Shown here: piece after piece, positions 1-64,000 of the stretch | Layout of the letters: each line of letters begins with the position of its first letter | Numbering within the stretch: the first letter of the stretch is position 1 | IMG/VR virus record: IMGVR_UViG_3300036979_001044 | Coordinates: 1 to 64,000 of that record | DNA from: a virus | Strand: one strand, 5' to 3' | Length of the DNA stretch: 64,000 nucleotides | The notes under the pieces: generated by a model | Told to the model about the DNA's origin: nothing | Seen by the model: the letters and a program-made list of their open reading frames with translations, nothing else | Databases searched by the model: none | Translations under genes and position numbers: made by a program

Positions 1-204
1 CTATCCGCTACCCGCAATAACTCCTGCACTCCGATCGTCACGTTCCATCTCCTTATTACGCGCCTGATCCAGCTTTCCAGCCAATTGCTTCAGTACTCCC
101 TGCTCCTCATCCGTGCAGTCAGCCAAAATGACCTCTGCATGTCGGGTCAGGCTCACCACCCGAACCAGCAATCCCAGCTCCTGGTGATCCAGATCAACCA
201 GCAT
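1..204 (-). CDS. hypothetical protein (67 aa)
   Basis: ORF overlaps the end of the upstream gene in the same minus-strand operon; no recognisable motif. Confidence 0.55.
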   Translation of the reverse strand: MLVDLDHQELGLLVRVVSLTRHAEVILADCTDEEQGVLKQLAGKLDQARNKEMERDDRSAGVIAGSG

Positions 205-844
205 GATGCCACACCCGCAAGATCTGACGCAGAGTTATTTCTGGAATAGCTCTTCCGCGCGCTGAAAAGCGCGTAGCTATTTCCAGAAAATTGCATCGAT
301 CCGTTTGCTGGCTCCAGCGTTTGAGTACCATGGTCAGTTCCTTTCCACGGATAGGCAATCCCGCACGGGAGAGGCGACGAGTGTAGCGCTGGTAGCAGCG
401 GAGACATAAACCTTGTGCATAGTGGACGCGGCTGAGCGATCCACACCAACTGCAATTGTACAACCGATGCCGTTTTCCCCAGTAATCTCCTCGCAACCAA
501 GCGATCAACTCATCAGCCTGATCTTCGCATATCAAAAACCTACCACGAGGAGAGGTTCTCTTCCATTTCTGCGCGCACGCTCGCATCGCCCGCCGAAAAT
601 GGCTCACCCCGTAGCCGGTCTCCCGAGAAAGTCGACGCAACGTATATACCCCGCGGGTCAACCCGCCCGCCCCATAGAGCCGGCGAGCTTTGTGGTAGAC
701 CGCCTGCCGAGTGCGCCCCTTGGGAGCCCCGGGCCAATCGCATCCATCGCCGGTGTGATTCTGGAACCAAGAAACCCCGTAAATACCCACCCCATGGAGC
801 AGCGCCTGTTCCTCCTGCTTGGTCCATCGCCGCCCGCGTCCCAT
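194..844 (-). CDS. DNA-binding protein: Myb/SANT-like N-terminus, HTH and CxxC..CxxC zinc finger
   Basis: RRWTKQEEQALLHGVGIYG..W...GRTRQAVYHKARRL matches the Myb repeat pattern; YTLRRLSRETGY is HTH-like; CSWC...CLRCY. Confidence 0.65.
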   Translation of the reverse strand: MGRGRRWTKQEEQALLHGVGIYGVSWFQNHTGDGCDWPGAPKGRTRQAVYHKARRLYGAGGLTRGVYTLRRLSRETGYGVSHFRRAMRACAQKWKRTSPRGRFLICEDQADELIAWLRGDYWGKRHRLYNCSWCGSLSRVHYAQGLCLRCYQRYTRRLSRAGLPIRGKELTMVLKRWSQQTDRCNFLEIATRFSARGRAIPEITLRQILRVWHHAG

Positions 845-1564
845 CTAGCAATCCTCCTCTTTATCCGCAGGCTTTTCTTCCGCGTCCCCAGCCGTTTTCT
901 TTCGTAGCTGCTCCCTCCGATGACGCAGAATGGTATCAACCGCCACCCGAGCCTCCTCCTCGGAGAGAGACGCGGCCACCCGCACCGTGTCAGTACGCAC
1001 CCCGCCATTGGATTCGTGAACCACTTCCTTGCTAACCTGCTTTTGCAACTCAGTCTCGTAATCGAGGAGTTTCAGATAAGCGGTCACCAGCCCCTCGTAG
1101 CTACCAACCCGCACCTGCTTGTCGCGGAGCTTTCCCAGAATATCGGCTCCCAGGGACTGCAACTCTTTGAGCGCGAAAAGCTGCTCGCGCATCATCCCCT
1201 GGCCGATCTTGGACTGAATCCGCTGCGAGATTCCGTCATAAAACTTCTGCCGCTTCTCTACCCAGCGATCCTCAGTGCTCCAACGGTTCATCGTATTGTG
1301 CGAAAGATCCTTGTAGAGCGGATCTTTGGCCATCTCTACAATCGTCAACCCCTCCCGGTTGGTGACATACTGAGTCTCAGCCAGCCGCCGCAGCCAAAGG
1401 TATCCAGGGATTTCCGTACCCGGCTCAGCGAGACCAACCGAAGATACCCGTACCGTCGTCGCAACACCGAACTGATTCACCACCTCCTCTTTGAGAGCCG
1501 GCCCCTTATGCTCGGCTTGAATCAGTTTTATCTTTTTCACTTTTTTGGGGTTGGCTACACCCAT
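845..1564 (-). CDS. HTH protein, possible terminase small subunit
   Basis: QYVT..LT..EMA..S.NT..RWS..D.W.EKR followed by a helical region resembles TerS-type HTH proteins; SD GGAGG upstream. Confidence 0.4.
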   Translation of the reverse strand: MGVANPKKVKKIKLIQAEHKGPALKEEVVNQFGVATTVRVSSVGLAEPGTEIPGYLWLRRLAETQYVTNREGLTIVEMAKDPLYKDLSHNTMNRWSTEDRWVEKRQKFYDGISQRIQSKIGQGMMREQLFALKELQSLGADILGKLRDKQVRVGSYEGLVTAYLKLLDYETELQKQVSKEVVHESNGGVRTDTVRVAASLSEEEARVAVDTILRHRREQLRKKTAGDAEEKPADKEEDC

Positions 1565-1832
1565 AACGTACCTCCAGGAGCCCGCGCAAACGCTCGATCA
1601 ATTCCACCTGCACCCCGCGCCAAACATCGCGCATCAACTGCTCAGTGTACACCTGCTCCAACGCGCCAGCGATCTCTCCCGCCAGCTTGAAGGTCGGAAC
1701 CACCCTCCCATCCTGAATCTCCAGTCGCGCCTCGATCTGCGCTAGACCGATTCCAGATTCTTTGGAAATGCGGAGTCGAGCCAGTTCTATCCCCTCCAGC
1801 AACACTCGTTCCACGTTGAGCAAAAAAATCAT
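1506..1832 (-). CDS. hypothetical protein
   Basis: ATGA-coupled to the RuvC stop. Confidence 0.6.
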   Translation of the reverse strand: MIFLLNVERVLLEGIELARLRISKESGIGLAQIEARLEIQDGRVVPTFKLAGEIAGALEQVYTEQLMRDVWRGVQVELIERLRGLLEVRYGCSQPQKSEKDKTDSSRA

Positions 1833-2497
1833 GGCATACCTCGCACAATTTTACGCACCCGATCGATCTCTTCCAGCACCAGGATAGCATGACCCAGCGC
1901 ATCGCCAACGTGCTCGCGGTTGCCCTTGTTCGTAGCCAAGTAGGCAACCGAAGCACCCAGTACCATCGAGGATGCCTCAGAGGCTACCTTCACCTTGGAG
2001 CCCGACTGGTTCCCGCAAAACCGACGCTTCAGGTCCTGGGGGAGGTAGGGCGCGCAGTAGAGATCCTTGCACTTCGCCCAGAACAAAATTCCTCCGTAGA
2101 CCACCGCGGTCTTCCAGCCACTCGTGGCCATCTTGTGCGGGTGATAGGCCTCAACCCCCACAGCGGTAGGGCGAAATCGTTGGCGGATCTCCTCCAGAGC
2201 CTCGTAAATATCGTCGAGCCGCCGCTGATCATCGTTGGTCACCCGCAGGTTCACCCGTTCTTTCTTCTTGGCCTTCTCGGTGCTGATCGTCTCCATGTAC
2301 AAGAGCCGGCTCGATTCCTTCGGGCCCGGTCGACCGATCACCACCACTCCCATCGAGGCAAACCCCGGGTCCAACCCCATCACCACATCCAGCCCCTGGA
2401 TCGCCTGCTCCGCCATTTTCTGGAATGGAGTCTCCTCCCCAGGCTGGGGCAAGGGCGAGGCCGGGGGTTTGGGGTTCCACAGATTCTGCACCGGCAT
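1829..2497 (-). CDS. ruvC: RuvC-like Holliday junction resolvase
   Basis: MGLDPGFASMG, RL..IY, AVGVE, G.K..V, DALGHA catalytic motifs; start uncertain (2497 or 2416). Confidence 0.85.
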   Translation of the reverse strand: MPVQNLWNPKPPASPLPQPGEETPFQKMAEQAIQGLDVVMGLDPGFASMGVVVIGRPGPKESSRLLYMETISTEKAKKKERVNLRVTNDDQRRLDDIYEALEEIRQRFRPTAVGVEAYHPHKMATSGWKTAVVYGGILFWAKCKDLYCAPYLPQDLKRRFCGNQSGSKVKVASEASSMVLGASVAYLATNKGNREHVGDALGHAILVLEEIDRVRKIVRGMP

Positions 2498-2864
2498 TCT
2501 TTCGGGCAAGGACTTCTCGGGTGACTTGGGCAAGGCCTGCCTCCGCGCGCTTGATCGTCTTCCGCGCTTCCGCGTTCGACATCTTTCGAGCGCGAAGGAA
2601 ATGGATGTTGTGGGTGACCAAAAGAACCGGGCGTTGAGTAGCCTCGTGCAGCCGCTTGCGCAGTGCCTCCGCCGCATTCTGACTGGTCGTGCTGGGTACG
2701 CTCACGATGACGTAATCATCCAGCGTTCCCTGGATAGCGTAACCCTCAGCGGGCAACAGGAGTGCGTCGAACGGGCTCACGCCGGGGGGACTCGACAAGG
2801 GCACCAGCTGGTATACCGTGTGGAGCTTGCGCTGAAGCTGGTTGGCTTTTTTGTGCAGTACCAT
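2229..2864 (-). CDS. hypothetical protein overlapping sbcC and ruvC
   Basis: Strong SD (AGAGGAGAG) before ATG at 2864; globular N-terminal half, low-complexity tail. Confidence 0.6.
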   Translation of the reverse strand: MVLHKKANQLQRKLHTVYQLVPLSSPPGVSPFDALLLPAEGYAIQGTLDDYVIVSVPSTTSQNAAEALRKRLHEATQRPVLLVTHNIHFLRARKMSNAEARKTIKRAEAGLAQVTREVLARKNAGAESVEPQTPGLALAPAWGGDSIPENGGAGDPGAGCGDGVGPGVCLDGSGGDRSTGPEGIEPALVHGDDQHREGQEERTGEPAGDQR

Positions 2865-4764
2865 AACTCTCCTCTCTGATCGCACTGCGGCGATTCTTTT
2901 TCTCGATGATGATACGTTGATCGAAAAGACCCTGCATCTCAGCGTCGTGCTCGCTCACGTAAACCGCGCCTTTTTCCTTGGCCAGTTGCTCCAGCATCTC
3001 CACCATGGCCGTCTTACCTGATCGATCCAGGTGGCGGAATACCTCGTCCAGGATGAGCAGATCATAACGCTGCTTGGCCCGGCTGGAGATCAGATGAGAA
3101 AGGCCGAAGTCGATCGGAAAAGAGATACGCTGCTTCTCCCCGCCGCTGAGCGATCGGTAGTTGCGCTCGGTGATGGTGCCGTCCGGGTTCCAGCGGCTCA
3201 CCCGCACCTCGGGGGCATTGACCAGCTTCTTTCCCCGGGTCAACCGCTGCGCCTGGAACTGCACCCAGAATACCCCGCCGGTGAGTAGCCGCACCCAACG
3301 GTTGGCCGCCTGGGTCAACTCGTGCAGCCGGGCGTCCAGGATGTAGCTCTTGAGCCCCGAAGGGCCGAAGCCCTCTTTCCAGAATTCCAGAAAACGCCGG
3401 CGCTCGGTGATCTGCTCCAACTCCGCGCGAACGGTAGCCATGGATTGCTCCAGCTCCTGGATGCGCTGGGCCACCTGGTAGACTTGAGCGGCAAACGGAT
3501 TTGACTCTCCTGCCCGCGCCTGGATCGCCTTCCAGAGCTGCTCCAGATTGCGCTGCTCCTGTTCCACCGCCAACCACTGCCCCCCCAGCAAAGTGTACCG
3601 GGTCTGAGCGGTCTCGAAATGGCGGAGCACTTGCAGATGGCGTTGCGCGGCCTCGGCGCCAGCGATCGCCACCTTGGTCTCCTCGGCGTTGAAAGCCGCC
3701 TGCGCGGCCTGCACTAGCGCGGTTGCGTTCTTGTACGCCTCCTGCATAGCCAGCACATCCTGCTCCAGCGACTGGCGAGCAGCCTGGCGCAGGCTCTCCG
3801 GAACCGGTTGCCCGCACTGGTTGCACACCTCGCCAAGGGGTTTGTGCTTGTTCAACTTCTCCTGGGCATGCTGCAAACGGTAACGGGTGACCTCGTGGGC
3901 CTTCTGCGCCTCAGTCAGTTGATCCCGAAAAGCGGGCAGAACCCTGGGGGGAACAAGCGCCCCGTCGATCTCCTTGCGCAACCGTTCCAGCTCGGCCTTG
4001 GCCGCGGGCATGTGCTCGCGCAGATGTTGCTCCTGGCGTGCCCGTTCTGCCTCACGCGCCTGGTAGTCCATCGTCCATGAGTTTACTTCCAGGGTGCGCC
4101 GTTCCTCCCATACCCTGAGCTGAGCAGAAAAGTCCTGGGACTTGAGCCCATCCAACTCGCCTTGCTGGTAGTCCAACCGCGACGTGCGCTCCACCTCGCT
4201 CTCCTTGAGCCCGGCGAGCATCGTCTTGGTGGTTTCCAGAAATAGGTCGATCTCCTCGAACTGGAGAATGCGGGTCAAGGTCTGCATGCGCTCGCCGTCG
4301 GTCGAATCGGCGTAACGGATGAGATCATTCTGCCCGAAGTAGACCGCGGCGTGAAAGGTATCGCGATCCACCCCCAGCACCCGCTCGATACGCGCCTGGG
4401 TCTCCTTCACATCGAGCGCCTGGAGATCCTCCGTCCCAACCCAGAAGCGCAGGTTGGTCTCCTTGCCCCGCGACCGCTCGATCACCACCGGCTGGCCGGC
4501 GTCGTCGGTCAGCTCCACCCGCACCTGACAGGAACGACTCTCCTCGTTGACCACCGAATCCGCGTGATCCCCGCGAGGCACCCGGCCGAACAACCCCCAG
4601 TCCAGCGAATCAAACAGGCTGCTCTTGCCCGAACCGTTGGAGTCGCATCTCGGATCATCCAGATTCCGTCCGCAGACCAGCACCAACCCTTTTCTGGAAA
4701 AAGAGAAAACGTGATCTCCAAAAAAAGGCCCGTAATTATAAATGACTACCCGGTTTATCTTCAT
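2746..4764 (-). CDS. sbcC: SbcC/Rad50/gp46-like recombination ATPase
   Basis: Walker A NGSGKSS, Q-loop, coiled coil with CNQCGQ zinc hook, signature LSGGEKQR, Walker B LILDE. Confidence 0.93.
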   Translation of the reverse strand: MKINRVVIYNYGPFFGDHVFSFSRKGLVLVCGRNLDDPRCDSNGSGKSSLFDSLDWGLFGRVPRGDHADSVVNEESRSCQVRVELTDDAGQPVVIERSRGKETNLRFWVGTEDLQALDVKETQARIERVLGVDRDTFHAAVYFGQNDLIRYADSTDGERMQTLTRILQFEEIDLFLETTKTMLAGLKESEVERTSRLDYQQGELDGLKSQDFSAQLRVWEERRTLEVNSWTMDYQAREAERARQEQHLREHMPAAKAELERLRKEIDGALVPPRVLPAFRDQLTEAQKAHEVTRYRLQHAQEKLNKHKPLGEVCNQCGQPVPESLRQAARQSLEQDVLAMQEAYKNATALVQAAQAAFNAEETKVAIAGAEAAQRHLQVLRHFETAQTRYTLLGGQWLAVEQEQRNLEQLWKAIQARAGESNPFAAQVYQVAQRIQELEQSMATVRAELEQITERRRFLEFWKEGFGPSGLKSYILDARLHELTQAANRWVRLLTGGVFWVQFQAQRLTRGKKLVNAPEVRVSRWNPDGTITERNYRSLSGGEKQRISFPIDFGLSHLISSRAKQRYDLLILDEVFRHLDRSGKTAMVEMLEQLAKEKGAVYVSEHDAEMQGLFDQRIIIEKKNRRSAIREESYGTAQKSQPASAQAPHGIPAGALVESPRREPVRRTPVAR

Positions 4765-4922
4765 GACTCGTTCTCGCTTTCGTCTTCCTCATCAGAATCG
4801 CAGGTGTCGTCTTGGCAGTCCCCCTCACCGCACCCGGGGCAGACGTGCTCCGTGCAATGAGAACATGGGGGGTTGATGTGACAGGAGCAACCCCCGCAAC
4901 CGTTAGGACATTGCGAACTCAT
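4761..4922 (-). CDS. Cys-rich 53-aa microprotein (not in ORF track)
   Basis: Manual translation MSSQCPNGCGGCSCHINPPCSHCTEHVCPGCGEGDCQDDTCDSDEEDESENES; ATGA overlaps with both neighbours. Confidence 0.8.
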   Translation of the reverse strand: MSSQCPNGCGGCSCHINPPCSHCTEHVCPGCGEGDCQDDTCDSDEEDESENES

Positions 4923-5938
4923 GGGTGCACCCCGCCAGTGATTTCCCGGTAGACGGAAAGCAACGCCTCTCGATCCATCTCCGGGGCCAGCTTTCCCACG
5001 TAGGCCCGGGCGTAGTCTTCCATCGAAGCCGTCGATGCCACCTCCAACCGTATCTCAGGATTCTGTTCCGCCGGCGCGACAATGCAACGCACCCCCAGCG
5101 CCTGTAGCTCGCGGGTGAGCGTCTCCGCGTCATAGCCAGCCCCCGACGCCACCCGGACTTCATCCCCCGCATGGATACCCAGATCCTGGATATACTCTTT
5201 GATGTGCGGAATTCCGACCGCAATCACCCCCATGGAGTCGAACTGGTGGTACCGCTTCCCCCAGACGGTATCGACCCAGAAGAACTGCTCGGTGATAGGA
5301 TTCCAACGACCATAGCCCTTGGCCTGCCCGGCCTCACTGGCATCTACCTGGTAGGGCGAACCGACGTAGATGATGTTGCCAAGCTGTTGCCGCTTGTGGA
5401 AGTGCCCACAGAGAACCAGCTTCCAGGGTTGGAACTGGCGAGGCTCCAGCCCGATCTCCCCGAGCACCCCAGGAGCCATCTCTGCCCCCTTGACCCCATG
5501 GTGCATCCAAAGCACCTGGGGTGGAGTAGCCGGCAGCCACGTAGGCTTACGGGCGATCAGCGCTTCCAGAATATCGACCGGGTCCTTTCGGTACGGAATC
5601 CACAGCCCATACTGATTCCAGGCCGGCTCAGTGATGATCTGGACCAGCGGATTGTCGGCGAAGACCTCCAGCGCATGCTCTCCGGCTCCGTTGATCTGAT
5701 CGTGATTCCCAGGAAGGAAGATCAAACTCACTTTCTCTGCCCGGAGTTTGCGCAACCAAGCGGCCACCCGGTTCTGGAGAGCCACTGGGATCTTGTAGCG
5801 GATGTGATAGAAATCACCCAAACAAGCGATCGTCCGATCGGAGTCGTCCTGGACCGCTTCCAGAATTCCCGGAAGGACCTGCTCGAATACCGTCTCCGCA
5901 GTGTCCTCGCACAGATGCAGATCAGAAAAGACGATCAT
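4919..5938 (-). CDS. sbcD: SbcD/Mre11/gp47-like metallophosphoesterase nuclease
   Basis: FSDLH, LGDFYH, PGNHD, HH, GHFH, YVGSP motifs. Confidence 0.93.
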   Translation of the reverse strand: MIVFSDLHLCEDTAETVFEQVLPGILEAVQDDSDRTIACLGDFYHIRYKIPVALQNRVAAWLRKLRAEKVSLIFLPGNHDQINGAGEHALEVFADNPLVQIITEPAWNQYGLWIPYRKDPVDILEALIARKPTWLPATPPQVLWMHHGVKGAEMAPGVLGEIGLEPRQFQPWKLVLCGHFHKRQQLGNIIYVGSPYQVDASEAGQAKGYGRWNPITEQFFWVDTVWGKRYHQFDSMGVIAVGIPHIKEYIQDLGIHAGDEVRVASGAGYDAETLTRELQALGVRCIVAPAEQNPEIRLEVASTASMEDYARAYVGKLAPEMDREALLSVYREITGGVHP

Positions 5939-6183
5939 GCTTTTCCCTTCCTGTAGAGCGGGGCGCTCTTGCCGAAGTGCCCAGCGACGTGACTGCCGTC
6001 GTTAAGAACCGCCTTCATCTGGTAGCGCTCTTTGCCGAACTTGGGTGCCGCGACGATCACCCGCACCGTGTTGCCCCCCAGGCAGTGCCCGCATAGTACC
6101 GTCGCCGTGTCCCGCTGCTCCAACGGCACCAGGTGCTCCGAGGTGAACCCGCAATCCCGGCACCGGTAATCATAAAGCGGCAT
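5935..6183 (-). CDS. FmdB-family zinc-ribbon protein
   Basis: MPLYDYRCRDCG...CGHC pattern. Confidence 0.85.
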   Translation of the reverse strand: MPLYDYRCRDCGFTSEHLVPLEQRDTATVLCGHCLGGNTVRVIVAAPKFGKERYQMKAVLNDGSHVAGHFGKSAPLYRKGKA

Positions 6184-6192
6184 CTGCCCTCC

Positions 6193-7329
6193 TCACCCGA
6201 GCGACTGATAGACCGAAATCAGCCGCGGAAATAGCGTCGGATCTTCCTGGCATTTCCCAGCTAATCCGGACCAGCCCTGAAACTTCATCTCTTTCCCATC
6301 CAAATTAATCGCCGCCCAGCTCCCCGAAACGCTAACCAACTTTGCGTCGGCCAGCCGCTGGTATACGCTCCAGACATTGTTGATCCCGACTCCAGAAAGA
6401 AGGGCCACCCGGGCCTCACCCCATGGATTCCCCAGCCGGTTCTTTACCAGCTTTACCCCGACTTCTCGCCCAATGATCGATCCATCGGAGCGCTTGATCC
6501 AGCCGGCGGGGAACAGCTGCAAACGAATCGACGATAGATGCCGAATGGCCTCACCGCCATAGGTCTCACGCTTCTTGCCGACCTTGTTGGCCTTGAAGCC
6601 CATCTGGATATTCTCGTACTCGTGATTGCAGACAACGAGAGCGATCTTGGTGTTGCCCAATTTCCCAGGCAGCTGTCGACAAGCCGTCCGCAGGATCTTC
6701 GCCGCCTGCGCAGGACGTTCATTCTTCTCTAACCGGCCCTCTAGCTCATCTCGGGTCGCAGTACCGCCTAGCGCATCCCAGCCAATAACGATAGGGGTAT
6801 CCGGTGACTTTGCTTTCCAGAACTCGACCGTTTCAATGATCTTGGTCAGGATATTCTCAATGTGCAGTTGATCCCGATTGAACTCCAGATACTGAAGCCG
6901 TTTAGGATCTACCCCAATAGCATGGGAATACCTCGAATCCCGCGCTCCCTCGGAGTCGATGAGAATGCCCAATCCATCCATCTTCTGAACTGAAGCAAAT
7001 AAATGATCGAGCAAGGTGGATTTGCCGATGTGCGGCGGACCGAAAATCTCGGTTGTTCGCCCACAGGGAATGCCCATCCCATTCAGCAACCGATCCAGCT
7101 CTACTGATTGCGTCGAGATATGCAAAGGCACGTTCGCGAGGCAACCCTCGTCGGCCAAAGTCAGTACCTCTACACAGCCGCTTTTACTGATCGCCTGCTC
7201 ATAGTCCGCTAGCACGTCCCGTTTGATCTTCGGCGCGCGGCTCTCAGCCCTGACTGGAGAGCGCACCGGAAATCTACGCGGCTTATTCCGCGGAACCTTG
7301 CCCGATCCTTTTGCCACATCAACTCCCAC
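6193..7329 (-). CDS. recA: RecA/UvsX recombinase
   Basis: G.P.GR.TEIFGPPHIGKST, IDSE, GG.AI.H.SS.RL, VKNR motifs. Confidence 0.93.
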   Translation of the reverse strand: MGVDVAKGSGKVPRNKPRRFPVRSPVRAESRAPKIKRDVLADYEQAISKSGCVEVLTLADEGCLANVPLHISTQSVELDRLLNGMGIPCGRTTEIFGPPHIGKSTLLDHLFASVQKMDGLGILIDSEGARDSRYSHAIGVDPKRLQYLEFNRDQLHIENILTKIIETVEFWKAKSPDTPIVIGWDALGGTATRDELEGRLEKNERPAQAAKILRTACRQLPGKLGNTKIALVVCNHEYENIQMGFKANKVGKKRETYGGEAIRHLSSIRLQLFPAGWIKRSDGSIIGREVGVKLVKNRLGNPWGEARVALLSGVGINNVWSVYQRLADAKLVSVSGSWAAINLDGKEMKFQGWSGLAGKCQEDPTLFPRLISVYQSLG

Positions 7330-9085
7330 GCAACTGCTGTGACAGTTCCGCTAGACTCGGAGGAGCCACCACCGGTGGTGCCGGAGGAGGCATTCCCGCA
7401 ACTGGCATGCTGCTACCCTGCATCTGCTGAGCAACTCCCGCGCACTGCTCCCGGAGGCCAGGCATGCACTCCTGGCAATAGCGGTCCTGGGGGGAGCACC
7501 GCCCGAAACAACGCTCCCGCCCACCAGGCAAAGCCATCCCAGGCGGCAGAGGGTAGGGGATAGCCCCCACTGTCTGCGCGTTAGCCATCTGCGAGAGAGG
7601 TGGCGGAGGAGGCACCCCCGGGTAACCCCCCGGGCCGGGTTGTGGGGCGTAAGGATTCCCAGCCGGAAGCGGTGCCGATTGCACTGGCGGAGGCATCGGC
7701 ATAGGCGGTGGAGCGCTCGCCGGTATCGACCCGGGAACCGGCGGTGGTGGCATTCCGAAAAATCCCGGGGGCGGGGGCGGAGGCGGAGGTTGCATTCCAG
7801 AAAATGCGGAGGGTGGAGGTTGCATTCCAGAAACTACCGGAGGCGGAGGTGCAAAATTCCCCGGAGGGGGCATCGCCTGTTGCGGGTAGAAATTGGGGGG
7901 CGCAGGAGCCTGCCCAGCACCAACTCCCTGGGCCCCGAATGTCTGCTGGTAGGGTTGAGCCATCATCGGCGGCGGCATGGCCACCGGAGCAGTTGGCGAT
8001 CCCACCGGATAGGGATTGGAATAGGGGTTTGGCCCCACCGGAGACATCGGAGCCCCAGGCATCGGTGCACCCATTGGCATCCCCGCCGCCTCACCCGGGA
8101 TCGGCAAACCAATCTCCTGGACAGCCCGCATCTGCTGCTCGGCGGTGTTCACCTTGTCCTCGGCGTCTAGATCCCACAACGCGCCGAGGGCCGGGTAGAA
8201 ATAAGGCGGGAGCGGCATGGGGTTCATGTCGACCACGCTGTACTCCACATCCATCTCGTTGGTCCCGGTCTTCCGCCGCTTGATCCGCATCGGCCGCCCG
8301 CTCATCGGGTGCACGATATGCAGGAGTCCGCGCTCGGCGATGAAATTCTGGATTGCCTCGTGAAGCATCGCCCCAGCTCCCAGAATGAACGGGCGCATTA
8401 CCCCACTGCGATCGATATGCCCCGTTGGGTTGTCGAGGACCGCCACATTGTAGAGATACTGCGTCCGGGTCTTCCCGTAGTCCTTGGCTCGCTTTTGCAT
8501 CATCATGTCGGACGAATTGATGGCCAAGTCCCGGGCTTTACAGATGAAACAACTCTCCGGTCCCGGGCAGTTCAGGCTCGATCCCCGCGGATGCTGAAAA
8601 GATCGCCAAAAATGCGACCGCACCCGCCGGTAGATGTTCCTCCCCGGCGCCCAAGCTGGTAGCAGATAAATCTGGAGAGCGACCTCATAACCAACCGGAA
8701 CATCATTGCCCCACTTCGGTTGACCCCCCGGGCCAGGAAACTTCACGTACTGCGCCCGAGATCCCCCACTCCTAGCCGCCTCCTCCTGGTACTCGCGGAA
8801 AGAAGCCCGGACCATCTCTTCATCGGGCATGTGAAAGGCCGGAACTCCTCCGGGCATCGTAAAAGTCGACGCCGGAGCCGCTAGAGGTGCGCCCCCGGGG
8901 TAGCCCGGAGGAGTGGCCGGGAACGGGGATGGAGCTGCCCCCGGGTACCCAGGAGCAACTGCCGACGGATAGCTGGGAGCCATCGCGGGGTAAGGCCCCG
9001 GTGCCGTAGGGGCAGGTACCGGAGCGTAACTAGGCCATTGAAAAGGCGCCGGGGGGTACCCGGCGGGATTCCCAAATTGATTCAT
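7319..9085 (-). CDS. gp32-like ssDNA-binding protein with long Pro-rich extensions and C-terminal Cys cluster
   Basis: Core H..C....C..C, YLYNVAVLD, G..M.IKR..TG....YS pattern of phage SSBs; located next to recA and a UvsY-like gene. Confidence 0.7.
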   Translation of the reverse strand: MNQFGNPAGYPPAPFQWPSYAPVPAPTAPGPYPAMAPSYPSAVAPGYPGAAPSPFPATPPGYPGGAPLAAPASTFTMPGGVPAFHMPDEEMVRASFREYQEEAARSGGSRAQYVKFPGPGGQPKWGNDVPVGYEVALQIYLLPAWAPGRNIYRRVRSHFWRSFQHPRGSSLNCPGPESCFICKARDLAINSSDMMMQKRAKDYGKTRTQYLYNVAVLDNPTGHIDRSGVMRPFILGAGAMLHEAIQNFIAERGLLHIVHPMSGRPMRIKRRKTGTNEMDVEYSVVDMNPMPLPPYFYPALGALWDLDAEDKVNTAEQQMRAVQEIGLPIPGEAAGMPMGAPMPGAPMSPVGPNPYSNPYPVGSPTAPVAMPPPMMAQPYQQTFGAQGVGAGQAPAPPNFYPQQAMPPPGNFAPPPPVVSGMQPPPSAFSGMQPPPPPPPPGFFGMPPPPVPGSIPASAPPPMPMPPPVQSAPLPAGNPYAPQPGPGGYPGVPPPPPLSQMANAQTVGAIPYPLPPGMALPGGRERCFGRCSPQDRYCQECMPGLREQCAGVAQQMQGSSMPVAGMPPPAPPVVAPPSLAELSQQLRGS

Positions 9086-9102
9086 GTTTGCTACCTCCAT
9101 GG

Positions 9103-9134
9103 GTTAAATACTGGCGATACGACCAAATTGCTAA
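9103..9134 (-). promoter_or_regulatory. putative phage promoter TTAGCAA-N11-CGCCAGTATTTAAC
   Basis: Identical bipartite motif at 22132-22163; intergenic, upstream of the SSB gene. Confidence 0.6.
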
Positions 9135-9151
9135 GACACCTAGCGAAAAAC

Positions 9152-9670
9152 TCAAACCGAAAGACGAGGAGCCGCATCCTCCTGCGAGCGCACTACCGAT
9201 GTCTTCAGCATTTCCTTCTTCGCGCGAAAACCTTCCAGAATCGCCTGAGCCACGTTGTAGGCCTCCTCGGCCCGTTCCAGTTTCTTCTGGTGCACAAGAT
9301 ACAGCGGATCAGTCCGCATCTGCGCCTCCAGCAAGTACTGCGGCGGCTTCTTTTTCTCGTCGGCGGTACTGGCCAACGCCACGGTGAGCCCGTCTCTCCA
9401 GATCCGGTAGTCGCGTTCCTCGATCTCCCAGACCCGTTTTGCCTGAGCCGTCAACCGACCCCAGCGCATGATCTGGGCGGATACCACCTGAACCTGTTCC
9501 ACCAAACCCGCTTCCCAGATGACCAGCTCGTTCACGATTTTCCCATCAATAATGGGCCCCACTGGCGCCAAATCGCCGGTTCCAGTGACATCGACAATCA
9601 CGACCGGATTGATGAGAGCCAGCCGCTGCACGATTGCTTCAAGCGTCATGTGCTCTACTCGTTTGTTCAT
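9152..9670 (-). CDS. UvsY-like recombination mediator
   Basis: Helical protein ending EGF.AKKEML; synteny with SSB and RecA. Confidence 0.55.
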   Translation of the reverse strand: MNKRVEHMTLEAIVQRLALINPVVIVDVTGTGDLAPVGPIIDGKIVNELVIWEAGLVEQVQVVSAQIMRWGRLTAQAKRVWEIEERDYRIWRDGLTVALASTADEKKKPPQYLLEAQMRTDPLYLVHQKKLERAEEAYNVAQAILEGFRAKKEMLKTSVVRSQEDAAPRLSV

Positions 9671-9671
9671 G

Positions 9672-10097
9672 CTAAGTCTCCCCTTCTGCCAGCAACGCCG
9701 ACTCTGATCCAGGCTCCAAAGCCTCTCGATAACGCCGTCGAGCGATATCCCATTCCGTAGTCAACACGGACAGAGCCTCTCGCTCATCAGCCTCAATCAC
9801 CTGGATGGCCTGGGCGATCTCCTGTTCTACCATCTGGCAGACCCGCGTTTTATCCGCGCTGATAACCCCCATCCGATCTGCGTACTCGCTGTCTAACTGC
9901 TTTCGCGATCGGGCTAGCCATTTCTCGGTGATCTCCTTCTGCTCCTGAAACTCGCGGTGTACCACTGCGATCTTGTCCGTTCCCTTTCGCATCGAAGCCC
10001 GCTTCCGCGCCTCGATATGATCAGTAATGACCAATCTTCGCTGGGTGTAGAGTTTCTCCGCCTCACGTAATTCTTGTTCCTCTGCGGTCAATGCCAT
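9672..10097 (-). CDS. coiled-coil hypothetical protein
   Basis: SD AGGAGA; tightly packed ORF. Confidence 0.7.
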   Translation of the reverse strand: MALTAEEQELREAEKLYTQRRLVITDHIEARKRASMRKGTDKIAVVHREFQEQKEITEKWLARSRKQLDSEYADRMGVISADKTRVCQMVEQEIAQAIQVIEADEREALSVLTTEWDIARRRYREALEPGSESALLAEGET

Positions 10098-10106
10098 GAC
10101 TGTCTC

Positions 10107-12881
10107 CTACGCTTTGGGCAACTTGGTTTTGTCCGACCAACTTCGCACCGTGTAATCACCATCCACTCGAATCGGGATAGGTGAAAATTCCGAATAATCC
10201 TCCATCAGGCGCTTGACCGCGATAGCGACCTCGGGAAGCACCTCTGCCGCACAATCGAGTTGGATCTCATCGTGCACGGTAGAGATGAGCTTGGCCGGAA
10301 GTGCGCGATCCTTGAGGTAGTGGGCAATCCGGACCAGGGACTCCTTGGTCAACTCGGCAGCCGTTCCCTGAATCAAGCTGGCGATGGCCTCTCGCTCAGC
10401 CTTCCCCCGTTCGAAATTATCAGAAATGTTCATCCCCTGTACTCGCCGAGGTCTACCAAACAAATTTTGAAAATAGCCCTTCTGCCGGCGGACCTGGGCC
10501 CAGAAAGTATCCCGAAAATCAACGATACCGTGGTACCGCTCAAAAAATTTGTTGAAATAAGACTCCGCTTCTTCCCTACTCACATGCACTTGGCGAGCGA
10601 ATCCAACCGGAGAAAGTCCGTAGCTGTTCGATACCACCCGCCCCTCTACCGTAAACCGATGCCGGGGCCCCGCGTTAATCAGATCGTAGACTTTCGCCTG
10701 CTGCGATTGAGCAAATTCTCCGAACGAGTCACCAGTCGCAGATTTTCTGGAGAGTAATCCCCATCGTTGTCGGTGCGATCGAAGTCCAATCCCCGGAAAT
10801 CCGATTCTGGAAACTTCCTCAAAGCCCACCGGACAAAATGCTCCCGTGACTTGAACTGAACCTTGATCCCCCGCCCCTTGTAGTTCTTCGAGGAAACGTG
10901 CGTATCCCGCTCGCAGCGCTGCACCATAGCATCGTAACGCCCACCCAAAGTATCTGCGCGCTTGTCGTGGTATTTCCCCTTCTGACAAGCGCAAAAAGAA
11001 TGACCAGCGCGAACATTGTCTACCAAAGACCATTTGATCGCCCCGCAACTCGCGCACCGCAACTCCACCACCCGACGCAGCCTCCCATCGCCCGCTCGAA
11101 TCTTTCCCACCTGCCCGGTCAACCGAAACGAACCGCACAGGCGTTTCGCCAATCGCGCCAACAGCAAGGCGTCGGGAATAAATTGCGGATGCCGCATCCC
11201 GCAAGGTTGCGGCACCCCCGTCTCGTAAATAGACGACATGATCTGGAGTTGCCGTAATCCCGTCATAAGTCAAAACCTCCTCAACACCACGGCACACCAA
11301 ACCATCATGCTTCACCCACTCAACCCCATCCCAAAGAAGATGATGATCTTGCACGCGCTCAATTGGGACCAACCCATCCTGCTGAGTCAACACCCGCTGC
11401 CCCTCCGAGATACAAAGCCCGAAATTAATCACTTTCGCCAGCCGCCGCATAGCTTTCTCAGCGGTCCCAAAAACTTCGATCGAAGTCCGTGTGTGGATAT
11501 CCTCGCCGTTCATGTACGCGGCAACCAAGATGGGATCTTTCGTGTAGTAAGCCAAAACGCGCAATTCGATCTGCGAATAATCAAAAAATAATCGCACCCA
11601 ACCCGGTCGCCCGACCACGTAGGATCTACGGATCGACCAGGGATCAGTACCGCCTTCCTCTAAACTTTTCCCCGAGTGTTTCTTGGCCCGATCGTCATCA
11701 TCTACCGGCTGATTCTGGAAGTTTGGGCTCTTGCAGCTGAGCCTTCCAGAAGTCGTTCCCATCTGCTGAAAATCAGGGTGCAGATAATTTCTGGAATCCA
11801 GTCGATCGAGAATTGATAGGGTATAGGTATTGGCCAGCTTTTCCGCCTCACGCCAGGCGAGGATGCGCTCGATGGCTGGGTGGACGTGGGCGAACTCGGC
11901 GAGTACCTCCTTGTCCACCGCGAACTGCTTAGCCGTACCCTTGGCTCCCCCACGAGTCATTTTATGGAGTCGACAACCGAGATCCTCCAGTAACAATTTC
12001 CGGATTACCGCATCAGAGCCAAGTTCGAGCTTTCTCCCTCCAAGCAATACGGTGATCTCCGCCTCCACCCGTTGCAGCTCCAACTGCAACCGCAACCGCA
12101 ACTTGGAGAGGTACTCGACATCAATGGCGATACCCTGCTCCTCCATGTCACAGATCACGTCCAGAAGATCCATCTCGGTCTTCCAGATTCTGGCGTAGCG
12201 CTGCGAGATAGAACGATGGGTCTGCTCGTAGAAAATATGGAGTCGATTGGTAAACTCTGTATCCCCGCAGGCATATTCCCCAAGTAGCCAGATAGGGACC
12301 TGGGAGTAGCCATACTGCGCTCGGTACGCCTCCACGCCCATCCGCTGCTGCTTGGCCAGGCGGTGGACCATCTCATCTACTCGCCCCTCGCCCACTTTGG
12401 CCTGGCTCTCCCCGAGATCCTCAACTGCCCGAGTCTTCAGCGCCACATACCGATTTTCGTCATAGAGCTTGGCTGCGATCATCGTATCGTACCAGGGAGC
12501 CGCGACCACCCAACCCTCCCGGTTCGCCATGTGCTTATCAAACTTCAGATGATGGCCGATCTTGAACTGAGGACCGGCGAGCAACTTGCGGATGTCCGGG
12601 GAGACCCGTTCGATATCGAGCTGGGCCTCCCCGGTGCAGTGCCGAAAGGGCGTGTAGAAATGATGTGTCTGCCCGTCGACCGTGCCAGCCAACGCCACCC
12701 CGCAGATCCGACTCTCTCTGAACCACTCCAACCCAGAAGTCTCGGTGTCGAATACCAGGATCTTGCTCGATTCCAGAAAACGGATCATTTGCTCGAATCG
12801 ATCCCCGGTCAAAACGATATGGTAATCGGGACGACGACGTTCCAGATCGTAGTCGTTAAATCCCGTCATCTGCACCGACAT
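10107..12881 (-). CDS. polA: DNA polymerase family A (3'-5' exonuclease + polymerase), intein-containing
   Basis: FDTETSGL exo I, TTSGRLS..PNFQN, DYSQIELR motif A, R..AK..NFG-[intein]-SYG motif B, VHDEI motif C. Confidence 0.95.
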   Translation of the reverse strand: MSVQMTGFNDYDLERRRPDYHIVLTGDRFEQMIRFLESSKILVFDTETSGLEWFRESRICGVALAGTVDGQTHHFYTPFRHCTGEAQLDIERVSPDIRKLLAGPQFKIGHHLKFDKHMANREGWVVAAPWYDTMIAAKLYDENRYVALKTRAVEDLGESQAKVGEGRVDEMVHRLAKQQRMGVEAYRAQYGYSQVPIWLLGEYACGDTEFTNRLHIFYEQTHRSISQRYARIWKTEMDLLDVICDMEEQGIAIDVEYLSKLRLRLQLELQRVEAEITVLLGGRKLELGSDAVIRKLLLEDLGCRLHKMTRGGAKGTAKQFAVDKEVLAEFAHVHPAIERILAWREAEKLANTYTLSILDRLDSRNYLHPDFQQMGTTSGRLSCKSPNFQNQPVDDDDRAKKHSGKSLEEGGTDPWSIRRSYVVGRPGWVRLFFDYSQIELRVLAYYTKDPILVAAYMNGEDIHTRTSIEVFGTAEKAMRRLAKVINFGLCISEGQRVLTQQDGLVPIERVQDHHLLWDGVEWVKHDGLVCRGVEEVLTYDGITATPDHVVYLRDGGAATLRDAASAIYSRRLAVGAIGETPVRFVSVDRAGGKDSSGRWEAASGGGVAVRELRGDQMVFGRQCSRWSFFLRLSEGEIPRQARRYFGWALRCYGAALRAGYARFLEELQGAGDQGSVQVTGAFCPVGFEEVSRIGFPGIGLRSHRQRWGLLSRKSATGDSFGEFAQSQQAKVYDLINAGPRHRFTVEGRVVSNSYGLSPVGFARQVHVSREEAESYFNKFFERYHGIVDFRDTFWAQVRRQKGYFQNLFGRPRRVQGMNISDNFERGKAEREAIASLIQGTAAELTKESLVRIAHYLKDRALPAKLISTVHDEIQLDCAAEVLPEVAIAVKRLMEDYSEFSPIPIRVDGDYTVRSWSDKTKLPKA
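10626..11414 (-). mobile_element. intein (263 aa) in PolA motif B
   Basis: Begins CISEGQRV, block B TPDH, ends VYDL...VVSN followed by Ser+1; removal restores NFGLSYG. Confidence 0.92.
10679..11266 (-). CDS. HNH-type homing endonuclease nested in the +1 frame inside the intein
   Basis: Y.AM.QRC...NYKGRGI.V...F..W...DRTDNDGDYSPENLRLVTRSENLLNR is the phage HNH signature; start uncertain. Confidence 0.85.
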   Translation of the reverse strand: MTGLRQLQIMSSIYETGVPQPCGMRHPQFIPDALLLARLAKRLCGSFRLTGQVGKIRAGDGRLRRVVELRCASCGAIKWSLVDNVRAGHSFCACQKGKYHDKRADTLGGRYDAMVQRCERDTHVSSKNYKGRGIKVQFKSREHFVRWALRKFPESDFRGLDFDRTDNDGDYSPENLRLVTRSENLLNRSRRKSTI

Positions 12882-12890
12882 CCCGTACCC

Positions 12891-13150
12891 CTATCCCGGA
12901 AAAATAAGCGAAAGAGCTGGGAGAAGCGGGGAACCTCTATCGACCATCTGGGCCAGGAACTCCACCTCAGAAAAAGTCAGATTGACCGTTCCCCCGTCCT
13001 TGCTGGCCCCCTGAGAGCCAACCCGAACCCAACAATTGAGCCCTGGTATCCAGGCCACAATCTGCATGATCTGCGCCCCGCTGGGCAACACCGCCACCGG
13101 AGGAAGCCCCGGCCAGTTGACCTTGGTCAACTGCATCAAGGTCAGGTTCC
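12891..13150 (-). CDS. hypothetical protein (start uncertain, ORF open to 13511)
   Basis: Fills the gap between the DUF2924 gene and polA; C-terminal part looks globular. Confidence 0.45.
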
Positions 13151-13180
13151 ACACCCACTGCGGGCCAACTGGTTGCGCCG

Positions 13181-14254
13181 TTAGGTGCGCCCCTTGCGTC
13201 CCCCGATGATCCAAGGGAGCCGAAAGAACCTCGGCGCGCTCCAGTTGAGAATTTGCCTCGTCCCCGTAGGCATACTCCCATCCGCCCTCTTCTGCTTCGC
13301 CCGCGGGATCGTTCCCACAATCTCCCGGACTACCGAGTACAGCGTCGGATAGAGCTGGCCCTGGAACTTGTAGCCCCCCTTCAGCACCACCACCTGAAGG
13401 GTTTTGCCCTGCCAAATACGGCTGAGCTTCATTCCGGGGCGCAACTGGGCTATGAGAGCACTGCGCTCCCGCTCCCGTTGCCACCGGCTGCGATTGTACC
13501 GTGCATGCCACCGTCGCACCTCCTCCTGCGCCTTCCGCTTGCGCGACTTGTTTTCTTCCTGTGCCCTGACAGGCTGCGCAGCAGCCCGTCCCTTTCTGGC
13601 CGCTACCCTGGCACTCTGTACAGTAGCGGCCAGCTTGGGGCGGAGTTTTATCGGCTTATCCGCCCCCTTCTTCTGTGCTCCCCGAGGGAGCTTGCCCTTG
13701 GGCTCCGCCTTTGCTTTGCCCCTTCCTTTCTTCTTCGCCATTCCTGCCACCTCCTCTAGCGCCGCCGCCGCAGGCCCGGTAATCGGGATCACCTCGGCGA
13801 GAGGCGGATCTACCAGCACCTCTTTGCTATCCGACTCATAGAACTGCTTCACCTCCGTAGGCGAAAGAGCCCGATCAATGATCCTTGAATAAGTACCCAC
13901 CGCCTGTTCTGCCGCCGGCTCAACGCCTAACCGCACCAGCTTCTTCGGATCAGTTTCCGGAACCAACGGCATCGTCTGCTCTGCCGGAGGAGGAATAACC
14001 GCCGGCTTGAGGAACGGGATAATCCCCGCCGATTTCTGGAACTCCAATGCGCGCTCGATAGCCGCCGTCTTGACAGCTGTCGCCTGGACGAGCTGCTCAA
14101 CCGTGACATCTTCGCCGAGCTTACGTTGCCAGTCGACCAGCACCCCGCTCGCGAAACGCATGAGGCAGTCGTCGATCACCCCGCACCCCTGATCCACGCA
14201 AAGAGACCCGGCAACCCCCTCCCATACCTGTCCGTAACATGCTGGCATTGGCAT
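13181..14254 (-). CDS. DUF2924 (RAMA-like) domain protein with N-terminal Cys cluster and Lys-rich linker
   Basis: LRPGMKLSRIWQGK...V...GY.FQG..Y..L..V.REI.G...WS.PRFF.L. Confidence 0.75.
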   Translation of the reverse strand: MPMPACYGQVWEGVAGSLCVDQGCGVIDDCLMRFASGVLVDWQRKLGEDVTVEQLVQATAVKTAAIERALEFQKSAGIIPFLKPAVIPPPAEQTMPLVPETDPKKLVRLGVEPAAEQAVGTYSRIIDRALSPTEVKQFYESDSKEVLVDPPLAEVIPITGPAAAALEEVAGMAKKKGRGKAKAEPKGKLPRGAQKKGADKPIKLRPKLAATVQSARVAARKGRAAAQPVRAQEENKSRKRKAQEEVRRWHARYNRSRWQRERERSALIAQLRPGMKLSRIWQGKTLQVVVLKGGYKFQGQLYPTLYSVVREIVGTIPRAKQKRADGSMPTGTRQILNWSAPRFFRLPWIIGGRKGRT

Positions 14255-14327
14255 AACTGATTCCTTTCTGGATTTTTCTGGAGCACATACGAATTGGAAT
14301 AGCCCAAACCGTTCCAGAAATCCAGAC

Positions 14328-14849
14328 TTATTTCCCCCGCAAAATATCTCTCGCTCGATCACGAGCAGAGTAGATCATCGCCCGATATGTCACCAACGCT
14401 TTCCGACGAGGATCTCGCAAGCGAATTGCCTGAGCAGCAGCAGTAACAGACCCTTCCTCGACGATAGACATAAGCAAATCGAAGTCCTGAGCGCTCAACC
14501 GCTCCCGCAAAAGGCACAAATCCGATCGAGCCTCTAGCTGCCCGATAGGATCGAAATGAACAGGGTGCTTAGCTGTCTCCACCAGTAGCAGCCACTTAGA
14601 CCAGCGTCGAATGACCGTCTCGTAGACGAAATTGCTTTCCAGCCAGATCGATTTGTAAATCCAGCGTTCAAAATCCCGTTCCCCAATTTCTGGACAGCGT
14701 AGCGCCGAGATACAGCCGATCGAATACAACCGTGCGTAGAACTCGTTGTCCACGGGCTGTCCTCGTTCACCGACCCATCTATGCAAGCGTTTTGATCCCC
14801 ATGTAGCCCACTTCTCAATAATCTGTAGCCTCTCTGGTTGCACTTCCAC
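14328..14849 (-). CDS. divergent ECF-type sigma factor-like protein
   Basis: Region-2-like F.RWIY..I and region-4-like L.ERLS..D..LL...EG.S..AA...I..AR...R.IL; 173 aa. Confidence 0.5.
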   Translation of the reverse strand: MEVQPERLQIIEKWATWGSKRLHRWVGERGQPVDNEFYARLYSIGCISALRCPEIGERDFERWIYKSIWLESNFVYETVIRRWSKWLLLVETAKHPVHFDPIGQLEARSDLCLLRERLSAQDFDLLMSIVEEGSVTAAAQAIRLRDPRRKALVTYRAMIYSARDRARDILRGK

Positions 14850-16557
14850 GGCGTGCTCCTTTGTTAAGTAGTAGGTCAGTCAACTCCCGCATGACTACCC
14901 CCGGAAGCGCCGAAATTTTTTTCAGCACCACCGAACACGGATAAAATTCCTCCACTGATGAGTCATTGATGCCAATGCCGATCACCTCGATTCCCGCCTC
15001 GATGATCCGCTCCACTATTTGTTTCAGATACCGGCACTCAGTGCGCATATACTCGGCACCCTGCGGGCGCCCATCTGATCCAACAATCAAAATCTTTCTG
15101 CGCTCGGGTCGCGCAGCAAGTCTCCGGGCTGCCCAAAGTACGCACTCCCCATCCCGGTTAGCCGCCGTTCCGTTGATCGCGCAGATAGCGCGTCCATCGG
15201 TTCCAGAAAATGGGACAAGTACCATTCGGTTGTCGATCTCAACGGTACGACTAAATCTCTGCAAATCCTCCCCACGGTCCTTGGCCTGGCGTACCCGATT
15301 CACTAGCTCTGCCGGAGGAATCATCCCCGTATTGAACCCGAGAACCTCGTGAGGGACCTGGGAGCGGAGCAATGCCTCGTGAAAGGCCACTGCCGCCAAT
15401 CGAGCAAGATAGCTCTTAGACCCCGCAATCCCCGATCGACCCATCGAACCGGAACAATCCCAGAGCAAGGATACCGCGCAGTCCAGTGCCTCCCCCTCCT
15501 CGCGTCGAGAGAACACTCGATCATCTTCCGAGCCCAGGTACCAACCGGGCAGTTTACGTCGATCCCACTTACGCCCTTTCCGCGCTCCTCCCACCCAGCG
15601 CACCTGAGCGCGATCAGCCAAGGCCAACTCCAACATGGTGCTCATGCTGCCGATGTACTCAGCGACCTCGGTTCGTGTTTCCCGATAGACCTTGGACCAA
15701 TCCAACCGCTCCTTGGCAGTAAAAACATGATCGAAGTCAAACTCGGTAGAGTAGACCAAGTATTCTTCAGGGTCGCCTTTTTCTGGAACGAATTTTTCCG
15801 AACAATCGTTGAACAGCCACTCGGCATCACAACGCGGAACGTCCCCCATCAGCAACTCACCCAGGAATTCCATTCCGCGCGATCCTTCCTCCTTGGCGCC
15901 CCACTCCTTCGGAATCCCCACATTAGGAATTTCTGGAACTTTTTCTGGAACTGGCGGGAGAGGTAACAAAATCTTGTCGGCAATCTTTTGCGCCAATACT
16001 ACCGCCGATTCCGTGCTGTCTACCCGGTCCGCGCAAGATAGTTCAGTCGAGATCGATCTCACCAAATCCCCGATCTCTGGATCAGCGCAAAACCGCCCCA
16101 ACGTCCTCCCATCTCGGGAGCAGCACGATATCGCAAAAAGGAGCTTTGAAGCGATCGAGATCGCCGCCCACTGCCCCTGCACCTTGGCGCAAACTCGCTC
16201 AGTCAGATTGGACAGATTTTCTGCGCAGCCGCGATAAACTATTCCCATCTTCCGTTCGATCCAAGCATCTTCGATCGCATTCCAGAAAGATCGCACCGGT
16301 TCGCGCAATCGACTCGTCCGATCAAACTCAGTAAACAACAGATGCGCGCATTCGTGATCCAAAAACCCGTCCAGTACCTCGGACAGCGCCGCCAACTCCT
16401 TGCTGGAAAGATTGGGCAGAACGATTTCCCTCGCCGCACTATCCACGTAAGCCAGAGACCCTTCCACCCGCACACGCACACCGTACTGGCGGGTGATCAT
16501 CCGAGCAATTCGCTCAGCAGTGGATTCCAATGCAGCTTCAGTGGGGAGCAGAGGCAT
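14815..16557 (-). CDS. CobT-like VWA protein with N-terminal HExxH domain
   Basis: LDHECAH, MIDAS DCSGSM, KILIVGSDG.P, IGIGI. Confidence 0.85.
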   Translation of the reverse strand: MPLLPTEAALESTAERIARMITRQYGVRVRVEGSLAYVDSAAREIVLPNLSSKELAALSEVLDGFLDHECAHLLFTEFDRTSRLREPVRSFWNAIEDAWIERKMGIVYRGCAENLSNLTERVCAKVQGQWAAISIASKLLFAISCCSRDGRTLGRFCADPEIGDLVRSISTELSCADRVDSTESAVVLAQKIADKILLPLPPVPEKVPEIPNVGIPKEWGAKEEGSRGMEFLGELLMGDVPRCDAEWLFNDCSEKFVPEKGDPEEYLVYSTEFDFDHVFTAKERLDWSKVYRETRTEVAEYIGSMSTMLELALADRAQVRWVGGARKGRKWDRRKLPGWYLGSEDDRVFSRREEGEALDCAVSLLWDCSGSMGRSGIAGSKSYLARLAAVAFHEALLRSQVPHEVLGFNTGMIPPAELVNRVRQAKDRGEDLQRFSRTVEIDNRMVLVPFSGTDGRAICAINGTAANRDGECVLWAARRLAARPERRKILIVGSDGRPQGAEYMRTECRYLKQIVERIIEAGIEVIGIGINDSSVEEFYPCSVVLKKISALPGVVMRELTDLLLNKGARRGSATREATDY

Positions 16558-16564
16558 AAAACGC

Positions 16565-17155
16565 TCAGTTCACAAGTTGTTTGGGTGGATTCTGATTCTC
16601 AAGAATGAACTTTTGCCCCTTGGCACACTGGGTAAGCCCTGGGCAAACAAAACACTCCTCCCCAGGATCATGCCCAGTCTCCCCAAGTGTATCGTCCATT
16701 TTCTGAGTCATCAGCGTATCCAAATTCAGCCAAGCGCGTTCCGTTTCCGCCACACAACTGAACAGTAGCGCCAAAGATCCAGGAGTAAGGCCCAAGGAAC
16801 GTAGCGCCGGCCGCACACGGGCCAGCTCCCATCCCATCCGGAATCGCAAAAAGTTAAATTTAGAATAGGTGTACCAGGACGAAAAAATCGGGGACTCCTG
16901 ATCCGCGGTACCGATTATCTTGTTAAATTCCTCCCGATTGTAGAGTGAGACCTCTTTCGGATCGAAAGGTATTGGGACCTTATTCCTCTTGGCCTGTTCC
17001 ACAATCTTCGCAAGAAGTCGTTGCGCCCACTGCGTTGCAGTCACCTTGCAATCAGTTACCACCATAAGCACCGGGATAACATATTCCCCATTCCGCGCCA
17101 CCATGAACCACTCTTCCTTGTATAGTTCCACGTCATTTCCCTTTCTTGACCCCAA
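16565..17155 (-). CDS. hypothetical protein with C-terminal CxxC..C
   Basis: ORF between AAA and VWA genes; EECFVCPGLTQC. Confidence 0.6.
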   Translation of the reverse strand: MGSRKGNDVELYKEEWFMVARNGEYVIPVLMVVTDCKVTATQWAQRLLAKIVEQAKRNKVPIPFDPKEVSLYNREEFNKIIGTADQESPIFSSWYTYSKFNFLRFRMGWELARVRPALRSLGLTPGSLALLFSCVAETERAWLNLDTLMTQKMDDTLGETGHDPGEECFVCPGLTQCAKGQKFILENQNPPKQLVN

Positions 17156-18053
17156 AATATCTCTGCACCACCCCCTCCAGCACCCGGTAATCGTCCTCCG
17201 CCAGCTTGTTCAAAACGGTAAGTTTGGCCGCCCGTAAAGGATGAAACCTGGTCATGGCCTGAGCCCATTGCAGGCACCGCCGGGTCGAGAAGGAACAGGC
17301 GATGCGATCGTTGGACAGATCTTTGCGCGCCTCCTGCGCTATACGCACGATGGCCTCTACAAAATCCATATCCAGGTTGGGAACCCTAGCATGGATCACC
17401 TGCTCCTCTATCGCGACATCCATGGGCCCGACATGGATCACCACCCCAAATCGATCCAGCGTAGCCTCGTTCATCCTGGCCATTGTCCCGGTGTAGAGCA
17501 GTCGATTCCTGGATGCAATCCCCACCGAATTAGCAGTAGCGAAAAAACGAAACGCAGGATGGGGTTTGATCACCGTTCCTTCGGTGTCTTCCAGCACGAG
17601 CTTGCCACCTTCTTCCAGCAGTTGCTGGAGGCAAAAGAGCACCGGCTGGAGAGCCGCGTCGATCTCGTCAACCAGGAACCAGTAGCCACGCTCGACCGCA
17701 AGCGGAAGCGGGCCCGGGCGAAAGGTCAACGTCCTTGTCCCGTCCTCGGCGAGCGTCGGGTAGTCGCGACCCAGGAGCACAGTGGTATCGCTTTCCCCGT
17801 GCATGTTCATCCGTCGCAGAGGCCGATTGAGCTGGGCGGCGAGCTGCTCGATGACCGAACTTTTCCCGGTGCCGGTATCTCCGACCAGCAAACAGTTGAC
17901 CCCCTCCTCCAGGCAATAAGCGATCTCCTCCACCAGGTCCTTTCGAAAATGGTATTCAGAGATCACCGGCGGAATCAGCGAGTGCTCGATCCCTTCCACC
18001 CGATCGAGGTAAATTCCCGTTCCCGGAATCTCATGCTTTACGACTTGCACCAT
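17133..18053 (-). CDS. MoxR/CobS/CbbQ-type AAA+ ATPase
   Basis: GDTGTGKS, LVDEID, HP.FR.FATAN, N.A.LDRF, S.R. Confidence 0.9.
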   Translation of the reverse strand: MVQVVKHEIPGTGIYLDRVEGIEHSLIPPVISEYHFRKDLVEEIAYCLEEGVNCLLVGDTGTGKSSVIEQLAAQLNRPLRRMNMHGESDTTVLLGRDYPTLAEDGTRTLTFRPGPLPLAVERGYWFLVDEIDAALQPVLFCLQQLLEEGGKLVLEDTEGTVIKPHPAFRFFATANSVGIASRNRLLYTGTMARMNEATLDRFGVVIHVGPMDVAIEEQVIHARVPNLDMDFVEAIVRIAQEARKDLSNDRIACSFSTRRCLQWAQAMTRFHPLRAAKLTVLNKLAEDDYRVLEGVVQRYFGVKKGK

Positions 18054-18078
18054 GGTTGACTCCTCGCAGAGATATTCC

Positions 18079-18107
18079 CCAATACGGCAGCATGCCGTAT
18101 TTGTCAA
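18079..18107 (-). promoter_or_regulatory. sigma70-like -35 (TTGACA) with a palindromic operator-like sequence in the spacer
   Basis: TTGACA at 18107-18102; AATACGGCA-N3-TGCCGTATT at 18081-18101; weak -10. Confidence 0.5.
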
Positions 18108-18160
18108 TGCAAAAAAGAGCATTTGTTTCTACAAAAATAAATGCTCCCAAAACCGCTCGT

Positions 18161-18415
18161 TTACAGGGTCTTTGCAATCTCGGCGAGGATTTTCTGGAAC
18201 AGATCTTGGACGATCATGATTAATTGTTTGCGCTGCTTGATCCTAACCAGCGGGGACAGTTGCAGCGTCAACAACCCCGCCGCAAGGACGAAAAAAGCGT
18301 TCTTAGGAATGCCCAACGCCACGCAGACCTCATCTACTTTGTCCAGCAACTCGGGTGGGAATCGAAGGTCAGTTTTGATCCTCCCCTCCATGGTCCCCAA
18401 CAAAGACTTCTTCAT
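18161..18415 (-). CDS. ribbon-helix-helix (CopG/Arc-like) DNA-binding protein
   Basis: IKTDLRFPPELLDKVDEVC..LGIPKNAFF. Confidence 0.7.
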   Translation of the reverse strand: MKKSLLGTMEGRIKTDLRFPPELLDKVDEVCVALGIPKNAFFVLAAGLLTLQLSPLVRIKQRKQLIMIVQDLFQKILAEIAKTL

Positions 18416-18435
18416 GCCCGCTCTCCTTTCAACCG

Positions 18436-19455
18436 CTACAACGTCCCCAATCGGGACACCTGCCCGATGGGCTGTGCCGTCCGCCTGAAGGCCTCCAGCT
18501 CGTTCCGGCTGTACTCCCCTGGGTCTCCCTGGGGAAGCCGCACCACCCGCACGTCAAAGAGCCCAGCGAGCTTGGGAGCAGCCTGGACCATCTCTGGCCA
18601 AGCCCCCATCGGCTCGTTCTCGCTCGGCCCATCCCACATCAGATCCACCGCCCGCACCCCGGCCTGGCGGAGCTTGAGCATCTGCACCAGCGTGATCTTC
18701 TTCCCGAAGGTCGCCACCGCCGAGGGCCCGCTATGAATACAATCTATCGGGCCCTCGACAATGGCCACCCGCGGAAAATTCCGCGCTACATCCAGATTCA
18801 TCAGCACCTCCCCGGATGTTGCCATCCCCGCCGTCGCCGGAGGATTGAGCGCTTTCTGGAACCGTTCTCCGGGAGCTGGTTCCCACATCGCCCTAGCCTG
18901 GTAGTACACCATGCGACTGCCCTCGTACACGGGAAACAAAACCCGATTGGCGTAGCGCCCACTGGAACACCAGAAAAGACCGAACGCCCGCACATCTTCT
19001 TCCATTATACCGCGTTTCTGAAGATACGGCAATATGCCGCATATTGGCGTAGCCCCTGGGGGCGGGGGAATAATCGGTAGTACCGGAAGATCAAAAGATT
19101 GCGGTAACTGATCCAGCGGAGCATCACTGCGCATCCATGCCGCCTCGCCAAGCAGCCCCGCCTGGGAGCGCACCAGCTCCGCCGCTTGCTCGCGGCCGAT
19201 TCCTTCCAGCATGGAGATGAGCCCCAGAAGTCCCCCAGCCCCGCGCACTGCCCGGCGTTGCCCGGTGGTGTAGTCGATGGCGAACTCCTCGCAGACCCAA
19301 CAATGCCAAGTGCGCCGCTGGGTGTTCACGGTCAGTTTGTTCTTCCCGCAATTGGGGCACCGGATCAACCACTCATCAGCCTGCAATCGACGAGCTGAAA
19401 ATCTTTCGAGGTATGCCGCCAGATCAAATCTGTCGATCGCTTCCCATTGGGTCAT
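18436..19455 (-). CDS. DNA primase (Zn finger + TOPRIM)
   Basis: CPNC...HCWVC, YL.KRG, R..FP, YQAR, IVEGPID, D.G. Confidence 0.88.
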   Translation of the reverse strand: MTQWEAIDRFDLAAYLERFSARRLQADEWLIRCPNCGKNKLTVNTQRRTWHCWVCEEFAIDYTTGQRRAVRGAGGLLGLISMLEGIGREQAAELVRSQAGLLGEAAWMRSDAPLDQLPQSFDLPVLPIIPPPPGATPICGILPYLQKRGIMEEDVRAFGLFWCSSGRYANRVLFPVYEGSRMVYYQARAMWEPAPGERFQKALNPPATAGMATSGEVLMNLDVARNFPRVAIVEGPIDCIHSGPSAVATFGKKITLVQMLKLRQAGVRAVDLMWDGPSENEPMGAWPEMVQAAPKLAGLFDVRVVRLPQGDPGEYSRNELEAFRRTAQPIGQVSRLGTL

Positions 19456-20912
19456 ATCGGTGCCCTCAGCTGGCTTGGGTTGGGGGGTTTGACGTATCCA
19501 AGCGGCACCACCGGGGCCACTCCAGCCACCGCGCCGATCGGAAGATTTCCAGAAAAAGATCCAGCCGAGGCAATGGTCATCCGCTGAAAGTCGGCGTAGA
19601 CCAGGATCACCTGCCCGGCGGCGTTGTCTCGGTACAACTCAGCGAAAAGCCGCGCCTGCTTGCACTGCCGTTCTTCCTGAGTCTGGTTGATGGTTCCCAG
19701 GAAGTCGGCCACGCGGACCTTGTCGTAGCAGTCGGCTATTTTCCGGCTCTGCAACACCTCGGTGCTGGTCTCCAGATCCTCCTTGGGCCGTTGCGCCTGG
19801 GAAGCCGTCCAGAGCGCGTACCCACGGTTGGACAAGGTCTTCAGGTCGCGAAAAGCCGACCGCTGCACCTCTACCTCGGTGTGCAAGTGCTCCTCCCGAG
19901 CCCGCAACAAATCACCGTAGTCGACAATCAGGGCGTCGGGGTCCCAGTTGAAGCGCTGTTTCAGTTCCCGCATCTCCTCCTGAATATCAGCGACCGAATA
20001 GGTCCACCGTTCAGTGAGACCTCGGATGATGAGCTTCTGGCGGTATGCCTGGTATTCGTACTGAAGCCGTTGCCAGGAGTCAGTGGTCAAGGAACCATCT
20101 TTGATCCGGCTATACTCCTCCTGCGCGAAAATCGAGTCGTAGCGGTTCTCGACCATCCGCCGAGAACCCTCCAGCACGAAATGGAGAACCTTGAAGTCCC
20201 CGCGACGGACCGCCTGAGCCCCATGATTAACCAGGAGGGTACTCTTGCCTCGTTTCGGATAGGCAATCCACACCCCCATCTCGCCTTTGCGTAATCCACC
20301 AGCCAGAATATGGTCCAGTTCAGGGATTCCAGTTGGGACCGCATCCGTAAGTGATCCATCTCCCATCCGATGCGCCATGCGCTGAGGAAGCTCCTCGAAG
20401 AAAAAGCTGCGGTCGACCGTATCCCATTGGCTATGAAAGATCTGATCCATGGCCTGGTACATCGACTTGTAACTCTGATCGACGTTGCCCGCGTTGAAAA
20501 ATGCCTTTGACTCGTGGAATGCGGCCACGAACAAGTGCCGCTTGATGAAATCGATGACCGTATCTCGAAGCCACTTCTCCGCCGATAGATCAGCCTCCAT
20601 CACCCGCTCCAGAGTGAGCCGAAAGAATTCCCTGGCCCGAACGTCAAGGGATCGGGTGTATTCACAGACCAACCGCAACGAAGGCATGCTCTCATAGCGC
20701 TGGCGGTACTCCTGCATCCGCGCGAATGCCCAACCGTAAACCTCATTTTCAAAATAGCCCGGTTGCAAATGCGGCATCACCGCGCTGGCAAAAGAGACAT
20801 CCTGCGCCAGAAGCTTGAGCAGGCTCGCCTGGTAGTCGACTCCGAAAGGAAAGCGATCCCCCGCTGAAGGAACCCCCGCCGAAGCGGGCACCGGGGTTCG
20901 CTCAATTGGCAT
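19452..20912 (-). CDS. DnaB-like replicative helicase
   Basis: PTGI.ELD..L.GGL..GE, GKST, LE, IVDYGDLL, WTASQ. Confidence 0.9.
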   Translation of the reverse strand: MPIERTPVPASAGVPSAGDRFPFGVDYQASLLKLLAQDVSFASAVMPHLQPGYFENEVYGWAFARMQEYRQRYESMPSLRLVCEYTRSLDVRAREFFRLTLERVMEADLSAEKWLRDTVIDFIKRHLFVAAFHESKAFFNAGNVDQSYKSMYQAMDQIFHSQWDTVDRSFFFEELPQRMAHRMGDGSLTDAVPTGIPELDHILAGGLRKGEMGVWIAYPKRGKSTLLVNHGAQAVRRGDFKVLHFVLEGSRRMVENRYDSIFAQEEYSRIKDGSLTTDSWQRLQYEYQAYRQKLIIRGLTERWTYSVADIQEEMRELKQRFNWDPDALIVDYGDLLRAREEHLHTEVEVQRSAFRDLKTLSNRGYALWTASQAQRPKEDLETSTEVLQSRKIADCYDKVRVADFLGTINQTQEERQCKQARLFAELYRDNAAGQVILVYADFQRMTIASAGSFSGNLPIGAVAGVAPVVPLGYVKPPNPSQLRAPI

Positions 20913-21540
20913 ACCGGTTGACTCCCATCCGAGCTACGTTCTGGGCCTGGGCGGAAGTGATCTCTCCACGGCGCAAAGCCAGGATGTCGAAGTTCACCAG
21001 TCCAATCAGTTCCTGCGCGCAAGCCACCTGAGCAGAGCAACTCTTACAAACGTGGCTGCGCGGGTGGTACCCATACGTCTGGGAGGAAATCCCCACGCGG
21101 CACCGGTCGACCTGCCCGCGCGCCACGAGCGACCCTTTTAGCAGCTCCACGCCGTAACTCAAATCTCGATTGGGGTCCCAGCTGTGCTCTAGCCCGACGG
21201 CCTCCGTCGCGTTAGCCGTCTCGCAAAGTCTTTTCTGGAAAAAATCGTACCCCTTCCAACCCGCATAGCCGGGAAGAGCTTTCTCGGAGAGCAGATTGGT
21301 CCGATTGCAGCCCGGCGGGAAGAGCCACCGCCGCCGGGCGAAGAGATAGTACAGCCATTGCCGGGGTGGAACCAGTTTACCTCGGCACCAGGAGACCAGC
21401 TCCTCCAGCACCTGTCGGTGCGCTTCGGTGAACCGGGGTTCCTTCAGGTGTGCTCCACGGTTGCGCAAATTCTGGAAATGCGCGGTCTGTCGGCGGTAAT
21501 GGCAATAGTCCGAAAATAGCTGCCGGATCAGGTCTGACAT
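20902..21540 (-). CDS. hypothetical replication-associated protein with C-terminal Cys cluster
   Basis: Coupled to the helicase; YGYHPRSHVCKSC...C. Confidence 0.65.
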   Translation of the reverse strand: MSDLIRQLFSDYCHYRRQTAHFQNLRNRGAHLKEPRFTEAHRQVLEELVSWCRGKLVPPRQWLYYLFARRRWLFPPGCNRTNLLSEKALPGYAGWKGYDFFQKRLCETANATEAVGLEHSWDPNRDLSYGVELLKGSLVARGQVDRCRVGISSQTYGYHPRSHVCKSCSAQVACAQELIGLVNFDILALRRGEITSAQAQNVARMGVNRYAN

Positions 21541-21573
21541 GCTCGCTCTCCACGTCTACCTGTTTTGGCGTCG

Positions 21574-21987
21574 CTAACGCGATACCGTGTCTAGTCTCCA
21601 GGCGGGATCGCGTTCCACGATCTGGCGGATCAAGTACCGCACCACCTGCTCCATTTCATCCAGCTCCAGATTTTCTCCCTTGGCCACGGGTACCTCCACC
21701 GGCACGCCCAGCGTCGGGTCCAACAGTGACTCGATGCGCCCGGTAACTATCGCCCTACGATGGTCCCGATAGCATGCGATGAGCTGGATCAGGCTGTCAA
21801 CACCCCCTGGAAAAGGTAAAGAATCCACCAGCTCTAGCGCGTCGAAGATGAGCCAGCGGCGACCAGTCTCTCGCAACCACGACTTCAGATGCTGCGGATC
21901 GGACATCGAAACCCGCTGCACGCAGTCGTATTTCTCTTTACAGTCCAGCCCTTGGATATCAGGGCGCAGCACCACTTTCTCCGCCAT
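21574..21987 (-). CDS. hypothetical protein
   Basis: SD AAGGAG upstream. Confidence 0.7.
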   Translation of the reverse strand: MAEKVVLRPDIQGLDCKEKYDCVQRVSMSDPQHLKSWLRETGRRWLIFDALELVDSLPFPGGVDSLIQLIACYRDHRRAIVTGRIESLLDPTLGVPVEVPVAKGENLELDEMEQVVRYLIRQIVERDPAWRLDTVSR

Positions 21988-22025
21988 AAAACTCCGCTCC
22001 TTTCCAGAAATGGGCGCAAGCCCGC

Positions 22026-22064
22026 AAAAAAGCAGGGCCCCGAGCGGGAATACTCGGAGCCCTG
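22026..22064 (-). terminator. rho-independent terminator
   Basis: CAGGGCTCCGAG-loop-CTCGGGGCCCTG followed by CTTTTTT on the minus strand. Confidence 0.75.
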
Positions 22065-22130
22065 GGGCGTGACCAACGCAATCCGTAGTAGTGCGAGGTC
22101 ACGGTACCATACGCCGGCGTACCCAGCACC
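22026..22130 (-). ncRNA. candidate ~100-nt structured small RNA or leader
   Basis: Lies between the promoter-like motif and the terminator; three consecutive hairpins; no credible ORF. Confidence 0.35.
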
Positions 22131-22131
22131 T

Positions 22132-22163
22132 GTTAAATACTGGCGGAGAGGTTATTTTGCTAA
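22132..22163 (-). promoter_or_regulatory. putative phage promoter TTAGCAA-N11-CGCCAGTATTTAAC
   Basis: Second exact copy of the motif at 9103-9134. Confidence 0.6.
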
Positions 22164-23633
22164 ACCCTCGACCCAAGAAACAAACGAACGAGCATCACGC
22201 ATCACCTCAACGCGGAAGATAGGCTCCTCGTAATAGATACGCAATCTCTCCATGGCATGCGCCAAAAGTTTCTTGTGGTGGCGGTCTGCAAAGTCGATGA
22301 GCACCGCCTCGCTCTTACCCTCGATGGCCGTGCAGATCCGATAGATGGCCTGGGTGAGGCTCACCTCGGCCTTTTCCCCCTTGGCGTAAACCAGCGCATC
22401 TACCGCGGGAAGATCGACTCCCTCGCCGAGGATGGAAGTGCCGAGGAGCACCTTGACCTCAGCGCCGTCGGAGAAAGATCTCATGATCCTTCCCTGCCGC
22501 GAGCGATCGATGTCGGTAGAGACGAACTCTGCCGCCTGAAACTCCGCTCGATCTGGCGACTGGGGAAGCGAGCGCAAGAGCAGCTCCCGGATGATCTTCC
22601 CCTGTGCCTTGGTGCCCACCAGGATGAGCACCTTCCGGCCGCGAGACAGCAGCGCGTGAGCAGCATAAGCCGCCCACTGATTGCGCAAACTGTGCTCATG
22701 GATACCCTTTTTGCCGTGCTCGGAGAAGAAGTTGGCCGACTTCGCGGGAATCTTCCCCGCGGCTACCGGAATGAAGATCGCCTTGACCGGCACCAACCAG
22801 CCCCGGCCGAGCATGTCCTCCGATGTTGCCTTGTAAATAGTTCCAGAAATAACCGCGTGCATCGCCAGGGCGTCTCCCGCCGAACGGAAATAGGTCCCGG
22901 TCATCCCGTAGCGATGGTAGATATGATCGCAATAGCTGAAAATCTTTCGGTAGCTCGCCGCCGCACTATGGTGGTGCTCGTCTACAGCAATCACTTTTCT
23001 GGAAGCGTAGAAAGCAGCCGGAAGGTTCGCGGCAGTCGCCGCTGTAGCGATTACCACCCGTTTTCTGGAAGCCTCCAGCCAGCCGGCCGAACCAATCAGG
23101 TGAACGCTGTAGTGCGCCCCGAAAAAGTCCTCCAGCACCTCCTGGGTCTGCTGAACGATGCGATCGGTCGGCGCGATCCAGATGGTCGGGAGCGCAAGTC
23201 TCCGGGTGATTTCGCACATCACTCTAGTTTTTCCGCTGCGAGGCGGTAAATCAAGCACCCCCATACCGCGCTCGACTGCCAGAGATACCGCCTCCAGTTG
23301 GTAGTCGCGCAGCGGTATCTTCACCGGGTCAGGAACATCCCCGACTGGGCGGATGCGCAAATCCTCGACCCGAACCTCGTAACCAAATTTTCTGGAAAAG
23401 TAGCAAACCCGGTCCAGCAATCCGCTGGGTACCCAGGCTGGGGCAGCCTTGGGCTGATGAAGAAGCCGCACCCAACCGTCCCAACCCCGCATCGCATCGT
23501 CCGGCAACGATATCCCGCTTTCCAGGAGTTGCACCATCTGGGTCGGATAGCGCAACTCCTGGTCAAGGATGTGCAGGATGAATGGATCGGTATGGTATAA
23601 CTCAGTGCGGCTGTTTTGTACGCGCAGAAGCAC
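22152..23633 (-). CDS. superfamily 2 helicase (UvsW/XPB-like)
   Basis: LRDYQ, PPRSGKT, VDEHHH, GMTGT, GEGVDLP, Q..YR; GTG start overlapping the upstream TAG. Confidence 0.9.
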   Translation of the reverse strand: MLLRVQNSRTELYHTDPFILHILDQELRYPTQMVQLLESGISLPDDAMRGWDGWVRLLHQPKAAPAWVPSGLLDRVCYFSRKFGYEVRVEDLRIRPVGDVPDPVKIPLRDYQLEAVSLAVERGMGVLDLPPRSGKTRVMCEITRRLALPTIWIAPTDRIVQQTQEVLEDFFGAHYSVHLIGSAGWLEASRKRVVIATAATAANLPAAFYASRKVIAVDEHHHSAAASYRKIFSYCDHIYHRYGMTGTYFRSAGDALAMHAVISGTIYKATSEDMLGRGWLVPVKAIFIPVAAGKIPAKSANFFSEHGKKGIHEHSLRNQWAAYAAHALLSRGRKVLILVGTKAQGKIIRELLLRSLPQSPDRAEFQAAEFVSTDIDRSRQGRIMRSFSDGAEVKVLLGTSILGEGVDLPAVDALVYAKGEKAEVSLTQAIYRICTAIEGKSEAVLIDFADRHHKKLLAHAMERLRIYYEEPIFRVEVMRDARSFVSWVEGLAK

Positions 23634-23860
23634 TAATCCCACTCCTCCGCGTAAGCCTCCAAGCCCTTCTCCAGAACCAGCCACTTGGGGGCCAGTACCG
23701 TGCTCGATTTCTCACGCACCGGCGCTTCCTCCAGTTGCTCCAGCTGACTCTTGGGAAACCACTCCTTGGTGCCCCCGCCGAAGTCCAGAAGCAACGCCAG
23801 GCCGCTGTCACTCTCGCGGACTACCCGGTCAAATGTCACTATCATCATCTCGCGAGGCAA
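23633..23860 (-). CDS. hypothetical protein
   Basis: W.PKSQ...PKWL..KGL small phage domain. Confidence 0.65.
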   Translation of the reverse strand: MPREMMIVTFDRVVRESDSGLALLLDFGGGTKEWFPKSQLEQLEEAPVREKSSTVLAPKWLVLEKGLEAYAEEWD

Positions 23861-23993
23861 CGCGGCTTCTCCTTTTTTTGGGTTGATCGTCTTTGGAGAC
23901 TTTTTCGCCCTTGGGGGGACGACCGCGGCGAATGACCTTGGTCTTGGGACTGGCGGACTTCTTGGTCTCGATCTTCTTTTTTCTGGGGGACAT
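23829..23993 (-). CDS. small basic AT-hook protein (54 aa)
   Basis: MSPRKKK...RRGRPPK...; purine-rich SD-like AAAGGGA before ATG at 23993. Confidence 0.6.
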   Translation of the reverse strand: MSPRKKKIETKKSASPKTKVIRRGRPPKGEKVSKDDQPKKRRSRVASRDDDSDI

Positions 23994-24088
23994 TATTGTT
24001 CCTTTCCGGTTGAAGTAGCTATGCCCTAAACGGACAAGAACCCTTCTACCGGGAAAGTTCCAGAAAAAGCAATAGGAATTTTCGATCA

Positions 24089-24325
24089 TTATTTTCTGGA
24101 ACACCAGCCGACCGATCGCACTGAAATCTCCCCATAAAAAAATGACCCCAACTTACGCTCCGCATGTTTGAGAACGAGGTATCTCCAGCCTAGTAAAATC
24201 CGGGTCCAGGGAGCAAATCGAATGTACACCCGCATCATCGCGTCGTCCGCGGTTGGGGGATTGATGGTCATCCCACGTACTCCGGGCAGCACCATGACCA
24301 CATTAACCACATCGCTATCCATCAT
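24089..24325 (-). CDS. hypothetical protein
   Basis: ATGA-coupled small ORF. Confidence 0.5.
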   Translation of the reverse strand: MMDSDVVNVVMVLPGVRGMTINPPTADDAMMRVYIRFAPWTRILLGWRYLVLKHAERKLGSFFYGEISVRSVGWCSRK

Positions 24326-24678
24326 CGGCCCCCCCGATCAACTCCCGCCAACTCGTCGCACTCCGCCAGGTAGGTGTCCCGCCAGAGTTTGGCAACCCCC
24401 TCCGCCTCCTCGTTGAAACGGCACATGTCCTCCGTATCCGGAGCCCCTCGGCCACGTTTGATAAATTCCTGGGACTGGACCGCGATGGACGCTGCACGGA
24501 TTGCGATCATCATGTCCCGGCGCCAACGAAATTTGCTCTCCAGTCGATTCTTTCGCCGCCTGGGAATCTCCTGCTCCTCCTCCTCGGACAGCGACTTCTG
24601 CTCCGGAGGCTTGATAATCGGCAGCCTTCCCTCATTCAATTCCTCCACCCGACCCCAGAATTCTTTTAACTCCATCAT
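24322..24678 (-). CDS. hypothetical protein
   Basis: SD AAGGAG plus conserved leader. Confidence 0.7.
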   Translation of the reverse strand: MMELKEFWGRVEELNEGRLPIIKPPEQKSLSEEEEQEIPRRRKNRLESKFRWRRDMMIAIRAASIAVQSQEFIKRGRGAPDTEDMCRFNEEAEGVAKLWRDTYLAECDELAGVDRGGR

Positions 24679-24710
24679 GCTCGCTCCTTTCTATTCTGCG
24701 CCCAAAGGAC

Positions 24711-24983
24711 TCAGGGAATGATGACGATTGAACCCCTTAAACCCGGGATAGAACCGTCGTCTTCCTCAGCGGTCAACTCGGTAATCTCGGCGTTCTCGCA
24801 CTCCCCATTGCACTGGTGGCAAAGGTTCACGTCAAGGTCGAGTTGCTTACTCATGTTCGCCCAAGCGATCTCCTCGGCTTCCTCCTTGCTATCCGCCTCG
24901 ATGGTCCCGCAGTACTTGCCGCCAGTCACAGTTCCGAATATGGAGAACTTCTTCTTGGGTTTCTTTTTCCTAACCGCACTCAT
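24711..24983 (-). CDS. hypothetical protein with CxxC
   Basis: SD AAGGAGAG before ATG at 24983. Confidence 0.65.
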   Translation of the reverse strand: MSAVRKKKPKKKFSIFGTVTGGKYCGTIEADSKEEAEEIAWANMSKQLDLDVNLCHQCNGECENAEITELTAEEDDGSIPGLRGSIVIIP

Positions 24984-25157
24984 CTCGCTCTCTCCTTTTC
25001 GTTTGTAAACGGCTGTAAAATTGTTCCAGCCTCTCCTTTCTCGCCCCTTCCTGGGCCCTATATTCTTTTTGGGCATAGAATCCCATTTGCCCATCAGGCG
25101 CGCTCTCGCTCTTTAACCACCCTCACCCTTTGGACGCTCTCGCTCATCTATATTCCG

Positions 25158-25273
25158 TTTTTGCTGGCCGGAGAATTTTGCTGGCTGGAGAAAGTTTTGA
25201 TCTACCCCCTAATCTAGCGAACTTCAGTTTTTGCTGGCTGGAGAAAGTTTTGATCTACCCCCTAGCCTAGCGA
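25158..25273. repeat. 45-bp direct repeat x2 plus partial third copy
   Basis: TTTTGCTGGCTGGAGAAAGTTTTGATCTACCCCCTA..CTAGCGA at 25176-25220 and 25229-25273. Confidence 0.9.
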
Positions 25274-25678
25274 GATTCGTTTTGATTGACTTCCCCAGCG
25301 CGTTTTTTGGATCTTTGGACTTCAGGAACTTCTCCCAGTCCAATAAAACGAAGTTGAAGCATCTCACCCCCAGTCGGCCCCCGAAGGGGGCCAGCTGGGG
25401 GGCGGGATTGAGAGCAGCCGCGAAGCGGCTGCGAACTCTAAGCCCCCAAAATACTTCTTGCCTTTGATGCCCCCTTGCAGTATGAAGAAATTCCCGACAG
25501 GGATATTTCTGATCTTAAAGCATGATGTAGGCCCGCTGGTCAAGTTAAAAATTTCAGCCGAAAATCAAAAAATTTACCAAATAAATTCAGTACTGTTAGA
25601 TACTGAACAAAACAAACCAGGAAAAATGCCGTATATTCGCCAGACACGTTGACATGCGAGTCAACAATTTCCGATTTT

Positions 25679-25748
25679 GCACAGAAATTGTGCGTTTGCA
25701 CAGAAACTGTGCAGATGCACAGAAACTGTGCATGCCCAGAATCTGTGC
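25679..25748. repeat. four palindromic 15-bp iteron-like repeats GCACAG-AAA-CTGTGC
   Basis: Copies start at 25679, 25698, 25717 and 25734. Confidence 0.9.
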
Positions 25749-25791
25749 TTTCCAGACAAATTCCAGACATTATCCAGAATTCCAGAAAAGT

Positions 25792-26292
25792 TCACCTAGA
25801 GATAATAGCCATTGTTAGCAGGCTGAAAGTGATTCCAGAGGCCAAAAGGATGAAGGTTGGTTCGCGGTACCATTTATGTGCTTTTTCGATTTCTTGAAGG
25901 TAGCGCTCCTCCTGTTGCTTCCAGCTCTTCGCCTCCAGCTGGCGGAGCTTGCGCTCCAGATCCAGGTCCACCCGGGAAAGCGACCGTTCTCGCTCCTTCT
26001 CCAGCTCCAGTTGGATTTCAAACCGCTCCACCTTCTGCCCCAGCTCGATGGCCAACTTGGTGGTCAGGAGCTGGCCGGAGAAGGGGGCCACTTGCCCTTC
26101 CTGGAGGGCTGTAGCGCACTTGCCCGAGTCTTTCGGGTCACAGGGGAAGGGCTGGTCGCCTCCTCTTACCAGCGGGCTCCAGAGGAGCCACCAGAGGCTA
26201 ACCAGTAAGGCGGGTGCCCATTTTGACCAAATAACGGGCAAGAGCCGCCGGATCTCTGGCCAATAGGTTGGCCTGGGCCTTCTGTTGGGCAT
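25792..26292 (-). CDS. membrane protein (N-terminal signal/TM, coiled coil, C-terminal TM), lysis-cassette associated
   Basis: Hydrophobic ends; L.EG..APF.G.LL motif; overlaps the upstream membrane gene. Confidence 0.6.
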   Translation of the reverse strand: MPNRRPRPTYWPEIRRLLPVIWSKWAPALLVSLWWLLWSPLVRGGDQPFPCDPKDSGKCATALQEGQVAPFSGQLLTTKLAIELGQKVERFEIQLELEKERERSLSRVDLDLERKLRQLEAKSWKQQEERYLQEIEKAHKWYREPTFILLASGITFSLLTMAIISR

Positions 26293-26545
26293 TGAGCGCC
26301 TCCAGCTGAATGGAATACTTGGCTACCACCTCCGCTTTGGCCACTGTGGCCCCTTCCCGGGCCAGGGTCTGGGCAGCCTCCAACCCCGCCTTTTCCTCCC
26401 GGGCCTTGCCTCGCAGCCAGTCGATGATCTTGGTCCCTCGTCCGGGAAAGAGCGGCCACAGGAAGAGCAGCACTGCAACCACCACCGCGGCCACCCCAAT
26501 CCAGAATCCCGCCCGGCCGATGGTCCCCCAGATCTTCACGGACAT
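26198..26545 (-). CDS. inner-membrane spanin-like protein
   Basis: Single N-terminal TM followed by an Ala-rich coiled coil. Confidence 0.45.
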   Translation of the reverse strand: MSVKIWGTIGRAGFWIGVAAVVVAVLLFLWPLFPGRGTKIIDWLRGKAREEKAGLEAAQTLAREGATVAKAEVVAKYSIQLEALNAQQKAQANLLARDPAALARYLVKMGTRLTG

Positions 26546-26898
26546 GTCGGCGGCTCCTCATCTGGCCTGGGCGGTAGGAGGGACGGACGTTTGCGCTTCA
26601 CCAGCGCTTCCGCTCCCGCGCGAACGATCTTGGTGCCCAGCACGTAGGCGGCGAGGGTGTAGAAGACTTCCAGAAGCCCCGGCGGCGCCTCGGTCACGAT
26701 TCCAGAAAATAGCGTCCGGTGCCAGAGGATGAAGAACTGCACCAGCACGGCGAAGAAGGCTAGCCGGCCCAGCGAGACTACCGGCTTCTTCTCCTCGTCC
26801 TTCTCCATGATCAACCGCAGCCCGAAGCGGTAGAACCAGCGGCCCAGCGTGCGCAGGGCAATCCAGAACCAGCCCAACAAGAGCTTGATGGTCGGCAT
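26536..26898 (-). CDS. holin-like membrane protein
   Basis: 2-3 TM segments (SLGRL..F; Y....AYV.G), basic C-terminus, SD AGGAGG. Confidence 0.5.
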   Translation of the reverse strand: MPTIKLLLGWFWIALRTLGRWFYRFGLRLIMEKDEEKKPVVSLGRLAFFAVLVQFFILWHRTLFSGIVTEAPPGLLEVFYTLAAYVLGTKIVRAGAEALVKRKRPSLLPPRPDEEPPTCP

Positions 26899-26961
26899 CA
26901 GCCACCTCCTAGTGGAAAGGGGTTTCCACTAGGCTAACGCAACTGACAGGTGAAAGGGAAA

Positions 26962-27354
26962 TCAGGGGGTAGGAAATATTAGCTTGGGATCGCTCAGCGT
27001 AATAATGTTGTTGTCTTCCGGAACCTCTTTGGTGTCCTTGTCCCAGTACTGCAAATCGGCTACGTGGCCGTTGTGATCCCCCTCCAGATTGGCTTGCCTC
27101 TGCCGTAGGGAATGGAGTTGGGTCTCTAGCTGCTGGATCTGCTGAGTGGTTTGCTCATAGTCCTTTCTGGTAGCACGAATCCGTTGCACTAGGTACTCCA
27201 CTATTTCATTGGGCGGGGCGATCTCTCCAGTAACCAGCGAGGCGGCCCGAGAGTTTTTCTCCTTCAACCTTTTTTGCCGAAACTCTTCCGCTCGGCGCAA
27301 CATCATTGCTTCATTGTTGTCGGATGCTACTATTTTACTTGGTTCTAGGTTCAT
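26962..27354 (-). CDS. coiled-coil hypothetical protein
   Basis: Strong SD and conserved leader. Confidence 0.7.
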   Translation of the reverse strand: MNLEPSKIVASDNNEAMMLRRAEEFRQKRLKEKNSRAASLVTGEIAPPNEIVEYLVQRIRATRKDYEQTTQQIQQLETQLHSLRQRQANLEGDHNGHVADLQYWDKDTKEVPEDNNIITLSDPKLIFPTP

Positions 27355-27387
27355 GCTCGCTCTCCTTTTCTCGGTTACAGTTCTCGG

Positions 27388-27654
27388 TTACAGCATGTTG
27401 TACTCTGGGTAGTCCAAATGCTTCCCGCACATTCCGATATGCCAATCGCGAGAGAGATACCCGATCTTTACCGCGTCGGGTTTACCAATACTGAAGGTGC
27501 TCATAATGTTCTCTAGTTCTGGGATCTCATGCGCCTTAATGTAGCTGAACACAGTGGCCGCATCCAGAATCACTGAAATCAAGCGATCTAGTTTAGCTTG
27601 GTACTTAGGAACATTGATCTGAAAATTTTCTGGAATAGCGATAGGCATGGGCAT
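27388..27654 (-). CDS. hypothetical protein (possible fibre chaperone)
   Basis: SD AAGGAG before ATG at 27654; directly downstream of the tail fibre. Confidence 0.55.
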   Translation of the reverse strand: MPMPIAIPENFQINVPKYQAKLDRLISVILDAATVFSYIKAHEIPELENIMSTFSIGKPDAVKIGYLSRDWHIGMCGKHLDYPEYNML

Positions 27655-27676
27655 GGGCTCCTTGCTCGTAGACGAC

Positions 27677-30157
27677 TTAGGTTTCCAGATCAGAGCTATA
27701 CCAGACAGGTATAACATATTCCACATCAGTAAAACGTAAAGTAATAAATCCTCGATTGACGACACTGCCAAGCCCATGGATAGCGCTAACATTGTTACCT
27801 ACATGCGCGGTATATGCTTCGCCGATAAGGACCTGACCATTGACAATAATGGGAATGAGTCCTCCGAATTTAGTCCAGTACTGAGTGTATAGCCCAACAG
27901 CATAGGATGATTCACAATCCGAGTACAACACGATCCAGGGAGACCAGGTTCCACCCTCTGCCCATTCCCATTGCAACTCCCGGCCATGAGCACCAGAAAA
28001 CCCTGGAAGCAGCAAAGTACCAGCGAACGTGCCGGTGGTGCCGCTCACCGCCCCTTCCGCATCCACAGCCCCACTAGCGTAAACAGTCGTTGCGTGCAGC
28101 GTATTGATATACCCATCAGCAAATCGAGCGCCAGTCACCCCTACGCTGCCACCACCATCCGATAACGGTTGAAGGAAAGCAGTTATTAATCCCATTCCAG
28201 CCGAAAACGTCATGTAAGTGGGAGAAGTTCCTGATCTCGAAATGGTAAACACGTCTATGGCGTTGGCCCAAGATCCATCATAAGTTCTCAACCGCAACAC
28301 TGTATCCGCAGTGAACCCCCAATTACGATCCGCCGCAGTTCCAGAACCCATTAGCAAATTCACTGTTGCAGCAGTCGGAGCATCAATAGAAATCTGGGTG
28401 CCAAAACATCCGTAAGCCCACCGATAATTAGTACCCCCCAAACTTAGAGTATTATCTTCGGTGGGCATGGCGCTAGTCGCAACCCCATGTCCGGCGGCAA
28501 CTGCTAAATATATTGTATCCGCAGTCAGGTTCCCAAAGAACCCTTCCCACCTCCTACCAGTGCGCCCAATAGTCCGTGCGGCTGAATCAGGAATGAGGTT
28601 GCTGGCAACCTTGTCATCCACCACGCTCAAGCCTAGGTAGACGTTGAGATAGTCGAAGTACCCATTATTGATTCGTTCATCCACCGTCGCAGATCCGATA
28701 ACCAAACTTTGGCCAGAAATAGGTAAGATTGCGCCACGGATGAGTACGTTCACATCTACTTCTGTTTCGCCTTTGATAGTGAGAGAGGTACTTCTGATCG
28801 TACTCGCGTACAGCGTAGTAAAGAACCCATTCACCCAACGTTCAGCAGTCTTGCCTAGACTTCCACTGGTGCCGTCGCCGCAGAGTGAGTAATTTGCCAC
28901 GTCATAGTAGAATCCGTTGGGCAAGGTGAACTTGGTGATGGTTCCGGCATCGACCGCCCTGGTGATGGAAAGCGCAGCAGCGAAGCTACTCCAGGCATCG
29001 TTCTGTGAACCAATCTGGAAAGTCTCAAAGCCGCCCACGTCCGCGATGGAGAGTTGCCAGTTGCGCTCTCCAGCTCCAGCCGCCGCACGACTCATTCGGA
29101 GGGAATCGGACAAAGTAAGGGAGCTGCCTTTGATAGATCCTGTCGAATCAAGAGAACCGGAAAGATAAAGATTAGCATAACGCTTGTCGGTCTTGCCTAA
29201 ATCGACCGTGTTGGTGGTCTCTGGAGACTGAGAGACCGCATCCCAGTTGTGAATCGCCGCGCCAATGGACATGGTAAACACGTTAGACGTGCTGTTGAAA
29301 GATAGGCTGTCATTGACATCGAACTGCCAGCGTTTGTTGGAACCTCCTTCAAAATAGTAGTTGGCATCCCCGAGTGCCAGTCGGCCCTCTACCGGGTTAC
29401 CGTCAAACCCCAGGTTAAGCCCACCAATGCTTCGATCCCACCAGCGCCGGAGCCCGCGGCCCTTGATGTCCTCCAGGCACTGGCGGGTAGCAGCCACAAA
29501 TTGATGAAAATCAGTTACCCCGTAGGTCTTGCGATCGGCGCTGCGATCATTGGCCCCTCCGCCTCCGTCGGTCGACCAGCCGCTCTTGTAGCTGTCGTCG
29601 ACCGGGCCTTCGAAGTAGAAGTCGCGCATGTCGACCAGGGCCATGTCCGCTCGATTAACCGTGCCGATCTGGAGCCATTCATCTCCGGGACTCGTCGCCT
29701 CGATTCGTACTGACCAGCTGGCCAGGTAGCGGGTGGCGATGGTCTCGGTGTACTCCGATCCCAGCCCGGAGGCATTCCAGAAAATGCGCGGCTGGAAATT
29801 CCCCTCCACCTCATCGAAGCGAACGTAAACACCGTAGAGCCCAGTCGGATAGGTGTTGATGTCGACGATTTTGGTGGCATCGCCCTCAGTGGTGAGAATG
29901 CCGTAGTTGACTTCACCTGAACGGGTTTCAGCGAAGAGCCCGCGGCCCTTGGTCACCTGCACCTGGGTGCCAGTCGGGCTGGTGATGGCGAACCCGGATA
30001 GCACCCACTTGCGTTCCCGATCTGGCGAGCAGATGAGCTGGGAGAGCAGCTGGCGGTGGACGGCAAGCGTTTGGTCCCCGAGCGAGAACTGAAAATCAGC
30101 CAGATCCATCCGCTCGTTTCCTTCAACTCGTAGCCTGTCAGTAGCCATATAGCTCAT
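27677..30157 (-). CDS. tail fibre / receptor-binding protein
   Basis: Repeated P..D....LG....RW...Y fibre motifs; Gly/Ser/Thr-rich; end of baseplate cluster. Confidence 0.75.
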   Translation of the reverse strand: MSYMATDRLRVEGNERMDLADFQFSLGDQTLAVHRQLLSQLICSPDRERKWVLSGFAITSPTGTQVQVTKGRGLFAETRSGEVNYGILTTEGDATKIVDINTYPTGLYGVYVRFDEVEGNFQPRIFWNASGLGSEYTETIATRYLASWSVRIEATSPGDEWLQIGTVNRADMALVDMRDFYFEGPVDDSYKSGWSTDGGGGANDRSADRKTYGVTDFHQFVAATRQCLEDIKGRGLRRWWDRSIGGLNLGFDGNPVEGRLALGDANYYFEGGSNKRWQFDVNDSLSFNSTSNVFTMSIGAAIHNWDAVSQSPETTNTVDLGKTDKRYANLYLSGSLDSTGSIKGSSLTLSDSLRMSRAAAGAGERNWQLSIADVGGFETFQIGSQNDAWSSFAAALSITRAVDAGTITKFTLPNGFYYDVANYSLCGDGTSGSLGKTAERWVNGFFTTLYASTIRSTSLTIKGETEVDVNVLIRGAILPISGQSLVIGSATVDERINNGYFDYLNVYLGLSVVDDKVASNLIPDSAARTIGRTGRRWEGFFGNLTADTIYLAVAAGHGVATSAMPTEDNTLSLGGTNYRWAYGCFGTQISIDAPTAATVNLLMGSGTAADRNWGFTADTVLRLRTYDGSWANAIDVFTISRSGTSPTYMTFSAGMGLITAFLQPLSDGGGSVGVTGARFADGYINTLHATTVYASGAVDAEGAVSGTTGTFAGTLLLPGFSGAHGRELQWEWAEGGTWSPWIVLYSDCESSYAVGLYTQYWTKFGGLIPIIVNGQVLIGEAYTAHVGNNVSAIHGLGSVVNRGFITLRFTDVEYVIPVWYSSDLET

Positions 30158-33100
30158 CTCCTATGAAGTATTCGGGCACCACGCCGGCTGCCGTGAGTTG
30201 ATCCACGAACCGTCTCAACATACCCAAAGGATCGACCACATACCAAGGATAATAGGTGTAGGTCGGCGGAGGCCCTTCAGAATTGGCCAAGGTTATGCAG
30301 TTCTGGTTGAGCAACATCTGCGAGGCGTGCTCATCGATCGCCAGTATTTCCATGATCAGATCGTTCTTCCAAAGTGGCTCGCGCAAAGTCAAAACCGTTC
30401 CAGAAAAGCTCCCGGTCCCGCTTTGTCCAAAATCAAGTCCGGACTCGGTCACAAAATTCGGGCGCAACTCCCAGGTCAGCCCGATCTCGGTTACGAAAGT
30501 GGCCGCGGCCACCTGGCAGGTGCGGGCGAGCGCCGTTCCAGAAATATGCTCGGTGGCGTAGTCGGCGTCGGTGTCCGGATCGAAGAGTTTGGTGATCAGG
30601 TAGGTGCCGTCTTTACCGTGGTCAGACCCTGAAATCACGATACTTTTGCCCAGGTCGTCGGGGTAGACAAAAGGCCCCCGGCCGTCGACCAGGGGAACGG
30701 TGATCTTGGTCGGGGTTCCAGAACTGGTCTGGGCGTCCGCGTTCTCAACCCCCCGCAAGGTCACCTCGGTTGCACTCACGTAGGTCGCCACCCGCCAGCG
30801 GCCGTTGTTGTTCCCGCCCTGAGCGTTGGCCGCGGCCGACCCGTAGGTGCGCAGCGGCTTGCCCACGTCCCCGGCCAGGAAGGCGTGAGTCGCCCCGCCG
30901 ATGGTGAGCGTCGCCGGGCTCGCCGTGGCTACGCTACCATCTGCCCCCCGGCCGCTCCAGTAGTCGGTCATGGTCTGGATGGAAGCTCGCAGTTGCTTCA
31001 GCCAGAGGACCATTCCAGAATTCGGTACTCCGCGGATGCCCAGCTCGATCTGGTGGTCGGTGGTCGTGGCCCCAGCGAAGTCGGCGTAAGCCACCCGCGA
31101 GATGAGCTGGCCGTTGACGCTCAGCTCCACCCAGCTCCCGGCCTTCTTCAGCTCGACGGTGTAGTAGGTATCTCGGGCTAGAGTCACGGTCGTTCCCAGG
31201 AACCCACCGCCCGAGGTAGCGAATAATCCGAACCCAAGGGTGCTGGAAAGTCCCGCGCTCATCCGGCAGGCGCCGTCGAATACCGCAAGCGAGGCCTGTT
31301 CCAGCTCCCCGACCTTCAGGCTGGCCGCCGTAGGAATGGCCAGGAGCGCAGCCACCACCCAGTCCGACTCCGCGGTGGCGCGGGCCCCTTGGGTGTCAAG
31401 CATGCGGTAGAAGACCGTCCCGGCGCTCCCGGCGCTGAGCTTGGTTTGCCCACCCTCCACGGTGACCGATGCGCCCTCGCTGAGCGCGCCGGCGTAGGTG
31501 AAGGCCGCTGCTGGGGTGACACCCGGGTAGTAGGGGTAGACCACGTCGCTCGGCTTCTCTTCTCGAAAGTCGAAGACCTCCTGGAGGGCTTTGAGCTGCA
31601 CTCCATAAACAAAGAGTGGAGTCGCTGATAGGTCCAATGTCTCGGCCGTGCCCCGCAGCGCATCGTAGTACCGGTCGGTCATCCAGGCCTTTCCGGTGCC
31701 CTTCTGGGCGGAATGGATGATCGCTTCTCCAGTGAGCTTCACGAACACCTGGCAGGGGTAGCGGATGAGATCTTCGTAGATCTCGAAGTTGCCCGCTCCA
31801 GCCATTCCGGTCAGCGCCAGCTCCAACCCGAGCATCGATCCCTTGGGATTGTAGGCTATCCCCCGGATGACCTCGCGGTAGACAGCATCCTCAGTGAAGA
31901 CCGGGTGGCGAATGAGTCCGAAATTTCTCCCGATGACATTCAGGTCTTCCTCGGCGGCGTAATCGAGAAGTAGCGCCCGGCGAAGTTTGTCGAGGTAGCT
32001 TCTCTCGCGAGAGATGTCGGTCACGACCGATTCAATGTGGTGCAGTATTGCTGTCCCGACCTGCACCTCGCCACCGCGGATGAACTGGATACCAGTCAAG
32101 GTGGTGATGGTCTTTCCAGAATAGGTATAGGGCACACCCTCTACCGCGCATTTTCCAGAATTCGCCCAGCCTTCGGTGGTCTCGACCAGAAAGGTAGTCG
32201 CGCCAGCTGCTGCTACCGCAGTGAGCTTGGTGGAAATCAACCCGCCCATCTCGGTCGCCGCCTCGCCGATCGTTCCGGTGAGCGCCTCGATGAGCCCTTG
32301 GGATTGAGAGAGGGCAGCGTAGGAACCAGTAGGCATGTACCCGGTGAAGTCTAAACTATCGTGATCAGGATCGATCGGTCCGCCAACCAGGTCAGTGATC
32401 CCGCTGGCCACCACCGTATAATCAGCATCTGTGGTCTGCTGGTTGGTGTGCAGCACGTACTGGTGCAGCGTCTCGTTGTGCAGGTGCACCGAAGAGATCA
32501 CCAGCCCAACGATCTCGTAGTTGTCCGGATCGTCGGCGCCAAGCACCGGCTCGCTGAACTCAACCAACACCCGGAACAGACCGATAGCCACCGTAGCGGT
32601 GAGCTGAGGCATTTCGCCCAGTCCGATGAAGGTTTTCGCGCGGTTTACCGGATCAATGGTCCGCAGATCCTCGGCCTGTATCGTTGCAGCCGCGGTCGCA
32701 GTGTAACTCTCCCCGGCCGTTCCCTCTCCGTCTAGGGTGATGTCGATGATGGTCGGGGAAGTCTGGAAGAGCGCAATTGACTGCGCAACCACTGGGTGGG
32801 CCAAGGTGTCGAAGTCCCAGTTGGCCGGAACCAACACGTCGGTGCTGTCTCCCTCGCCCAGTCGAAGGGTTTGGTTGAAGGTGGCCCGCACCCTATCTTT
32901 GGCCGTGGCTACGCAGGCGGTGAGTTGTGCTCGATCCAACTCCTGGGTGATGGAGTTGGTCTGCACCGCAACTGAATAGGTATGGTATGTGTCGTAGGAA
33001 AATATCGAATAGTAGTACAGCTCGGCTGGATCGAGATCGCTATCGAGGAATCCTTCATCCGTTCCCTGATACGCCAGATCACCTGATCCTGGAGAACCCG

Positions 33101-34004
33101 GGTAACCAATTTTGGAACGACGAACGATGACACTCACGAATTCTGGATTGACCGGATTGTCCCAGGAAAGAGTGATCTGCTTCTGGGCTGGCCCGGGAAT
33201 CGCCACGAAATTGGTCACCGGCTCAAAGGTAGCGCTTAGCTCCATCTGCGCTAGGTTCTGGAAATCTTCTAACGCGCTCGCGCCGGTAAGCACAAGCGAC
33301 TCCGCAAGTACCTCTTCGTACCGTAACGGATAACCGGTGTGGTAGAGATCGAGAACTTCAGCTGGCGTCCAGGCACGAGCGGAAATAGCGACCTCGTCCT
33401 GCCGACCATTCAACTGATCTGCTCTACCAGTCCAAGGTGTAGCCCCGTCCGCCCTTGCTCCGATCACGCAAGGATAGGCCTTTGAGTGAATTGCCCCAGC
33501 ACCGGCCACTACCTTGTTCAAGTACCCATTGAGGTAGATCCTCGCGTCGATGCCATCGTAGACGCACGCGACATGGTACCAAGTAGAAACAGCTAGCACT
33601 GAAGCCGAGAGCAAAGTGACGCCAGTGCTGTCTGACAGTCCAACCTCAAACCGGATCTTCCGTGCGCTATCTATCGCCGCTGCCCACTGTAGATCTGCCC
33701 AGGTTGAGAACGCTGTTTGTTTGGTAATGATCGAGTACAGTCCAGAAGGGGTGCCTGCCAGGTACACCCAAGTCGAGATAGAAAGTACCGTTGGGTTGAA
33801 AAGCGCATCGGTTCCCAGGTTGATATACTGGGAAGACCCGTTGGTCTGAACTCCCTGTCTCAGTAGCGCCGTGGGCCAGGTGGGTGTTCCAATAGCGGTA
33901 CCATGTAAAAGATTGGTGTGCGCGTCGTTGGCGTTGCCGTCCAACTTGTAATAAGCAATCAATCCATCGAGCAAGGTCAGATGTGTTTTGATCGAATTGC
34001 CCAT
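30138..34004 (-). CDS. large baseplate/fibre protein with N-terminal LamG and FN3/Ig-like domains
   Basis: WYHVACVYDG...YLNG LamG motif; LSW.NP FN3-like; L..IG.NFG..R...D..YR wedge-like motif. Confidence 0.75.
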   Translation of the reverse strand: MGNSIKTHLTLLDGLIAYYKLDGNANDAHTNLLHGTAIGTPTWPTALLRQGVQTNGSSQYINLGTDALFNPTVLSISTWVYLAGTPSGLYSIITKQTAFSTWADLQWAAAIDSARKIRFEVGLSDSTGVTLLSASVLAVSTWYHVACVYDGIDARIYLNGYLNKVVAGAGAIHSKAYPCVIGARADGATPWTGRADQLNGRQDEVAISARAWTPAEVLDLYHTGYPLRYEEVLAESLVLTGASALEDFQNLAQMELSATFEPVTNFVAIPGPAQKQITLSWDNPVNPEFVSVIVRRSKIGYPGSPGSGDLAYQGTDEGFLDSDLDPAELYYYSIFSYDTYHTYSVAVQTNSITQELDRAQLTACVATAKDRVRATFNQTLRLGEGDSTDVLVPANWDFDTLAHPVVAQSIALFQTSPTIIDITLDGEGTAGESYTATAAATIQAEDLRTIDPVNRAKTFIGLGEMPQLTATVAIGLFRVLVEFSEPVLGADDPDNYEIVGLVISSVHLHNETLHQYVLHTNQQTTDADYTVVASGITDLVGGPIDPDHDSLDFTGYMPTGSYAALSQSQGLIEALTGTIGEAATEMGGLISTKLTAVAAAGATTFLVETTEGWANSGKCAVEGVPYTYSGKTITTLTGIQFIRGGEVQVGTAILHHIESVVTDISRERSYLDKLRRALLLDYAAEEDLNVIGRNFGLIRHPVFTEDAVYREVIRGIAYNPKGSMLGLELALTGMAGAGNFEIYEDLIRYPCQVFVKLTGEAIIHSAQKGTGKAWMTDRYYDALRGTAETLDLSATPLFVYGVQLKALQEVFDFREEKPSDVVYPYYPGVTPAAAFTYAGALSEGASVTVEGGQTKLSAGSAGTVFYRMLDTQGARATAESDWVVAALLAIPTAASLKVGELEQASLAVFDGACRMSAGLSSTLGFGLFATSGGGFLGTTVTLARDTYYTVELKKAGSWVELSVNGQLISRVAYADFAGATTTDHQIELGIRGVPNSGMVLWLKQLRASIQTMTDYWSGRGADGSVATASPATLTIGGATHAFLAGDVGKPLRTYGSAAANAQGGNNNGRWRVATYVSATEVTLRGVENADAQTSSGTPTKITVPLVDGRGPFVYPDDLGKSIVISGSDHGKDGTYLITKLFDPDTDADYATEHISGTALARTCQVAAATFVTEIGLTWELRPNFVTESGLDFGQSGTGSFSGTVLTLREPLWKNDLIMEILAIDEHASQMLLNQNCITLANSEGPPPTYTYYPWYVVDPLGMLRRFVDQLTAAGVVPEYFIGDELYGY

Positions 34005-34005
34005 A

Positions 34006-34992
34006 TCAACCTCTCTTGCCCTTACGATGGAATCCACTACCGACCCCTGCTTCGCGGGGCCAGATAGGGTGTGGTTGATGGGTCAGTTCATTAACATCGG
34101 GGTTGGTCCTAAGCAACGACGGGAACGCCAGCACTCCAGCAGTATCATCGAGCGTTCTTGCGAGGGCAAAGGACCAACTTGTTTTGTCAATTGCATATTG
34201 ACTTGGATGCGGATTGCGGATCAACGCCCGCACCTCTGAACTTGCTCCTTGAACGGGTTGAGGTAGGTTGATGATCGATGCGCCTTGCAGGGAGTCTACA
34301 TATTGCTCCTCATAGCGGAGCGGATATCCGGTGTGGAACAGGTCGATCACTTCGGCCACTGTCCAAGCACGACCTGCAATGGCAACCTCGTCCATCCTCC
34401 CATTCAGATAGCTTGCCCTGCCAGTCCAAGGGGTAGATCCATTTGCTCGCGCACCGATAACGCAGGGATAGGTCTTCGAGTGAATGGTGCCAGCACCGGT
34501 CGCAGTGTTATTCAAATAGCCGTTTAGATATACTCTCGCATCCGTGCCGTCGTAGACACACGCGACATGATACCAGGTAGAAAGAGTCAGCGCCGAAGCA
34601 GAAAGAACCGTTACACCCGTGCTGTCTGATAGCCCCACCTCGAACCGGATCTTCCGTGCGCTATCCACCTCAGCCGTCCACTGAAGGTCTGCCCAAGTGG
34701 AGAATGCCGTGCGCTTGGTCACAAGCGAAAAGACGCCACTAGGTGTTGCCGCCAGATATACCCAAGCCGAGATAGAAATCGCCGTTGGGCTGAAGAGAGC
34801 ATCAGTTCCCAGATCGATGTACTGGGAAGATCCGTTGGCCTGAAATCCCGTCTTGAGCATGGCCGTGGGCCAGGTCGGAGTGCCTATCGCTGTTCCATTG
34901 AGGACGTTGGTGTGCGAATCGTTCGCGTTCCCATCCAGCTTGTAGTAGGCCAGCAAACCACTCAGCAAGGTCGGGTGCGTTTTGATGTCCAT
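34006..34992 (-). CDS. LamG/concanavalin A-like domain virion protein
   Basis: L.AYYKLDGNAND...WYHVACVYDG; paralogue of the next gene's N-terminus. Confidence 0.8.
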   Translation of the reverse strand: MDIKTHPTLLSGLLAYYKLDGNANDSHTNVLNGTAIGTPTWPTAMLKTGFQANGSSQYIDLGTDALFSPTAISISAWVYLAATPSGVFSLVTKRTAFSTWADLQWTAEVDSARKIRFEVGLSDSTGVTVLSASALTLSTWYHVACVYDGTDARVYLNGYLNNTATGAGTIHSKTYPCVIGARANGSTPWTGRASYLNGRMDEVAIAGRAWTVAEVIDLFHTGYPLRYEEQYVDSLQGASIINLPQPVQGASSEVRALIRNPHPSQYAIDKTSWSFALARTLDDTAGVLAFPSLLRTNPDVNELTHQPHPIWPREAGVGSGFHRKGKRG

Positions 34993-35024
34993 TGTTTCAG
35001 CGCCTTTCTAGCAACCATCCAACG

Positions 35025-36908
35025 TCAATCGGTCTCAGGCCCCATCGCCACCCATTGTCCGCTGTCGGTGCAGTAGAACAGGCGGAAGGTTTGGTAGACT
35101 CCTTGAAAGCGGACCTTGATGGTATCCTCGTTGACTGCGTTCCAGACGTTGGAAACTGAGCGGACGTGCGGGATGTAGCCAGGTCGCTTTTGATGGTCCT
35201 GCCCCATGCCTCTGTAGTCTGAGTCGCTATAGGTCTTCATGCGCCATGGAACAAGGAACAGTGCGCCCGTGGCTGCTTCTGGATGCAGGTCAACGCAGTT
35301 GAGGAAGTCAGTTTGTTTGTCGGAGACAACCCACTGGGCGTATTGAAAGTCGGCTTGCCATGGTTTGACGGACCCAAGTGGCTGGAAGCTGCTTACACCT
35401 GCGGAGCAGCGCCACTTGATGCGGTGGACCGGCATGAAGGGGGAGATGAAGACTCTGTCGTTGCGGGCTGAGTGCCACACGGTGGCGTTTCCGTACCCTA
35501 CGCCCCCAAATTGAACCGACTCCTCTCCACCAGAGGCGCCCTGTTGCGGTCCGACGTGGCATCGGATGGCCTCTCCGATTAAGGCGCCGGCCATGTAAGA
35601 GTAAGCTGTGCCGAAGTGAAGAGTCAGGACGTTGGTGACTTCGTTGACGTCTGTCACTAGCACGGGCTCGAAGATCGCCTCATCTGCGTCCAGTTGAGGC
35701 CAGGAGTTGGACCCCCCTCCACCCGGGGCGCCCTGGTAGGTGTTGCTGACTTGGTTGCGGTTATTGTGCCAATCGGTACCCGGGTTGCAGGAGAGCAGCA
35801 TGTACCGCCCACCCTTGGTGAACAGGTTGGCGTCTGCTACTTTGATCTGTGTGGCTCCAGCGGCTATGTTGCCGTCTCCCGTTGAGGTGGCGGTAGTCAT
35901 GTCTGTGCTGCCGAAGGGGGTGTAAAGGCCGACGTAGTTGACTAGGTAGTTGTTGTTGCCCATCATGCAGATGATGGCTACACCGTCTTTGGAGCCATAG
36001 AACCAGCAGTCTCTTGGCGAGGAGATCAGGTTGTAGCGCAGGCCTGGACATCTGCGGTTGGATACCCCGGCAAGGGTCTGGTGTCTGCTGGCCTGCGGGT
36101 GCATGGCGGGGGAGAGGATTTGGATGTGCTGCGCTCCAGGTGAGGTGAAGAAGGGTGTGTAGGAGGTAAGGCGTAGTTTGCCGGTTGTCTCGACTGTTTG
36201 CCCGGTAATCCAGCGCATCTTGCCGTCTGCTGTCTTCAGCAGGGAGCAGTAGTTGAGTTTGTTGTCGTCGTAGGTGGTGTTGAGGTCGCTGGAGTCCATC
36301 ACGATGTCGTCGGTGCAGGCTGTGTCTCCAAGGGACCAGAGTACGGTGCCCGTGCTTGACATGAGCGGGTTGACCAGCTCTCTCAGGCCTGAGATGGTCG
36401 TTGTGGGGTAGCTGTTGGTGATGCGGACAGCTACGTCCTTTACGTCGTGTACGGCGGCGGTGGTGCCGTACATGCCTCTAACGCATGAGGTGAGCGTTGT
36501 GCCTATGACCCCTACCTGGATCAGCTCGTCGCCTATTTGGATGATTTCTCCGTTGGCCAGGTTGGGGATGGCGGCTTTGAGCGTGATTGAGGTGTCGGTT
36601 GCCAGGATGCCGGCGGCCAGGTAGGCAAGGTCTGGGCACCACCCTTGTGGTGACTGGATGCTCATGGTGCCAAGGTGGAGGGGGATGTTCTGGTTGCCGT
36701 CCTCCCCGTTGGACTTCAGGAACCAGCCCAGTATGTGGGCGTGTTTGTCGTCTTGGGCGATTCTGAGGGAGTCATCCCCACCGGGACCGTCGCGTGTCGG
36801 ACTTGCTGGATCGTGAATCCAGCCGCAGTCGGTGACGAGAAAATCTTTCAGCTTCTTTGCGAAATCAGCTGTCGAGTTGCACAGGACATGCTTGCCCTTG
36901 AAGGCCAT
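35025..36908 (-). CDS. putative tail fibre / virion protein
   Basis: Position after the baseplate; I.IGDELI...L....RG.YGT.A..H motif; beta-rich. Confidence 0.6.
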   Translation of the reverse strand: MAFKGKHVLCNSTADFAKKLKDFLVTDCGWIHDPASPTRDGPGGDDSLRIAQDDKHAHILGWFLKSNGEDGNQNIPLHLGTMSIQSPQGWCPDLAYLAAGILATDTSITLKAAIPNLANGEIIQIGDELIQVGVIGTTLTSCVRGMYGTTAAVHDVKDVAVRITNSYPTTTISGLRELVNPLMSSTGTVLWSLGDTACTDDIVMDSSDLNTTYDDNKLNYCSLLKTADGKMRWITGQTVETTGKLRLTSYTPFFTSPGAQHIQILSPAMHPQASRHQTLAGVSNRRCPGLRYNLISSPRDCWFYGSKDGVAIICMMGNNNYLVNYVGLYTPFGSTDMTTATSTGDGNIAAGATQIKVADANLFTKGGRYMLLSCNPGTDWHNNRNQVSNTYQGAPGGGGSNSWPQLDADEAIFEPVLVTDVNEVTNVLTLHFGTAYSYMAGALIGEAIRCHVGPQQGASGGEESVQFGGVGYGNATVWHSARNDRVFISPFMPVHRIKWRCSAGVSSFQPLGSVKPWQADFQYAQWVVSDKQTDFLNCVDLHPEAATGALFLVPWRMKTYSDSDYRGMGQDHQKRPGYIPHVRSVSNVWNAVNEDTIKVRFQGVYQTFRLFYCTDSGQWVAMGPETD

Positions 36909-36911
36909 GGC

Positions 36912-37148
36912 TCACTCCTCCACGGATGCAATATGGTCGTTGATTTGGGTAATGATGTCGAAGAGAAGTTCTCCATCGACGTTCTCGACTTGAAGTGGCT
37001 TGGCCAGCATCTCCGCCGTGAGCGGAATCGAAAAAACGGTAGTTCCCTTGGAAGTCTCCAAGCTCGCATTGACGTGCGAAAGTCGCTCGGGAGGCGCAGT
37101 CGTAATTCTGGGAAGATTGAGAGTGATGGAGTGAATTTGGATTGGCAT
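36912..37148 (-). CDS. hypothetical protein
   Basis: SD AAGGA; tightly coupled to the next gene. Confidence 0.6.
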   Translation of the reverse strand: MPIQIHSITLNLPRITTAPPERLSHVNASLETSKGTTVFSIPLTAEMLAKPLQVENVDGELLFDIITQINDHIASVEE

Positions 37149-37211
37149 GCCCTGGTCCTTTCAAAAAATTTACTTTACCCAATTCAATATGGCCGACACG
37201 AATTCCCTTTC

Positions 37212-37631
37212 TCAACCAACAGATTTTTCTAGATCAACATCTCGGGCTCCGGTCAGATAATGCAACGGCAAAACTTTGCGCATCAAATAGGTCGCATCGG
37301 CGTACAGTCGTGGCCAGACATTAATCGACTCCATTAGCAGTTCCTGCTCCAGCGTCTCCAGATCGCTCACCACCAAAGAATAGGGAGTCCCAGAACCAGC
37401 CGAAGGGCGCAGATAAGGTGAATATGCTCGAATGATGCCCGCAGTAAAAGGGTAAAGGATATTTGTGCTACCCGGAATCCCGCTGTAGAGGGCTGGATCA
37501 AATGGCATCATAGTATTCCCGATCCGAGCCCGGTAGCGGTGGTTGATCACAAACGTGCCGTAGACCTCCACCAGCACCCCTCCAGCTCCGGATAGGTTTG
37601 GATGAGAGAATCCAGTCAACGTAAGTGCCAT
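37212..37631 (-). CDS. hypothetical baseplate-region protein
   Basis: SD AGGAGA; directly after baseplate J. Confidence 0.65.
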   Translation of the reverse strand: MALTLTGFSHPNLSGAGGVLVEVYGTFVINHRYRARIGNTMMPFDPALYSGIPGSTNILYPFTAGIIRAYSPYLRPSAGSGTPYSLVVSDLETLEQELLMESINVWPRLYADATYLMRKVLPLHYLTGARDVDLEKSVG

Positions 37632-37640
37632 ATCCGTCTC

Positions 37641-39053
37641 CTAGCTAATCACGATGTTTTCATCCGTAGTCCGTGCGATCTGATCGTCAAGCAGGATGAT
37701 GTCAGTGCTGGGTGTTACCAGGTTCACGTTGTAGACCCCAGCAACGCTCATCACCTTCTTGATCAACATCGCCCGCAGCACGTCCCCGGAAATGCCCAGT
37801 GTATTGATGTAGTCGCGGATAGCGGTCTTGATTGTCGCACGTACCTCCGCATTATCGTAACCGTCAAGCACGGTAATGATTGCGTTTACCGTCTGGATAA
37901 GGACCTGGGGAGTTGTCACAATCACTAGCACTCCAGCTGCCCGGTACCCTGGATAATTCACGCGATCCGCGGCAACCCCGTCAATGATCTTCTGGGCCAA
38001 CGCAATCAACCCAGTGTACCGGGTATAATTCGCCGTGATGATCTCGCCAGTGACCAATGCTGGGTAAAAGACGATCTGACCCGAAGCAGGATTCAGCCAG
38101 AAATCTACCCCTCGATCCAGCATCCCACGATTGTTGCTCTCCAAAGTGAAAGTCACCGTCCCTTTGATTGCTATGTAGTTCAGGTTCAGCCGTGTTTCAC
38201 CCCCAACCGCTGATCCGGCTGGAGGGCCAGAGAGCCCCTCGGTCACAATCTCGTCGACCACTTCCGCGGTAGACTCCGCCGCCCCAGTACCGTCGTCGAT
38301 ATAGACGGTAACGAGCCCCGGATTCACGATGTCCTCTACCGCCTTTATGAACATGATGGTTGCGCCGGTATCCAGATCGACTGCCCCGCGCACCGCCTCT
38401 TCAATGGCTTCGATGGTCGAACGCCCCAGCGAAGAAACAAATCGCTTGATCCGATTTCGGAAACTGTCGTCGGTTTCCTTATCCGATCCCCAGGAGAAGG
38501 AGCTTGGGTTGGTGACACTGTCGACTCCCGCCGGGCGGGACACAAAGCGGATGATGGTCGAAGCTACCACGTTTCCAGAAATTCCAGGAAGCACCGCCTG
38601 GGTGGCGATCTGCCCGCTATCCTTCCCGACCCCATGCCCGCTGATCTGTTCTGGACTGGTGGGGGTGATGGTTCCAGAAACTGTGGTGATGAACTCAGTT
38701 CCTACCGATGTGCGAACCTTGGTCCCAAGCGGGATGGTCACCGTTCCGACCGTCGTATTTCTGGAAAATACCAAGAGCCCAGTCGACTTTGCCGCCGCAT
38801 TTCTGGAAATGAGTCCGGGTTGGATCTCTCGCGACCGCTCGTCCAGGTCCTCCCCAGTCGCGGTGTCGATGGAGAACACCTGGCGCAGCAGGTACATCTG
38901 GTAGGAGATCTCATCGAGCTGGCGCGCAGTAGCGGCAATGATGTGCTTGACGACCGAGGTGTCGGAGATATCCGAGAGTTTGGTGCGGGTGACTATCTTT
39001 GCAATCATCTGAGCCAGAAACTGCTCATAGCGCTTGGTGGTGAAAACCGGCAT
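37641..39053 (-). CDS. baseplate J/gp47-family wedge protein
   Basis: TATGEDLD, G..GNV, V.NP....G.D.ETD..FR.R, Y.AAGV motifs. Confidence 0.9.
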   Translation of the reverse strand: MPVFTTKRYEQFLAQMIAKIVTRTKLSDISDTSVVKHIIAATARQLDEISYQMYLLRQVFSIDTATGEDLDERSREIQPGLISRNAAAKSTGLLVFSRNTTVGTVTIPLGTKVRTSVGTEFITTVSGTITPTSPEQISGHGVGKDSGQIATQAVLPGISGNVVASTIIRFVSRPAGVDSVTNPSSFSWGSDKETDDSFRNRIKRFVSSLGRSTIEAIEEAVRGAVDLDTGATIMFIKAVEDIVNPGLVTVYIDDGTGAAESTAEVVDEIVTEGLSGPPAGSAVGGETRLNLNYIAIKGTVTFTLESNNRGMLDRGVDFWLNPASGQIVFYPALVTGEIITANYTRYTGLIALAQKIIDGVAADRVNYPGYRAAGVLVIVTTPQVLIQTVNAIITVLDGYDNAEVRATIKTAIRDYINTLGISGDVLRAMLIKKVMSVAGVYNVNLVTPSTDIILLDDQIARTTDENIVIS

Positions 39054-39064
39054 CGCTCTCTCCT

Positions 39065-41053
39065 TTAGACCGCAGCCTTCAGCATGAATATATCCGCAGA
39101 TCCACGTACCGCCACCGTAAGGTCGGCGGACAAGGTATCGTCGGTTTGATCGAACGTTACATCCTCTATGGAACTGATCCGTGGATCAGCCCGTATCGCT
39201 TCGACGATCCGAAATCGAGCCAACTCGATATCGACTTCCGTGAATCCGAGTCCGACCACTCTCTGGAGTCCGACGTTCTTGTACAACGTATCAGTGCCTT
39301 TGTCGGTTACCAAGCGTTGGAGTACAGCCTGCGTGATGTTGGCCTTGCCCTCAACGATCTTGGCGTCAACCGAACCCATCTCGGTGTTTACGGGGATATC
39401 GTAGCGCGCTCCATGTTCCCCGGTATAGCCTACCGCTACCTCCAGAGCCAGGTCTACCCCCAGGAGTTGATTCTCAGCTGGTTCGTCGAGTTGTACCCCA
39501 GCGACTGGAAGAATCGGAAGATCCAGGGTGGAGACCTGATTCGAGGGAATGAGAATCTTGGACCCGATCCCGAGCGCCTGGGGAAAGGGGCTGCTGTCCG
39601 CGCCACTAGCTGTTCCAGAAATACGGCTTCCCACCAGCGGGGCCGATGCCTGATCGTTGATGAAGGGCGGTTGCAGCCCATTCATCGTGGCAATGTGCTG
39701 CCAGAGCCGTGCATCCCCCAGGTGCTGGGCAGACAGCGACATGAGCGTGTCCCCCTGCCCGATGATCACCTGTTTGGCCGAGCGAAATTTGAATACCTGG
39801 CCGCCATTGACAATCTCGCCGTCGATGGCGATTTCCTCCCCGGGAGTGAGCTTGCTGCCCCAGTTGCGCAGATCGGAGAAAGTCGAAGGCGCCGTCGACT
39901 GCCGCGCCTCCTCCCGGCGGTCCGCACTCACCCGACGGCGCATCTCCTGATAGCTGCGGATATCGTCCATGACCTTGTCGTGGCCGCGCTCCCACTTCGC
40001 GGGCGCAGTGCCCAGCCGCTCCAACCCATCTTGCACCTGGCGGAGCTTCTGCCGAGGGATCTCGGGAAAATCGAGAGTCGCATTGGTAGCATCCCGAAGA
40101 TCTTTCGCGGAGCTTTCGATGGCCAGCGCGTTCTCCAGCATCTCGATAGTGGTTTCCAGAAAAGCGTAAGGGGCCTGGATGAGCGCGGTAGCTCCGTCCA
40201 GAAAATCCTTGGTCGCCTCCATGATGGTGTTGACGTTGTCCAGAATGGTGTTGATGTTGGCGATGAACAGCCGCACCTCATTGATCATCGAGGTCAGATC
40301 GTTTATCGCCCCCTGCACCCAGCTCACCGCTGATTGAATCCAAGCCATGATGTCCTTGAGCTTGTCGTAGAGGCTCTGGTCTTCGGAGAAGTCCGCCTTG
40401 GCGTCGGTGGCCGGGCCTACAGCGAGCAGCTCGATGTCGTAGCGGTAGAGCAGCGGCTGGCCGGAATCGCGGGTGAGCGTGAATCTCTGGGGCACTACTT
40501 CCCAATCCTCTTGGTCCCGCGGGTTGTGGAAAAAAAGTTTGGTGTCGGCGGAGGTCTCCGGGTTCTTCTTCAAATCTGCGTAGGTCCGGAAGACCGAATC
40601 CTGGAGGTACTGGAAGTGGCGCTGTCCAGAAAGAGCGCCTATCCAGGTTTTTTGAAGCTCGCGAGAGTAGCTCCGGTCGGGAAGTTTCATCGAAGGGACC
40701 ACGGTCTTCTTCAGCGGTAGGGTCCTCGGCCTCCAGCCGGTGTGCCCGGAGATCCGGATGGTGCGCTGGACGATGCCGTTCTCTTCGACATAAAGCCCGC
40801 CCCCTTGAGTCGGGGTCACCTCGACGGTAAAGGGTTCCTCCATGCTGTAGCTCTGCGGGGGCAGAACCAGGGGAAAAATGAAAACGGTATCCCCGGCGTT
40901 CATGGCCGTAGCGACCTTCGCAGGGATTCGAAGTTCGAAGTAGTAGAGGAGTTTCTTGATGAAGAAGTCGTCTTTGTTCTGGATCTGCCGGGTCATCTCC
41001 TTGAAGACCGCGATCGCTCCCCCCGCAGCCGCAGGAATATTAGGCAGTGCCAT
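39065..41053 (-). CDS. baseplate protein with LysM and C-terminal gp25/gpW-like domain
   Basis: GDTL.SLS...LGD...W..IA..N LysM; G.ANI.QA...RL.T..G...ADPRI gp25-like. Confidence 0.75.
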   Translation of the reverse strand: MALPNIPAAAGGAIAVFKEMTRQIQNKDDFFIKKLLYYFELRIPAKVATAMNAGDTVFIFPLVLPPQSYSMEEPFTVEVTPTQGGGLYVEENGIVQRTIRISGHTGWRPRTLPLKKTVVPSMKLPDRSYSRELQKTWIGALSGQRHFQYLQDSVFRTYADLKKNPETSADTKLFFHNPRDQEDWEVVPQRFTLTRDSGQPLLYRYDIELLAVGPATDAKADFSEDQSLYDKLKDIMAWIQSAVSWVQGAINDLTSMINEVRLFIANINTILDNVNTIMEATKDFLDGATALIQAPYAFLETTIEMLENALAIESSAKDLRDATNATLDFPEIPRQKLRQVQDGLERLGTAPAKWERGHDKVMDDIRSYQEMRRRVSADRREEARQSTAPSTFSDLRNWGSKLTPGEEIAIDGEIVNGGQVFKFRSAKQVIIGQGDTLMSLSAQHLGDARLWQHIATMNGLQPPFINDQASAPLVGSRISGTASGADSSPFPQALGIGSKILIPSNQVSTLDLPILPVAGVQLDEPAENQLLGVDLALEVAVGYTGEHGARYDIPVNTEMGSVDAKIVEGKANITQAVLQRLVTDKGTDTLYKNVGLQRVVGLGFTEVDIELARFRIVEAIRADPRISSIEDVTFDQTDDTLSADLTVAVRGSADIFMLKAAV

Positions 41054-41222
41054 GGCGCCTCCTCATGATGCCCGTCGACCCCCTGGTGCTGCCGTGGACA
41101 ACAGCACCAGGGGATCGAACACTCAAAATCGCGGGAGACTCGGCTGGCAATAGCCGATGACCAAAGGCCACTCCAGTATACCGCCCGCAATGAAGGTGTA
41201 AAGATCCCATCCGCGCACTCTC

Positions 41223-42275
41223 CTAACCATCTGGAAAGAGTAACTTACTGGACTCGATGCCGCTATCCCAGGCCGGGGCACCCACTGGAACCGACGGCGG
41301 AGCAGTCGGCCCGCTGTGGGTGTGCAAGTCGGCCGCATCCAGTTTTGTTTTCAATGAGTTATAGAGGGTCTTGAGGTGCCCAGCGATGGCCGCCTTCACC
41401 GCTCCGTTGCCCAGGGTGAGCTTCGCCGTGGCAGCTTTTCCCTCTACCAGCAGCTCGGTCTCTTCCGCCAGGGTCACCTTGAATCCCGTTTTCTGGAACG
41501 ATAACCTAGCGATTTCCGTAGGGGTATCCGGAGCCGCCATGTCGTAGATGACCACCTGGAGCTTGGCCTCCTTGGGTAGGTTCAGGGTCTGGTTCCCCTT
41601 GGCCGCATCCGTCGGGTAGAGCTTCTCCTGGCCGGTGCTCTCCAGCTTTCCATCGTTCCCCCGGCGGGTATCGATCAGGAAGTTCCCCAGCCCGTCCACT
41701 CCCCAGTGCACCCCGTTGTGCCGGCGGAGGTCGGGGTTCCCGTCGGCGACCTTCAGCCCCATCCGCACCCCGAGGTCCCCTTGCGCTCGGCCCAAATCCA
41801 GAACTGGGTGGGGCAGAGAACCCAGAATGATGGGCATCTCCGGGGAATCATTCATGAATCCTATGAGTACATGGTCTCCATCGACGTAGGCAGGATCGGA
41901 CTTCGAGGACAGCTCTTGGTTGATGTCCATGGTCGTGGCCCGTGGAATCCAGATCCTTCCCGCATGAATCCCAGTCCCCCCTTCCTGGAGAACCATCACG
42001 TTCTTGAGCCCATGCCAGCGTTCTCCAGGGATCGAAGGGTAGACCAGCACGTCGCAGTAGACCCCCACCGGAGTGGCAGCCTTGGTACCGCTCTGTAGGG
42101 CCCCTTCTGGGCCATAGGGATGCTGGGGGGCATCCTGGGTATAGCTCGCGACCACCACGCCCCGCAGGAGCAGCCCGTTTGCTCGGAGCGAGGGTCCAGC
42201 GCTCTTGGGCGTAGCCGACTGGAGGAGGGTGCCCGCGCGGGTGCGATGGGGCCGGAAGTTTTCGTCTACGCTCAT
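41223..42275 (-). CDS. baseplate central spike (gpV/gp5-like)
   Basis: OB-fold GD.VLIGF....P.ILG; C-terminal HTH (His-x-His) metal-binding apex. Confidence 0.75.
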   Translation of the reverse strand: MSVDENFRPHRTRAGTLLQSATPKSAGPSLRANGLLLRGVVVASYTQDAPQHPYGPEGALQSGTKAATPVGVYCDVLVYPSIPGERWHGLKNVMVLQEGGTGIHAGRIWIPRATTMDINQELSSKSDPAYVDGDHVLIGFMNDSPEMPIILGSLPHPVLDLGRAQGDLGVRMGLKVADGNPDLRRHNGVHWGVDGLGNFLIDTRRGNDGKLESTGQEKLYPTDAAKGNQTLNLPKEAKLQVVIYDMAAPDTPTEIARLSFQKTGFKVTLAEETELLVEGKAATAKLTLGNGAVKAAIAGHLKTLYNSLKTKLDAADLHTHSGPTAPPSVPVGAPAWDSGIESSKLLFPDG

Positions 42276-42286
42276 CGGTCCCTCAC

Positions 42287-43780
42287 CTACGCCCAGTCAT
42301 ATTGTGGCATTTCCGGCTCTTTGAACCGGCTAGAGATTTTCTGGAGGGCCTCCAGCATCGACCAGTCTGAGCCAATCCAGCCCCGGGTGATCCCGAGGTT
42401 GGTGCGTGTGCCCTGGCCGAAGCTCCAGCTGTGCCCGACCGACTCCAGGTAATAGGTCTCCTGGTCCTCCTCGCCGCGAGATCCAGGGATACGAACCTTG
42501 CATCCAATCTTGAGGTCCGGGCGGCCCACCCCGAGCCCCAGCGTTCCAGAAAGGAAGTAGGGATTGAGGGCGTGCCAGTCCTTGGCGATGAGCCTCTGCT
42601 GGTAGCAGAGCTTCGAGAAATCGAGATTGGATTCGTCGGGGGCGATTGAACTCTGAATATCGAATCGACGCAACCCATGCTGGTGGATCGACTCAGCGTC
42701 AATAAGGGGAACGATGATGTTGAGCGAGTTTCCGCCAAACGCCTCCTGGTGCAGCATGCTCGCGGTGTAGAAGGCGTTGAAGCGCTCCAGTCCTGAGCGG
42801 CCCACGTTGGCCGTGATGATCTGCTGGCGGGGCACGATGAACATGGGCAAGTTATCCCAGTCCTGGTTATAGGCGTCGATGTTCTTGTCCACGATCGGGA
42901 AGGGCCTATCGCGGATAACCACAGTCATCTGGGTGTCCTTGGGCTCCAGAGCTGAACCAGCTTCCAACTTGGGACTGAATGGGTCGCCGTCGGGGAACAG
43001 ATCGGTGTACAGCTCCACAAACGCCGGATCGGAATGCTGTTGCGCCGTGGCCCAAAGCGTTCCGTTCATCTCCATGTAGTTGGCGTTGAAGCATTTACGT
43101 TTGGGCACGTTCTGGAAATGGTCCTCGCTATATTTCACCCAGCCGAGGAAATTCCCGCCCCCATTGGGCATTGATAGAGGCATGCTCCAATCTATCCCCG
43201 CATGGGTGGTGATGGCGTTCATGAAGCTCCACAGGTAAGCCTTCACCGCGACGTTGGGCGCCCCTTGGATTTTTGGCAGAGCGTTGAATACTGCCGAAGC
43301 CGTAGCATCCGAGATGAGGTCGTTGGTCATGTACGGCGAAAACCAGATCGGGGTGATTTCCCAGATCTTGCCGAAATCCTTACCCACGATGGTATAGGAT
43401 TCGACCGTTGCTCCGGTACCGCCCACCGCCTGATTTCTGCGGATCTCGTCAACCAACCCGCGCATCACATGCCAAGGCTGATCCTTGCGGTAGAAGGTGA
43501 TGTCGATCCAGTCATCATCGCAGACATGCTTGAACAACTCGAAGGCCGACCGCGACGGTTTGAGATCGATCTGGAAGGAACCACTCGCCGCCCCGAGCAG
43601 CTTTTGGGTGGACACCGCTACCAACGAAGGGCTCTTTGCATCGGCGCGTTTTCCAGAAAATGGGTAGGCGCTGGCATTCCCTGGGGTCATGATGATCGGA
43701 TCATCTCCGCGCGAGTAAAGAGTCACCGCAACCCAACTGGTCTCGCTACCCTGAAAACCTGGTTTGTACCCAGTGTCCAT
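42287..43780 (-). CDS. baseplate hub (gp27-like)
   Basis: Follows the tape measure by TAATG overlap; G..DL.IG..V...YY.ESV.H.W C-terminus. Confidence 0.7.
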   Translation of the reverse strand: MDTGYKPGFQGSETSWVAVTLYSRGDDPIIMTPGNASAYPFSGKRADAKSPSLVAVSTQKLLGAASGSFQIDLKPSRSAFELFKHVCDDDWIDITFYRKDQPWHVMRGLVDEIRRNQAVGGTGATVESYTIVGKDFGKIWEITPIWFSPYMTNDLISDATASAVFNALPKIQGAPNVAVKAYLWSFMNAITTHAGIDWSMPLSMPNGGGNFLGWVKYSEDHFQNVPKRKCFNANYMEMNGTLWATAQQHSDPAFVELYTDLFPDGDPFSPKLEAGSALEPKDTQMTVVIRDRPFPIVDKNIDAYNQDWDNLPMFIVPRQQIITANVGRSGLERFNAFYTASMLHQEAFGGNSLNIIVPLIDAESIHQHGLRRFDIQSSIAPDESNLDFSKLCYQQRLIAKDWHALNPYFLSGTLGLGVGRPDLKIGCKVRIPGSRGEEDQETYYLESVGHSWSFGQGTRTNLGITRGWIGSDWSMLEALQKISSRFKEPEMPQYDWA

Positions 43781-46158
43781 TAACCACCCAATCCAGTCTG
43801 TACTTTTATCAGACCCCAAAGATCTTTAAGAGACGCTCCCTCTTTCCCGCTCAGTACTTCGATAGCGCCAGCCAGCTCCTTAAATTTATTAGTCAGACTC
43901 ACCACTGCGCCGGCGTCGCCGGTCAAGTTGGCGAAGGACTTGACCAGTGTAGCCGCGGCCATGTCCATGGTGTTGACCACCCCGATCATCTTCTCCCCGG
44001 CGGCAATCTGCTTGTTCTGGATGGCGGCTTGTGTCTTCAATTCTTCAGGTACCATCCCCTTGGCTTCTCCTATCAATCCCCCTGGAGTGCCAACCTTCCC
44101 CGCCTCTATTGCCCCCGACTTTCGTCGAGCAGCTTCCTGATCCACCATCGTCTGTTCTTCTGGCGTGAGCTTTTCTCCCGAAAGTTGCTTGTCCAGCATC
44201 ACCATCTCTTGCTGGCTCATGCTCACGTTCATCTGGTTCTGCATCAAATTTCGCAGCATGAGGCGACCCGCGGCCTTATCTCCGCCAGTCATGCTCATGA
44301 TGCGTTGCATTACCCCACCCATCGGGCCGGACATAGCCCCGCCTACGCCCTGATCTCGCATCTGCTGACCAGCAGCCTCCATCTTGATGAGTGTCTGCTC
44401 GTACTCTGCGGCTCCTCCCTTGCCGGTGAAGCCAAAGGCCTGGAGGGTCATATAGTCCATCCCCGTCGCGGGCCCTCCTTTCGCGCCCATGCCTTGCACG
44501 TACTGCCCAACCCCCTTAGCCATTTGCACCGCGCGGGTTCCAGCGATACCTGCTTTCGAGAAGCTCTCAGCCATGCCCTTGATCGCGTCGGGCGCGATCG
44601 GAATTCCAGTCGTCTCCCACTGCTTGATCCCTTCAGCCATCGACTGCATGTAATCGACTAGCTCGCTCCCTTCCAACCCCAGCTTGAGCCCATCGCCTAT
44701 CGCCCGAGTCATCATGGTATCGGCTTTTCCAGGGCCCCCGACTATCCCGCCCCGCCGGCCGGCTTGCAGGAAGGCACCCGAAGTTTCAGGACCAACACCG
44801 TAGAGCGTCTTGGCTGCAAAACCAGTTCCCAGCATTCCCTGCTTCATCATTTCTCGCGCGCCACCCCCGCCCGCCTGGATAATTCCGGTCATGGCCTGGA
44901 GCGCTTGGTCCTTGGCCATGCCGTACTGAACGCCCTCGCGGGTGGCTGCGTAAACCGGTTCGTTCATTTTTCTACGAGCAGCAGCAACGGCACGTTGCCG
45001 GGATTCTTTTGCTTGCTGTTCCGATGCGCGATTGTCGGCCGCCCCCATCGCCTGCCAGTTGCCTTGTTGCTGGACGGTAAATTGGGTGAATTCTTTCTCG
45101 TCGATCATCTTCCTAGCATTTTGGGCCCATTTATATTTTTCATAGCCGCGGGGGATACGAGTCGCGTAGCCCCCACCCTCGGGGTTAGCGCGGGCCGCGC
45201 GTTCAGCGGCTTCCGGGTTGTTGGCGTTGAAGCGATTGCGCATCCCTGGAATCATTTTCTGGAATTCTGCATCCGAGTAGATTGCTGCATTTTGCTTGCG
45301 GGACCGAGATACTTCCGCCTGGTACCGAGTACCTGCGGCGCCTTGCGCCTGCATCATCCCAACCCCACCGCCCAGGAAGGGCAATGCTTCCAGTTGCTGC
45401 CGGCGCCACTCCATCGCCCGGCCGGCGTAGCCGACCGCGGTCCCCATCATCCCGCCGATGATTCCACCCCCGGGAAGCGCGCTGGCCATCTGGGCCAAGC
45501 CCTGGGCGCCCTGGAAAGGTGCTTGCGCCATAGCTCCAGCAACCCGGCCAGCCATGCGGAACGGCGCCGCCGCTGCTCCGCCGATCATCTGGCCGATCAT
45601 CTGCCGGCGCATCCCCGGGCCACGTTCCAGAAATAGCGGGGGCATGCCTGGAACCGCTCCCTGCGCCATGCCCTGGAGGAGCGCGCCCTTGGCTCGTTGC
45701 TCGTAATTCTTCTTCCTGTCTTCTTCCCGCCGGGCAGCATCCTCTGTTGCCTGCTTGCGCTTTTCATCGGTCTTGAGGAGTTGTTCGTTGGCCCGGTTCA
45801 GCTCCTGAGCGGCCTTGGCCTCTGACTGGTAGGCTTTCTCCAGGTTCTTGACCGCCCCCTCCAGCCCGGAGGATTCTTCCTGGGCGAGTTTCAGCGAGAC
45901 GGCCATTGCCTTGTAGATGTTGGTGGACTTGTCCTTCATCCCCGACATGACTTCGAACAGCTGGGCCTGGGTCTTGGCGAGCTTGCTGATCTGGTTTTCG
46001 AGCCCCTGGACCTTGGTCTGCGAGTCCTGATAGCTCTTGGCCTGTTCCTTCATCCCCCGCAGGGAGTTTTCATTGACCTTGAGGATTTTCTGGAGCGCCT
46101 CGTCAAAGCCCTTGGTATCCGCAGTGATGACTACGCCAGTTCGGACTTCGCCTGCCAT
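43780..46158 (-). CDS. tape measure protein
   Basis: Ala/Gly/Gln-rich helical protein after the tail chaperones. Confidence 0.8.
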   Translation of the reverse strand: MAGEVRTGVVITADTKGFDEALQKILKVNENSLRGMKEQAKSYQDSQTKVQGLENQISKLAKTQAQLFEVMSGMKDKSTNIYKAMAVSLKLAQEESSGLEGAVKNLEKAYQSEAKAAQELNRANEQLLKTDEKRKQATEDAARREEDRKKNYEQRAKGALLQGMAQGAVPGMPPLFLERGPGMRRQMIGQMIGGAAAAPFRMAGRVAGAMAQAPFQGAQGLAQMASALPGGGIIGGMMGTAVGYAGRAMEWRRQQLEALPFLGGGVGMMQAQGAAGTRYQAEVSRSRKQNAAIYSDAEFQKMIPGMRNRFNANNPEAAERAARANPEGGGYATRIPRGYEKYKWAQNARKMIDEKEFTQFTVQQQGNWQAMGAADNRASEQQAKESRQRAVAAARRKMNEPVYAATREGVQYGMAKDQALQAMTGIIQAGGGGAREMMKQGMLGTGFAAKTLYGVGPETSGAFLQAGRRGGIVGGPGKADTMMTRAIGDGLKLGLEGSELVDYMQSMAEGIKQWETTGIPIAPDAIKGMAESFSKAGIAGTRAVQMAKGVGQYVQGMGAKGGPATGMDYMTLQAFGFTGKGGAAEYEQTLIKMEAAGQQMRDQGVGGAMSGPMGGVMQRIMSMTGGDKAAGRLMLRNLMQNQMNVSMSQQEMVMLDKQLSGEKLTPEEQTMVDQEAARRKSGAIEAGKVGTPGGLIGEAKGMVPEELKTQAAIQNKQIAAGEKMIGVVNTMDMAAATLVKSFANLTGDAGAVVSLTNKFKELAGAIEVLSGKEGASLKDLWGLIKVQTGLGG

Positions 46159-46159
46159 T

Positions 46160-46516
46160 TCAGTCCTCCAGGTTGGGCACCCGCCCCTCCTCCAGGTCCT
46201 GCTCCCATTGATCGATCAGATCGTCTTCTCTCTCCTGCGGATCTCCGAGCGCCTCGTTGAGCGACTTCAACTGCCGCGCCAGCACCTGCCTCTCCTGCAT
46301 CCGGGTATCTTCGCTCTCCAGCTCGGCCACAACTTCCCGCTTCCGGATGAGGAGGTCCTCGATCATCTCCTGATTCAACTCCGCCACGGTCTGTTCCAGA
46401 AAAAGCGGGTGATTCGTCGGCAACTTGTACTTCTGGCTCCACCAACGTCGTAACCCGGTGAGCCCACTTGCGACTTCGCGCTCAGCTCGTCGCCGTACCC
46501 TTCCCGTATCCGAGAA
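46160..46516 (-). CDS. tail assembly chaperone, frameshifted C-terminal part
   Basis: No good own start; +1 frame relative to 46482..46994; WWSQKYKLP..HPLF. Confidence 0.6.
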   Translation of the reverse strand, partial: FSDTGRVRRRAEREVASGLTGLRRWWSQKYKLPTNHPLFLEQTVAELNQEMIEDLLIRKREVVAELESEDTRMQERQVLARQLKSLNEALGDPQEREDDLIDQWEQDLEEGRVPNLED

Positions 46517-46994
46517 AGGTGCTTTCGTGATTTGCCACCTCCATGTACAGCTCCTGGAGCAAACGCACGTCATCGAGCACCAATAGATCCTCGGCCCACT
46601 TCGGCCGCGCAGCGAGACTGAAAGAGAGATGCGCGATCATCAAGTTGATTTCGCAGGTGTAGGCGTCCAGATTCGACGGCGAGATCCCCGCAGCCAGGTT
46701 CGACCGCATGATCCCAACCAGCTGCCGATCCCGGATGGAAAGCACCTTGTTGGTGAATTTCCCTTTCCAGATTTTGCCCCGCCCGTCTTTCCAGTTGAAA
46801 TCGAAGGTGTACTCGCGCTGAGATTTCAACGTATCGGATGGAGTTTCTGGAATTTCCTCCGCCACCAGGTCCTCGACCTTTTGGCTGATCGCTTCCTTCA
46901 GGCTCTCGATTTCCTCGGGCACCAGCTTTCGCAGATGCGCTGGGTTGGTTAATTTTTCATAGGTCCCCGGGGGTATCCCGATTTTTTCGTTCAT
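46482..46994 (-). CDS. tail assembly chaperone
   Basis: Between tube and tape measure; G.F......D...I...R...P.W...LY pattern. Confidence 0.7.
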   Translation of the reverse strand: MNEKIGIPPGTYEKLTNPAHLRKLVPEEIESLKEAISQKVEDLVAEEIPETPSDTLKSQREYTFDFNWKDGRGKIWKGKFTNKVLSIRDRQLVGIMRSNLAAGISPSNLDAYTCEINLMIAHLSFSLAARPKWAEDLLVLDDVRLLQELYMEVANHESTFLGYGKGTATS

Positions 46995-47062
46995 GGCTCG
47001 CTCTCCTATCTTCTGGTTCTGGAGTCGAGAATACGGGATGGAGGAAGAGGAGGCAATATCTC

Positions 47063-47109
47063 AAAAAGAAAGGGCCGCCAGATGTGGGGGGGAACACCTG
47101 AGACCCTTT
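47063..47109 (-). terminator. rho-independent terminator after the tail tube gene
   Basis: Imperfect hairpin followed by TTTCTTTTT on the minus strand. Confidence 0.55.
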
Positions 47110-47141
47110 GCTAGCTCAGACTATCATGTCCAAGCATTCTA

Positions 47142-47591
47142 TCAGATCATTTCGCTCTCGTCTTTGACTCGAATGGCGACGAACTCCATCTCCTCGCCAA
47201 CGATCCCGCGAGCGTCGATCGTCCAGTTGTGGCTGGCTATCTTGACCTGGTCGAGATAGCAAATCACCTTGTTGGTCTTGGTGTCCTCAACCTGCGCGTA
47301 CAGAACGCCGGTGGTGAGGATGTTGCTGAGGTGGTCGTCGGTCGTCTTTCCCGTCGCAGGGAACCAGCCCTTGCTCTTGAGCGTCTCGCCGACGATGCGA
47401 AACATCGAAGCGGTGAACCGCACCCGGTAGGCAACCGGGACGTGCTCCTCCACCTCGATGTTGTCGAGCACCTCGACCGGCTGGTACTCGATCTCCTCGG
47501 TGATCGCGACGTTCCTGGCGTAACCGACCTTGACGCCCTCGATGGAGAATCGAGCGCGCGCACCCGTCAAAAGGTTTCCTTTGGAAGCCAT
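47142..47591 (-). CDS. tail tube protein
   Basis: 149 aa directly after the sheath; Twort/SPO1-type tube pattern. Confidence 0.85.
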   Translation of the reverse strand: MASKGNLLTGARARFSIEGVKVGYARNVAITEEIEYQPVEVLDNIEVEEHVPVAYRVRFTASMFRIVGETLKSKGWFPATGKTTDDHLSNILTTGVLYAQVEDTKTNKVICYLDQVKIASHNWTIDARGIVGEEMEFVAIRVKDESEMI

Positions 47592-47601
47592 GGATCACTC
47601 C

Positions 47602-49908
47602 TTATGCCGTCTGGCGGATCGTCACCAGGTGAACGGTGTTTTTCACGAAGTTGACGGGAATTACCGGGGCCATCTCGACCTCTACGTCGAGCACATCGAC
47701 CGCCAGCTCTACCCCCAAGCTCCTCCAGGCCACCAGCACCAGAGAGTCCACCAGCAATCCAAGGGTGCTCAGCGCGATTCCCCTGGCGGCGTTGATGGTC
47801 CCAGCGAATCCTCGCTTGCCCACCGCAAACTCCATGTTGGTTCGGAAATTGAAGCAACTGAAGTTGACCGCGGCATTCACCGAGCCCTCGGTATAGGCCA
47901 GGTTGTTGGAGGATAGGTGAGTGGTCACGTTGCGGACGAACCGCCGGCCCACGCCCTCGACGTTTTCCAGAAAACAGAGCCCGCCCTGGATCATCTCCTC
48001 GGAGTCGTCGGTGGGGTTCCACGAAACATCCTGGCGAATGGCCAGCACGTTCGCGTACTTGAAGGTCAGCGAGGTACCGACCGGAGCGCCCGCTTGCATG
48101 CCCGCAGCGATGGCCGCGGCGAAGGGCGGCAGGAACTCTTGGCGCTCGCCGGCAGTGTTGTAGCGCTCAATGGCCTGGGGGAACGCTCGGATGTGGCGGG
48201 TGTTCAGGTCAACCGCCTGCTCCTTGGCCTCGTCCTTGGTGGGGACATCGGTGAGCCCAGCGTTGAGCAACCCGACGAACCCATCGCGCTCCGAACGGCC
48301 GATGCCGCACATGTACGCGCAATGGGCGTCCAGCGCAGAGGCTACCGCCGGATCTCCGCTCAGCACCACGATCGAGTTGACCCCGATCTTCTTCAGCAGG
48401 TTGAGCGCATTCTGCCAGTGGGTGAAGAGGGTTGTCCCCTCGCTCCCGCCGGAAAGGAAGGTCGCGGCCACGGTGTTGACCGGAGCGCCGCCCTTGGCCC
48501 CTGAAGCCTTCGCCGCAGAGATATACTGCGAGCTGGTGTTGATCCACTCGATGCAGGACCAGAGATTGGCGTAGAAGGCCGGATTGGCGGGAGAGAGGCA
48601 GTTTTGCACTCCCTGGGCTCCGGTGGTCACATCCAGATCGGCCGGAGAGAAAGTCGTCTTCCCGGTGACCAGGGTGAAGACGAACCCGGCCGCGGAAGCG
48701 TACCGGGCGTTGAAGTAGTCGGCGCATTTCTGGAGCGTCGACTGCACCGCTACTGTCGTGCGCCCGGCGTTGGCCGAGAAGGTGATGGTCTGGGCCGCTT
48801 CCACCTCTCCGAGCGCGAGGTATTGCAGCTCGGAAAAACTGCCCACGCCGACCGCGGGGGTGGTGCCAGTCAGCGTGATCTTCTCCAGCTGGGTTGCCCC
48901 GGCAGGGCTCAGGCCGATGAGCATCAGCCGCTTGGTACTTGCCCCGCTGGAGACCGAGGTCACTGCCAGGTTGCCCACGTAGCCGCAGGCGAACTTGGCC
49001 AGACCCTTGACCGGATTCGCTCCAGCCGCCAGAGTGAGTATCGTGGTCCCGCCAGTGTTCTTGGTCACGGTCACCGTTCCGACGATGGTGCCGATGACGC
49101 GCGCCCCAAGAATCTTGGAGAAGGTCAGCACGCCATTGACCAGTGTGGTGCCGGCGAGGGTGATGGTCTCGCTGATAGCCGCCGCGGAGGCATCCAGTCC
49201 GTAGACGAGGAGCAAGAGCCCCGTGTCGGATGCGCTGGAGGATACCGCGTTGACCAGTCCGTCCACGGTGAGCTGGCTGGCGATATCTCCATCCAGGCCC
49301 AGATTCGCCCGGGTGGCCTTGGCCACGATCGCCCCGCTCGACTCGACCTCCGCGGTCATCGTGTCCCAGCCGTTGGTGGGCTTCACGTACTTCAGGTGGA
49401 AGAACACGTCCCCGCCCACGTCATCCCCGGCCTCGACCTGGTCCTCGAAGGCGATGGTGATGAGTTTGCCCTGCACCGTTCCGTCGGCGATTGAGATGTT
49501 GATCTGGGAGGTGAAGGCGCCGTAGTCGATGCTGGAGAGCGAGAGGGAATTGCCGTAGCTGTTGCCCAGCGAGGCGGCGGACTGGGTGGCTGGGTTGATC
49601 TTCATCGCCACCACTTCCTGCGCCCCAGCTGTGATGTCCGGATCTTTGGAGGGGGCGAACAGCATGTCCGCCACCTCGCGCAGATCGCCGGAGCGGAACA
49701 GCTGCTTGCCTTTCTCGGGCTTGGTCAGCCGCAAGAACTCCTTGGGCTCGGTCATTGCCGATGCCGGTTTCCCGCCAACTGCCGTTCCGAGGACTGCTAC
49801 GATTCCAGAAGCCCCTAGCCCTACTTGCTCCAGGCCCGAAGCATCGACCTGCGAGTAGCTTCCCGGCACGCTGATCAGCCGTCCGTTGAAAAAGATGCTG
49901 GTTGCCAT
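47602..49908 (-). CDS. contractile tail sheath protein
   Basis: PGSYS.VDASGL, G.A.GGKP N-terminus; SLTFK, R.V..VTT, P..PVNF C-terminus. Confidence 0.92.
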   Translation of the reverse strand: MATSIFFNGRLISVPGSYSQVDASGLEQVGLGASGIVAVLGTAVGGKPASAMTEPKEFLRLTKPEKGKQLFRSGDLREVADMLFAPSKDPDITAGAQEVVAMKINPATQSAASLGNSYGNSLSLSSIDYGAFTSQINISIADGTVQGKLITIAFEDQVEAGDDVGGDVFFHLKYVKPTNGWDTMTAEVESSGAIVAKATRANLGLDGDIASQLTVDGLVNAVSSSASDTGLLLLVYGLDASAAAISETITLAGTTLVNGVLTFSKILGARVIGTIVGTVTVTKNTGGTTILTLAAGANPVKGLAKFACGYVGNLAVTSVSSGASTKRLMLIGLSPAGATQLEKITLTGTTPAVGVGSFSELQYLALGEVEAAQTITFSANAGRTTVAVQSTLQKCADYFNARYASAAGFVFTLVTGKTTFSPADLDVTTGAQGVQNCLSPANPAFYANLWSCIEWINTSSQYISAAKASGAKGGAPVNTVAATFLSGGSEGTTLFTHWQNALNLLKKIGVNSIVVLSGDPAVASALDAHCAYMCGIGRSERDGFVGLLNAGLTDVPTKDEAKEQAVDLNTRHIRAFPQAIERYNTAGERQEFLPPFAAAIAAGMQAGAPVGTSLTFKYANVLAIRQDVSWNPTDDSEEMIQGGLCFLENVEGVGRRFVRNVTTHLSSNNLAYTEGSVNAAVNFSCFNFRTNMEFAVGKRGFAGTINAARGIALSTLGLLVDSLVLVAWRSLGVELAVDVLDVEVEMAPVIPVNFVKNTVHLVTIRQTA

Positions 49909-49917
49909 GATCGCTCC

Positions 49918-50187
49918 TTAGTTGGTGGGGGTCGCCATGAATTTCTGGAACGCCTCGCGCCACCCCAGGACGGTCAGCGGGCCTAGCTTCATGCGCTTGA
50001 CGTGATTGCGGAACCCAGCCAATTGGTCGAAGCGCTTTCCTGAGAGCCGAGCCCAGACATCAAAGCTCACCGACACCTTGGGGCCAGGCTTCTCGGCTTC
50101 TGGAGCGGGTTGAGTAGCGGCGGCAGGCTCCTCAACCGGATCGGCGGGAGCATCGGCCTCGAAAATTTCAGGTTTGGTCTCCGGCAT
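49918..50187 (-). CDS. small hypothetical protein
   Basis: SD GAGAGGA; typical pre-sheath small gene. Confidence 0.6.
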   Translation of the reverse strand: MPETKPEIFEADAPADPVEEPAAATQPAPEAEKPGPKVSVSFDVWARLSGKRFDQLAGFRNHVKRMKLGPLTVLGWREAFQKFMATPTN

Positions 50188-50857
50188 CGGTTTCCTCTCC
50201 GTCGTAGTATATGGATACGTTGGTATTGACCTCCCCAACATCACTCGGGCTTCCGCTTTTGTCAACGGCAATGCCCGAAACCCTGAAGGCCTTAGTCAAG
50301 CGAGAATCCCGAGAGATCTGCTGCAACTCGCGCTCGCAGTAGAAGATGATCCGCCGCAAAAAAAGATGCTCGGGCATGTAAGCCGGATCGAGCATCAGCT
50401 CCTCTCCAGAAACCTTGATGCTGGCCAAGCCTTTCTCGGTGAGCTGCTCCAGTCCGGCGAGCAAGATGGCCTTGGCCATCTCGTAGTAGTAGGCGGTGGT
50501 GTCGGGATGCTCGGAGATGACGGTCAGAAAATAGGTGTGCTCCCAGATGGCTGTGTTGATGTCGCAATGATAGTATTTATCGCTCTCGTCCATCACCATG
50601 CCGCCGTCATCGCCGAGGACGGTCTGGCTTTCGCCCTCACTGCCCAAGGTAACAGCAATGGCCGGGTACCTGTTATCCTGGCGGGAGTAGCCGTTGACCA
50701 GAACGATCGGGTGGGCCGCGAAAAAGATTTTTATCGCTGCGACCTCGGCGTCGGATAAACCGTAGTTTTCCAGAAAAATATCTTCCAGAATGAGCGGGTC
50801 AGCGACGATAGCGTCAAAGCCCTCTTGGAGCAGATCGATTAGGTACCGTTGAATCAT
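50168..50857 (-). CDS. tail terminator/completion protein
   Basis: Synteny before the sheath; P.IAVTL..E.E. Confidence 0.6.
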   Translation of the reverse strand: MIQRYLIDLLQEGFDAIVADPLILEDIFLENYGLSDAEVAAIKIFFAAHPIVLVNGYSRQDNRYPAIAVTLGSEGESQTVLGDDGGMVMDESDKYYHCDINTAIWEHTYFLTVISEHPDTTAYYYEMAKAILLAGLEQLTEKGLASIKVSGEELMLDPAYMPEHLFLRRIIFYCERELQQISRDSRLTKAFRVSGIAVDKSGSPSDVGEVNTNVSIYYDGEETDAGDQT

Positions 50858-51672
50858 TTTGAACCCTCAAAATAAGCCGCAAAAGCCTCTGGAGCAATTT
50901 TTTGCACGTAATCGGCTACCTGCTTCGCCAGGTGCTGGGCGGGGATAGCCTTGCGTATCCAGCCAGTAGTGACCCGGGTCGAGATGGTCCGAAAAGTCAT
51001 GTAGGAATTCTGGGTTGCTTTCTCGTAGGTCTTCTCCATCTTCACCATGCCCGAGTAGATATCGGTCTTGTGGTGCGGCTTGAGCAACGGGATACCCATG
51101 TCCGCGGTATCGAGTCGCGATCCCCAGTTGGTATTTCCGGAGGCCCCGCCGAAAGATCCGGTCAGCTGTTTCGCTGCTCCGTAGACCTCCTTGCCTAGCT
51201 TCTTGGCGTTGGCTACTGCCTGATTCCCGCCATAAGCCGATCCCATTGGTTGCCCGATTTGATTGGTCGAGCCAGGAGTGGTGTGGCGGAAGGGGATAGC
51301 CCGATAGTAGCCAGGCTTGCTCCCGCCCTGTGCCTTGGTCGCGCGCTTTCCCTTCTGCCCGAAGGGAGCAACCGGAACACTCGAACCCAACAGGATCTTG
51401 CGCAGATCAACTTGTGGAGATCCGTCTTCCAGCATATGGGGGATCTCACCCACCAGCGCGATTACCGCCATTCCGGGCGAAGATTCTATCGGCTGGATGC
51501 CTCGGATGTAGTCATTGCGAAAACTAGATTTGAGCCCAGAAGCGAGTTTGATCCAATGGGCACGGGCAGCCCCGGCAATTCCCCCGATCACGCTATCGAC
51601 GGCCTCCTTGGAGAGCCCAGCGGCCAAGTGAGGCGGGATCAATGCCCCCACCATTTCTACTTTGATGCTCAT
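50854..51672 (-). CDS. neck/tail completion protein
   Basis: Basic protein with Y.AIPFRH, Y.TFR.IS...W motifs in the neck cluster. Confidence 0.6.
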   Translation of the reverse strand: MSIKVEMVGALIPPHLAAGLSKEAVDSVIGGIAGAARAHWIKLASGLKSSFRNDYIRGIQPIESSPGMAVIALVGEIPHMLEDGSPQVDLRKILLGSSVPVAPFGQKGKRATKAQGGSKPGYYRAIPFRHTTPGSTNQIGQPMGSAYGGNQAVANAKKLGKEVYGAAKQLTGSFGGASGNTNWGSRLDTADMGIPLLKPHHKTDIYSGMVKMEKTYEKATQNSYMTFRTISTRVTTGWIRKAIPAQHLAKQVADYVQKIAPEAFAAYFEGSK

Positions 51673-52493
51673 CCGTGCGCCTCCGGGATGAAGTCGTAAC
51701 GCACCAGGGCCTGGATGGGCAATCCTTTGGGATCTCCACGCGGTGTTTTGGGATTCGACACTTTGAACTTCTTCGAGGTCTGCCGGATGATGTGCGGGTG
51801 CTCCACCACCAGGACCACGGGGTGGCAGAGGTAGTGGAGAGAAAGTTTGGTGCCGCTTTCTGGAATAGCAGCGGGACGGAACTTCACCTTGCCCAGCTCG
51901 ATGAAAAAATCCTGATCGGGTTTGTAGGTGCGCGAGAACGATCGAAAATAATTCACCCCAGCCACTGGATACCGACCAGTTACCGTGTCGGTACCATCGG
52001 AGTTGACCGTCTCCACGTAGACGACCTCGCTCTCCAGAATGGTCAGCTTGTCGTAGTAGCCTATCTTGTTTTCGTGGCGGGTGGTCAGCATCATCGACCC
52101 AGCCATCCAGTTGCCAATTTTGTCCCAGGGGCTGTACTCGTTCTGGATAGAAGTGATCACCCCGCGGATGGTCATCGCGTTGTTGGTCTCGATGATCTTC
52201 TTTTGCACCTCATCCATGTTGCCAATCTCATCGTAGTTCGGCGGGAGATCTCCCCCGAAGTAGTGCCAGCCCGATCCCTTGCACAGCGGGCAATTCGGGT
52301 CGGGTTGCTCGGTCTGGGTGACCACCGGGCGGCAAGGACAGATAGACGCCCGCTCCCAGGCCAGCAAGTACCCTTTGGTCTCGACCAAGAGGGCGAAGGC
52401 GTCGGGCAGGAAGTCCGCCCGGGACATCGACTCCTTCATCCCCACCGGGGTTCCAGAAACTGGAAAAGTCGGACGGGTCGGGGTGATGGTCAT
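51669..52493 (-). CDS. head closure/neck protein
   Basis: WE.A..CPC...QPDPNC..C.G.G as in SPO1/Twort-like neck proteins. Confidence 0.7.
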   Translation of the reverse strand: MTITPTRPTFPVSGTPVGMKESMSRADFLPDAFALLVETKGYLLAWERASICPCRPVVTQTEQPDPNCPLCKGSGWHYFGGDLPPNYDEIGNMDEVQKKIIETNNAMTIRGVITSIQNEYSPWDKIGNWMAGSMMLTTRHENKIGYYDKLTILESEVVYVETVNSDGTDTVTGRYPVAGVNYFRSFSRTYKPDQDFFIELGKVKFRPAAIPESGTKLSLHYLCHPVVLVVEHPHIIRQTSKKFKVSNPKTPRGDPKGLPIQALVRYDFIPEAHG

Positions 52494-53518
52494 GCCACCA
52501 CCATCCGCAAACCTTTGTAGTATTTCTCAAGGGTTGGGATTACTTGCTTGATTTCCTTCTCGTATTGGGCGAGCCGGGCGCCATAACCCGCGTACATCGC
52601 CGAAGAAGTTGTGGTATATCCTTGACTTAGCCCGTCGATGCTCAAATTCTGGGACGCAATACCCGCACCCCCTAGTAAATCGCCTAGGGGGTTTAATGGC
52701 CCGAAAGACGCCAGCTTAGCGATGGCGTCGCGCAACACCGGCGGGAGGGTCCCGCTCTCGAACCCGGCGGTGTAGTCGATCTGGAAAACCCCAGGGATGA
52801 AGCGCCGGGCGCCGTAGAGATAAGGCAACCACGGCCCCGTCGTCCCCATCACCACCACACCCGACCCCGCGACGCCCGGCACTACCTGAACGTGACCGGC
52901 CTCTCGTTCGACCTGGAGGAACTCCCGCCCGAAGGTCTGGACGGTGTTGCCCCCCGCTCCGGGGATGACGATGCGAAGCTCATCCACGTCGATGATCGGA
53001 TAGTCCTTGGTCTTGATGAACACGTACTCGCGGAAGTCCTCTGCGTAGTAGTCGTGCAGCTCGGAGGTGATTGGCTTGGGGCGCAGCGAGAGTTGCAGGC
53101 GGTGTTCAAACCAGGAGACCGCTGACTTGATGAACCACTCGTAGAGCGAGTCGGGCATCGGTTCCCCGGCATCGTTGGTCAGATCGAGCCCAAAGAGGTA
53201 GTTATTCTTCAGTTCGGCCACCGAAACGATGTCGAGAGCGAAGTCCCCTTCACCTTGTTGCGCATCGGAAAGAGAGGATTCCAGGAGAGAGACCGAATGG
53301 AAGTAGCTAGATTTGTAGTAGTATCCAGCAGCTCCAGCGCTGTCGGTGCATTCGTAGACCATCTTCCCCGATTCCAGCGCGATTCTCGTGCTGGGGTCGG
53401 TGACCTCAACGTAAACGCCGTCGAGCCCAGTGATGGAGCGGTAGATCTTGATCCGGTTGAAGGTCCGTTGGACTACTTCCAGATTCGCGACCACGACTTT
53501 CAGGGTGATGACTGCCAT
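52490..53518 (-). CDS. head-tail adaptor protein
   Basis: YLFGLDL...G.P.PD..Y...I..AV, .DY.AG, SIDG.S..TT.SAMY.GYGA. Confidence 0.75.
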   Translation of the reverse strand: MAVITLKVVVANLEVVQRTFNRIKIYRSITGLDGVYVEVTDPSTRIALESGKMVYECTDSAGAAGYYYKSSYFHSVSLLESSLSDAQQGEGDFALDIVSVAELKNNYLFGLDLTNDAGEPMPDSLYEWFIKSAVSWFEHRLQLSLRPKPITSELHDYYAEDFREYVFIKTKDYPIIDVDELRIVIPGAGGNTVQTFGREFLQVEREAGHVQVVPGVAGSGVVVMGTTGPWLPYLYGARRFIPGVFQIDYTAGFESGTLPPVLRDAIAKLASFGPLNPLGDLLGGAGIASQNLSIDGLSQGYTTTSSAMYAGYGARLAQYEKEIKQVIPTLEKYYKGLRMVVA

Positions 53519-53962
53519 CTAGTCCTCCTCGGACATCGAGGTGAAAAGGGTTGGTCGCTCCGACTGCGATACGATCACCGGGGACAGCTCGGCTTGCGCC
53601 GACAAGAAGGATTCCAATTCCTCGCTGCCCAGCCCCGGGATGTCCTCTCCCGTTAGGGTGTCTGGTTGGATGATACGGGTCTCCGGGGCACTGGGGCAAC
53701 CCCCATCCGCGCCGCCTCCAGTATGCACATTGGAGTGATACTCGATTTCCAGAGAATCTCCCGCGAGTGGAACCTCCTTCATCACCACCTTGCGGTTGCC
53801 CTGCACAAAAAATCCGTCATCCCAGGAACGGACCTTCAGCCGCCCATTGACGAACACCTGCACCGTCTCCGGCGTGAAGTCGAAGGAGACGTAGAACTCG
53901 GTATTGACCCCATCGACTGCGCCGATCAGCGTGTCTCCAGCGGTCTCCTTGAGCGTGATCAT
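53519..53962 (-). CDS. virion structural protein (Ig-like)
   Basis: G..DGVN..F...V.V.NG...P..GD.L...Y. Confidence 0.6.
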   Translation of the reverse strand: MITLKETAGDTLIGAVDGVNTEFYVSFDFTPETVQVFVNGRLKVRSWDDGFFVQGNRKVVMKEVPLAGDSLEIEYHSNVHTGGGADGGCPSAPETRIIQPDTLTGEDIPGLGSEELESFLSAQAELSPVIVSQSERPTLFTSMSEED

Positions 53963-54201
53963 GGGACCTCGTACTGGACGGATAGGCTATCCCCGGTGAG
54001 AGGTGCTTCCTTCATCTGGATCTGCCGGCTGCCCAGCTCTTCGTACCCGGTGTCCCAGCCAGGTACCAGCCGCACACCATTTTTCCAGACCGACACCGTT
54101 CCAGAAAAGTATTCGGCACTCGTCCAGAAAATCCGATTCACCCCATCCGGCTCAGGGGTGACCAGTTCGCGCATCAAGTCCCTCGCGATCATAATGGCCA
54201 T
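53959..54201 (-). CDS. virion structural protein (Ig-like), paralogue of the downstream gene
   Basis: DGVN..F...V.KNG...MKEAP.TGDSL...Y. Confidence 0.6.
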   Translation of the reverse strand: MAIMIARDLMRELVTPEPDGVNRIFWTSAEYFSGTVSVWKNGVRLVPGWDTGYEELGSRQIQMKEAPLTGDSLSVQYEVP

Positions 54202-54419
54202 CGGCTAGCATCCACCCTGGTGCTCGCGTACCAGTCCAAATCCAACCCGTCGCAGCTCAAACGAAGTCGCTGGATATCCCCGAGCAGGTCTTCCAGTACT
54301 CCGCACAGATCATCCATGTGGCGGAAGGTCTCCGCGTGAAAGCGCAATGGACTGTACCGCTTTCCGGTCGTTTCCTCTAAAGAGATCTCGCGGGCGGTGT
54401 CATCCAGGTCGCCGCACAT
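54189..54419 (-). CDS. hypothetical protein
   Basis: Fills the gap; start uncertain. Confidence 0.4.
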   Translation of the reverse strand: MCGDLDDTAREISLEETTGKRYSPLRFHAETFRHMDDLCGVLEDLLGDIQRLRLSCDGLDLDWYASTRVDASRWPL

Positions 54420-54876
54420 CCCCGGTATTTTCAGACAATTCCCGCACATAATCGCGTAGCTCCTGGTGCAAGTCCGTCTTGCTCCGGTTGTGCAGATCTT
54501 CCAGGCGCTGGAGGAGCGCGGGGCGTAACTGGCGCATTTCGTCGCGGATGTGATCAACTACGTTGAACAACGCATCCACTTTACGTCCGCGCGTAGACTC
54601 CATCGCCGTGTCCTCACGCACAAACTGCTCCCAGCGATCGCGCAACTTCTCCATGGTCTCGTCAAGTCGCATCACCACCCGCAACTCGCGTTCTTCGCAT
54701 TCCTTCCGCTGCACGATGAGCCCCGAGATAATATTGGCCAACTCCTGATATTTCTGTTCAGTTTTTTCGCGGTAGGTCTGAAGGAGTGAACGCATCAAGA
54801 ACCCGACGATCGAGAAGATCAATCCCACCGCGCCGCCTACGATCGCCAGGACGGTCTCAATGCTGATCGACGGCAT
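54400..54876 (-). CDS. single-TM coiled-coil membrane protein
   Basis: VLAIVGGAVGLIFSIVGFLM TM followed by a coiled coil. Confidence 0.65.
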   Translation of the reverse strand: MPSISIETVLAIVGGAVGLIFSIVGFLMRSLLQTYREKTEQKYQELANIISGLIVQRKECEERELRVVMRLDETMEKLRDRWEQFVREDTAMESTRGRKVDALFNVVDHIRDEMRQLRPALLQRLEDLHNRSKTDLHQELRDYVRELSENTGDVRRPG

Positions 54877-55258
54877 CCGCTTGCCCTTTCTCCCCGAGGA
54901 GGGTCCAGATTCGCGCCAACAATCGAGCCAATGGTTTGACCGGCTTGCCCAGCCAATCGTTGACATCATGGCGCAAATAATCCAACTGTATATCCACTCC
55001 TTCTACCGCGCTCAGCACAATGATGGGGAGATCTAGCGTACTGCGCTTCAACTCTTTTCTGGCGTATTCGATCACTTGCCAATTGCATGCCTTTGCCAGG
55101 CCGATGTCAATCACCAGAACATCTACCTCGAAGCTCACCAGGTGCTCCAGCGCTCCTTCCACTGTTGCCGCTTCCAGAATCTGGAACCCATAACGACTCA
55201 GGTACTCTCGGTGCACGACCTGGGCTTGTGCATCCTCGTCCACAAGCAACACCCGCAT
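54857..55258 (-). CDS. single-domain response regulator (CheY-like receiver)
   Basis: MRVLLVDED, D.LVID (phospho-Asp), PIIVLSA, D.L.KP; SD AGGAGG. Confidence 0.88.
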   Translation of the reverse strand: MRVLLVDEDAQAQVVHREYLSRYGFQILEAATVEGALEHLVSFEVDVLVIDIGLAKACNWQVIEYARKELKRSTLDLPIIVLSAVEGVDIQLDYLRHDVNDWLGKPVKPLARLLARIWTLLGEKGQADAVDQH

Positions 55259-55271
55259 ATCGGCCTCCTGG

Positions 55272-55775
55272 CTAGACCGGCGCGTCCAACTCTTCGAAGA
55301 AGGTTTCCGAATTCTTAAGGCAGATAGCCCATATAGCGCGGACATCGACATACTGCGGGTCCTCAAAATATTTTCCGATACCATTGAGCACCATCGCCAG
55401 GTACTCCGAGCAGAAAAGGCCCTTGTAAGTACGCAGCGGGTGGCGGACCTTGAGCTTCAGATAGCGCCAGCAGATCAGCAGCAGCCCGATGACCACCAGG
55501 CCCTGGTAGTCGTACTGCTCGCCAAAATGCGAAGACGTGGCACGCATCGCTTCCCAGATCTTCGGGTGCTCGATCCGGAAGCGCTTCCGCCAGATACGCT
55601 TCTTTTGCGGAATGGCGCGTACCCCTTTGGTCATTGCTTCAGCCACCCACAGCGCATCCCAGTCATTCGATTCGTAGACCAGAACCACATGGTTGAATTC
55701 GAATCCACTCACCTTGCGCACCAGCCACGCAGGAAAACCTTTATCCCGCTCAAATGCGATCCATACCTTGTTCAC
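55272..55775 (-). CDS. permuted papain-like (YaeF/YiiX, NlpC/P60) amidase
   Basis: NHV...EA...GV...G..YD...FCSE. Confidence 0.8.
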   Translation of the reverse strand: MNKVWIAFERDKGFPAWLVRKVSGFEFNHVVLVYESNDWDALWVAEAMTKGVRAIPQKKRIWRKRFRIEHPKIWEAMRATSSHFGEQYDYQGLVVIGLLLICWRYLKLKVRHPLRTYKGLFCSEYLAMVLNGIGKYFEDPQYVDVRAIWAICLKNSETFFEELDAPV

Positions 55776-55784
55776 GGATCTCCT

Positions 55785-55982
55785 TTAACGCCCGAACAGC
55801 GCTCGCCCCACGTTGGTCGGAACAAAATTCCCGTTCTCATCCTTTCCTACCCATTTCAACTTCAGGCACTCCCGCATAGCCTCTTGGCAGATCACCGATT
55901 CAGGAGCAACGGGCCCCGTGTTGACCACATTCTTCAGCTCCTCCATGACCTTCCGCATCCGTTCTTTTTTCTCTTCGGACAT
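55785..55982 (-). CDS. hypothetical protein
   Basis: SD GAGGAG before ATG at 55982. Confidence 0.6.
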   Translation of the reverse strand: MSEEKKERMRKVMEELKNVVNTGPVAPESVICQEAMRECLKLKWVGKDENGNFVPTNVGRALFGR

Positions 55983-55983
55983 T

Positions 55984-56832
55984 TTACTCCTCGTCTTTCC
56001 GGCCAAAGAACGAAGCCGCTCCCATCTCGCCCGCAAACGGAATGTCATTTTCCAGCCAGCAGCGAATCTCCATTGAATAGACACCCTGGAGGGCGTTCGC
56101 CGCCCGGGCAGTGTAGTCGTAGTAGAGGAACACCCGGGGCTGAGTTGGCATTCTCCAAGCATCGTAATCCCCGCCCCCACCACTCTCGATGGCATCTTCC
56201 CACTCGATACGGGAAGCGTCCTTCTTCAGGTCATCAAGCGTCTGGTAAATCTCGGGACTGGATAACGGCATCATCCCGTAGCCAACATCTCCCCAGAGCT
56301 GAAAGAACACGCTGTCCCGCATTCCGATATTCTTCGAGTACATGACCTTGACCGTGTTGCTGGTCCAGACGTATCCCGTGGGGGCCTGGGCCTTGAACAG
56401 GCTGGTCCGGACGTAGGAGTAGTCGGCGGTCACCACCTCAGTTCCAGAAAGTGCGCTGTTGAAGGTCACCGCGCCGGTCACGTAGTTGATGGAAAAATCT
56501 CCACTGGTCCTGCCTGCCGGGTTCTCGGTCTTGATAGTGCCGTCTACCTTGACCACCGGGGCGTAGTTTTCCCGCAGTTCACACTCTCGGAAGATTTTCC
56601 CGTGCATCACGTCAACCCAGTAGCGGGAGGTTGCTGGGGTGTAGATTGTGTGATTTCCAGAATCGGTCAAGGTCTCGCCAGTCACCCGAGCGGAGTCCTG
56701 CCACCACGTTTCTTTTTTACAGAAGTCCGAAGTGTAGCACTCGTGTCTCCGACCCTCCAACGGCATCTGGCGCACGTCGCCGAAAATCGGAATCTCTTCC
56801 CCTTCTGCGATCCGGATCGGCATGATCGCCAT
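55984..56832 (-). CDS. virion structural protein
   Basis: INY.TG.VTF...VTADYSY Ig-like motif. Confidence 0.6.
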   Translation of the reverse strand: MAIMPIRIAEGEEIPIFGDVRQMPLEGRRHECYTSDFCKKETWWQDSARVTGETLTDSGNHTIYTPATSRYWVDVMHGKIFRECELRENYAPVVKVDGTIKTENPAGRTSGDFSINYVTGAVTFNSALSGTEVVTADYSYVRTSLFKAQAPTGYVWTSNTVKVMYSKNIGMRDSVFFQLWGDVGYGMMPLSSPEIYQTLDDLKKDASRIEWEDAIESGGGGDYDAWRMPTQPRVFLYYDYTARAANALQGVYSMEIRCWLENDIPFAGEMGAASFFGRKDEE

Positions 56833-57518
56833 TAGATGATCTCCTTGCCGCAGAACACCGCGCTCACATGATCCAGCCCAGAAATATTATCCCACACCGT
56901 GATCCGCACATAGTCAGGAGTGGCGTAGGTCCCGGCCTTCATAAATTTGATCCCACCCAATCCAATCAACACTTTTGCCAAGTCGGGGGTTGCGCTGTAC
57001 AACTCAAAACCACCAGACGACGTGAACTGAACAACCTCACGGGTGCGCTTGAAATTGGCGATGTTGTATACTCGATCCTGGGCTTTCGCCTCGATCAATA
57101 ACCCGTTGGTCAATAGAGTGACTCCAAAAAATGAATCCCCAAACGAGATCGTCGGCTCCTCGATTACCAAGTTCAGGCTGCTACCTTCAACGTCGTAGGA
57201 CGCACCTGGAGACCAAGAAAAAACAACCGGAGTGACCGACCCATTGACATTCATGTTTCTGGAAGATCCGTTCAACAAATCAGCATAAAGGACTCCGACC
57301 CCGCTTGCGGAAATGGTCGCTTGCACCGAGAGCTTCCCGTCCGAGAGGATGTCTATCTCGTGACCAGAAGCATCAACAATCCGGACCTTGCCCAGCGTAT
57401 TGGTGCCAGCCTCCAGCCGAGATTCGACCCGAAGCCTCCGAACTCCTGAGTCGTCGATAACGCTGATGGGTGTCACCCCATCTGGGCCGTACAAAATTGT
57501 TGCCGGAGACAAACTCAT
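56832..57518 (-). CDS. virion structural protein
   Basis: MNVNGS.TPV.F motif; beta-rich; coupled. Confidence 0.6.
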   Translation of the reverse strand: MSLSPATILYGPDGVTPISVIDDSGVRRLRVESRLEAGTNTLGKVRIVDASGHEIDILSDGKLSVQATISASGVGVLYADLLNGSSRNMNVNGSVTPVVFSWSPGASYDVEGSSLNLVIEEPTISFGDSFFGVTLLTNGLLIEAKAQDRVYNIANFKRTREVVQFTSSGGFELYSATPDLAKVLIGLGGIKFMKAGTYATPDYVRITVWDNISGLDHVSAVFCGKEII

Positions 57519-58088
57519 TTAACTCACCACAATCGCCCGAGACCGAGAGGTCTCGAAGATGCCCGAGTAGGTGATGGTGTCGGTGACCGTGGCTAGCACC
57601 GTCGATCCATCAGTGTCATAGATTTTCCAGACAATGGTAGTCGGCGAGATGCCAGTCCAGGTAATCAGCCTCTCAACGATCTTCTTGAGCTTCTCGCTGC
57701 TCTCCCACCAGATGATGGCCGTCGGAAATACCCATGTGCCAGTAACCTCGCGATAGGCTCCGGTCGCAAATCCCTCGGCAGGCCCCTCGTCGATGAAATG
57801 GATAAGCTGACGAAGCGCTTTATGGGTACTGGTGGTGATTCCCCCACCCAACTCGCTCAACTTCCAGCTCCCCGCGACTGGGTCGGTGAGTACCAGGTTG
57901 TCTTCGGCGTCGCGCTCGGAGGTCACTGCCTCATCATCGGAAGTTGCATTCTGGAAAGTCATTCCCCGAGCGTCAACGTAATCCTCATTCTGATCCATCG
58001 CAGTGGGGAATTCGTCCGTCTCGACCCCACCACTGGCAGGGTCCTCGAATTTTAGGGGGTGGACGCGATCCTTGACCATTGCCCCCAA
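57519..58088 (-). CDS. virion structural protein
   Basis: Thr-rich beta protein in the structural operon; start uncertain. Confidence 0.6.
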   Translation of the reverse strand: MGAMVKDRVHPLKFEDPASGGVETDEFPTAMDQNEDYVDARGMTFQNATSDDEAVTSERDAEDNLVLTDPVAGSWKLSELGGGITTSTHKALRQLIHFIDEGPAEGFATGAYREVTGTWVFPTAIIWWESSEKLKKIVERLITWTGISPTTIVWKIYDTDGSTVLATVTDTITYSGIFETSRSRAIVVS

Positions 58089-58107
58089 CCTAACTCAAAT
58101 CGGCATT

Positions 58108-58192
58108 AGGGACAAGCCGCTGGAGAAGAAAGCAGTGGCCCCAATGCTCAGAAAAATCGGGGGCCACTGCTTCCAGAAAAAGCGGAGTCCCT
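58108..58192 (-). terminator. long hairpin, probable terminator or structured RNA
   Basis: 13-bp stem AAGCAGTGGCCCC/GGGGCCACTGCTT plus outer stems; TTTCTTCT follows on the minus strand. Confidence 0.55.
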
Positions 58193-58229
58193 CCAGAAAG
58201 GGGAAATCCAGAAAAACCCCGCTACTATC

Positions 58230-59834
58230 TTAGGCGGACTTCTTGCCCAGATCCGTGATTTGAACGAACAGATCGCTCGCGCTGGCCGCGTAGCCAATGC
58301 GGATGACTCGCTTCGCTCCCGTGGGAATTGCGGTGACCAGGCCACCGCCGTCTCCCAGGTAGTAGGGGGTGTTGACCAGCGCGGTGGTGAGCACGCCGGA
58401 GCACAGCCCGGAGAAGCACACCGGACCGCTGCCGCTGGGGATAGCGATACGGGCGATACCGACCGTCCGCGCTTCCACATCCACCCCAGCGTCGGCCTTG
58501 GAGACCGTGTCGTTGGCCGAGAAGTAGACCGGATCGCCCTTGGCGATGGCCTCGCCCACGGCGTAGTCTTTCTCCAGTCTCTCGGACTCCGCCACCGCGG
58601 CAACCAACTGGTTGGAGCCGTTGATGGTGATGGTCGACCCATCGACTTTCGCCCCGAGCCCACTGGCGGTCAGCTCCAGTCCTCCGAGCGTGATCAGATT
58701 GACCTGGAACGCGCCCGACCCGTTGAACGCCAAACCGCCCGTTCCCACGCCCGCCGCGGCGAGCTTGGCCGAGACCACGCCCGCGGCGATTGCGAGACCC
58801 TTGTCGGTGTCGTAGGTAGCCTTGCCCTTGATGGTCCCACCGCCAGAGCCGCCATTCGCATCGGGGATGCTGTTCGGGCCCGTAAAAGCGGTCCAGGCCG
58901 AGGTGTCATAGACGAACCCGTAGTTTTCGTAGATGCCATTTTCACCCGCCACCAGAACAGCGTCTCCGTCGATCGGGGCGACAAACGACCAAGCGTTGGT
59001 GGTCGAGTTGTACGTCCCGAATTTGTTCTCCTGGCTGGCGAACGGGGCAGCCGCTCCGGTCCCGATGACCACCACCCGAGTCCCGTTGGGCGGCTCGGAG
59101 CCGGAGTTGGCGAGAACCACAACCCACGCCGTCCCGCTCCATTCCACGATGTCGCCGTTGGCGTAACCGGTGCCCCAGCCATTCACCAGCCAGGCTTCGC
59201 CAGCTGCGCCGGCGGTGGGCACGTCGTTGGTGCCAGCGTCGGTAGCATCGTCGATACCCAGCTCCAGCCAGTTCGCATGCGCCGACGTGATGGCAACGGT
59301 CGAACCCGTTCCTGTGGTGTTGCTCTGGATGTCGATCTGGTTGGCGGCGCCTTCTACCGCGATGGTTCCGCCGAGACCGCCACCGGTGCCGTACAGCGTG
59401 TTGATGGCCGTGATCGCTGCCGCGCGATCTACCGGGGCCGAAGCCAGGGTGATGACCACCGGGGTCTCGCCGTCGATCGCCACGGTGAAGGAGTTTCCGG
59501 TTGTCAAATTGACGATCCCAGTTCCACCCGACCCCACGACGAGCGCGCCGGTGGGCGTGCGCGCCGTACCGCTCTTCATCTTCAGGACCGAGACCGGGGA
59601 CTTCCAGCTGTAGCCAGCGATGGCTGCATCGAGCTGGGCCTTGTTGACGGCGTCGCCAGCGTCGGCGCCATTGGCCAAGCCGATGACCTTGCCGGTCCCG
59701 GAAAGCTGGATGTTGCCAGCCGACTCTGATCCGGCGCCGATCACCATGGAGGCGACCTTTACTCCATCGCTCGCTCCCTGCTCTTCGTTGTACCCGTCGG
59801 TACCGTTCAGAAATAGAAATTTCTTGATTGCCAT
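58230..59834 (-). CDS. head/neck fibre-like structural protein
   Basis: DAVNKAQLD neck motif, Gly-rich, C-terminal capsid-cement-like GEAI..GD.VY...A.A...GIA. Confidence 0.65.
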   Translation of the reverse strand: MAIKKFLFLNGTDGYNEEQGASDGVKVASMVIGAGSESAGNIQLSGTGKVIGLANGADAGDAVNKAQLDAAIAGYSWKSPVSVLKMKSGTARTPTGALVVGSGGTGIVNLTTGNSFTVAIDGETPVVITLASAPVDRAAAITAINTLYGTGGGLGGTIAVEGAANQIDIQSNTTGTGSTVAITSAHANWLELGIDDATDAGTNDVPTAGAAGEAWLVNGWGTGYANGDIVEWSGTAWVVVLANSGSEPPNGTRVVVIGTGAAAPFASQENKFGTYNSTTNAWSFVAPIDGDAVLVAGENGIYENYGFVYDTSAWTAFTGPNSIPDANGGSGGGTIKGKATYDTDKGLAIAAGVVSAKLAAAGVGTGGLAFNGSGAFQVNLITLGGLELTASGLGAKVDGSTITINGSNQLVAAVAESERLEKDYAVGEAIAKGDPVYFSANDTVSKADAGVDVEARTVGIARIAIPSGSGPVCFSGLCSGVLTTALVNTPYYLGDGGGLVTAIPTGAKRVIRIGYAASASDLFVQITDLGKKSA

Positions 59835-59948
59835 GCGGGTCTCCTTATTTCGGGTTGGATGTGCGGATGCTTAATGCAGTCTCCTGCATGTGAGCTAATG
59901 GTGGAACACTCAGCCGTCGAGACCAAGTGACAGCTAGATTGATGTGCC

Positions 59949-60365
59949 CTAACTGGGCAGCAGGCTCAAGGTCCCGGTGGCTTCATCGTATGAGTACAAG
60001 GATAGGTCTATCCCGTGTTTCTGCGCCAGAAATTCCTTGACCATTTTTATTTCCGCAATGTTTTCTGATTCTTCCTGGCTCAGACGTTGCATGGCTTTGT
60101 TGCGATCAGCCTGCACTTGCTGGATGGCCTGGGCCACTCGCGCCTCGAACCAAGCTGGGCGGGTTTGCTTCTCGACCAGGATTCGTTTCATCCGTTCTTC
60201 CAGAAAAACCAAGCGCAACACCGTGGCCGGATCGTCGATGCGCGTCTTGGCTTCCACCCGCTTTTCCAGTTCCTCCAGATTTTCTGGAATGGCTTCCTCG
60301 TCATTTTCATTTTCTGGAACATCCGCTGGGTCTAAACGACGTAGGGGGGTTCGCAGATCGTCCAT
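59949..60365 (-). CDS. coiled-coil hypothetical protein
   Basis: SD GGAGGAG. Confidence 0.65.
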   Translation of the reverse strand: MDDLRTPLRRLDPADVPENENDEEAIPENLEELEKRVEAKTRIDDPATVLRLVFLEERMKRILVEKQTRPAWFEARVAQAIQQVQADRNKAMQRLSQEESENIAEIKMVKEFLAQKHGIDLSLYSYDEATGTLSLLPS

Positions 60366-60393
60366 AGGTCTCCTCCGCGAAAAGGGTTACCAG

Positions 60394-60993
60394 CTAATCG
60401 GTACGGACCAACTTGGTCAAATGCGGGGAAGGGGTCAGAGCGATAATGCTCTCACCAATGGCCGCGCCCATATGCTGAAGCCAAGCTGGGCGCCCGGTGT
60501 CCGCAGTCGGAACCGCATGAGTGAGGCCTCCGTCTGATCCCAGAAAGACGGGCAAGGGTCGCTCCAGCCCACCGTAAACCCCGCTCAAAACCCCGCCGTA
60601 TTGCACCACGCAACTGGTCGCTGAAGCCTTGGATACGATGATCCCGATAGCAGGGAGAGTGGAATAGTCGTAGAGATCGCACTTGGTCACCTGGATGATT
60701 CCGCCCACCGGTGCCTCGCGCGAATAGATGCAGTCCCCTACCCGATCGGTCCCCAGGCATTGGGCCGGGAAGGCGTGCTGGGAAGCGAGTAGCTGCGAAA
60801 TGCTGATCGGTACCGGATCGTACCACTTGTTGGTTCCGATGATCTGCCGGATCTGGGAGAGCATGTACTCCAGAAAATCCTGATGGGTCTGGGAGGCGCT
60901 CTCGGACAGCTCTATCTGCTCGGGGGTTTTCTGATCGTCGAAGGATTGCGATTTGCGCGTCTCATAGAGGCGTAGGAGCTGGCGCGGAGCCAA
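60394..60993 (-). CDS. virion structural protein (capsid-cement-like C-terminus)
   Basis: GD.IY...AIGI...G.L..G...FL...G.L...P...Q..G.A; SD GGAGGT. Confidence 0.55.
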   Translation of the reverse strand: MAPRQLLRLYETRKSQSFDDQKTPEQIELSESASQTHQDFLEYMLSQIRQIIGTNKWYDPVPISISQLLASQHAFPAQCLGTDRVGDCIYSREAPVGGIIQVTKCDLYDYSTLPAIGIIVSKASATSCVVQYGGVLSGVYGGLERPLPVFLGSDGGLTHAVPTADTGRPAWLQHMGAAIGESIIALTPSPHLTKLVRTD

Positions 60994-61028
60994 AAGGCAC
61001 CTCCCGGAGAATCGGGTGTAGGCCTAGT

Positions 61029-61340
61029 CTATCCGCGACGCTGAAAAGCTACCAGCTCTATCGCACTGCTGCCGCCACTTCCGCGCAACCAGATTTTGCT
61101 CCCTTCCACTGGCCCGTCCCATTCCCCGTTGGGAGTGGAAGTGCTGGCCACCGGAACAAGCACGTAATTGGCGTCGGCAGTGAAATCCTCGACGGTGAAG
61201 TACAGCTTGCAGGGGTTGCTTGTGGCGCGCACCTTCAGGTACTTCGACACGAACGGAAACTGGTGCACCCGTCCCGCCGAGTTGTCGATGGTATCGCGGA
61301 ACACATGCGGTGCCCCGCCTCTGGATTCCATAAGGCTCAT
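61029..61340 (-). CDS. hypothetical virion protein
   Basis: SD AAGGAG; beta-rich. Confidence 0.65.
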   Translation of the reverse strand: MSLMESRGGAPHVFRDTIDNSAGRVHQFPFVSKYLKVRATSNPCKLYFTVEDFTADANYVLVPVASTSTPNGEWDGPVEGSKIWLRGSGGSSAIELVAFQRRG

Positions 61341-61362
61341 GCCCCGCTCCTTTCAGGCGCGC

Positions 61363-61704
61363 TTAGGCCGTCTGCCCCTTCAGCTTGCCGAAGAGCACCA
61401 CGTCCAGCACCTCGGACGTGGCCGGACCGACGATGGTGATCTGGGTGGTCTTGCGGTCGGACAGCGCCACCTTGCCCTGCTTCGACTCGGTGGTGTGATT
61501 GTGAATCTGCACCGCGTAGCTGGTGTCGGCCATGTCGCTCATCCCATGGGTCGCGAACACCACGATGCCGTCGGCGGGCATCTCCACCTGGTGGACCTGG
61601 ATGGACACTCCGTTCTTGAAGGAGCCGACCAGGTTGGGAATCCCCTGATCCTTCAGATAGGGGATGTACTCCTGTGCTTTTTTCGGCATGGTACTCGTTG
61701 CCAT
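61363..61704 (-). CDS. hypothetical virion protein
   Basis: SD AGGAGAG; beta-rich. Confidence 0.65.
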   Translation of the reverse strand: MATSTMPKKAQEYIPYLKDQGIPNLVGSFKNGVSIQVHQVEMPADGIVVFATHGMSDMADTSYAVQIHNHTTESKQGKVALSDRKTTQITIVGPATSEVLDVVLFGKLKGQTA

Positions 61705-61757
61705 TTCTCTCTCCTATCAGCCCCGGGGGCCGTCTGGATTTTATGTAGCTCTGGACA

Positions 61758-62093
61758 CTACCGCCGGCGAGGCTTCCCAACAGGCGGCCTGAACTCCGGC
61801 ACCGGCAACGGATCAGGCGTGACCACCGGCTCGGGCCGTGGCTTGTCCGGAATCGTGATCGGCCGCTCCACCGGAAGTTCCACTGGTTTCTCCTCGGCTT
61901 TCTCGACCGGTTTTACCTCCGGCACCGCCTGGCGATCGATGTGCACCCTCCAGGCCGCCCGGTTGAGCAACATCTTCTGGGCGTCGGCGTCGGCGACATT
62001 TCGGACGATGCCCTGTGCATCGGTTTTGTACTCATGCCCGTTGACCAGCACCGAAGCGTTGGCCATGTGCGGGAGTACGTTTTGGATGTCCAT
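61758..62093 (-). CDS. hypothetical protein with Pro/Glu-rich tail
   Basis: Conserved leader; post-capsid small gene. Confidence 0.65.
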   Translation of the reverse strand: MDIQNVLPHMANASVLVNGHEYKTDAQGIVRNVADADAQKMLLNRAAWRVHIDRQAVPEVKPVEKAEEKPVELPVERPITIPDKPRPEPVVTPDPLPVPEFRPPVGKPRRR

Positions 62094-62113
62094 GCTCGCT
62101 CTCCTTCCCCGGG

Positions 62114-62728
62114 CTAGACCCGCGCCGTGGGCTGGATGATGGCGTGCAGCACCTTGGCCCCGTTGTACGTCCCAGCGCTCGCGTCGATGCCGCTGATGGA
62201 GGTACCGATGGCCACCGTCGGGGTGGCGATGCGCGTGCCTCCCAGATAGACGTGGCGCACAGCGTCCACGTCGGGCACGTCGTAGGGCACGCCGATGACG
62301 TTGCCCACGCCGACCACCAGCATGTCCACGTCGACCTCAGCGCCGCTTGCCCCACTGACCACCACCGAGTCGATCAGGGCGAAGATCTTGGTGCCGGTCA
62401 GCGTCTTGCCCGCGCCCTCGCCGTCGGGGGCCATGGTCTCGACGATCGTCCGGCCCATCATGTCCTTGCCCGTGATGGTCAGCAGACCCACCACGCTATC
62501 GTCGGCGTCGGTCAGGGTGGCGGTGATGTTGCGCGGGCAGTCGGGCTGCGCCGCAATGGTCTTGGTGCCGTTGTTGAACAGGATCGTGGTAACGATCCGA
62601 TCGGCGTCGGCAAGGACCGGCTGGCCCATGAACAACGAGACCGAGCCGGCCAGGCTCTTGTGGATGAACTCTTCTTCCTCCTCGGAGGGGATGCGGGCTT
62701 TGACCGCATCGCTGATCGTGTTCTCCAT
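62114..62728 (-). CDS. putative capsid decoration protein
   Basis: Directly after the MCP; PD.PRNIT...ITG.D..G..I.E...TG.K.F. Confidence 0.6.
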   Translation of the reverse strand: MENTISDAVKARIPSEEEEEFIHKSLAGSVSLFMGQPVLADADRIVTTILFNNGTKTIAAQPDCPRNITATLTDADDSVVGLLTITGKDMMGRTIVETMAPDGEGAGKTLTGTKIFALIDSVVVSGASGAEVDVDMLVVGVGNVIGVPYDVPDVDAVRHVYLGGTRIATPTVAIGTSISGIDASAGTYNGAKVLHAIIQPTARV

Positions 62729-62838
62729 GGCTTGCTCTCTTTCTGGAATCTGGAAAAGGCGCCGGAGAACGCGGAGGGTAGCCGGCACTACTCCGGCGTC
62801 TCTTCCAGAAATGCTGTTTGTTCAGTCAACTCAACCGC

Positions 62839-63996
62839 TTAGGCGGCTCCCACGTACCCCGTCGCCCGGCCGATGTTCCTGTAGAGAACATTCTTGCCAG
62901 GTGTGTAAAGTACGGGAGTTCCGTACAGTAGCTGCATCCAGCGGATGCTGGAGTCGACGGTCGCGAGCGGGATCTTGATCATCGGGGCTAACTGCTTGAA
63001 ACTCATCGACTCCAGGTTGAGCTGCCAGAGGAAGGCGCTCGTGCACCCGGGCAGGTTCTCGTTGAAGTCGTTGATGATGGTCTCGCCCGCGCCGGCGGCG
63101 TTGGGCACCCGGAGGATGAGTCGCTCGGTGCCGGCCGCGCCGTTCTTCGCCGTCCGATAGATCTCGTACCACCCGGTCGAAGCCGAGGAAGGGGTCAGAC
63201 CGAAAGTGACCTTGTCACCCGCCTGCACGGTCACCGCGGCGGAGAGGGTCAGCGGAGCCGAGCGGCCGAAGCGATTCACCGCGACGACCTTGTAGCGGTA
63301 GTCGCCGGCATCGTCGGAGGAGAACTTGCCCAGCGCCTCGGTCGGGGCAGTGGCGCCAATGGTGTTGCTCGGGATGCCCGGGCGCTTGGTCTGGTCGCCC
63401 AAGGCTGCGGCGTTGGGGCCACCACCGTCGGTGATGAACACGTCGGGTTCGAACAGCACATCACCGGCTGGGCTGGTGAAACCCTTGACATCGAGGCCGA
63501 TGAAGCCGCCCTGTTTCTGGAAAGTGTCGTGGCGTTCCTTGGGGAAGAACGTCTTGACCAAGTCGGCCTTGGTCTTGGGATTGAGGTAGAGGTGAGTTGG
63601 TGTTCCGTAGTTCGGCGCGTCCTGGACCGTGAGCGCGCCGTCGGTGAGCAGATCCTCGCTCAGCGGCAGACCGCGGAGGTCGATGATGTTGGTCGCCGGG
63701 CACAGATCCTTCATCAGCTTCTCCATGCCGTCGAACTGGAGGGCGGACAGGGAGCTGTCCCCGTAGAACAGCGCCCGCTCCATGATCCGGAGCAGGTGCA
63801 TGGTGCCGTTGACCGTTTCCTGGGCCACAACATTCCCATGGGCCGGTTTCACTAAGCTCATGACATGACTGACTTTTCTCGTCGTCCCGAGGTACTTCAC
63901 GATGTGGTACTTCCGGGTGTAGATCGCGTCGTCCTCTTCGGGGAGATCTCCTTCGGAAATGAAGCCAGCGTCGGGGTTCGCCCCGTACTGGCTCAT
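62839..63996 (-). CDS. major capsid protein (5' part outside window)
   Basis: YG....F..EG.LP...D..Y.R....KYLG.TR.VS, E.ALFYGD..L...FDG, L.PM.K.PLA...LLYG; SPO1/Twort-type MCP. Confidence 0.9.
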   Translation of the reverse strand: MSQYGANPDAGFISEGDLPEEDDAIYTRKYHIVKYLGTTRKVSHVMSLVKPAHGNVVAQETVNGTMHLLRIMERALFYGDSSLSALQFDGMEKLMKDLCPATNIIDLRGLPLSEDLLTDGALTVQDAPNYGTPTHLYLNPKTKADLVKTFFPKERHDTFQKQGGFIGLDVKGFTSPAGDVLFEPDVFITDGGGPNAAALGDQTKRPGIPSNTIGATAPTEALGKFSSDDAGDYRYKVVAVNRFGRSAPLTLSAAVTVQAGDKVTFGLTPSSASTGWYEIYRTAKNGAAGTERLILRVPNAAGAGETIINDFNENLPGCTSAFLWQLNLESMSFKQLAPMIKIPLATVDSSIRWMQLLYGTPVLYTPGKNVLYRNIGRATGYVGAA

Positions 63997-64000
63997 TTCA

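Follow-up and report, generated by a model that had tools for sequence, protein, structure and literature searches.

A short asymmetric DNA word under selection at hundreds of positions in an uncultured phage genome, and a candidate phage-encoded reader

Introduction

Why would a tailed phage keep the same short word at hundreds of places in its genome, mostly inside genes, and what reads it there? Phages are known for avoiding short words such as restriction sites and PAMs; to our knowledge, accumulation of a word in phages is limited to a few cases, namely Chi in P1 and the stoperators, and we know of no described system in which a word marks or coats a genome in this way. The DNA considered here comes from an uncultured tailed phage of about 100 kb, whose incomplete record (G000) spans 96,810 bp at 58% GC; the window is the 64-kb stretch of this record that was annotated from the sequence. 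The initial annotation had noticed an iterated octamer, TTCCAGAA, and proposed that it belongs to a system of dispersed sites and a protein.

Results

The word and its abundance

A program count of exact octamers in the window agrees fully with the earlier manual one (50 copies on the plus strand and 35 on the minus strand, the last at 63515-63522), against 2.4 ± 1.55 (maximum 6) in dinucleotide shuffles of the window. The whole record holds 141 copies (75 plus, 66 minus), along with 314 copies of TCCAGA and 207 of TCCAGAA; this AT-rich word takes up about 1.5% of the ~100-kb genome. One-base deviants of the octamer cluster at its first and last positions, and the first T is soft (T in 141, C in 31, G in 21 and A in 14 sites). 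Position 9 is A in 74% of sites, and this run of A lies on a single side of the word (TTCCAGAAAA 57 copies, TTTTCCAGAA 12) rather than forming the T/A flanks on both sides that had been described. The one-sided A-run and the soft first T therefore indicate that the real word is an asymmetric 9-10-mer, with the consensus yTCCAGAAAw. The importance previously ascribed to the CA core is borne out by this consensus, as is the scarcity of palindromes: 13955 and 27016 are the only positions of TTCCGGAA, and no copy of TTCTAGAA was found.

Selection on the DNA

Coding sequence contains 126 of the 141 octamers (89%, with a coding fraction of 90%). Shuffling synonymous codons within genes gives 21.2 ± 3.0 coding copies (maximum 29) and shuffling codon order gives 4.0 ± 2.0; the excess survives both codon shuffles, and the earlier suggestion of selection at the DNA level therefore stands. 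Comparison with a complete relative, G001 (70% nucleotide identity), leads to the same conclusion, with 58% of the sites retained in place as against 9% of background 8-mers, and with 82% of four-fold synonymous positions identical inside sites (74/90) as against 41% outside (p=2e-15). Selection thus works on the DNA itself, and not at the RNA level, because the two orientations are equally frequent although one strand carries nearly all the genes. Codon choice and amino acids are visibly constrained by the word, and this constraint, together with the site-by-site conservation and the single-base changes among relatives described below, means that some reader must affect fitness measurably at hundreds of positions.

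Distribution and geometry

As had been described, the sites use all codon phases, all six phase/orientation classes being occupied, and they are non-polar: TCCAGAA occurs 106 times on the plus and 101 times on the minus strand, the cumulative orientation skew stays at or below 19 of these 207 sites, and no switch point of the kind that Chi-type polarity would give is seen along the genome. Spacing is random (Poisson, CV ~1). The density of TCCAGAA follows gene class, with 2.22 per kb in genes common to all painted relatives (that is, those enriched in the word), 1.20 in genes found in the closest relative only and 0 in orphans. Gene 58230-59834 has no sites, 27677-30157 has 0.8 per kb, and the longest octamer-free stretch (5.3 kb) covers tail-fibre-type genes (Table 1), so the least conserved genes carry the word least often. 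This residence-time pattern, in which core genes are densest and orphan and fibre genes lack the word, counts for a phage-encoded reader.

Head-to-tail pairs are in excess: G000 has 26 of them at 7-23 bp, against an expectation of about 9, and direct pairs in three genomes number 79, 73 and 50 (expected 61, 51 and 25). The four-site array in the lowest-GC intergenic region adjoins four palindromic GCACAG-AAA-CTGTGC operators, an AT-rich stretch and 37-bp direct repeats; in G001 the counterpart of this region holds seven sites, of which six share an orientation and two lie 11 bp apart. The excess of pairs and the 11-bp phasing of the array look like geometry typical of protein binding. A terminator-like hairpin directly follows the three head-to-tail sites at 58165-58215. 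The earlier proposal that the octamer is a dimer-binding site is a poor fit to an asymmetric site that is mostly single or in head-to-tail arrays.

Table 1. Positions of the word, its arrays and the associated genes (numbering of the window)
Feature	Position	Strand	Remarks
Dispersed exact TTCCAGAA sites	239..63522	both orientations	85 in window; of the 141 in the record, 89% within genes
Candidate reader, 357 aa	13181..14254	-	Cys cluster, wHTH-like, Lys/Arg-rich linker, DUF2924 (RAMA)
Operator-like cluster of four sites	14267..14340	-	At start of gene 13181-14254
DNA primase, zinc ribbon + TOPRIM type	18436..19455	-	PHROG 47, E=8e-36
DnaB-like helicase	19452..20912		Adjoins primase; Pfam DnaB_C
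Convergent pair, TTCCAGAAA, ~28 bp, TTTCTGGAA	24058..24101	.	Intergenic, upstream of AT-hook ORF 23829-23993 (-)
Head-to-tail array, four TCCAGA (11, 11, 8 bp)	25751..25788	+	Lowest-GC intergenic region 25095-25875
Longest octamer-free stretch (5.3 kb)	33264..38572		Tail-fibre-type genes
Three head-to-tail sites, spacing ~15 and ~20 bp	58165..58215	+	Between 58230-59834 and 57519-58088

Dialects among related phages

The word is found in relatives of the phage as a set of dialects, TTCCAGAAA, TCCAG[A/C]AAT, TTCCAGAGA, TCCAGA[A/C]T and the palindromic TCCGGA, each of which has TCC, next A or G, and then G, giving a TCC-R-G core. The dialects track phage lineage over a range of 45-64% GC. The palindromic dialect is confined to one relative, G002, which has 319 copies of TCCGGA (50 expected); there, 12 copies of TCCAGA are retained and 7 of TCCGGA stand at orthologous positions. 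Relatives carry direct terminal repeats, that is, fixed ends of the T5 type. Enrichment in related phages, raised in the initial annotation as a point to check, holds for these painted genomes and fails for two AT-rich relatives, G011 and G012, in which no painting was found in spite of their DUF2924 domain.

A candidate reader and its operator

Five possible readers in the window had been named, and the DUF2924 protein encoded at 13181-14254 is the one that we retain, as it has a four-site operator at the start of its own gene. The other four gained no support: the supposed Myb-like product of 194-844 is HNH-like by PHROGs, those of 845-1564 (HTH) and 18161-18415 (RHH) gave no family match, and 23829-23993 on the minus strand is a real AT-hook ORF of 54 aa, conserved only in the closest relative. 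Read in the orientation of the gene, the cluster at 14267-14340 has two TCTGGA at a distance of 8 bp and, beyond some 30 bp of spacer, two TCCAGA 11-12 bp apart. The last of these directly adjoins the ribosome-binding site, AAGGA, and the start codon (ATG, 14254); a terminator-like hairpin lies immediately upstream of the cluster. The four sites are invariant in five phages in which the spacer has diverged (protein identity 52-80% to the 13181-14254 product), the orthologous gene start in G003 has an inverted site pair, and the gene-start cluster is among the densest of the genome in both G000 and G001.

From its N terminus, the protein comprises a Cys cluster, a three-helix domain that resembles a winged helix (residues ~28-83), a long disordered linker rich in lysine and arginine and a C-terminal DUF2924. 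The last matches Pfam PF11149 over residues 277-351 with 43.4 bits, above the curated cut-off of 31.2, and E=5e-11 (E=6e-12 with the C-terminal part alone), and the protein has 746 metagenome relatives at 50% clustering. The modelled N-terminal domain matches wHTH domains with Z of 5-6, where chance fold matches are common near Z ~6. DUF2924 is in part the RAMA DNA-binding domain (PMC11342252), RAMA domains go with adenine methylases and restriction enzymes (PMC4738411), and the RAMA domain of human MPND binds dsDNA without sequence preference (PMC9963953), so specificity would fall to the winged-helix-like domain, which is itself weakly supported. Sequence and model thus point to the 13181-14254 protein as the best candidate reader, and the position of the four sites suggests that it may regulate its own gene through them.

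Several observations count against a DUF2924 reader. G011 and G012 retain the domain at 51-53% identity, yet are unpainted; two more distant contigs that bear orthologues, L051 and L052, have weak to moderate painting without the operator; the region upstream of the gene in G002 gives no clear picture; and the octamer recurs, about once per kb, in L257, an AT-rich viral contig that is not related to the phage, where the 20 kb examined contained no match to DUF2924.

Discussion

The word is genuine, selected at the DNA level, kept in place, variable among relatives and arrayed at gene 13181-14254. The explanation that we favour, while holding it at somewhat less than an even chance, is that it is the recognition site of a sequence-specific dsDNA-binding protein encoded by the phage lineage itself. 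We infer that a protein binds the word, which protein this is and what the coating would be for. Such a protein would read an asymmetric site of about 9 bp, the TCC-R-G core and its A-rich flank, as a single unit, with adjacent units placed head-to-tail at about one helical turn or in inverted pairs. A few clustered sites would serve as operators, and some 300 dispersed ones, placed in genes where the protein sequence tolerates them, would load the same protein along the whole chromosome. Phage DNA would thereby be marked or coated as 'self', which could serve to protect it, compact it or recruit phage machinery to it. The 13181-14254 product would be the most probable reader; in it, the winged-helix-like domain could give specificity, the histone-H1-like lysine-rich linker would fit the A-tract and the RAMA domain would provide general dsDNA binding; it may shut off its own gene by way of the four conserved sites over the ribosome-binding site.

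The stoperators of Cluster A mycobacteriophages, read by the L5 repressor gp71, are similar in that a single phage-encoded protein reads an asymmetric site, in that many genome-wide copies accompany true operators at regulated genes, here those at the start of the putative reader's gene, and in that sites differ among related phages. However, stoperators number about 24-35 per genome and lie mostly in short intergenic gaps in one direction relative to transcription, whereas the phage studied here has about 140-310 copies, in both orientations and mainly in coding sequence, and no lysogeny module was found among its annotated genes. A more specific version, which we regard as speculative and rather doubtful, is that the phage encodes a 'chromatin' or self-tag of its own that is sequence-specific: the wHTH-RAMA protein, acting like a histone, would co-evolve with its private word in dialects, and the ~300 genic copies would distinguish own DNA from that of the host or competing phages for protection, selective replication or packaging.

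An alternative that we consider unlikely is that the sites tell a replication enzyme, reading one strand at a time, where to start; the simplest such enzyme would be the phage primase at 18436-19455. From a template 5'-TTTTCTGGAA-3', a 'cryptic' GGA and, after it, a primer pppAGAAAA would arise; occurring about once per 0.9-1.4 kb on each strand, the sites would determine where Okazaki fragments begin. The proposal suits the dispersed, strand-equal sites at Okazaki-scale density, the presence of both a primase and a DnaB-like helicase, and the head-to-tail array beside an AT-rich, repeat-rich, origin-like region. It also suits the asymmetry of the word and the TCC-purine-G of every dialect, as expected of a cryptic part and a purine-initiated primer; the primase words of T7 gp4 (GTC-based pentamers) and of the NrS-1 prim-pol (for which 8 nt is reported) are likewise asymmetric, are used on both strands and have a constant part before a purine start. 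However, T7 gp4, T4 gp61 and DnaG recognize words of 3-5 nt, and if the phage enzyme, which is of the same zinc-ribbon/TOPRIM type, does so too, chance would give enough sites. The primase is present in all painted relatives but also in unpainted G011 and G012, at 43-44% identity, as close as in painted G002. Nor would priming sites be expected to form inverted four-site operators over a ribosome-binding site, and the word is spaced without regularity and shows no orientation switch along the genome.

That a host factor reads the word, the phage copying a 'self' signal of its host and the dialects reflecting different hosts, seems to us improbable to the same degree. Candidates would be a Chi-like signal that stops a helicase-nuclease, an uptake-type tag or the site of a nucleoid protein. 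Many sites, each conserved, suggest a small benefit per site, as with Chi or uptake sequences; two orientations would be useful against a nuclease entering from either of the fixed ends implied by the relatives' terminal repeats; and the octamer is enriched in the unrelated L257. Chi is also an over-represented 8-mer with a small benefit per copy, and phage P1 is known to be enriched in it, but Chi is polar, strand-skewed, G-rich and defined by host RecBCD/AddAB, whereas the phage word is strand-balanced, AT-rich, about 3x denser than Chi in P1 and found in operator-like arrays. Chi words also differ completely between bacterial families, while the TCC-R-G core is constant over phages that span the full GC range and probably infect different hosts, and the phage encodes its own RecA, SbcCD and RuvC. 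DUS of Neisseria and USS of Pasteurellaceae also resemble the word, being non-polar 9-12-mers that occur inside genes about once per kb, and here in every frame, with lineage dialects; they are, however, traits of bacterial chromosomes read by the competence machinery, and the present dialects follow phage phylogeny. In 401 genomes sampled over the phylum of G009 (Pseudomonadota), TTCCAGAAA reached at most 0.045 per kb, compared with 1.08 in the phage; five genomes flagged by a pattern scan had at most 0.22 octamers per kb; and a scan of one genome per species over 185,579 species gave, among the matches listed, only scattered single hits in unrelated taxa. Thus no bacterial genome painted with the phage word was found among those searched, a sample that may not include the phage's host.

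Less likely still is a HIP1-like by-product or target of methylation, in which a phage or host methyltransferase marks TCCAGA/TCCGGA, methylation-linked short-patch repair creates and maintains the sites, and the RAMA protein might read the mark, in keeping with the ties of RAMA domains mentioned above. TCCGGA is a 6-bp restriction-type palindrome, and the phage word, at about 1 per 0.3-0.7 kb and in all frames within genes, is similar in density and placement to HIP1 and other iterated palindromes of cyanobacteria; the outer-position deviants of the phage word match the pattern that Elhai is said to have described for HIP1. HIP words are reportedly (Elhai, in 2015) palindromes of cellular chromosomes that co-occur with cognate methyltransferases, whereas the main phage word is asymmetric and viral. 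Pfam gave no methyltransferase domain for the sizeable ORFs of the incomplete G000 record or for the extra ~12 kb of G001, and many of the ORFs scanned have no family. Variants expected from deamination repair are not depleted: in G002, TTCGGA and TCTGGA stand at 0.92 and 1.61 of expectation, in G000 only the CTAG-containing TCTAGA is low, and ratios are 0.6-1.6 in general, save for words containing CTAG or TAC. With no candidate enzyme found among the phage ORFs scanned and no signature of repair drive, the modification site suggested initially gains no support. Less probable again is a site-specific nickase of the T5 or Pseudomonas phage tf type acting on both strands: an asymmetric site, the T5-like fixed ends of the relatives and the HNH-like ORF 194-844 (PHROG 20467, E=7.5e-4) would suit it, but that match is weak, known nicked phages have just 3-14 nicks on one strand, and a genome nicked on both strands at hundreds of sites, with some opposite-strand sites just 7-40 bp from each other, would be fragmented.

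If the wHTH-RAMA protein is indeed the reader, it would supply a first function for the widespread, uncharacterised DUF2924/RAMA family of bacteria and phages, an example of sequence-specific viral genome coating, and matched protein and site dialects for studying the evolution of DNA recognition. Were the reader instead the primase or a host nuclease, the word would be a handle, obtained from sequence only, on replication starts or on the Chi-like signal of the host. The word can also serve in practice to bin fragments that belong to the lineage.

A selected, asymmetric DNA word

The octamer TTCCAGAA occurs 141 times in the whole 96,810-bp record (G000). The window holds 85 exact copies (50 on the plus and 35 on the minus strand), as the initial annotation had counted, where dinucleotide shuffles yield 2.4 ± 1.55. 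The enrichment that it proposed also survives codon-based controls: the genes contain 126 copies, compared with 21.2 ± 3.0 when synonymous codons are shuffled within each gene and 4.0 ± 2.0 when codon order is shuffled. Each of the six classes of orientation and codon phase is represented, again as first noted, and 89% of the sites lie in genes, which equals the coding share of the record. The symmetric site pictured in that annotation did not hold up. Its remark that perfect palindromes are scarce was accurate (TTCCGGAA occurs at two positions only, and TTCTAGAA is absent), and the site is asymmetric: the core TCCAGA (n = 314) is nearly invariant, is preceded by T in about 60% of cases, and carries a run of A on one side only (TTCCAGAAA 105 and TTCCAGAAAA 57, but TTTTCCAGAA 12).

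The sites are balanced between the strands (TCCAGAA, 106 plus and 101 minus), with no replication-linked switch of orientation seen along the genome. Their spacing is Poisson (CV 1.02 vs. a simulated 0.99 ± 0.07), and regular spacing is ruled out by CVs of 0.9–1.02. Head-to-tail pairs within 120 bp are nevertheless in excess in three genomes (79, 73 and 50 vs. 61, 51 and 25 expected), most strongly at 7–23 bp, where G000 has 26 pairs and about 9 are expected; such arrays are of the kind used by DNA-binding proteins. At 24.06 kb and 74.8 kb, intergenic DNA carries convergent pairs whose two sites are about 28 bp apart.

The DNA itself is under selection, site by site. G001, the closest complete relative, is 109 kb long and 70.5% identical in nucleotide sequence where the two genomes align; of 104 aligned octamers it keeps 60 intact in the same place, compared with 9% of background 8-mers. 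When the codons of 64 orthologous proteins are aligned, the third base at four-fold degenerate sites whose amino acid is conserved matches in 74 of 90 cases in the word and in 3061 of 7468 outside it (82% vs. 41%, p = 2e-15), which together with the shuffles rules out an artefact of coding or composition. A signal at the RNA level is excluded as well, since the two orientations are equally frequent while nearly all genes share one strand. Density in G000 falls with gene conservation, from 2.22/kb in genes common to all relatives enriched in the word (‘painted’) to 1.20/kb in genes shared with G001 only, 0–0.8 in fibre-type genes and 0 in orphan genes, a gradient to be expected from a lineage-specific pressure that acts over residence time.

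Dialects among related phages

Relatives were gathered through their sheath, portal and candidate-reader proteins, and the forms of the word that they carry track phage lineage. The TTCCAGAAA dialect characterizes the closest group, in which G001 has 148 copies of TCCAGAAA. The genome G003 uses TCCAG[A/C]AAT, the contigs L013 and L024 use TCCAGA[A/C]T, and G015 and L339 use TTCCAGAGA; a form CCAGTCA may characterize G014. The dialect of G002 is the palindrome TCCGGA (319 vs. 50 expected, at 64% GC); TCCAGA is still 1.6-fold enriched there, and of the G002 positions that are orthologous to sites in G000, 12 have TCCAGA and 7 TCCGGA. The word is real, strongly selected and lineage-specific, with single-base dialects. 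No painting was seen in two complete relatives of 32–33% GC whose portal is about 55% identical (G011 and G012), and the genes present in all painted and absent from unpainted relatives encode membrane, structural or giant virion proteins only, with no evident DNA-binding gene among them. A literature search returned no description of this word in a phage.

Beyond this lineage, only two further loci in a viral pattern scan passed a 3-fold test, neither with DUF2924 in the DNA examined. One apparently unrelated viral contig of 32% GC (L257, IMGVR_UViG_3300031998_000825) carries 13 copies of TTCCAGAA (about one per kb) and 47 of TCCAGA on both strands of 12.5 kb, where 13.9 of the latter are expected, and 20.5 kb of it contained no DUF2924 match. 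G002 (IMGVR_UViG_3300037308_000217) has other deviating words, with CTCGAC at 252 vs. 79 expected and TACGGA/TCCGTA at 3 vs. 21, which may reflect a second word or avoidance; CTCGAG is enriched also in the loci L027/L029, L188 and L190.

A candidate reader and a putative operator at its gene

The best explanation that we can offer, tentatively and at somewhat under an even chance, is that the word is a genome-wide docking site for a phage-encoded DNA-binding protein, probably one with a winged-helix-like (wHTH) and a RAMA domain. Judging from the operator at its gene, this protein would bind the word: just upstream of the ATG at 14254 lie two reverse sites, about 30 bp, and two forward sites, the last adjoining the ribosome-binding site. 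In five phages that encode a downstream protein 52–80% identical to this one, none of the four sites varies, while the spacer has diverged freely; G003 keeps an inverted pair. Since a terminator-like hairpin lies ahead of the cluster, a promoter of the gene's own is probable at this point; a scan of the operator region for sigma-70-type promoters found none, a consensus that may not be that of the host. However, the operator is missing in two more distant contigs that carry an orthologue, the upstream region in G002 is ambiguous, and the unpainted relatives keep the DUF2924 domain.

Conserved cysteines cluster at the N-terminus of the product, which also has a three-helix domain, a long disordered linker that is rich in lysine, arginine and alanine and resembles histone H1 tails, and, at the C-terminus, a DUF2924 domain. 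In the structural model (pLDDT 72–80) the three-helix domain superposes on winged-helix DNA-binding domains with Z 5–6 and an rmsd of 1.5–2.8 Å over about 52 residues, values that chance matches often reach. DUF2924 corresponds in part to the RAMA domain of Iyer and colleagues (PMC11342252), which has been linked to adenine methylases and restriction enzymes (PMC4738411); the RAMA domain of human MPND binds double-stranded DNA whatever its sequence and whether or not it carries 6mA (PMC9963953). The family has 746 representatives in metagenomes at E ≤ 0.001, many of which share the full-length architecture, and a search of more contigs with a narrower alignment gave no confirmed locus. An HMM of the C-terminal domain found one copy per genome only, and no second RAMA domain in the giant protein. 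A PDB sequence search returned nothing for the primase or the candidate reader, and Foldseek nothing at E ≤ 0.001.

In G011 and G012 the DUF2924 domain occupies a 133-codon frame and an upstream proline-rich, Cys-containing part lies in a different frame, an arrangement that either a split gene or a frameshift conserved between the two could explain.

Other possible readers

The phage primase may instead read the word, on a template 5'-TTTTCTGGAA-3', which would fit both its asymmetry and the TCC followed by a purine that every dialect shares. Primases of this zinc-ribbon/TOPRIM type are, however, known for words of 3–5 nt, the unpainted relatives have the same primase, the sites are spaced at random, and priming sites would not be expected to form an inverted operator over a ribosome-binding site. 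A HIP1-like, methylation-linked drive may also make such a word. The one-base variants that it should consume are not depleted, Pfam found no methyltransferase among about 60 ORFs, a set that covers the giant virion proteins and the G001 DNA that this contig lacks, and NCBIfam gave no match for ten small ORFs; the palindromic dialect and the RAMA association would agree with it.

A reader of host origin (Chi-like, uptake-like or a nucleoid protein) may be considered too, but 401 genomes across one phylum have at most 0.045 TTCCAGAAA/kb, compared with 1.08/kb in the phage (the sample includes one unpublished genome, G401, on which alone we make no claim). A scan of one genome for each of 185,579 species gave scattered single hits among the matches listed, its top stretches among those matches lie in a tandem-repeat protein gene (L093) or in ordinary genomes, and five genomes flagged by pattern scan were likewise ordinary. 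Moreover, the core is constant across phages of 45–64% GC, which favours a reader passed down with the phage. Nicking at the word may be proposed as well, but on such a scale it would fragment the genome.

Features of the phage record

The window, which is the first two thirds of the record (58.5% GC), encodes a contractile-tail phage. The record includes genes for a tail sheath, tube initiator, baseplate-type proteins and portal, a family A DNA polymerase with an intein, a DnaB-like helicase, the zinc-ribbon/TOPRIM primase, SbcCD, RecA-like and RuvC proteins, a CobS/CobT-like pair and several giant virion proteins. All but one of the 73 gene calls are on the minus strand, and the exception appears to be an antisense artefact. 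The contig ends divide the large terminase in two, and about 12 kb of G001 is absent (ADP-ribosylglycohydrolase, deoxynucleoside kinase, a PHP-domain protein and others), so the record is incomplete, with no circular closure. The genomes of relatives measure 103–110 kb, two with direct terminal repeats. Cultured phages gave no nucleotide match, distant protein matches only, and none for the RAMA domain.

Positions of features in the window, the whole record (G000) and two unpainted relatives
Sequence	Position	Strand	Feature
Window; G000	1-204; 96331-96786		large terminase, two parts
Window	10626-11414		intein region in DNA polymerase gene; Pfam DNA_pol_A match in two stretches; overlapped by ORF 10679-11266
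Window	13181-14254	-	candidate reader (wHTH-RAMA), 357 aa
Window	13955; 27016		TTCCGGAA
Window	23829-23993	-	54-aa ORF, canonical AT-hook (RGRPPKG), acidic tail
Window	25095-25875		lowest-GC intergenic region
Window	25160-25290		two copies of ~37-bp direct repeat with GATC
Window	25680-25750		four tandem palindromes GCACAG-AAA-CTGTGC
G000	66684-74741		2685-aa protein
G000	75436-79764 (L180:15436-19764)	-	1442-aa virion-type protein
G000	81598-87390 (L181:1598-7390)	-	1930-aa protein
G011	~65888-66290		DUF2924 domain
G012	~99288-99686		DUF2924 domain

In the lowest-GC intergenic region, four TCCAGA follow one another at 11, 11 and 8 bp, and beside this array are an AT-rich stretch, the 37-bp repeats and four palindromic operators of a different type; in G001 the homologous region has two sites, 11 bp from each other. 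The palindromes beside the array look like operators of a second regulator, and in the other register they read CTGT-N8-ACAG, a LexA-box-like pattern; the homologous G001 region has isolated TGCACA-N5-TGTGCA palindromes. The GATC repeats, like the five to six GATC-containing repeats of the G001 region, resemble iterons, which makes the region a possible origin. The AT-hook ORF has a convergent pair of the word upstream of it, and its G001 counterpart is basic and acidic-tailed (38% identity, E = 1e-5).

The 1442-aa protein combines an intein (Hint/Intein_splicing) with an inorganic pyrophosphatase and the head domain of a poly(A) polymerase/CCA-adding-type nucleotidyltransferase, and the 1930-aa protein has an SNF2-type helicase split by an intein-type homing-endonuclease domain. 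Its 2685-aa neighbour, which falls in no Pfam family, has tblastn matches in painted relatives only.

Follow-up and report, generated by a model that had tools for sequence, protein, structure and literature searches.

The locus lies within the window, the 64,000-nt stretch of DNA that was analysed (positions 1 to 64,000 of the IMG/VR virus record IMGVR_UViG_3300036979_001044), and consists of a DNA polymerase gene interrupted by an intein, which itself overlaps a second gene in another reading frame. The features read in the polymerase frame are

10107..12881, minus strand: polA, encoding a family A DNA polymerase that has a 3'-5' exonuclease domain, one ORF of 924 codons (ORF list) enclosing the intein
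11415..12881, minus strand: N-extein, PolA residues 1-489, ending at motif B with ...KVINFGL
10626..11414, minus strand: class-1 intein of 263 aa with Cys1, TPDH at residues 56-59, a terminal Ser-Asn and a +1 Ser
11130..11414, minus strand: N-terminal splicing domain, intein residues 1-95, polymerase frame, AF2 pLDDT 80-96
10713..11129, minus strand: read-through linker, intein residues 96-234, polymerase frame, predicted to be disordered
10626..10712, minus strand: C-terminal splicing domain, approximately the last 29 intein residues, with blocks F and G (...NAGPRHRF...VVSN), pLDDT 93-95
10107..10625, minus strand: C-extein, PolA residues 753-924 plus the stop, beginning SYGLS

The product matches the Pfam families DNA_pol_A (E 7e-83) and DNA_pol_A_exo1, and the intein sits within polymerase motif B, with NFGL before it and SYG after it. 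Its first residue is a cysteine in the window and in every aligned relative (all inteins located in the two sets of relatives start with Cys except L158, in which the boundary is misplaced). Block B reads T56-P-D-H59, with T56 and H59 invariant in two alignments of relatives, and the intein ends in Asn263 followed by Ser, the Asn being invariant and the +1 residue being Cys, Ser or Thr in the relatives. The penultimate His, which is usual but not obligatory, is replaced by Ser262. The first-pass annotation had singled out this Ser-Asn ending; it is indeed present but is not special to the window, Ser-Asn ends being common among the relatives. The penultimate residue is not family-defining, because His, Ser, Ala, Gly and Leu all occur at this position. 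A Ser in place of the His may slow Asn cyclization, common though it is in this intein family.

In the polymerase frame, AF2 folds only residues 1-95 and approximately 238-263 of the intein (pLDDT 80-96), as in a mini-intein, and leaves linker residues 96-234 below pLDDT 50. The folded part has a HINT fold, matching the NpuDnaE, Ssp DnaB and Mtu RecA mini-inteins with a Foldseek probability of 1.0, the best of them being NpuDnaE (4kl5, E 7.7e-4, probability 1.0). The N-terminal splicing domain is kept in the polymerase frame across the aligned relatives and the C-terminal one is kept in all relatives, and the sole apparent constraint on the linker is to stay free of stop codons. Searches of the intein frame against Pfam and NCBIfam, intein models included, returned no match. 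The initial description of an intein that is open in the polymerase frame with a middle unlike any domain thus holds, given the single ORF, the predicted disorder and the lack of a domain match. An Rfam search of 9800..13200 at E values up to 1 likewise returned nothing, and therefore gives no sign of a group I or group II intron. Tolerance of the insert in an unspliced polymerase was rejected because the insert breaks motif B and bears every intein hallmark.

The second gene occupies most of the linker in the +1 frame, with the following features:

10679..11266, minus strand: nested HNH-family endonuclease gene, +1 frame, 195 codons plus a TGA stop
11276..11282, minus strand: Shine-Dalgarno sequence GAGGAGG, 9 nt upstream of the HNH ATG (11264..11266), read from the sequence
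10985..11056, minus strand: four-Cys cluster of the HNH protein (Cys 71, 74, 92 and 94), putative zinc site
10706..10780, minus strand: His-Me finger core of the HNH protein, residues 163-187, with D163, R164, Y171, N175 and N187

Its predicted protein matches HNH families of PHROG, with E values from 2.5e-23 (phrog_374, over residues 64-192) to 1e-12; the Pfam HNH_3 model falls short of its cut-off (17.7 against 24.8 bits) and NCBIfam gave no match to the protein. When both frames are searched with HMMs, it is accordingly the +1 frame that HNH families match, as first read from the letters, and the polymerase-frame insert that is without a match. AF2 gives the protein a confident fold (mean pLDDT 83.7), and the profile of its family matches I-HmuI (1u3e) at E 4e-4. 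Of the 48 relatives having that region, 45-48 keep each of the four Cys, and the cluster can be likened, through a weak match, to the Cys4 sites of PacI (PMC4081073).

The core aligns with the DH...N...N motif of I-HmuI and with the DR...Y...N motif of PacI. By the I-HmuI alignment, the metal-binding Asp and Asn and the structural Asn are present as D163, N175 and N187. R164, Y171 and N175 are found in 58/58 relatives and N187 in 57/58, and residue 163 is always Asp or Glu. The catalytic His is absent, with Arg164 (and Arg in all 58 relatives) at the I-HmuI His position, DR against DH. Y171 aligns with the Tyr of the PacI stretch, in a sequence match of E 0.21 only. PacI (3ldy, 3m7k) is a His-Me finger enzyme with Tyr in place of the His base (PMC5714182, PMC4081073), and PacI-like His-Me fingers, in which a conserved omega-loop Tyr stands in for the His, form group 20 of the former classification (PMC5714182). 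The two proteins share the missing His base, Asp/Asn metal ligands and Cys4 sites, a putative zinc site in the nested protein (D163-R164...Y171...N175 against DR...Y...N), whereas PacI, 142 aa in length, acts as a stand-alone restriction enzyme. Because the sequence similarity is marginal, the likeness is to be read as one of mechanism rather than as demonstrated family membership.

An exhaustive structure search with VIA superposed the HNH model on PacI 3m7k with Z 6.0 (rmsd 2.8 Å over 75 residues), on par with the Z 6.4 of an unrelated axonemal chain, and a Foldseek search of the model against the PDB found nothing below E 0.27; the fold match to PacI is therefore supportive only. Judged from these residues and models, the nuclease is likely a His-less, PacI-like HNH variant with a modest structural link to PacI. 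This amends the earlier assignment of an intact HNH endonuclease with Cys pairs, of which the match to HNH families, the intact frame and the conserved Cys stand. The window retains the four Cys and each of the seven invariant residues, and the protein departs from consensus at two near-invariant sites, K130 (Gly in 56/58 relatives) and S189 (Arg in 54/58).

The dual-coding stretch measures 588 nt, in agreement with the approximately 590 nt first proposed. The HNH stop codon falls 53 nt before the intein end, so that the final ~8 codons of the nested gene run into the first strand of the C-terminal splicing block; the gene does not, as had been stated, end before that block. Among 20,000 versions of the HNH gene rewritten with synonymous codons, not one kept the polymerase frame open (10.2 stops expected), and the openness of that frame is therefore not due to chance. 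Within the 80-locus HNH set, the polymerase-equivalent frame is open in none of the ~50 free-standing HNH relatives and in every one of the 29 nested relatives for which both ends of the intein were located. Substitutions between six close pairs peak at codon position 3 of the polymerase frame in the N-terminal splicing domain (152/268) and at the HNH wobble position in the HNH core (480/836), as expected for frame-specific selection in homologues with the HNH phase in the core and the polymerase phase in the splicing domain. Over the same bases, the window and its five closest relatives share amino acid identities of 0.60-0.67 in the HNH frame and 0.31-0.39 in the polymerase frame. By these substitution patterns, purifying selection preserves the polymerase frame over the splicing blocks and the HNH frame over the middle part of the intein, the host frame being relaxed in the overlap, and the out-of-frame layout is genuine and maintained by selection.

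The signals for translating the nested gene are themselves written into the splicing domain, GAGGAGG coding in the intein frame for part of V-E-E-V. An equivalent Shine-Dalgarno sequence and ATG at intein nucleotide 145 provide the first usable start in 48/74 relatives, and some relatives have a second such position after TPDH. Two codons upstream of the ATG, the +1 frame is closed by a stop (offset 142 against 148 in the window, 136 or 139 against 145 in relatives). A scan of 10400..11700 for sigma-70 promoters found no site and therefore lends no support to a separate internal transcript. Initiation within an actively translated ORF may be inefficient.

Relatives of the intein number at least 331 in IMG/VR, and layouts were counted in the best 80 of them. 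An HNH gene in the +1 frame is present in 74 of these; the remainder comprise 4 mini-inteins and 2 decayed copies, and an in-frame HNH occurs in none. The layout, which the first-pass annotation took to be rare, is thus the rule in this family. The mini-inteins (L107, L123, L170 and L173) lack exactly the HNH part, that is, the linker. The same layout occurs in isolates, namely Streptococcus Javan phages, APSE-1, Caulobacter GB2A, Gardnerella AB1 and Shewanella SFCi1. Among longer proteins with matches to this HNH (343-2000 aa), five were found and none is an in-frame PolA or intein fusion, which is weak evidence.

The nearest PolA relative (L085, with an N-extein 53% identical) is intein-free, with an uninterrupted KVINFGLSYG, and excising exactly the intein residues from the window PolA restores the junction found there. 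Another relative (L003) shares 61% identity with the window at the intein N-terminus and 24% in the N-extein. This incongruence of intein and extein, the sporadic distribution and the empty site together point to homing, which would be the function of the element as read from this sequence signature. Free-standing relatives of the HNH make up ~50 of the 80 HNH-set loci, some of them adjoining polA; in one (L027), an intein-less polA is followed by a free-standing HNH gene of the same family. Cassettes related to this one are found at three distinct positions of motif B and in a helicase, and target choice is therefore flexible.

Because the record is a metagenome-derived provirus contig, two compensating assembly or sequencing indels might be imagined to disguise an ordinary in-frame HNH intein. 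With such indels, however, the polymerase frame should contain stops (10.2 expected), yet it has none, and the HNH ORF has a Shine-Dalgarno sequence, an ATG and a stop of its own. The same +1 layout is moreover found in 29/29 nested relatives of the HNH set, in 76/80 of the best intein relatives (74 intact and 2 decayed) with none in frame, and in the genomes of isolate phages. Its conservation in more than 100 independent loci excludes compensating indels, and we regard an artefact as vanishingly improbable. The overlap of two frames on one mRNA would also accommodate programmed +1 ribosomal frameshifting from the polymerase/intein frame, producing the HNH as a fusion, an option raised in the first-pass annotation. 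This was rejected and is very unlikely on account of the stop just before the ATG, similarly placed in relatives, and the conserved Shine-Dalgarno sequence and ATG. The second start used by relatives after TPDH and the existence of free-standing homologs as independent genes also argue against frameshifting, as does the fact that an unsystematic look noticed no conserved slippery site. An internal start is therefore the preferred route to the nuclease.

It could still be that this phage carries its HNH gene as a silent relic, homing having been lost and the locus reduced to a splicing-competent mini-intein with a junk linker. Mini and decayed forms exist (4 and 2 of the best 80 relatives), the window departs from consensus at K130 and S189, and the 96.8-kb record holds no second HNH copy or paralog. 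Against this, the ORF is intact across 195 codons with its Shine-Dalgarno sequence and ATG retained, the seven invariant residues and four Cys are all in place, the AF2 model is confident and the differences that separate the gene from its closest relatives still keep to the HNH codon phase; we consider a relic unlikely. There is a similarly small chance that the nuclease is expressed mainly for the benefit of the phage, cutting the polA of competitors (marker exclusion) or serving another role in DNA processing. Free-standing relatives are common in phage genomes (~50/80 loci), some beside polA, and the cassettes at three motif-B positions and in a helicase indicate flexible targeting. Strict linkage to an intein at a conserved active-site motif, sporadic distribution and incongruence are instead the signature of homing, and exclusion and homing can coexist.

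The sequence comparisons and structure models indicate that the locus is very probably a two-gene selfish element in a phage polA, in which a class-1 intein is paired with a separately translated, nested HNH endonuclease that drives homing. The first gene, in the polymerase frame, would be the intein, its two splicing domains joined by a disordered linker of ~140 residues; we predict that it splices out after translation, restoring polymerase motif B. The second, in the +1 frame of the linker, would encode an endonuclease of free-standing type with a Cys4 cluster and a PacI-like active site, comprising Asp/Asn metal ligands and, in place of the His base of classical HNH enzymes, an invariant Tyr. 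The conserved signals suggest that it is translated alone from the polA mRNA, via the Shine-Dalgarno sequence and ATG inside the N-terminal splicing domain. By analogy with other homing systems, the nuclease would cut the intein-less polA of co-infecting relatives, with repair copying the whole cassette in, so that the intein would rescue the polymerase while the nuclease drives homing. As a separate product of an internal start, the nuclease would therefore have its homing uncoupled from splicing, as was first suggested; of the two routes then offered, the internal start is favored by the conserved Shine-Dalgarno sequence and ATG, and the frameshift falls away. The likely origin is capture, by insertion of a free-standing HNH gene into a mini-intein, from a family that also occurs beside intein-less polA genes.

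We lean slightly toward a wider reading, in which the PolA inteins at motif B belong to a single large family (at least 331 IMG/VR relatives) whose only full-length state has an out-of-frame HNH, almost always in +1. Its ribosome-binding site and start would be built into the conserved K/E-E-V...Y-D-G, and its nuclease would be His-less, Tyr-dependent (PacI-like) and captured at least twice from free-standing genes next to polA. If true, no other example of an intein merged with a free-standing homing endonuclease into an overlapping two-gene drive would be as large or as well sampled, and the family would serve as a natural test system for the evolution of overlapping frames.

The layout is not new in kind, because out-of-frame intein nucleases have been described in 2025-26 preprints, as the first reading of the locus had anticipated, and one is annotated in APSE-1. 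EndoVII-like homing endonucleases lie out of frame in inteins of actinobacteriophages (bioRxiv 10.1101/2025.01.02.630785; Gosselin, Arsenault & Gogarten). As in the window, the endonuclease lies between the splicing blocks in another frame, the extein frame is open and the in-frame middle is structureless, and the proposed origin is likewise invasion of an intein by a free-standing endonuclease gene. Those enzymes are EndoVII-like and in frame 3, in contrast to the His-less PacI-like HNH in +1 seen here, and the host gene of the window, a family A polymerase interrupted at motif B, also differs. The same preprint lists HNH as in-frame only, unlike the out-of-frame HNH of the window (bioRxiv 10.1101/2025.01.02.630785). 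A cyanobacterial dnaX intein has an out-of-frame LAGLIDADG homing endonuclease (bioRxiv 10.64898/2026.09.14.751524; Phillips, DeSimone & Gogarten), first noted, as cited there, by Gorbalenya 1998. It resembles the window in its overlapping splicing and endonuclease frames, disordered in-frame middle, Shine-Dalgarno motifs before the nested ORF, frame-dependent purifying selection and coexisting mini-intein and empty alleles, but is a LAGLIDADG enzyme in a cellular gene with an ORF termed +2, rather than an HNH in phage polA.

Two further arrangements share part of this organization. The ShiLan domain (PMC11855218; Arsenault, Gosselin & Gogarten 2025) is a ~195-aa HNH gene with flanking zinc fingers, out of frame in an uninterrupted phage DNA methylase ORF; it has no splicing domain and the insert stays in the host protein, whereas here a full intein surrounds the HNH. 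In the "fractured genes" split inteins (Dassa et al. 2009, as cited in the actinobacteriophage preprint), a free-standing-type endonuclease gene likewise sits at the endonuclease position and is translated separately, but host gene and intein are divided between two ORFs and spliced in trans, in contrast to the open frame and predicted cis-splicing of the window.

The locus is thus a well-supported addition to a recently recognized class, inteins with the homing nuclease as a separate overlapping gene. What it adds is an out-of-frame layout that is the norm in family A polymerase inteins, a conserved ribosome-binding site of the nested gene written within the intein splicing domain, and an unusual HNH without the catalytic histidine. 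Its hundreds of variants offer a test bed for shared reading frames and for the partnership of nuclease and intein, and the family is possibly a source of compact site-specific nucleases.

The closest annotated counterpart is that of APSE-1 (NC_000935.1), in which P45 is a family A polymerase with a related intein (42% identical over the N-terminal ~66 residues) and P46, nested in +1 inside P45 and annotated as an HNH endonuclease, belongs to the same HNH family (profile E 2.4e-71). Its HNH sub-clade and PolA lineage differ from those of the window. The APSE PolA intein is known and has been variably lost among APSE phages (PMC7313666); among papers mentioning both APSE-1 and intein, we found none treating P46 as the out-of-frame homing endonuclease of the intein. 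Among seven isolate-phage records inspected, including Javan113 and Javan255, the nested gene is annotated in APSE-1 only. Gene callers overlook such nested genes, and phage annotations therefore under-count homing endonucleases.

The window polA very probably carries a cis-splicing intein and, overlapping it, a gene for an HNH homing endonuclease that is translated on its own; expression, splicing and cleavage are predicted from sequence. The IMG/VR record containing the window is a 96.8-kb provirus with a completeness estimate of 91%. As the first-pass annotation had held, the insert is open in the polymerase frame; the product matches DNA_pol_A (Pfam, E 7e-83) and includes a 3'-5' exonuclease domain. 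The intein interrupts polymerase motif B, with NFGL on one side and SYG on the other, and has the hallmarks ascribed to it, namely a first Cys, T-P-D-H at residues 56-59 and a terminal Ser-Asn followed by Ser. The features are as follows.

10107..12881, minus strand: polA, a single unbroken ORF of 924 codons
10626..11414, minus strand: intein of 263 aa, PolA residues 490-752
11276..11282, minus strand: GAGGAGG SD, with a 9-nt spacer to the ATG, read in the intein frame as part of V-E-E-V
11264..11266, minus strand: HNH start ATG, within the Tyr-Asp codons directly before block B
10679..11266, minus strand: HNH ORF of 195 codons in the +1 frame

The closest PolA found (L085; N-extein 53% identical to that of the window) is a 652-aa protein without the insert. 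Its continuous KVINFGLSYG reads straight through the junction, establishing exact intein boundaries and an empty site in a close relative. The same gene lies downstream of polA in both (window 9152-9670, minus strand; L085:4419-4931), indicating that polA synteny is shared locally and that the intein is the sole difference. A search around polA and the intein found no intron-like RNA.

In an AlphaFold2 model of the polymerase-frame intein built with 19 relatives, residues 1-95 and 238-263 have pLDDT values of 80-96, and this ordered part resembles the mini-inteins NpuDnaE, Ssp DnaB and Mtu RecA (Foldseek probability 1.0). Residues 96-234 fall below pLDDT 50 and the intein has no match in Pfam or NCBIfam in this frame, in agreement with the earlier view that its middle is not domain-like. 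The profile search of both frames that had been suggested assigns the nuclease to the +1 frame, where residues 64-192 match PHROG HNH families (phrog_374, E 2.5e-23) and the model is well ordered (mean pLDDT 83.7; most of residues 30-190 above 85), bearing out an intact HNH ORF.

In a search with a 58-member family profile of this protein, I-HmuI, an HNH homing endonuclease, scores E 4e-4 (1u3e), and PacI is a weak match at E 0.21. Foldseek returned no match to the HNH model, and PacI ranked second in an exhaustive structural comparison (Z 6.0, rmsd 2.8 Å, 75 residues). Arg164 stands where I-HmuI has its catalytic His and is Arg in 58/58 relatives; Y171 and N175 are also invariant, the D163 position is Asp or Glu throughout, and N187 is kept in 57/58. 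This DR...Y...N arrangement aligns with the same stretch of PacI, a His-Me finger enzyme that lacks the histidine and uses a tyrosine in its place (PMC5714182, PMC4081073). The Cys pairs of the putative zinc site noted at first pass (Cys 71, 74, 92 and 94) are kept in 45-48 of the 48 relatives possessing that region. The window protein retains all invariant residues, and its K130 and S189 deviate from the family at sites that are nearly invariant. Judged by these residues, the nested nuclease appears to be an unusual HNH. A close relative, P0001 (352 aa, 56% identical, from a 1.3-kb contig), has the same N-terminal RQLQIMSS, a stretch overlapping intein block B, and a C-terminal extension of ~200 aa of repeated helical modules.

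Frame-specific selection was assessed by codon position in gap-free alignments of closely related loci (six pairs). In these pairs most substitutions in the N-terminal splicing domain fall at the polymerase third position (152/268) and most of those in the HNH core at the polymerase first position, the HNH wobble (480/836); in that core amino acid identity is 0.55-0.97 in the HNH frame versus 0.25-0.85 in the polymerase frame. Between the window and its five closest relatives (L096-L100; 130-132 core codons), the HNH frame shows an identity of 0.60-0.67, and the same bases give 0.31-0.39 in the polymerase frame; differences are most frequent at the HNH third position, likewise against L003, an intein-bearing relative. 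Substitution phase and frame identities together argue that purifying selection maintains the intein middle as an HNH gene, and that the polymerase frame there seems to be constrained solely to stay open.

An open frame of this kind is not explained by chance: when the HNH protein was recoded with synonymous codons, drawn from window usage or by permuting its own, the polymerase frame was open in 0/20,000 recodings, with 10.2 stops expected. Two compensating assembly errors, raised at first pass as a refutation, are ruled out by the recurrence of shifted-frame layouts across relatives and isolate genomes. Among the best 80 of 331 relatives from an intein scan of IMG/VR, 74 carry a +1 HNH in a large intein, two are decayed forms (184 aa) and four are mini-inteins (120-150 aa) that lack precisely the HNH portion. 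An in-frame HNH occurs in none of the 80, so that the layout, first thought rare, is the rule in this family. An HNH profile scan gave 503 relatives; in 30 of the best 80 of these an intein N-terminus lies upstream. Both ends of the intein were located at 29 loci, and 29/29 have a +1 HNH with an open host frame. The remaining ~50 are free-standing HNH genes, in none of which the corresponding frame is open. Isolates with the +1 layout are Streptococcus phages Javan113 and Javan255, APSE-1, Caulobacter GB2A, Gardnerella AB1 and Shewanella SFCi1; in the PolA inteins of Pseudomonas MR14 and EBPR siphovirus 2 the HNH is shifted the other way (+2, equivalent to -1), and these two HNHs cluster together on the HNH tree. 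The nested gene is unannotated in all of these (L001, L002, L091-L095) except APSE-1.

The nuclease had been presumed to be made separately, by an internal start or a frameshift. A +1-frame stop lies two codons 5' of the HNH ATG, and in 48/74 of the large relatives (best 80 of 331) an SD-like motif precedes the first usable ATG, which falls at the equivalent site, intein nt 145; another group draws its SD from H-E-V codons, with the ATG immediately past TPDH. This conserved SD and ATG, with the upstream stop, indicate that ribosomes probably start internally on the polA mRNA and do not shift frame. The original observation is thereby confirmed, and its interpretation supported for the internal-start branch. 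A sigma-70 scan of 10400..11700 found no promoter-like site. A simple terminator scan (4 sites versus 1.6 expected in shuffles) picked out a terminator-like GC-rich hairpin of 7 bp followed by TTTATT inside polA, ~60-80 nt into the HNH ORF (11183-11204, minus strand).

Inteins with an endonuclease in a separate frame are a known kind, to which the window adds a well-supported member. Actinobacteriophage inteins include an EndoVII-like nuclease in frame 3 and antisense LAGLIDADG and VSR forms, and their HNHs are reported solely in frame (bioRxiv 10.1101/2025.01.02.630785); a cyanobacterial dnaX intein has an out-of-frame LAGLIDADG with SD motifs and frame-dependent dN/dS (bioRxiv 10.64898/2026.09.14.751524). 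The hidden HNH of ShiLan lies in a methylase without a surrounding intein (PMC11855218), unlike that of the window. The PolA intein of APSE phages was already known, and the APSE-1 record annotates P46, an HNH endonuclease, within the P45 polymerase gene, the same layout as here. In the published accounts consulted we found no out-of-frame HNH in an intein, no PacI-like active site for one, and no mention of start signals inside the splicing domain or of an out-of-frame layout as the rule in this PolA family.

Conservation is much stronger in the intein than in the gene that hosts it: the window and L003 share 61% identity over the intein N-terminus and 24% over the N-extein. Related cassettes occupy three nearby motif B positions (NFGL|xYG, AELA|CGYGG and AKx|xNFG) in very different PolA lineages, and the same intein together with its +1 HNH also occupies an SF2 helicase gene (Pfam Helicase_C; L067:3-1634, L070), which means that the unit has moved from one host gene to another. 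A quick HNH tree, with many weakly supported branches, splits the nested HNHs into two or more groups, one of which branches among the free-standing HNHs, close to those of L027 and L081. L027:1479-3618 has an intein-free polA with intact motif B and, immediately after it, a free-standing HNH of the nested family, and L081 has such a gene directly upstream of an intein-less polA; these look like a free-living stage of the nuclease beside its likely target. Tree placement and the mini-intein relatives fit a scenario in which a mini-intein would have captured free-standing, polA-associated HNH genes, as proposed for other inteins by Gosselin et al. (bioRxiv 10.1101/2025.01.02.630785) and for another by Phillips et al. 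(bioRxiv 10.64898/2026.09.14.751524). One locus, L028:2308-4187, is rearranged and probably a broken copy: its HNH frame is joined to an unrelated upstream ORF (438 aa), and all that the other frame retains is a C-terminal portion of the intein and the C-terminal half of polA.
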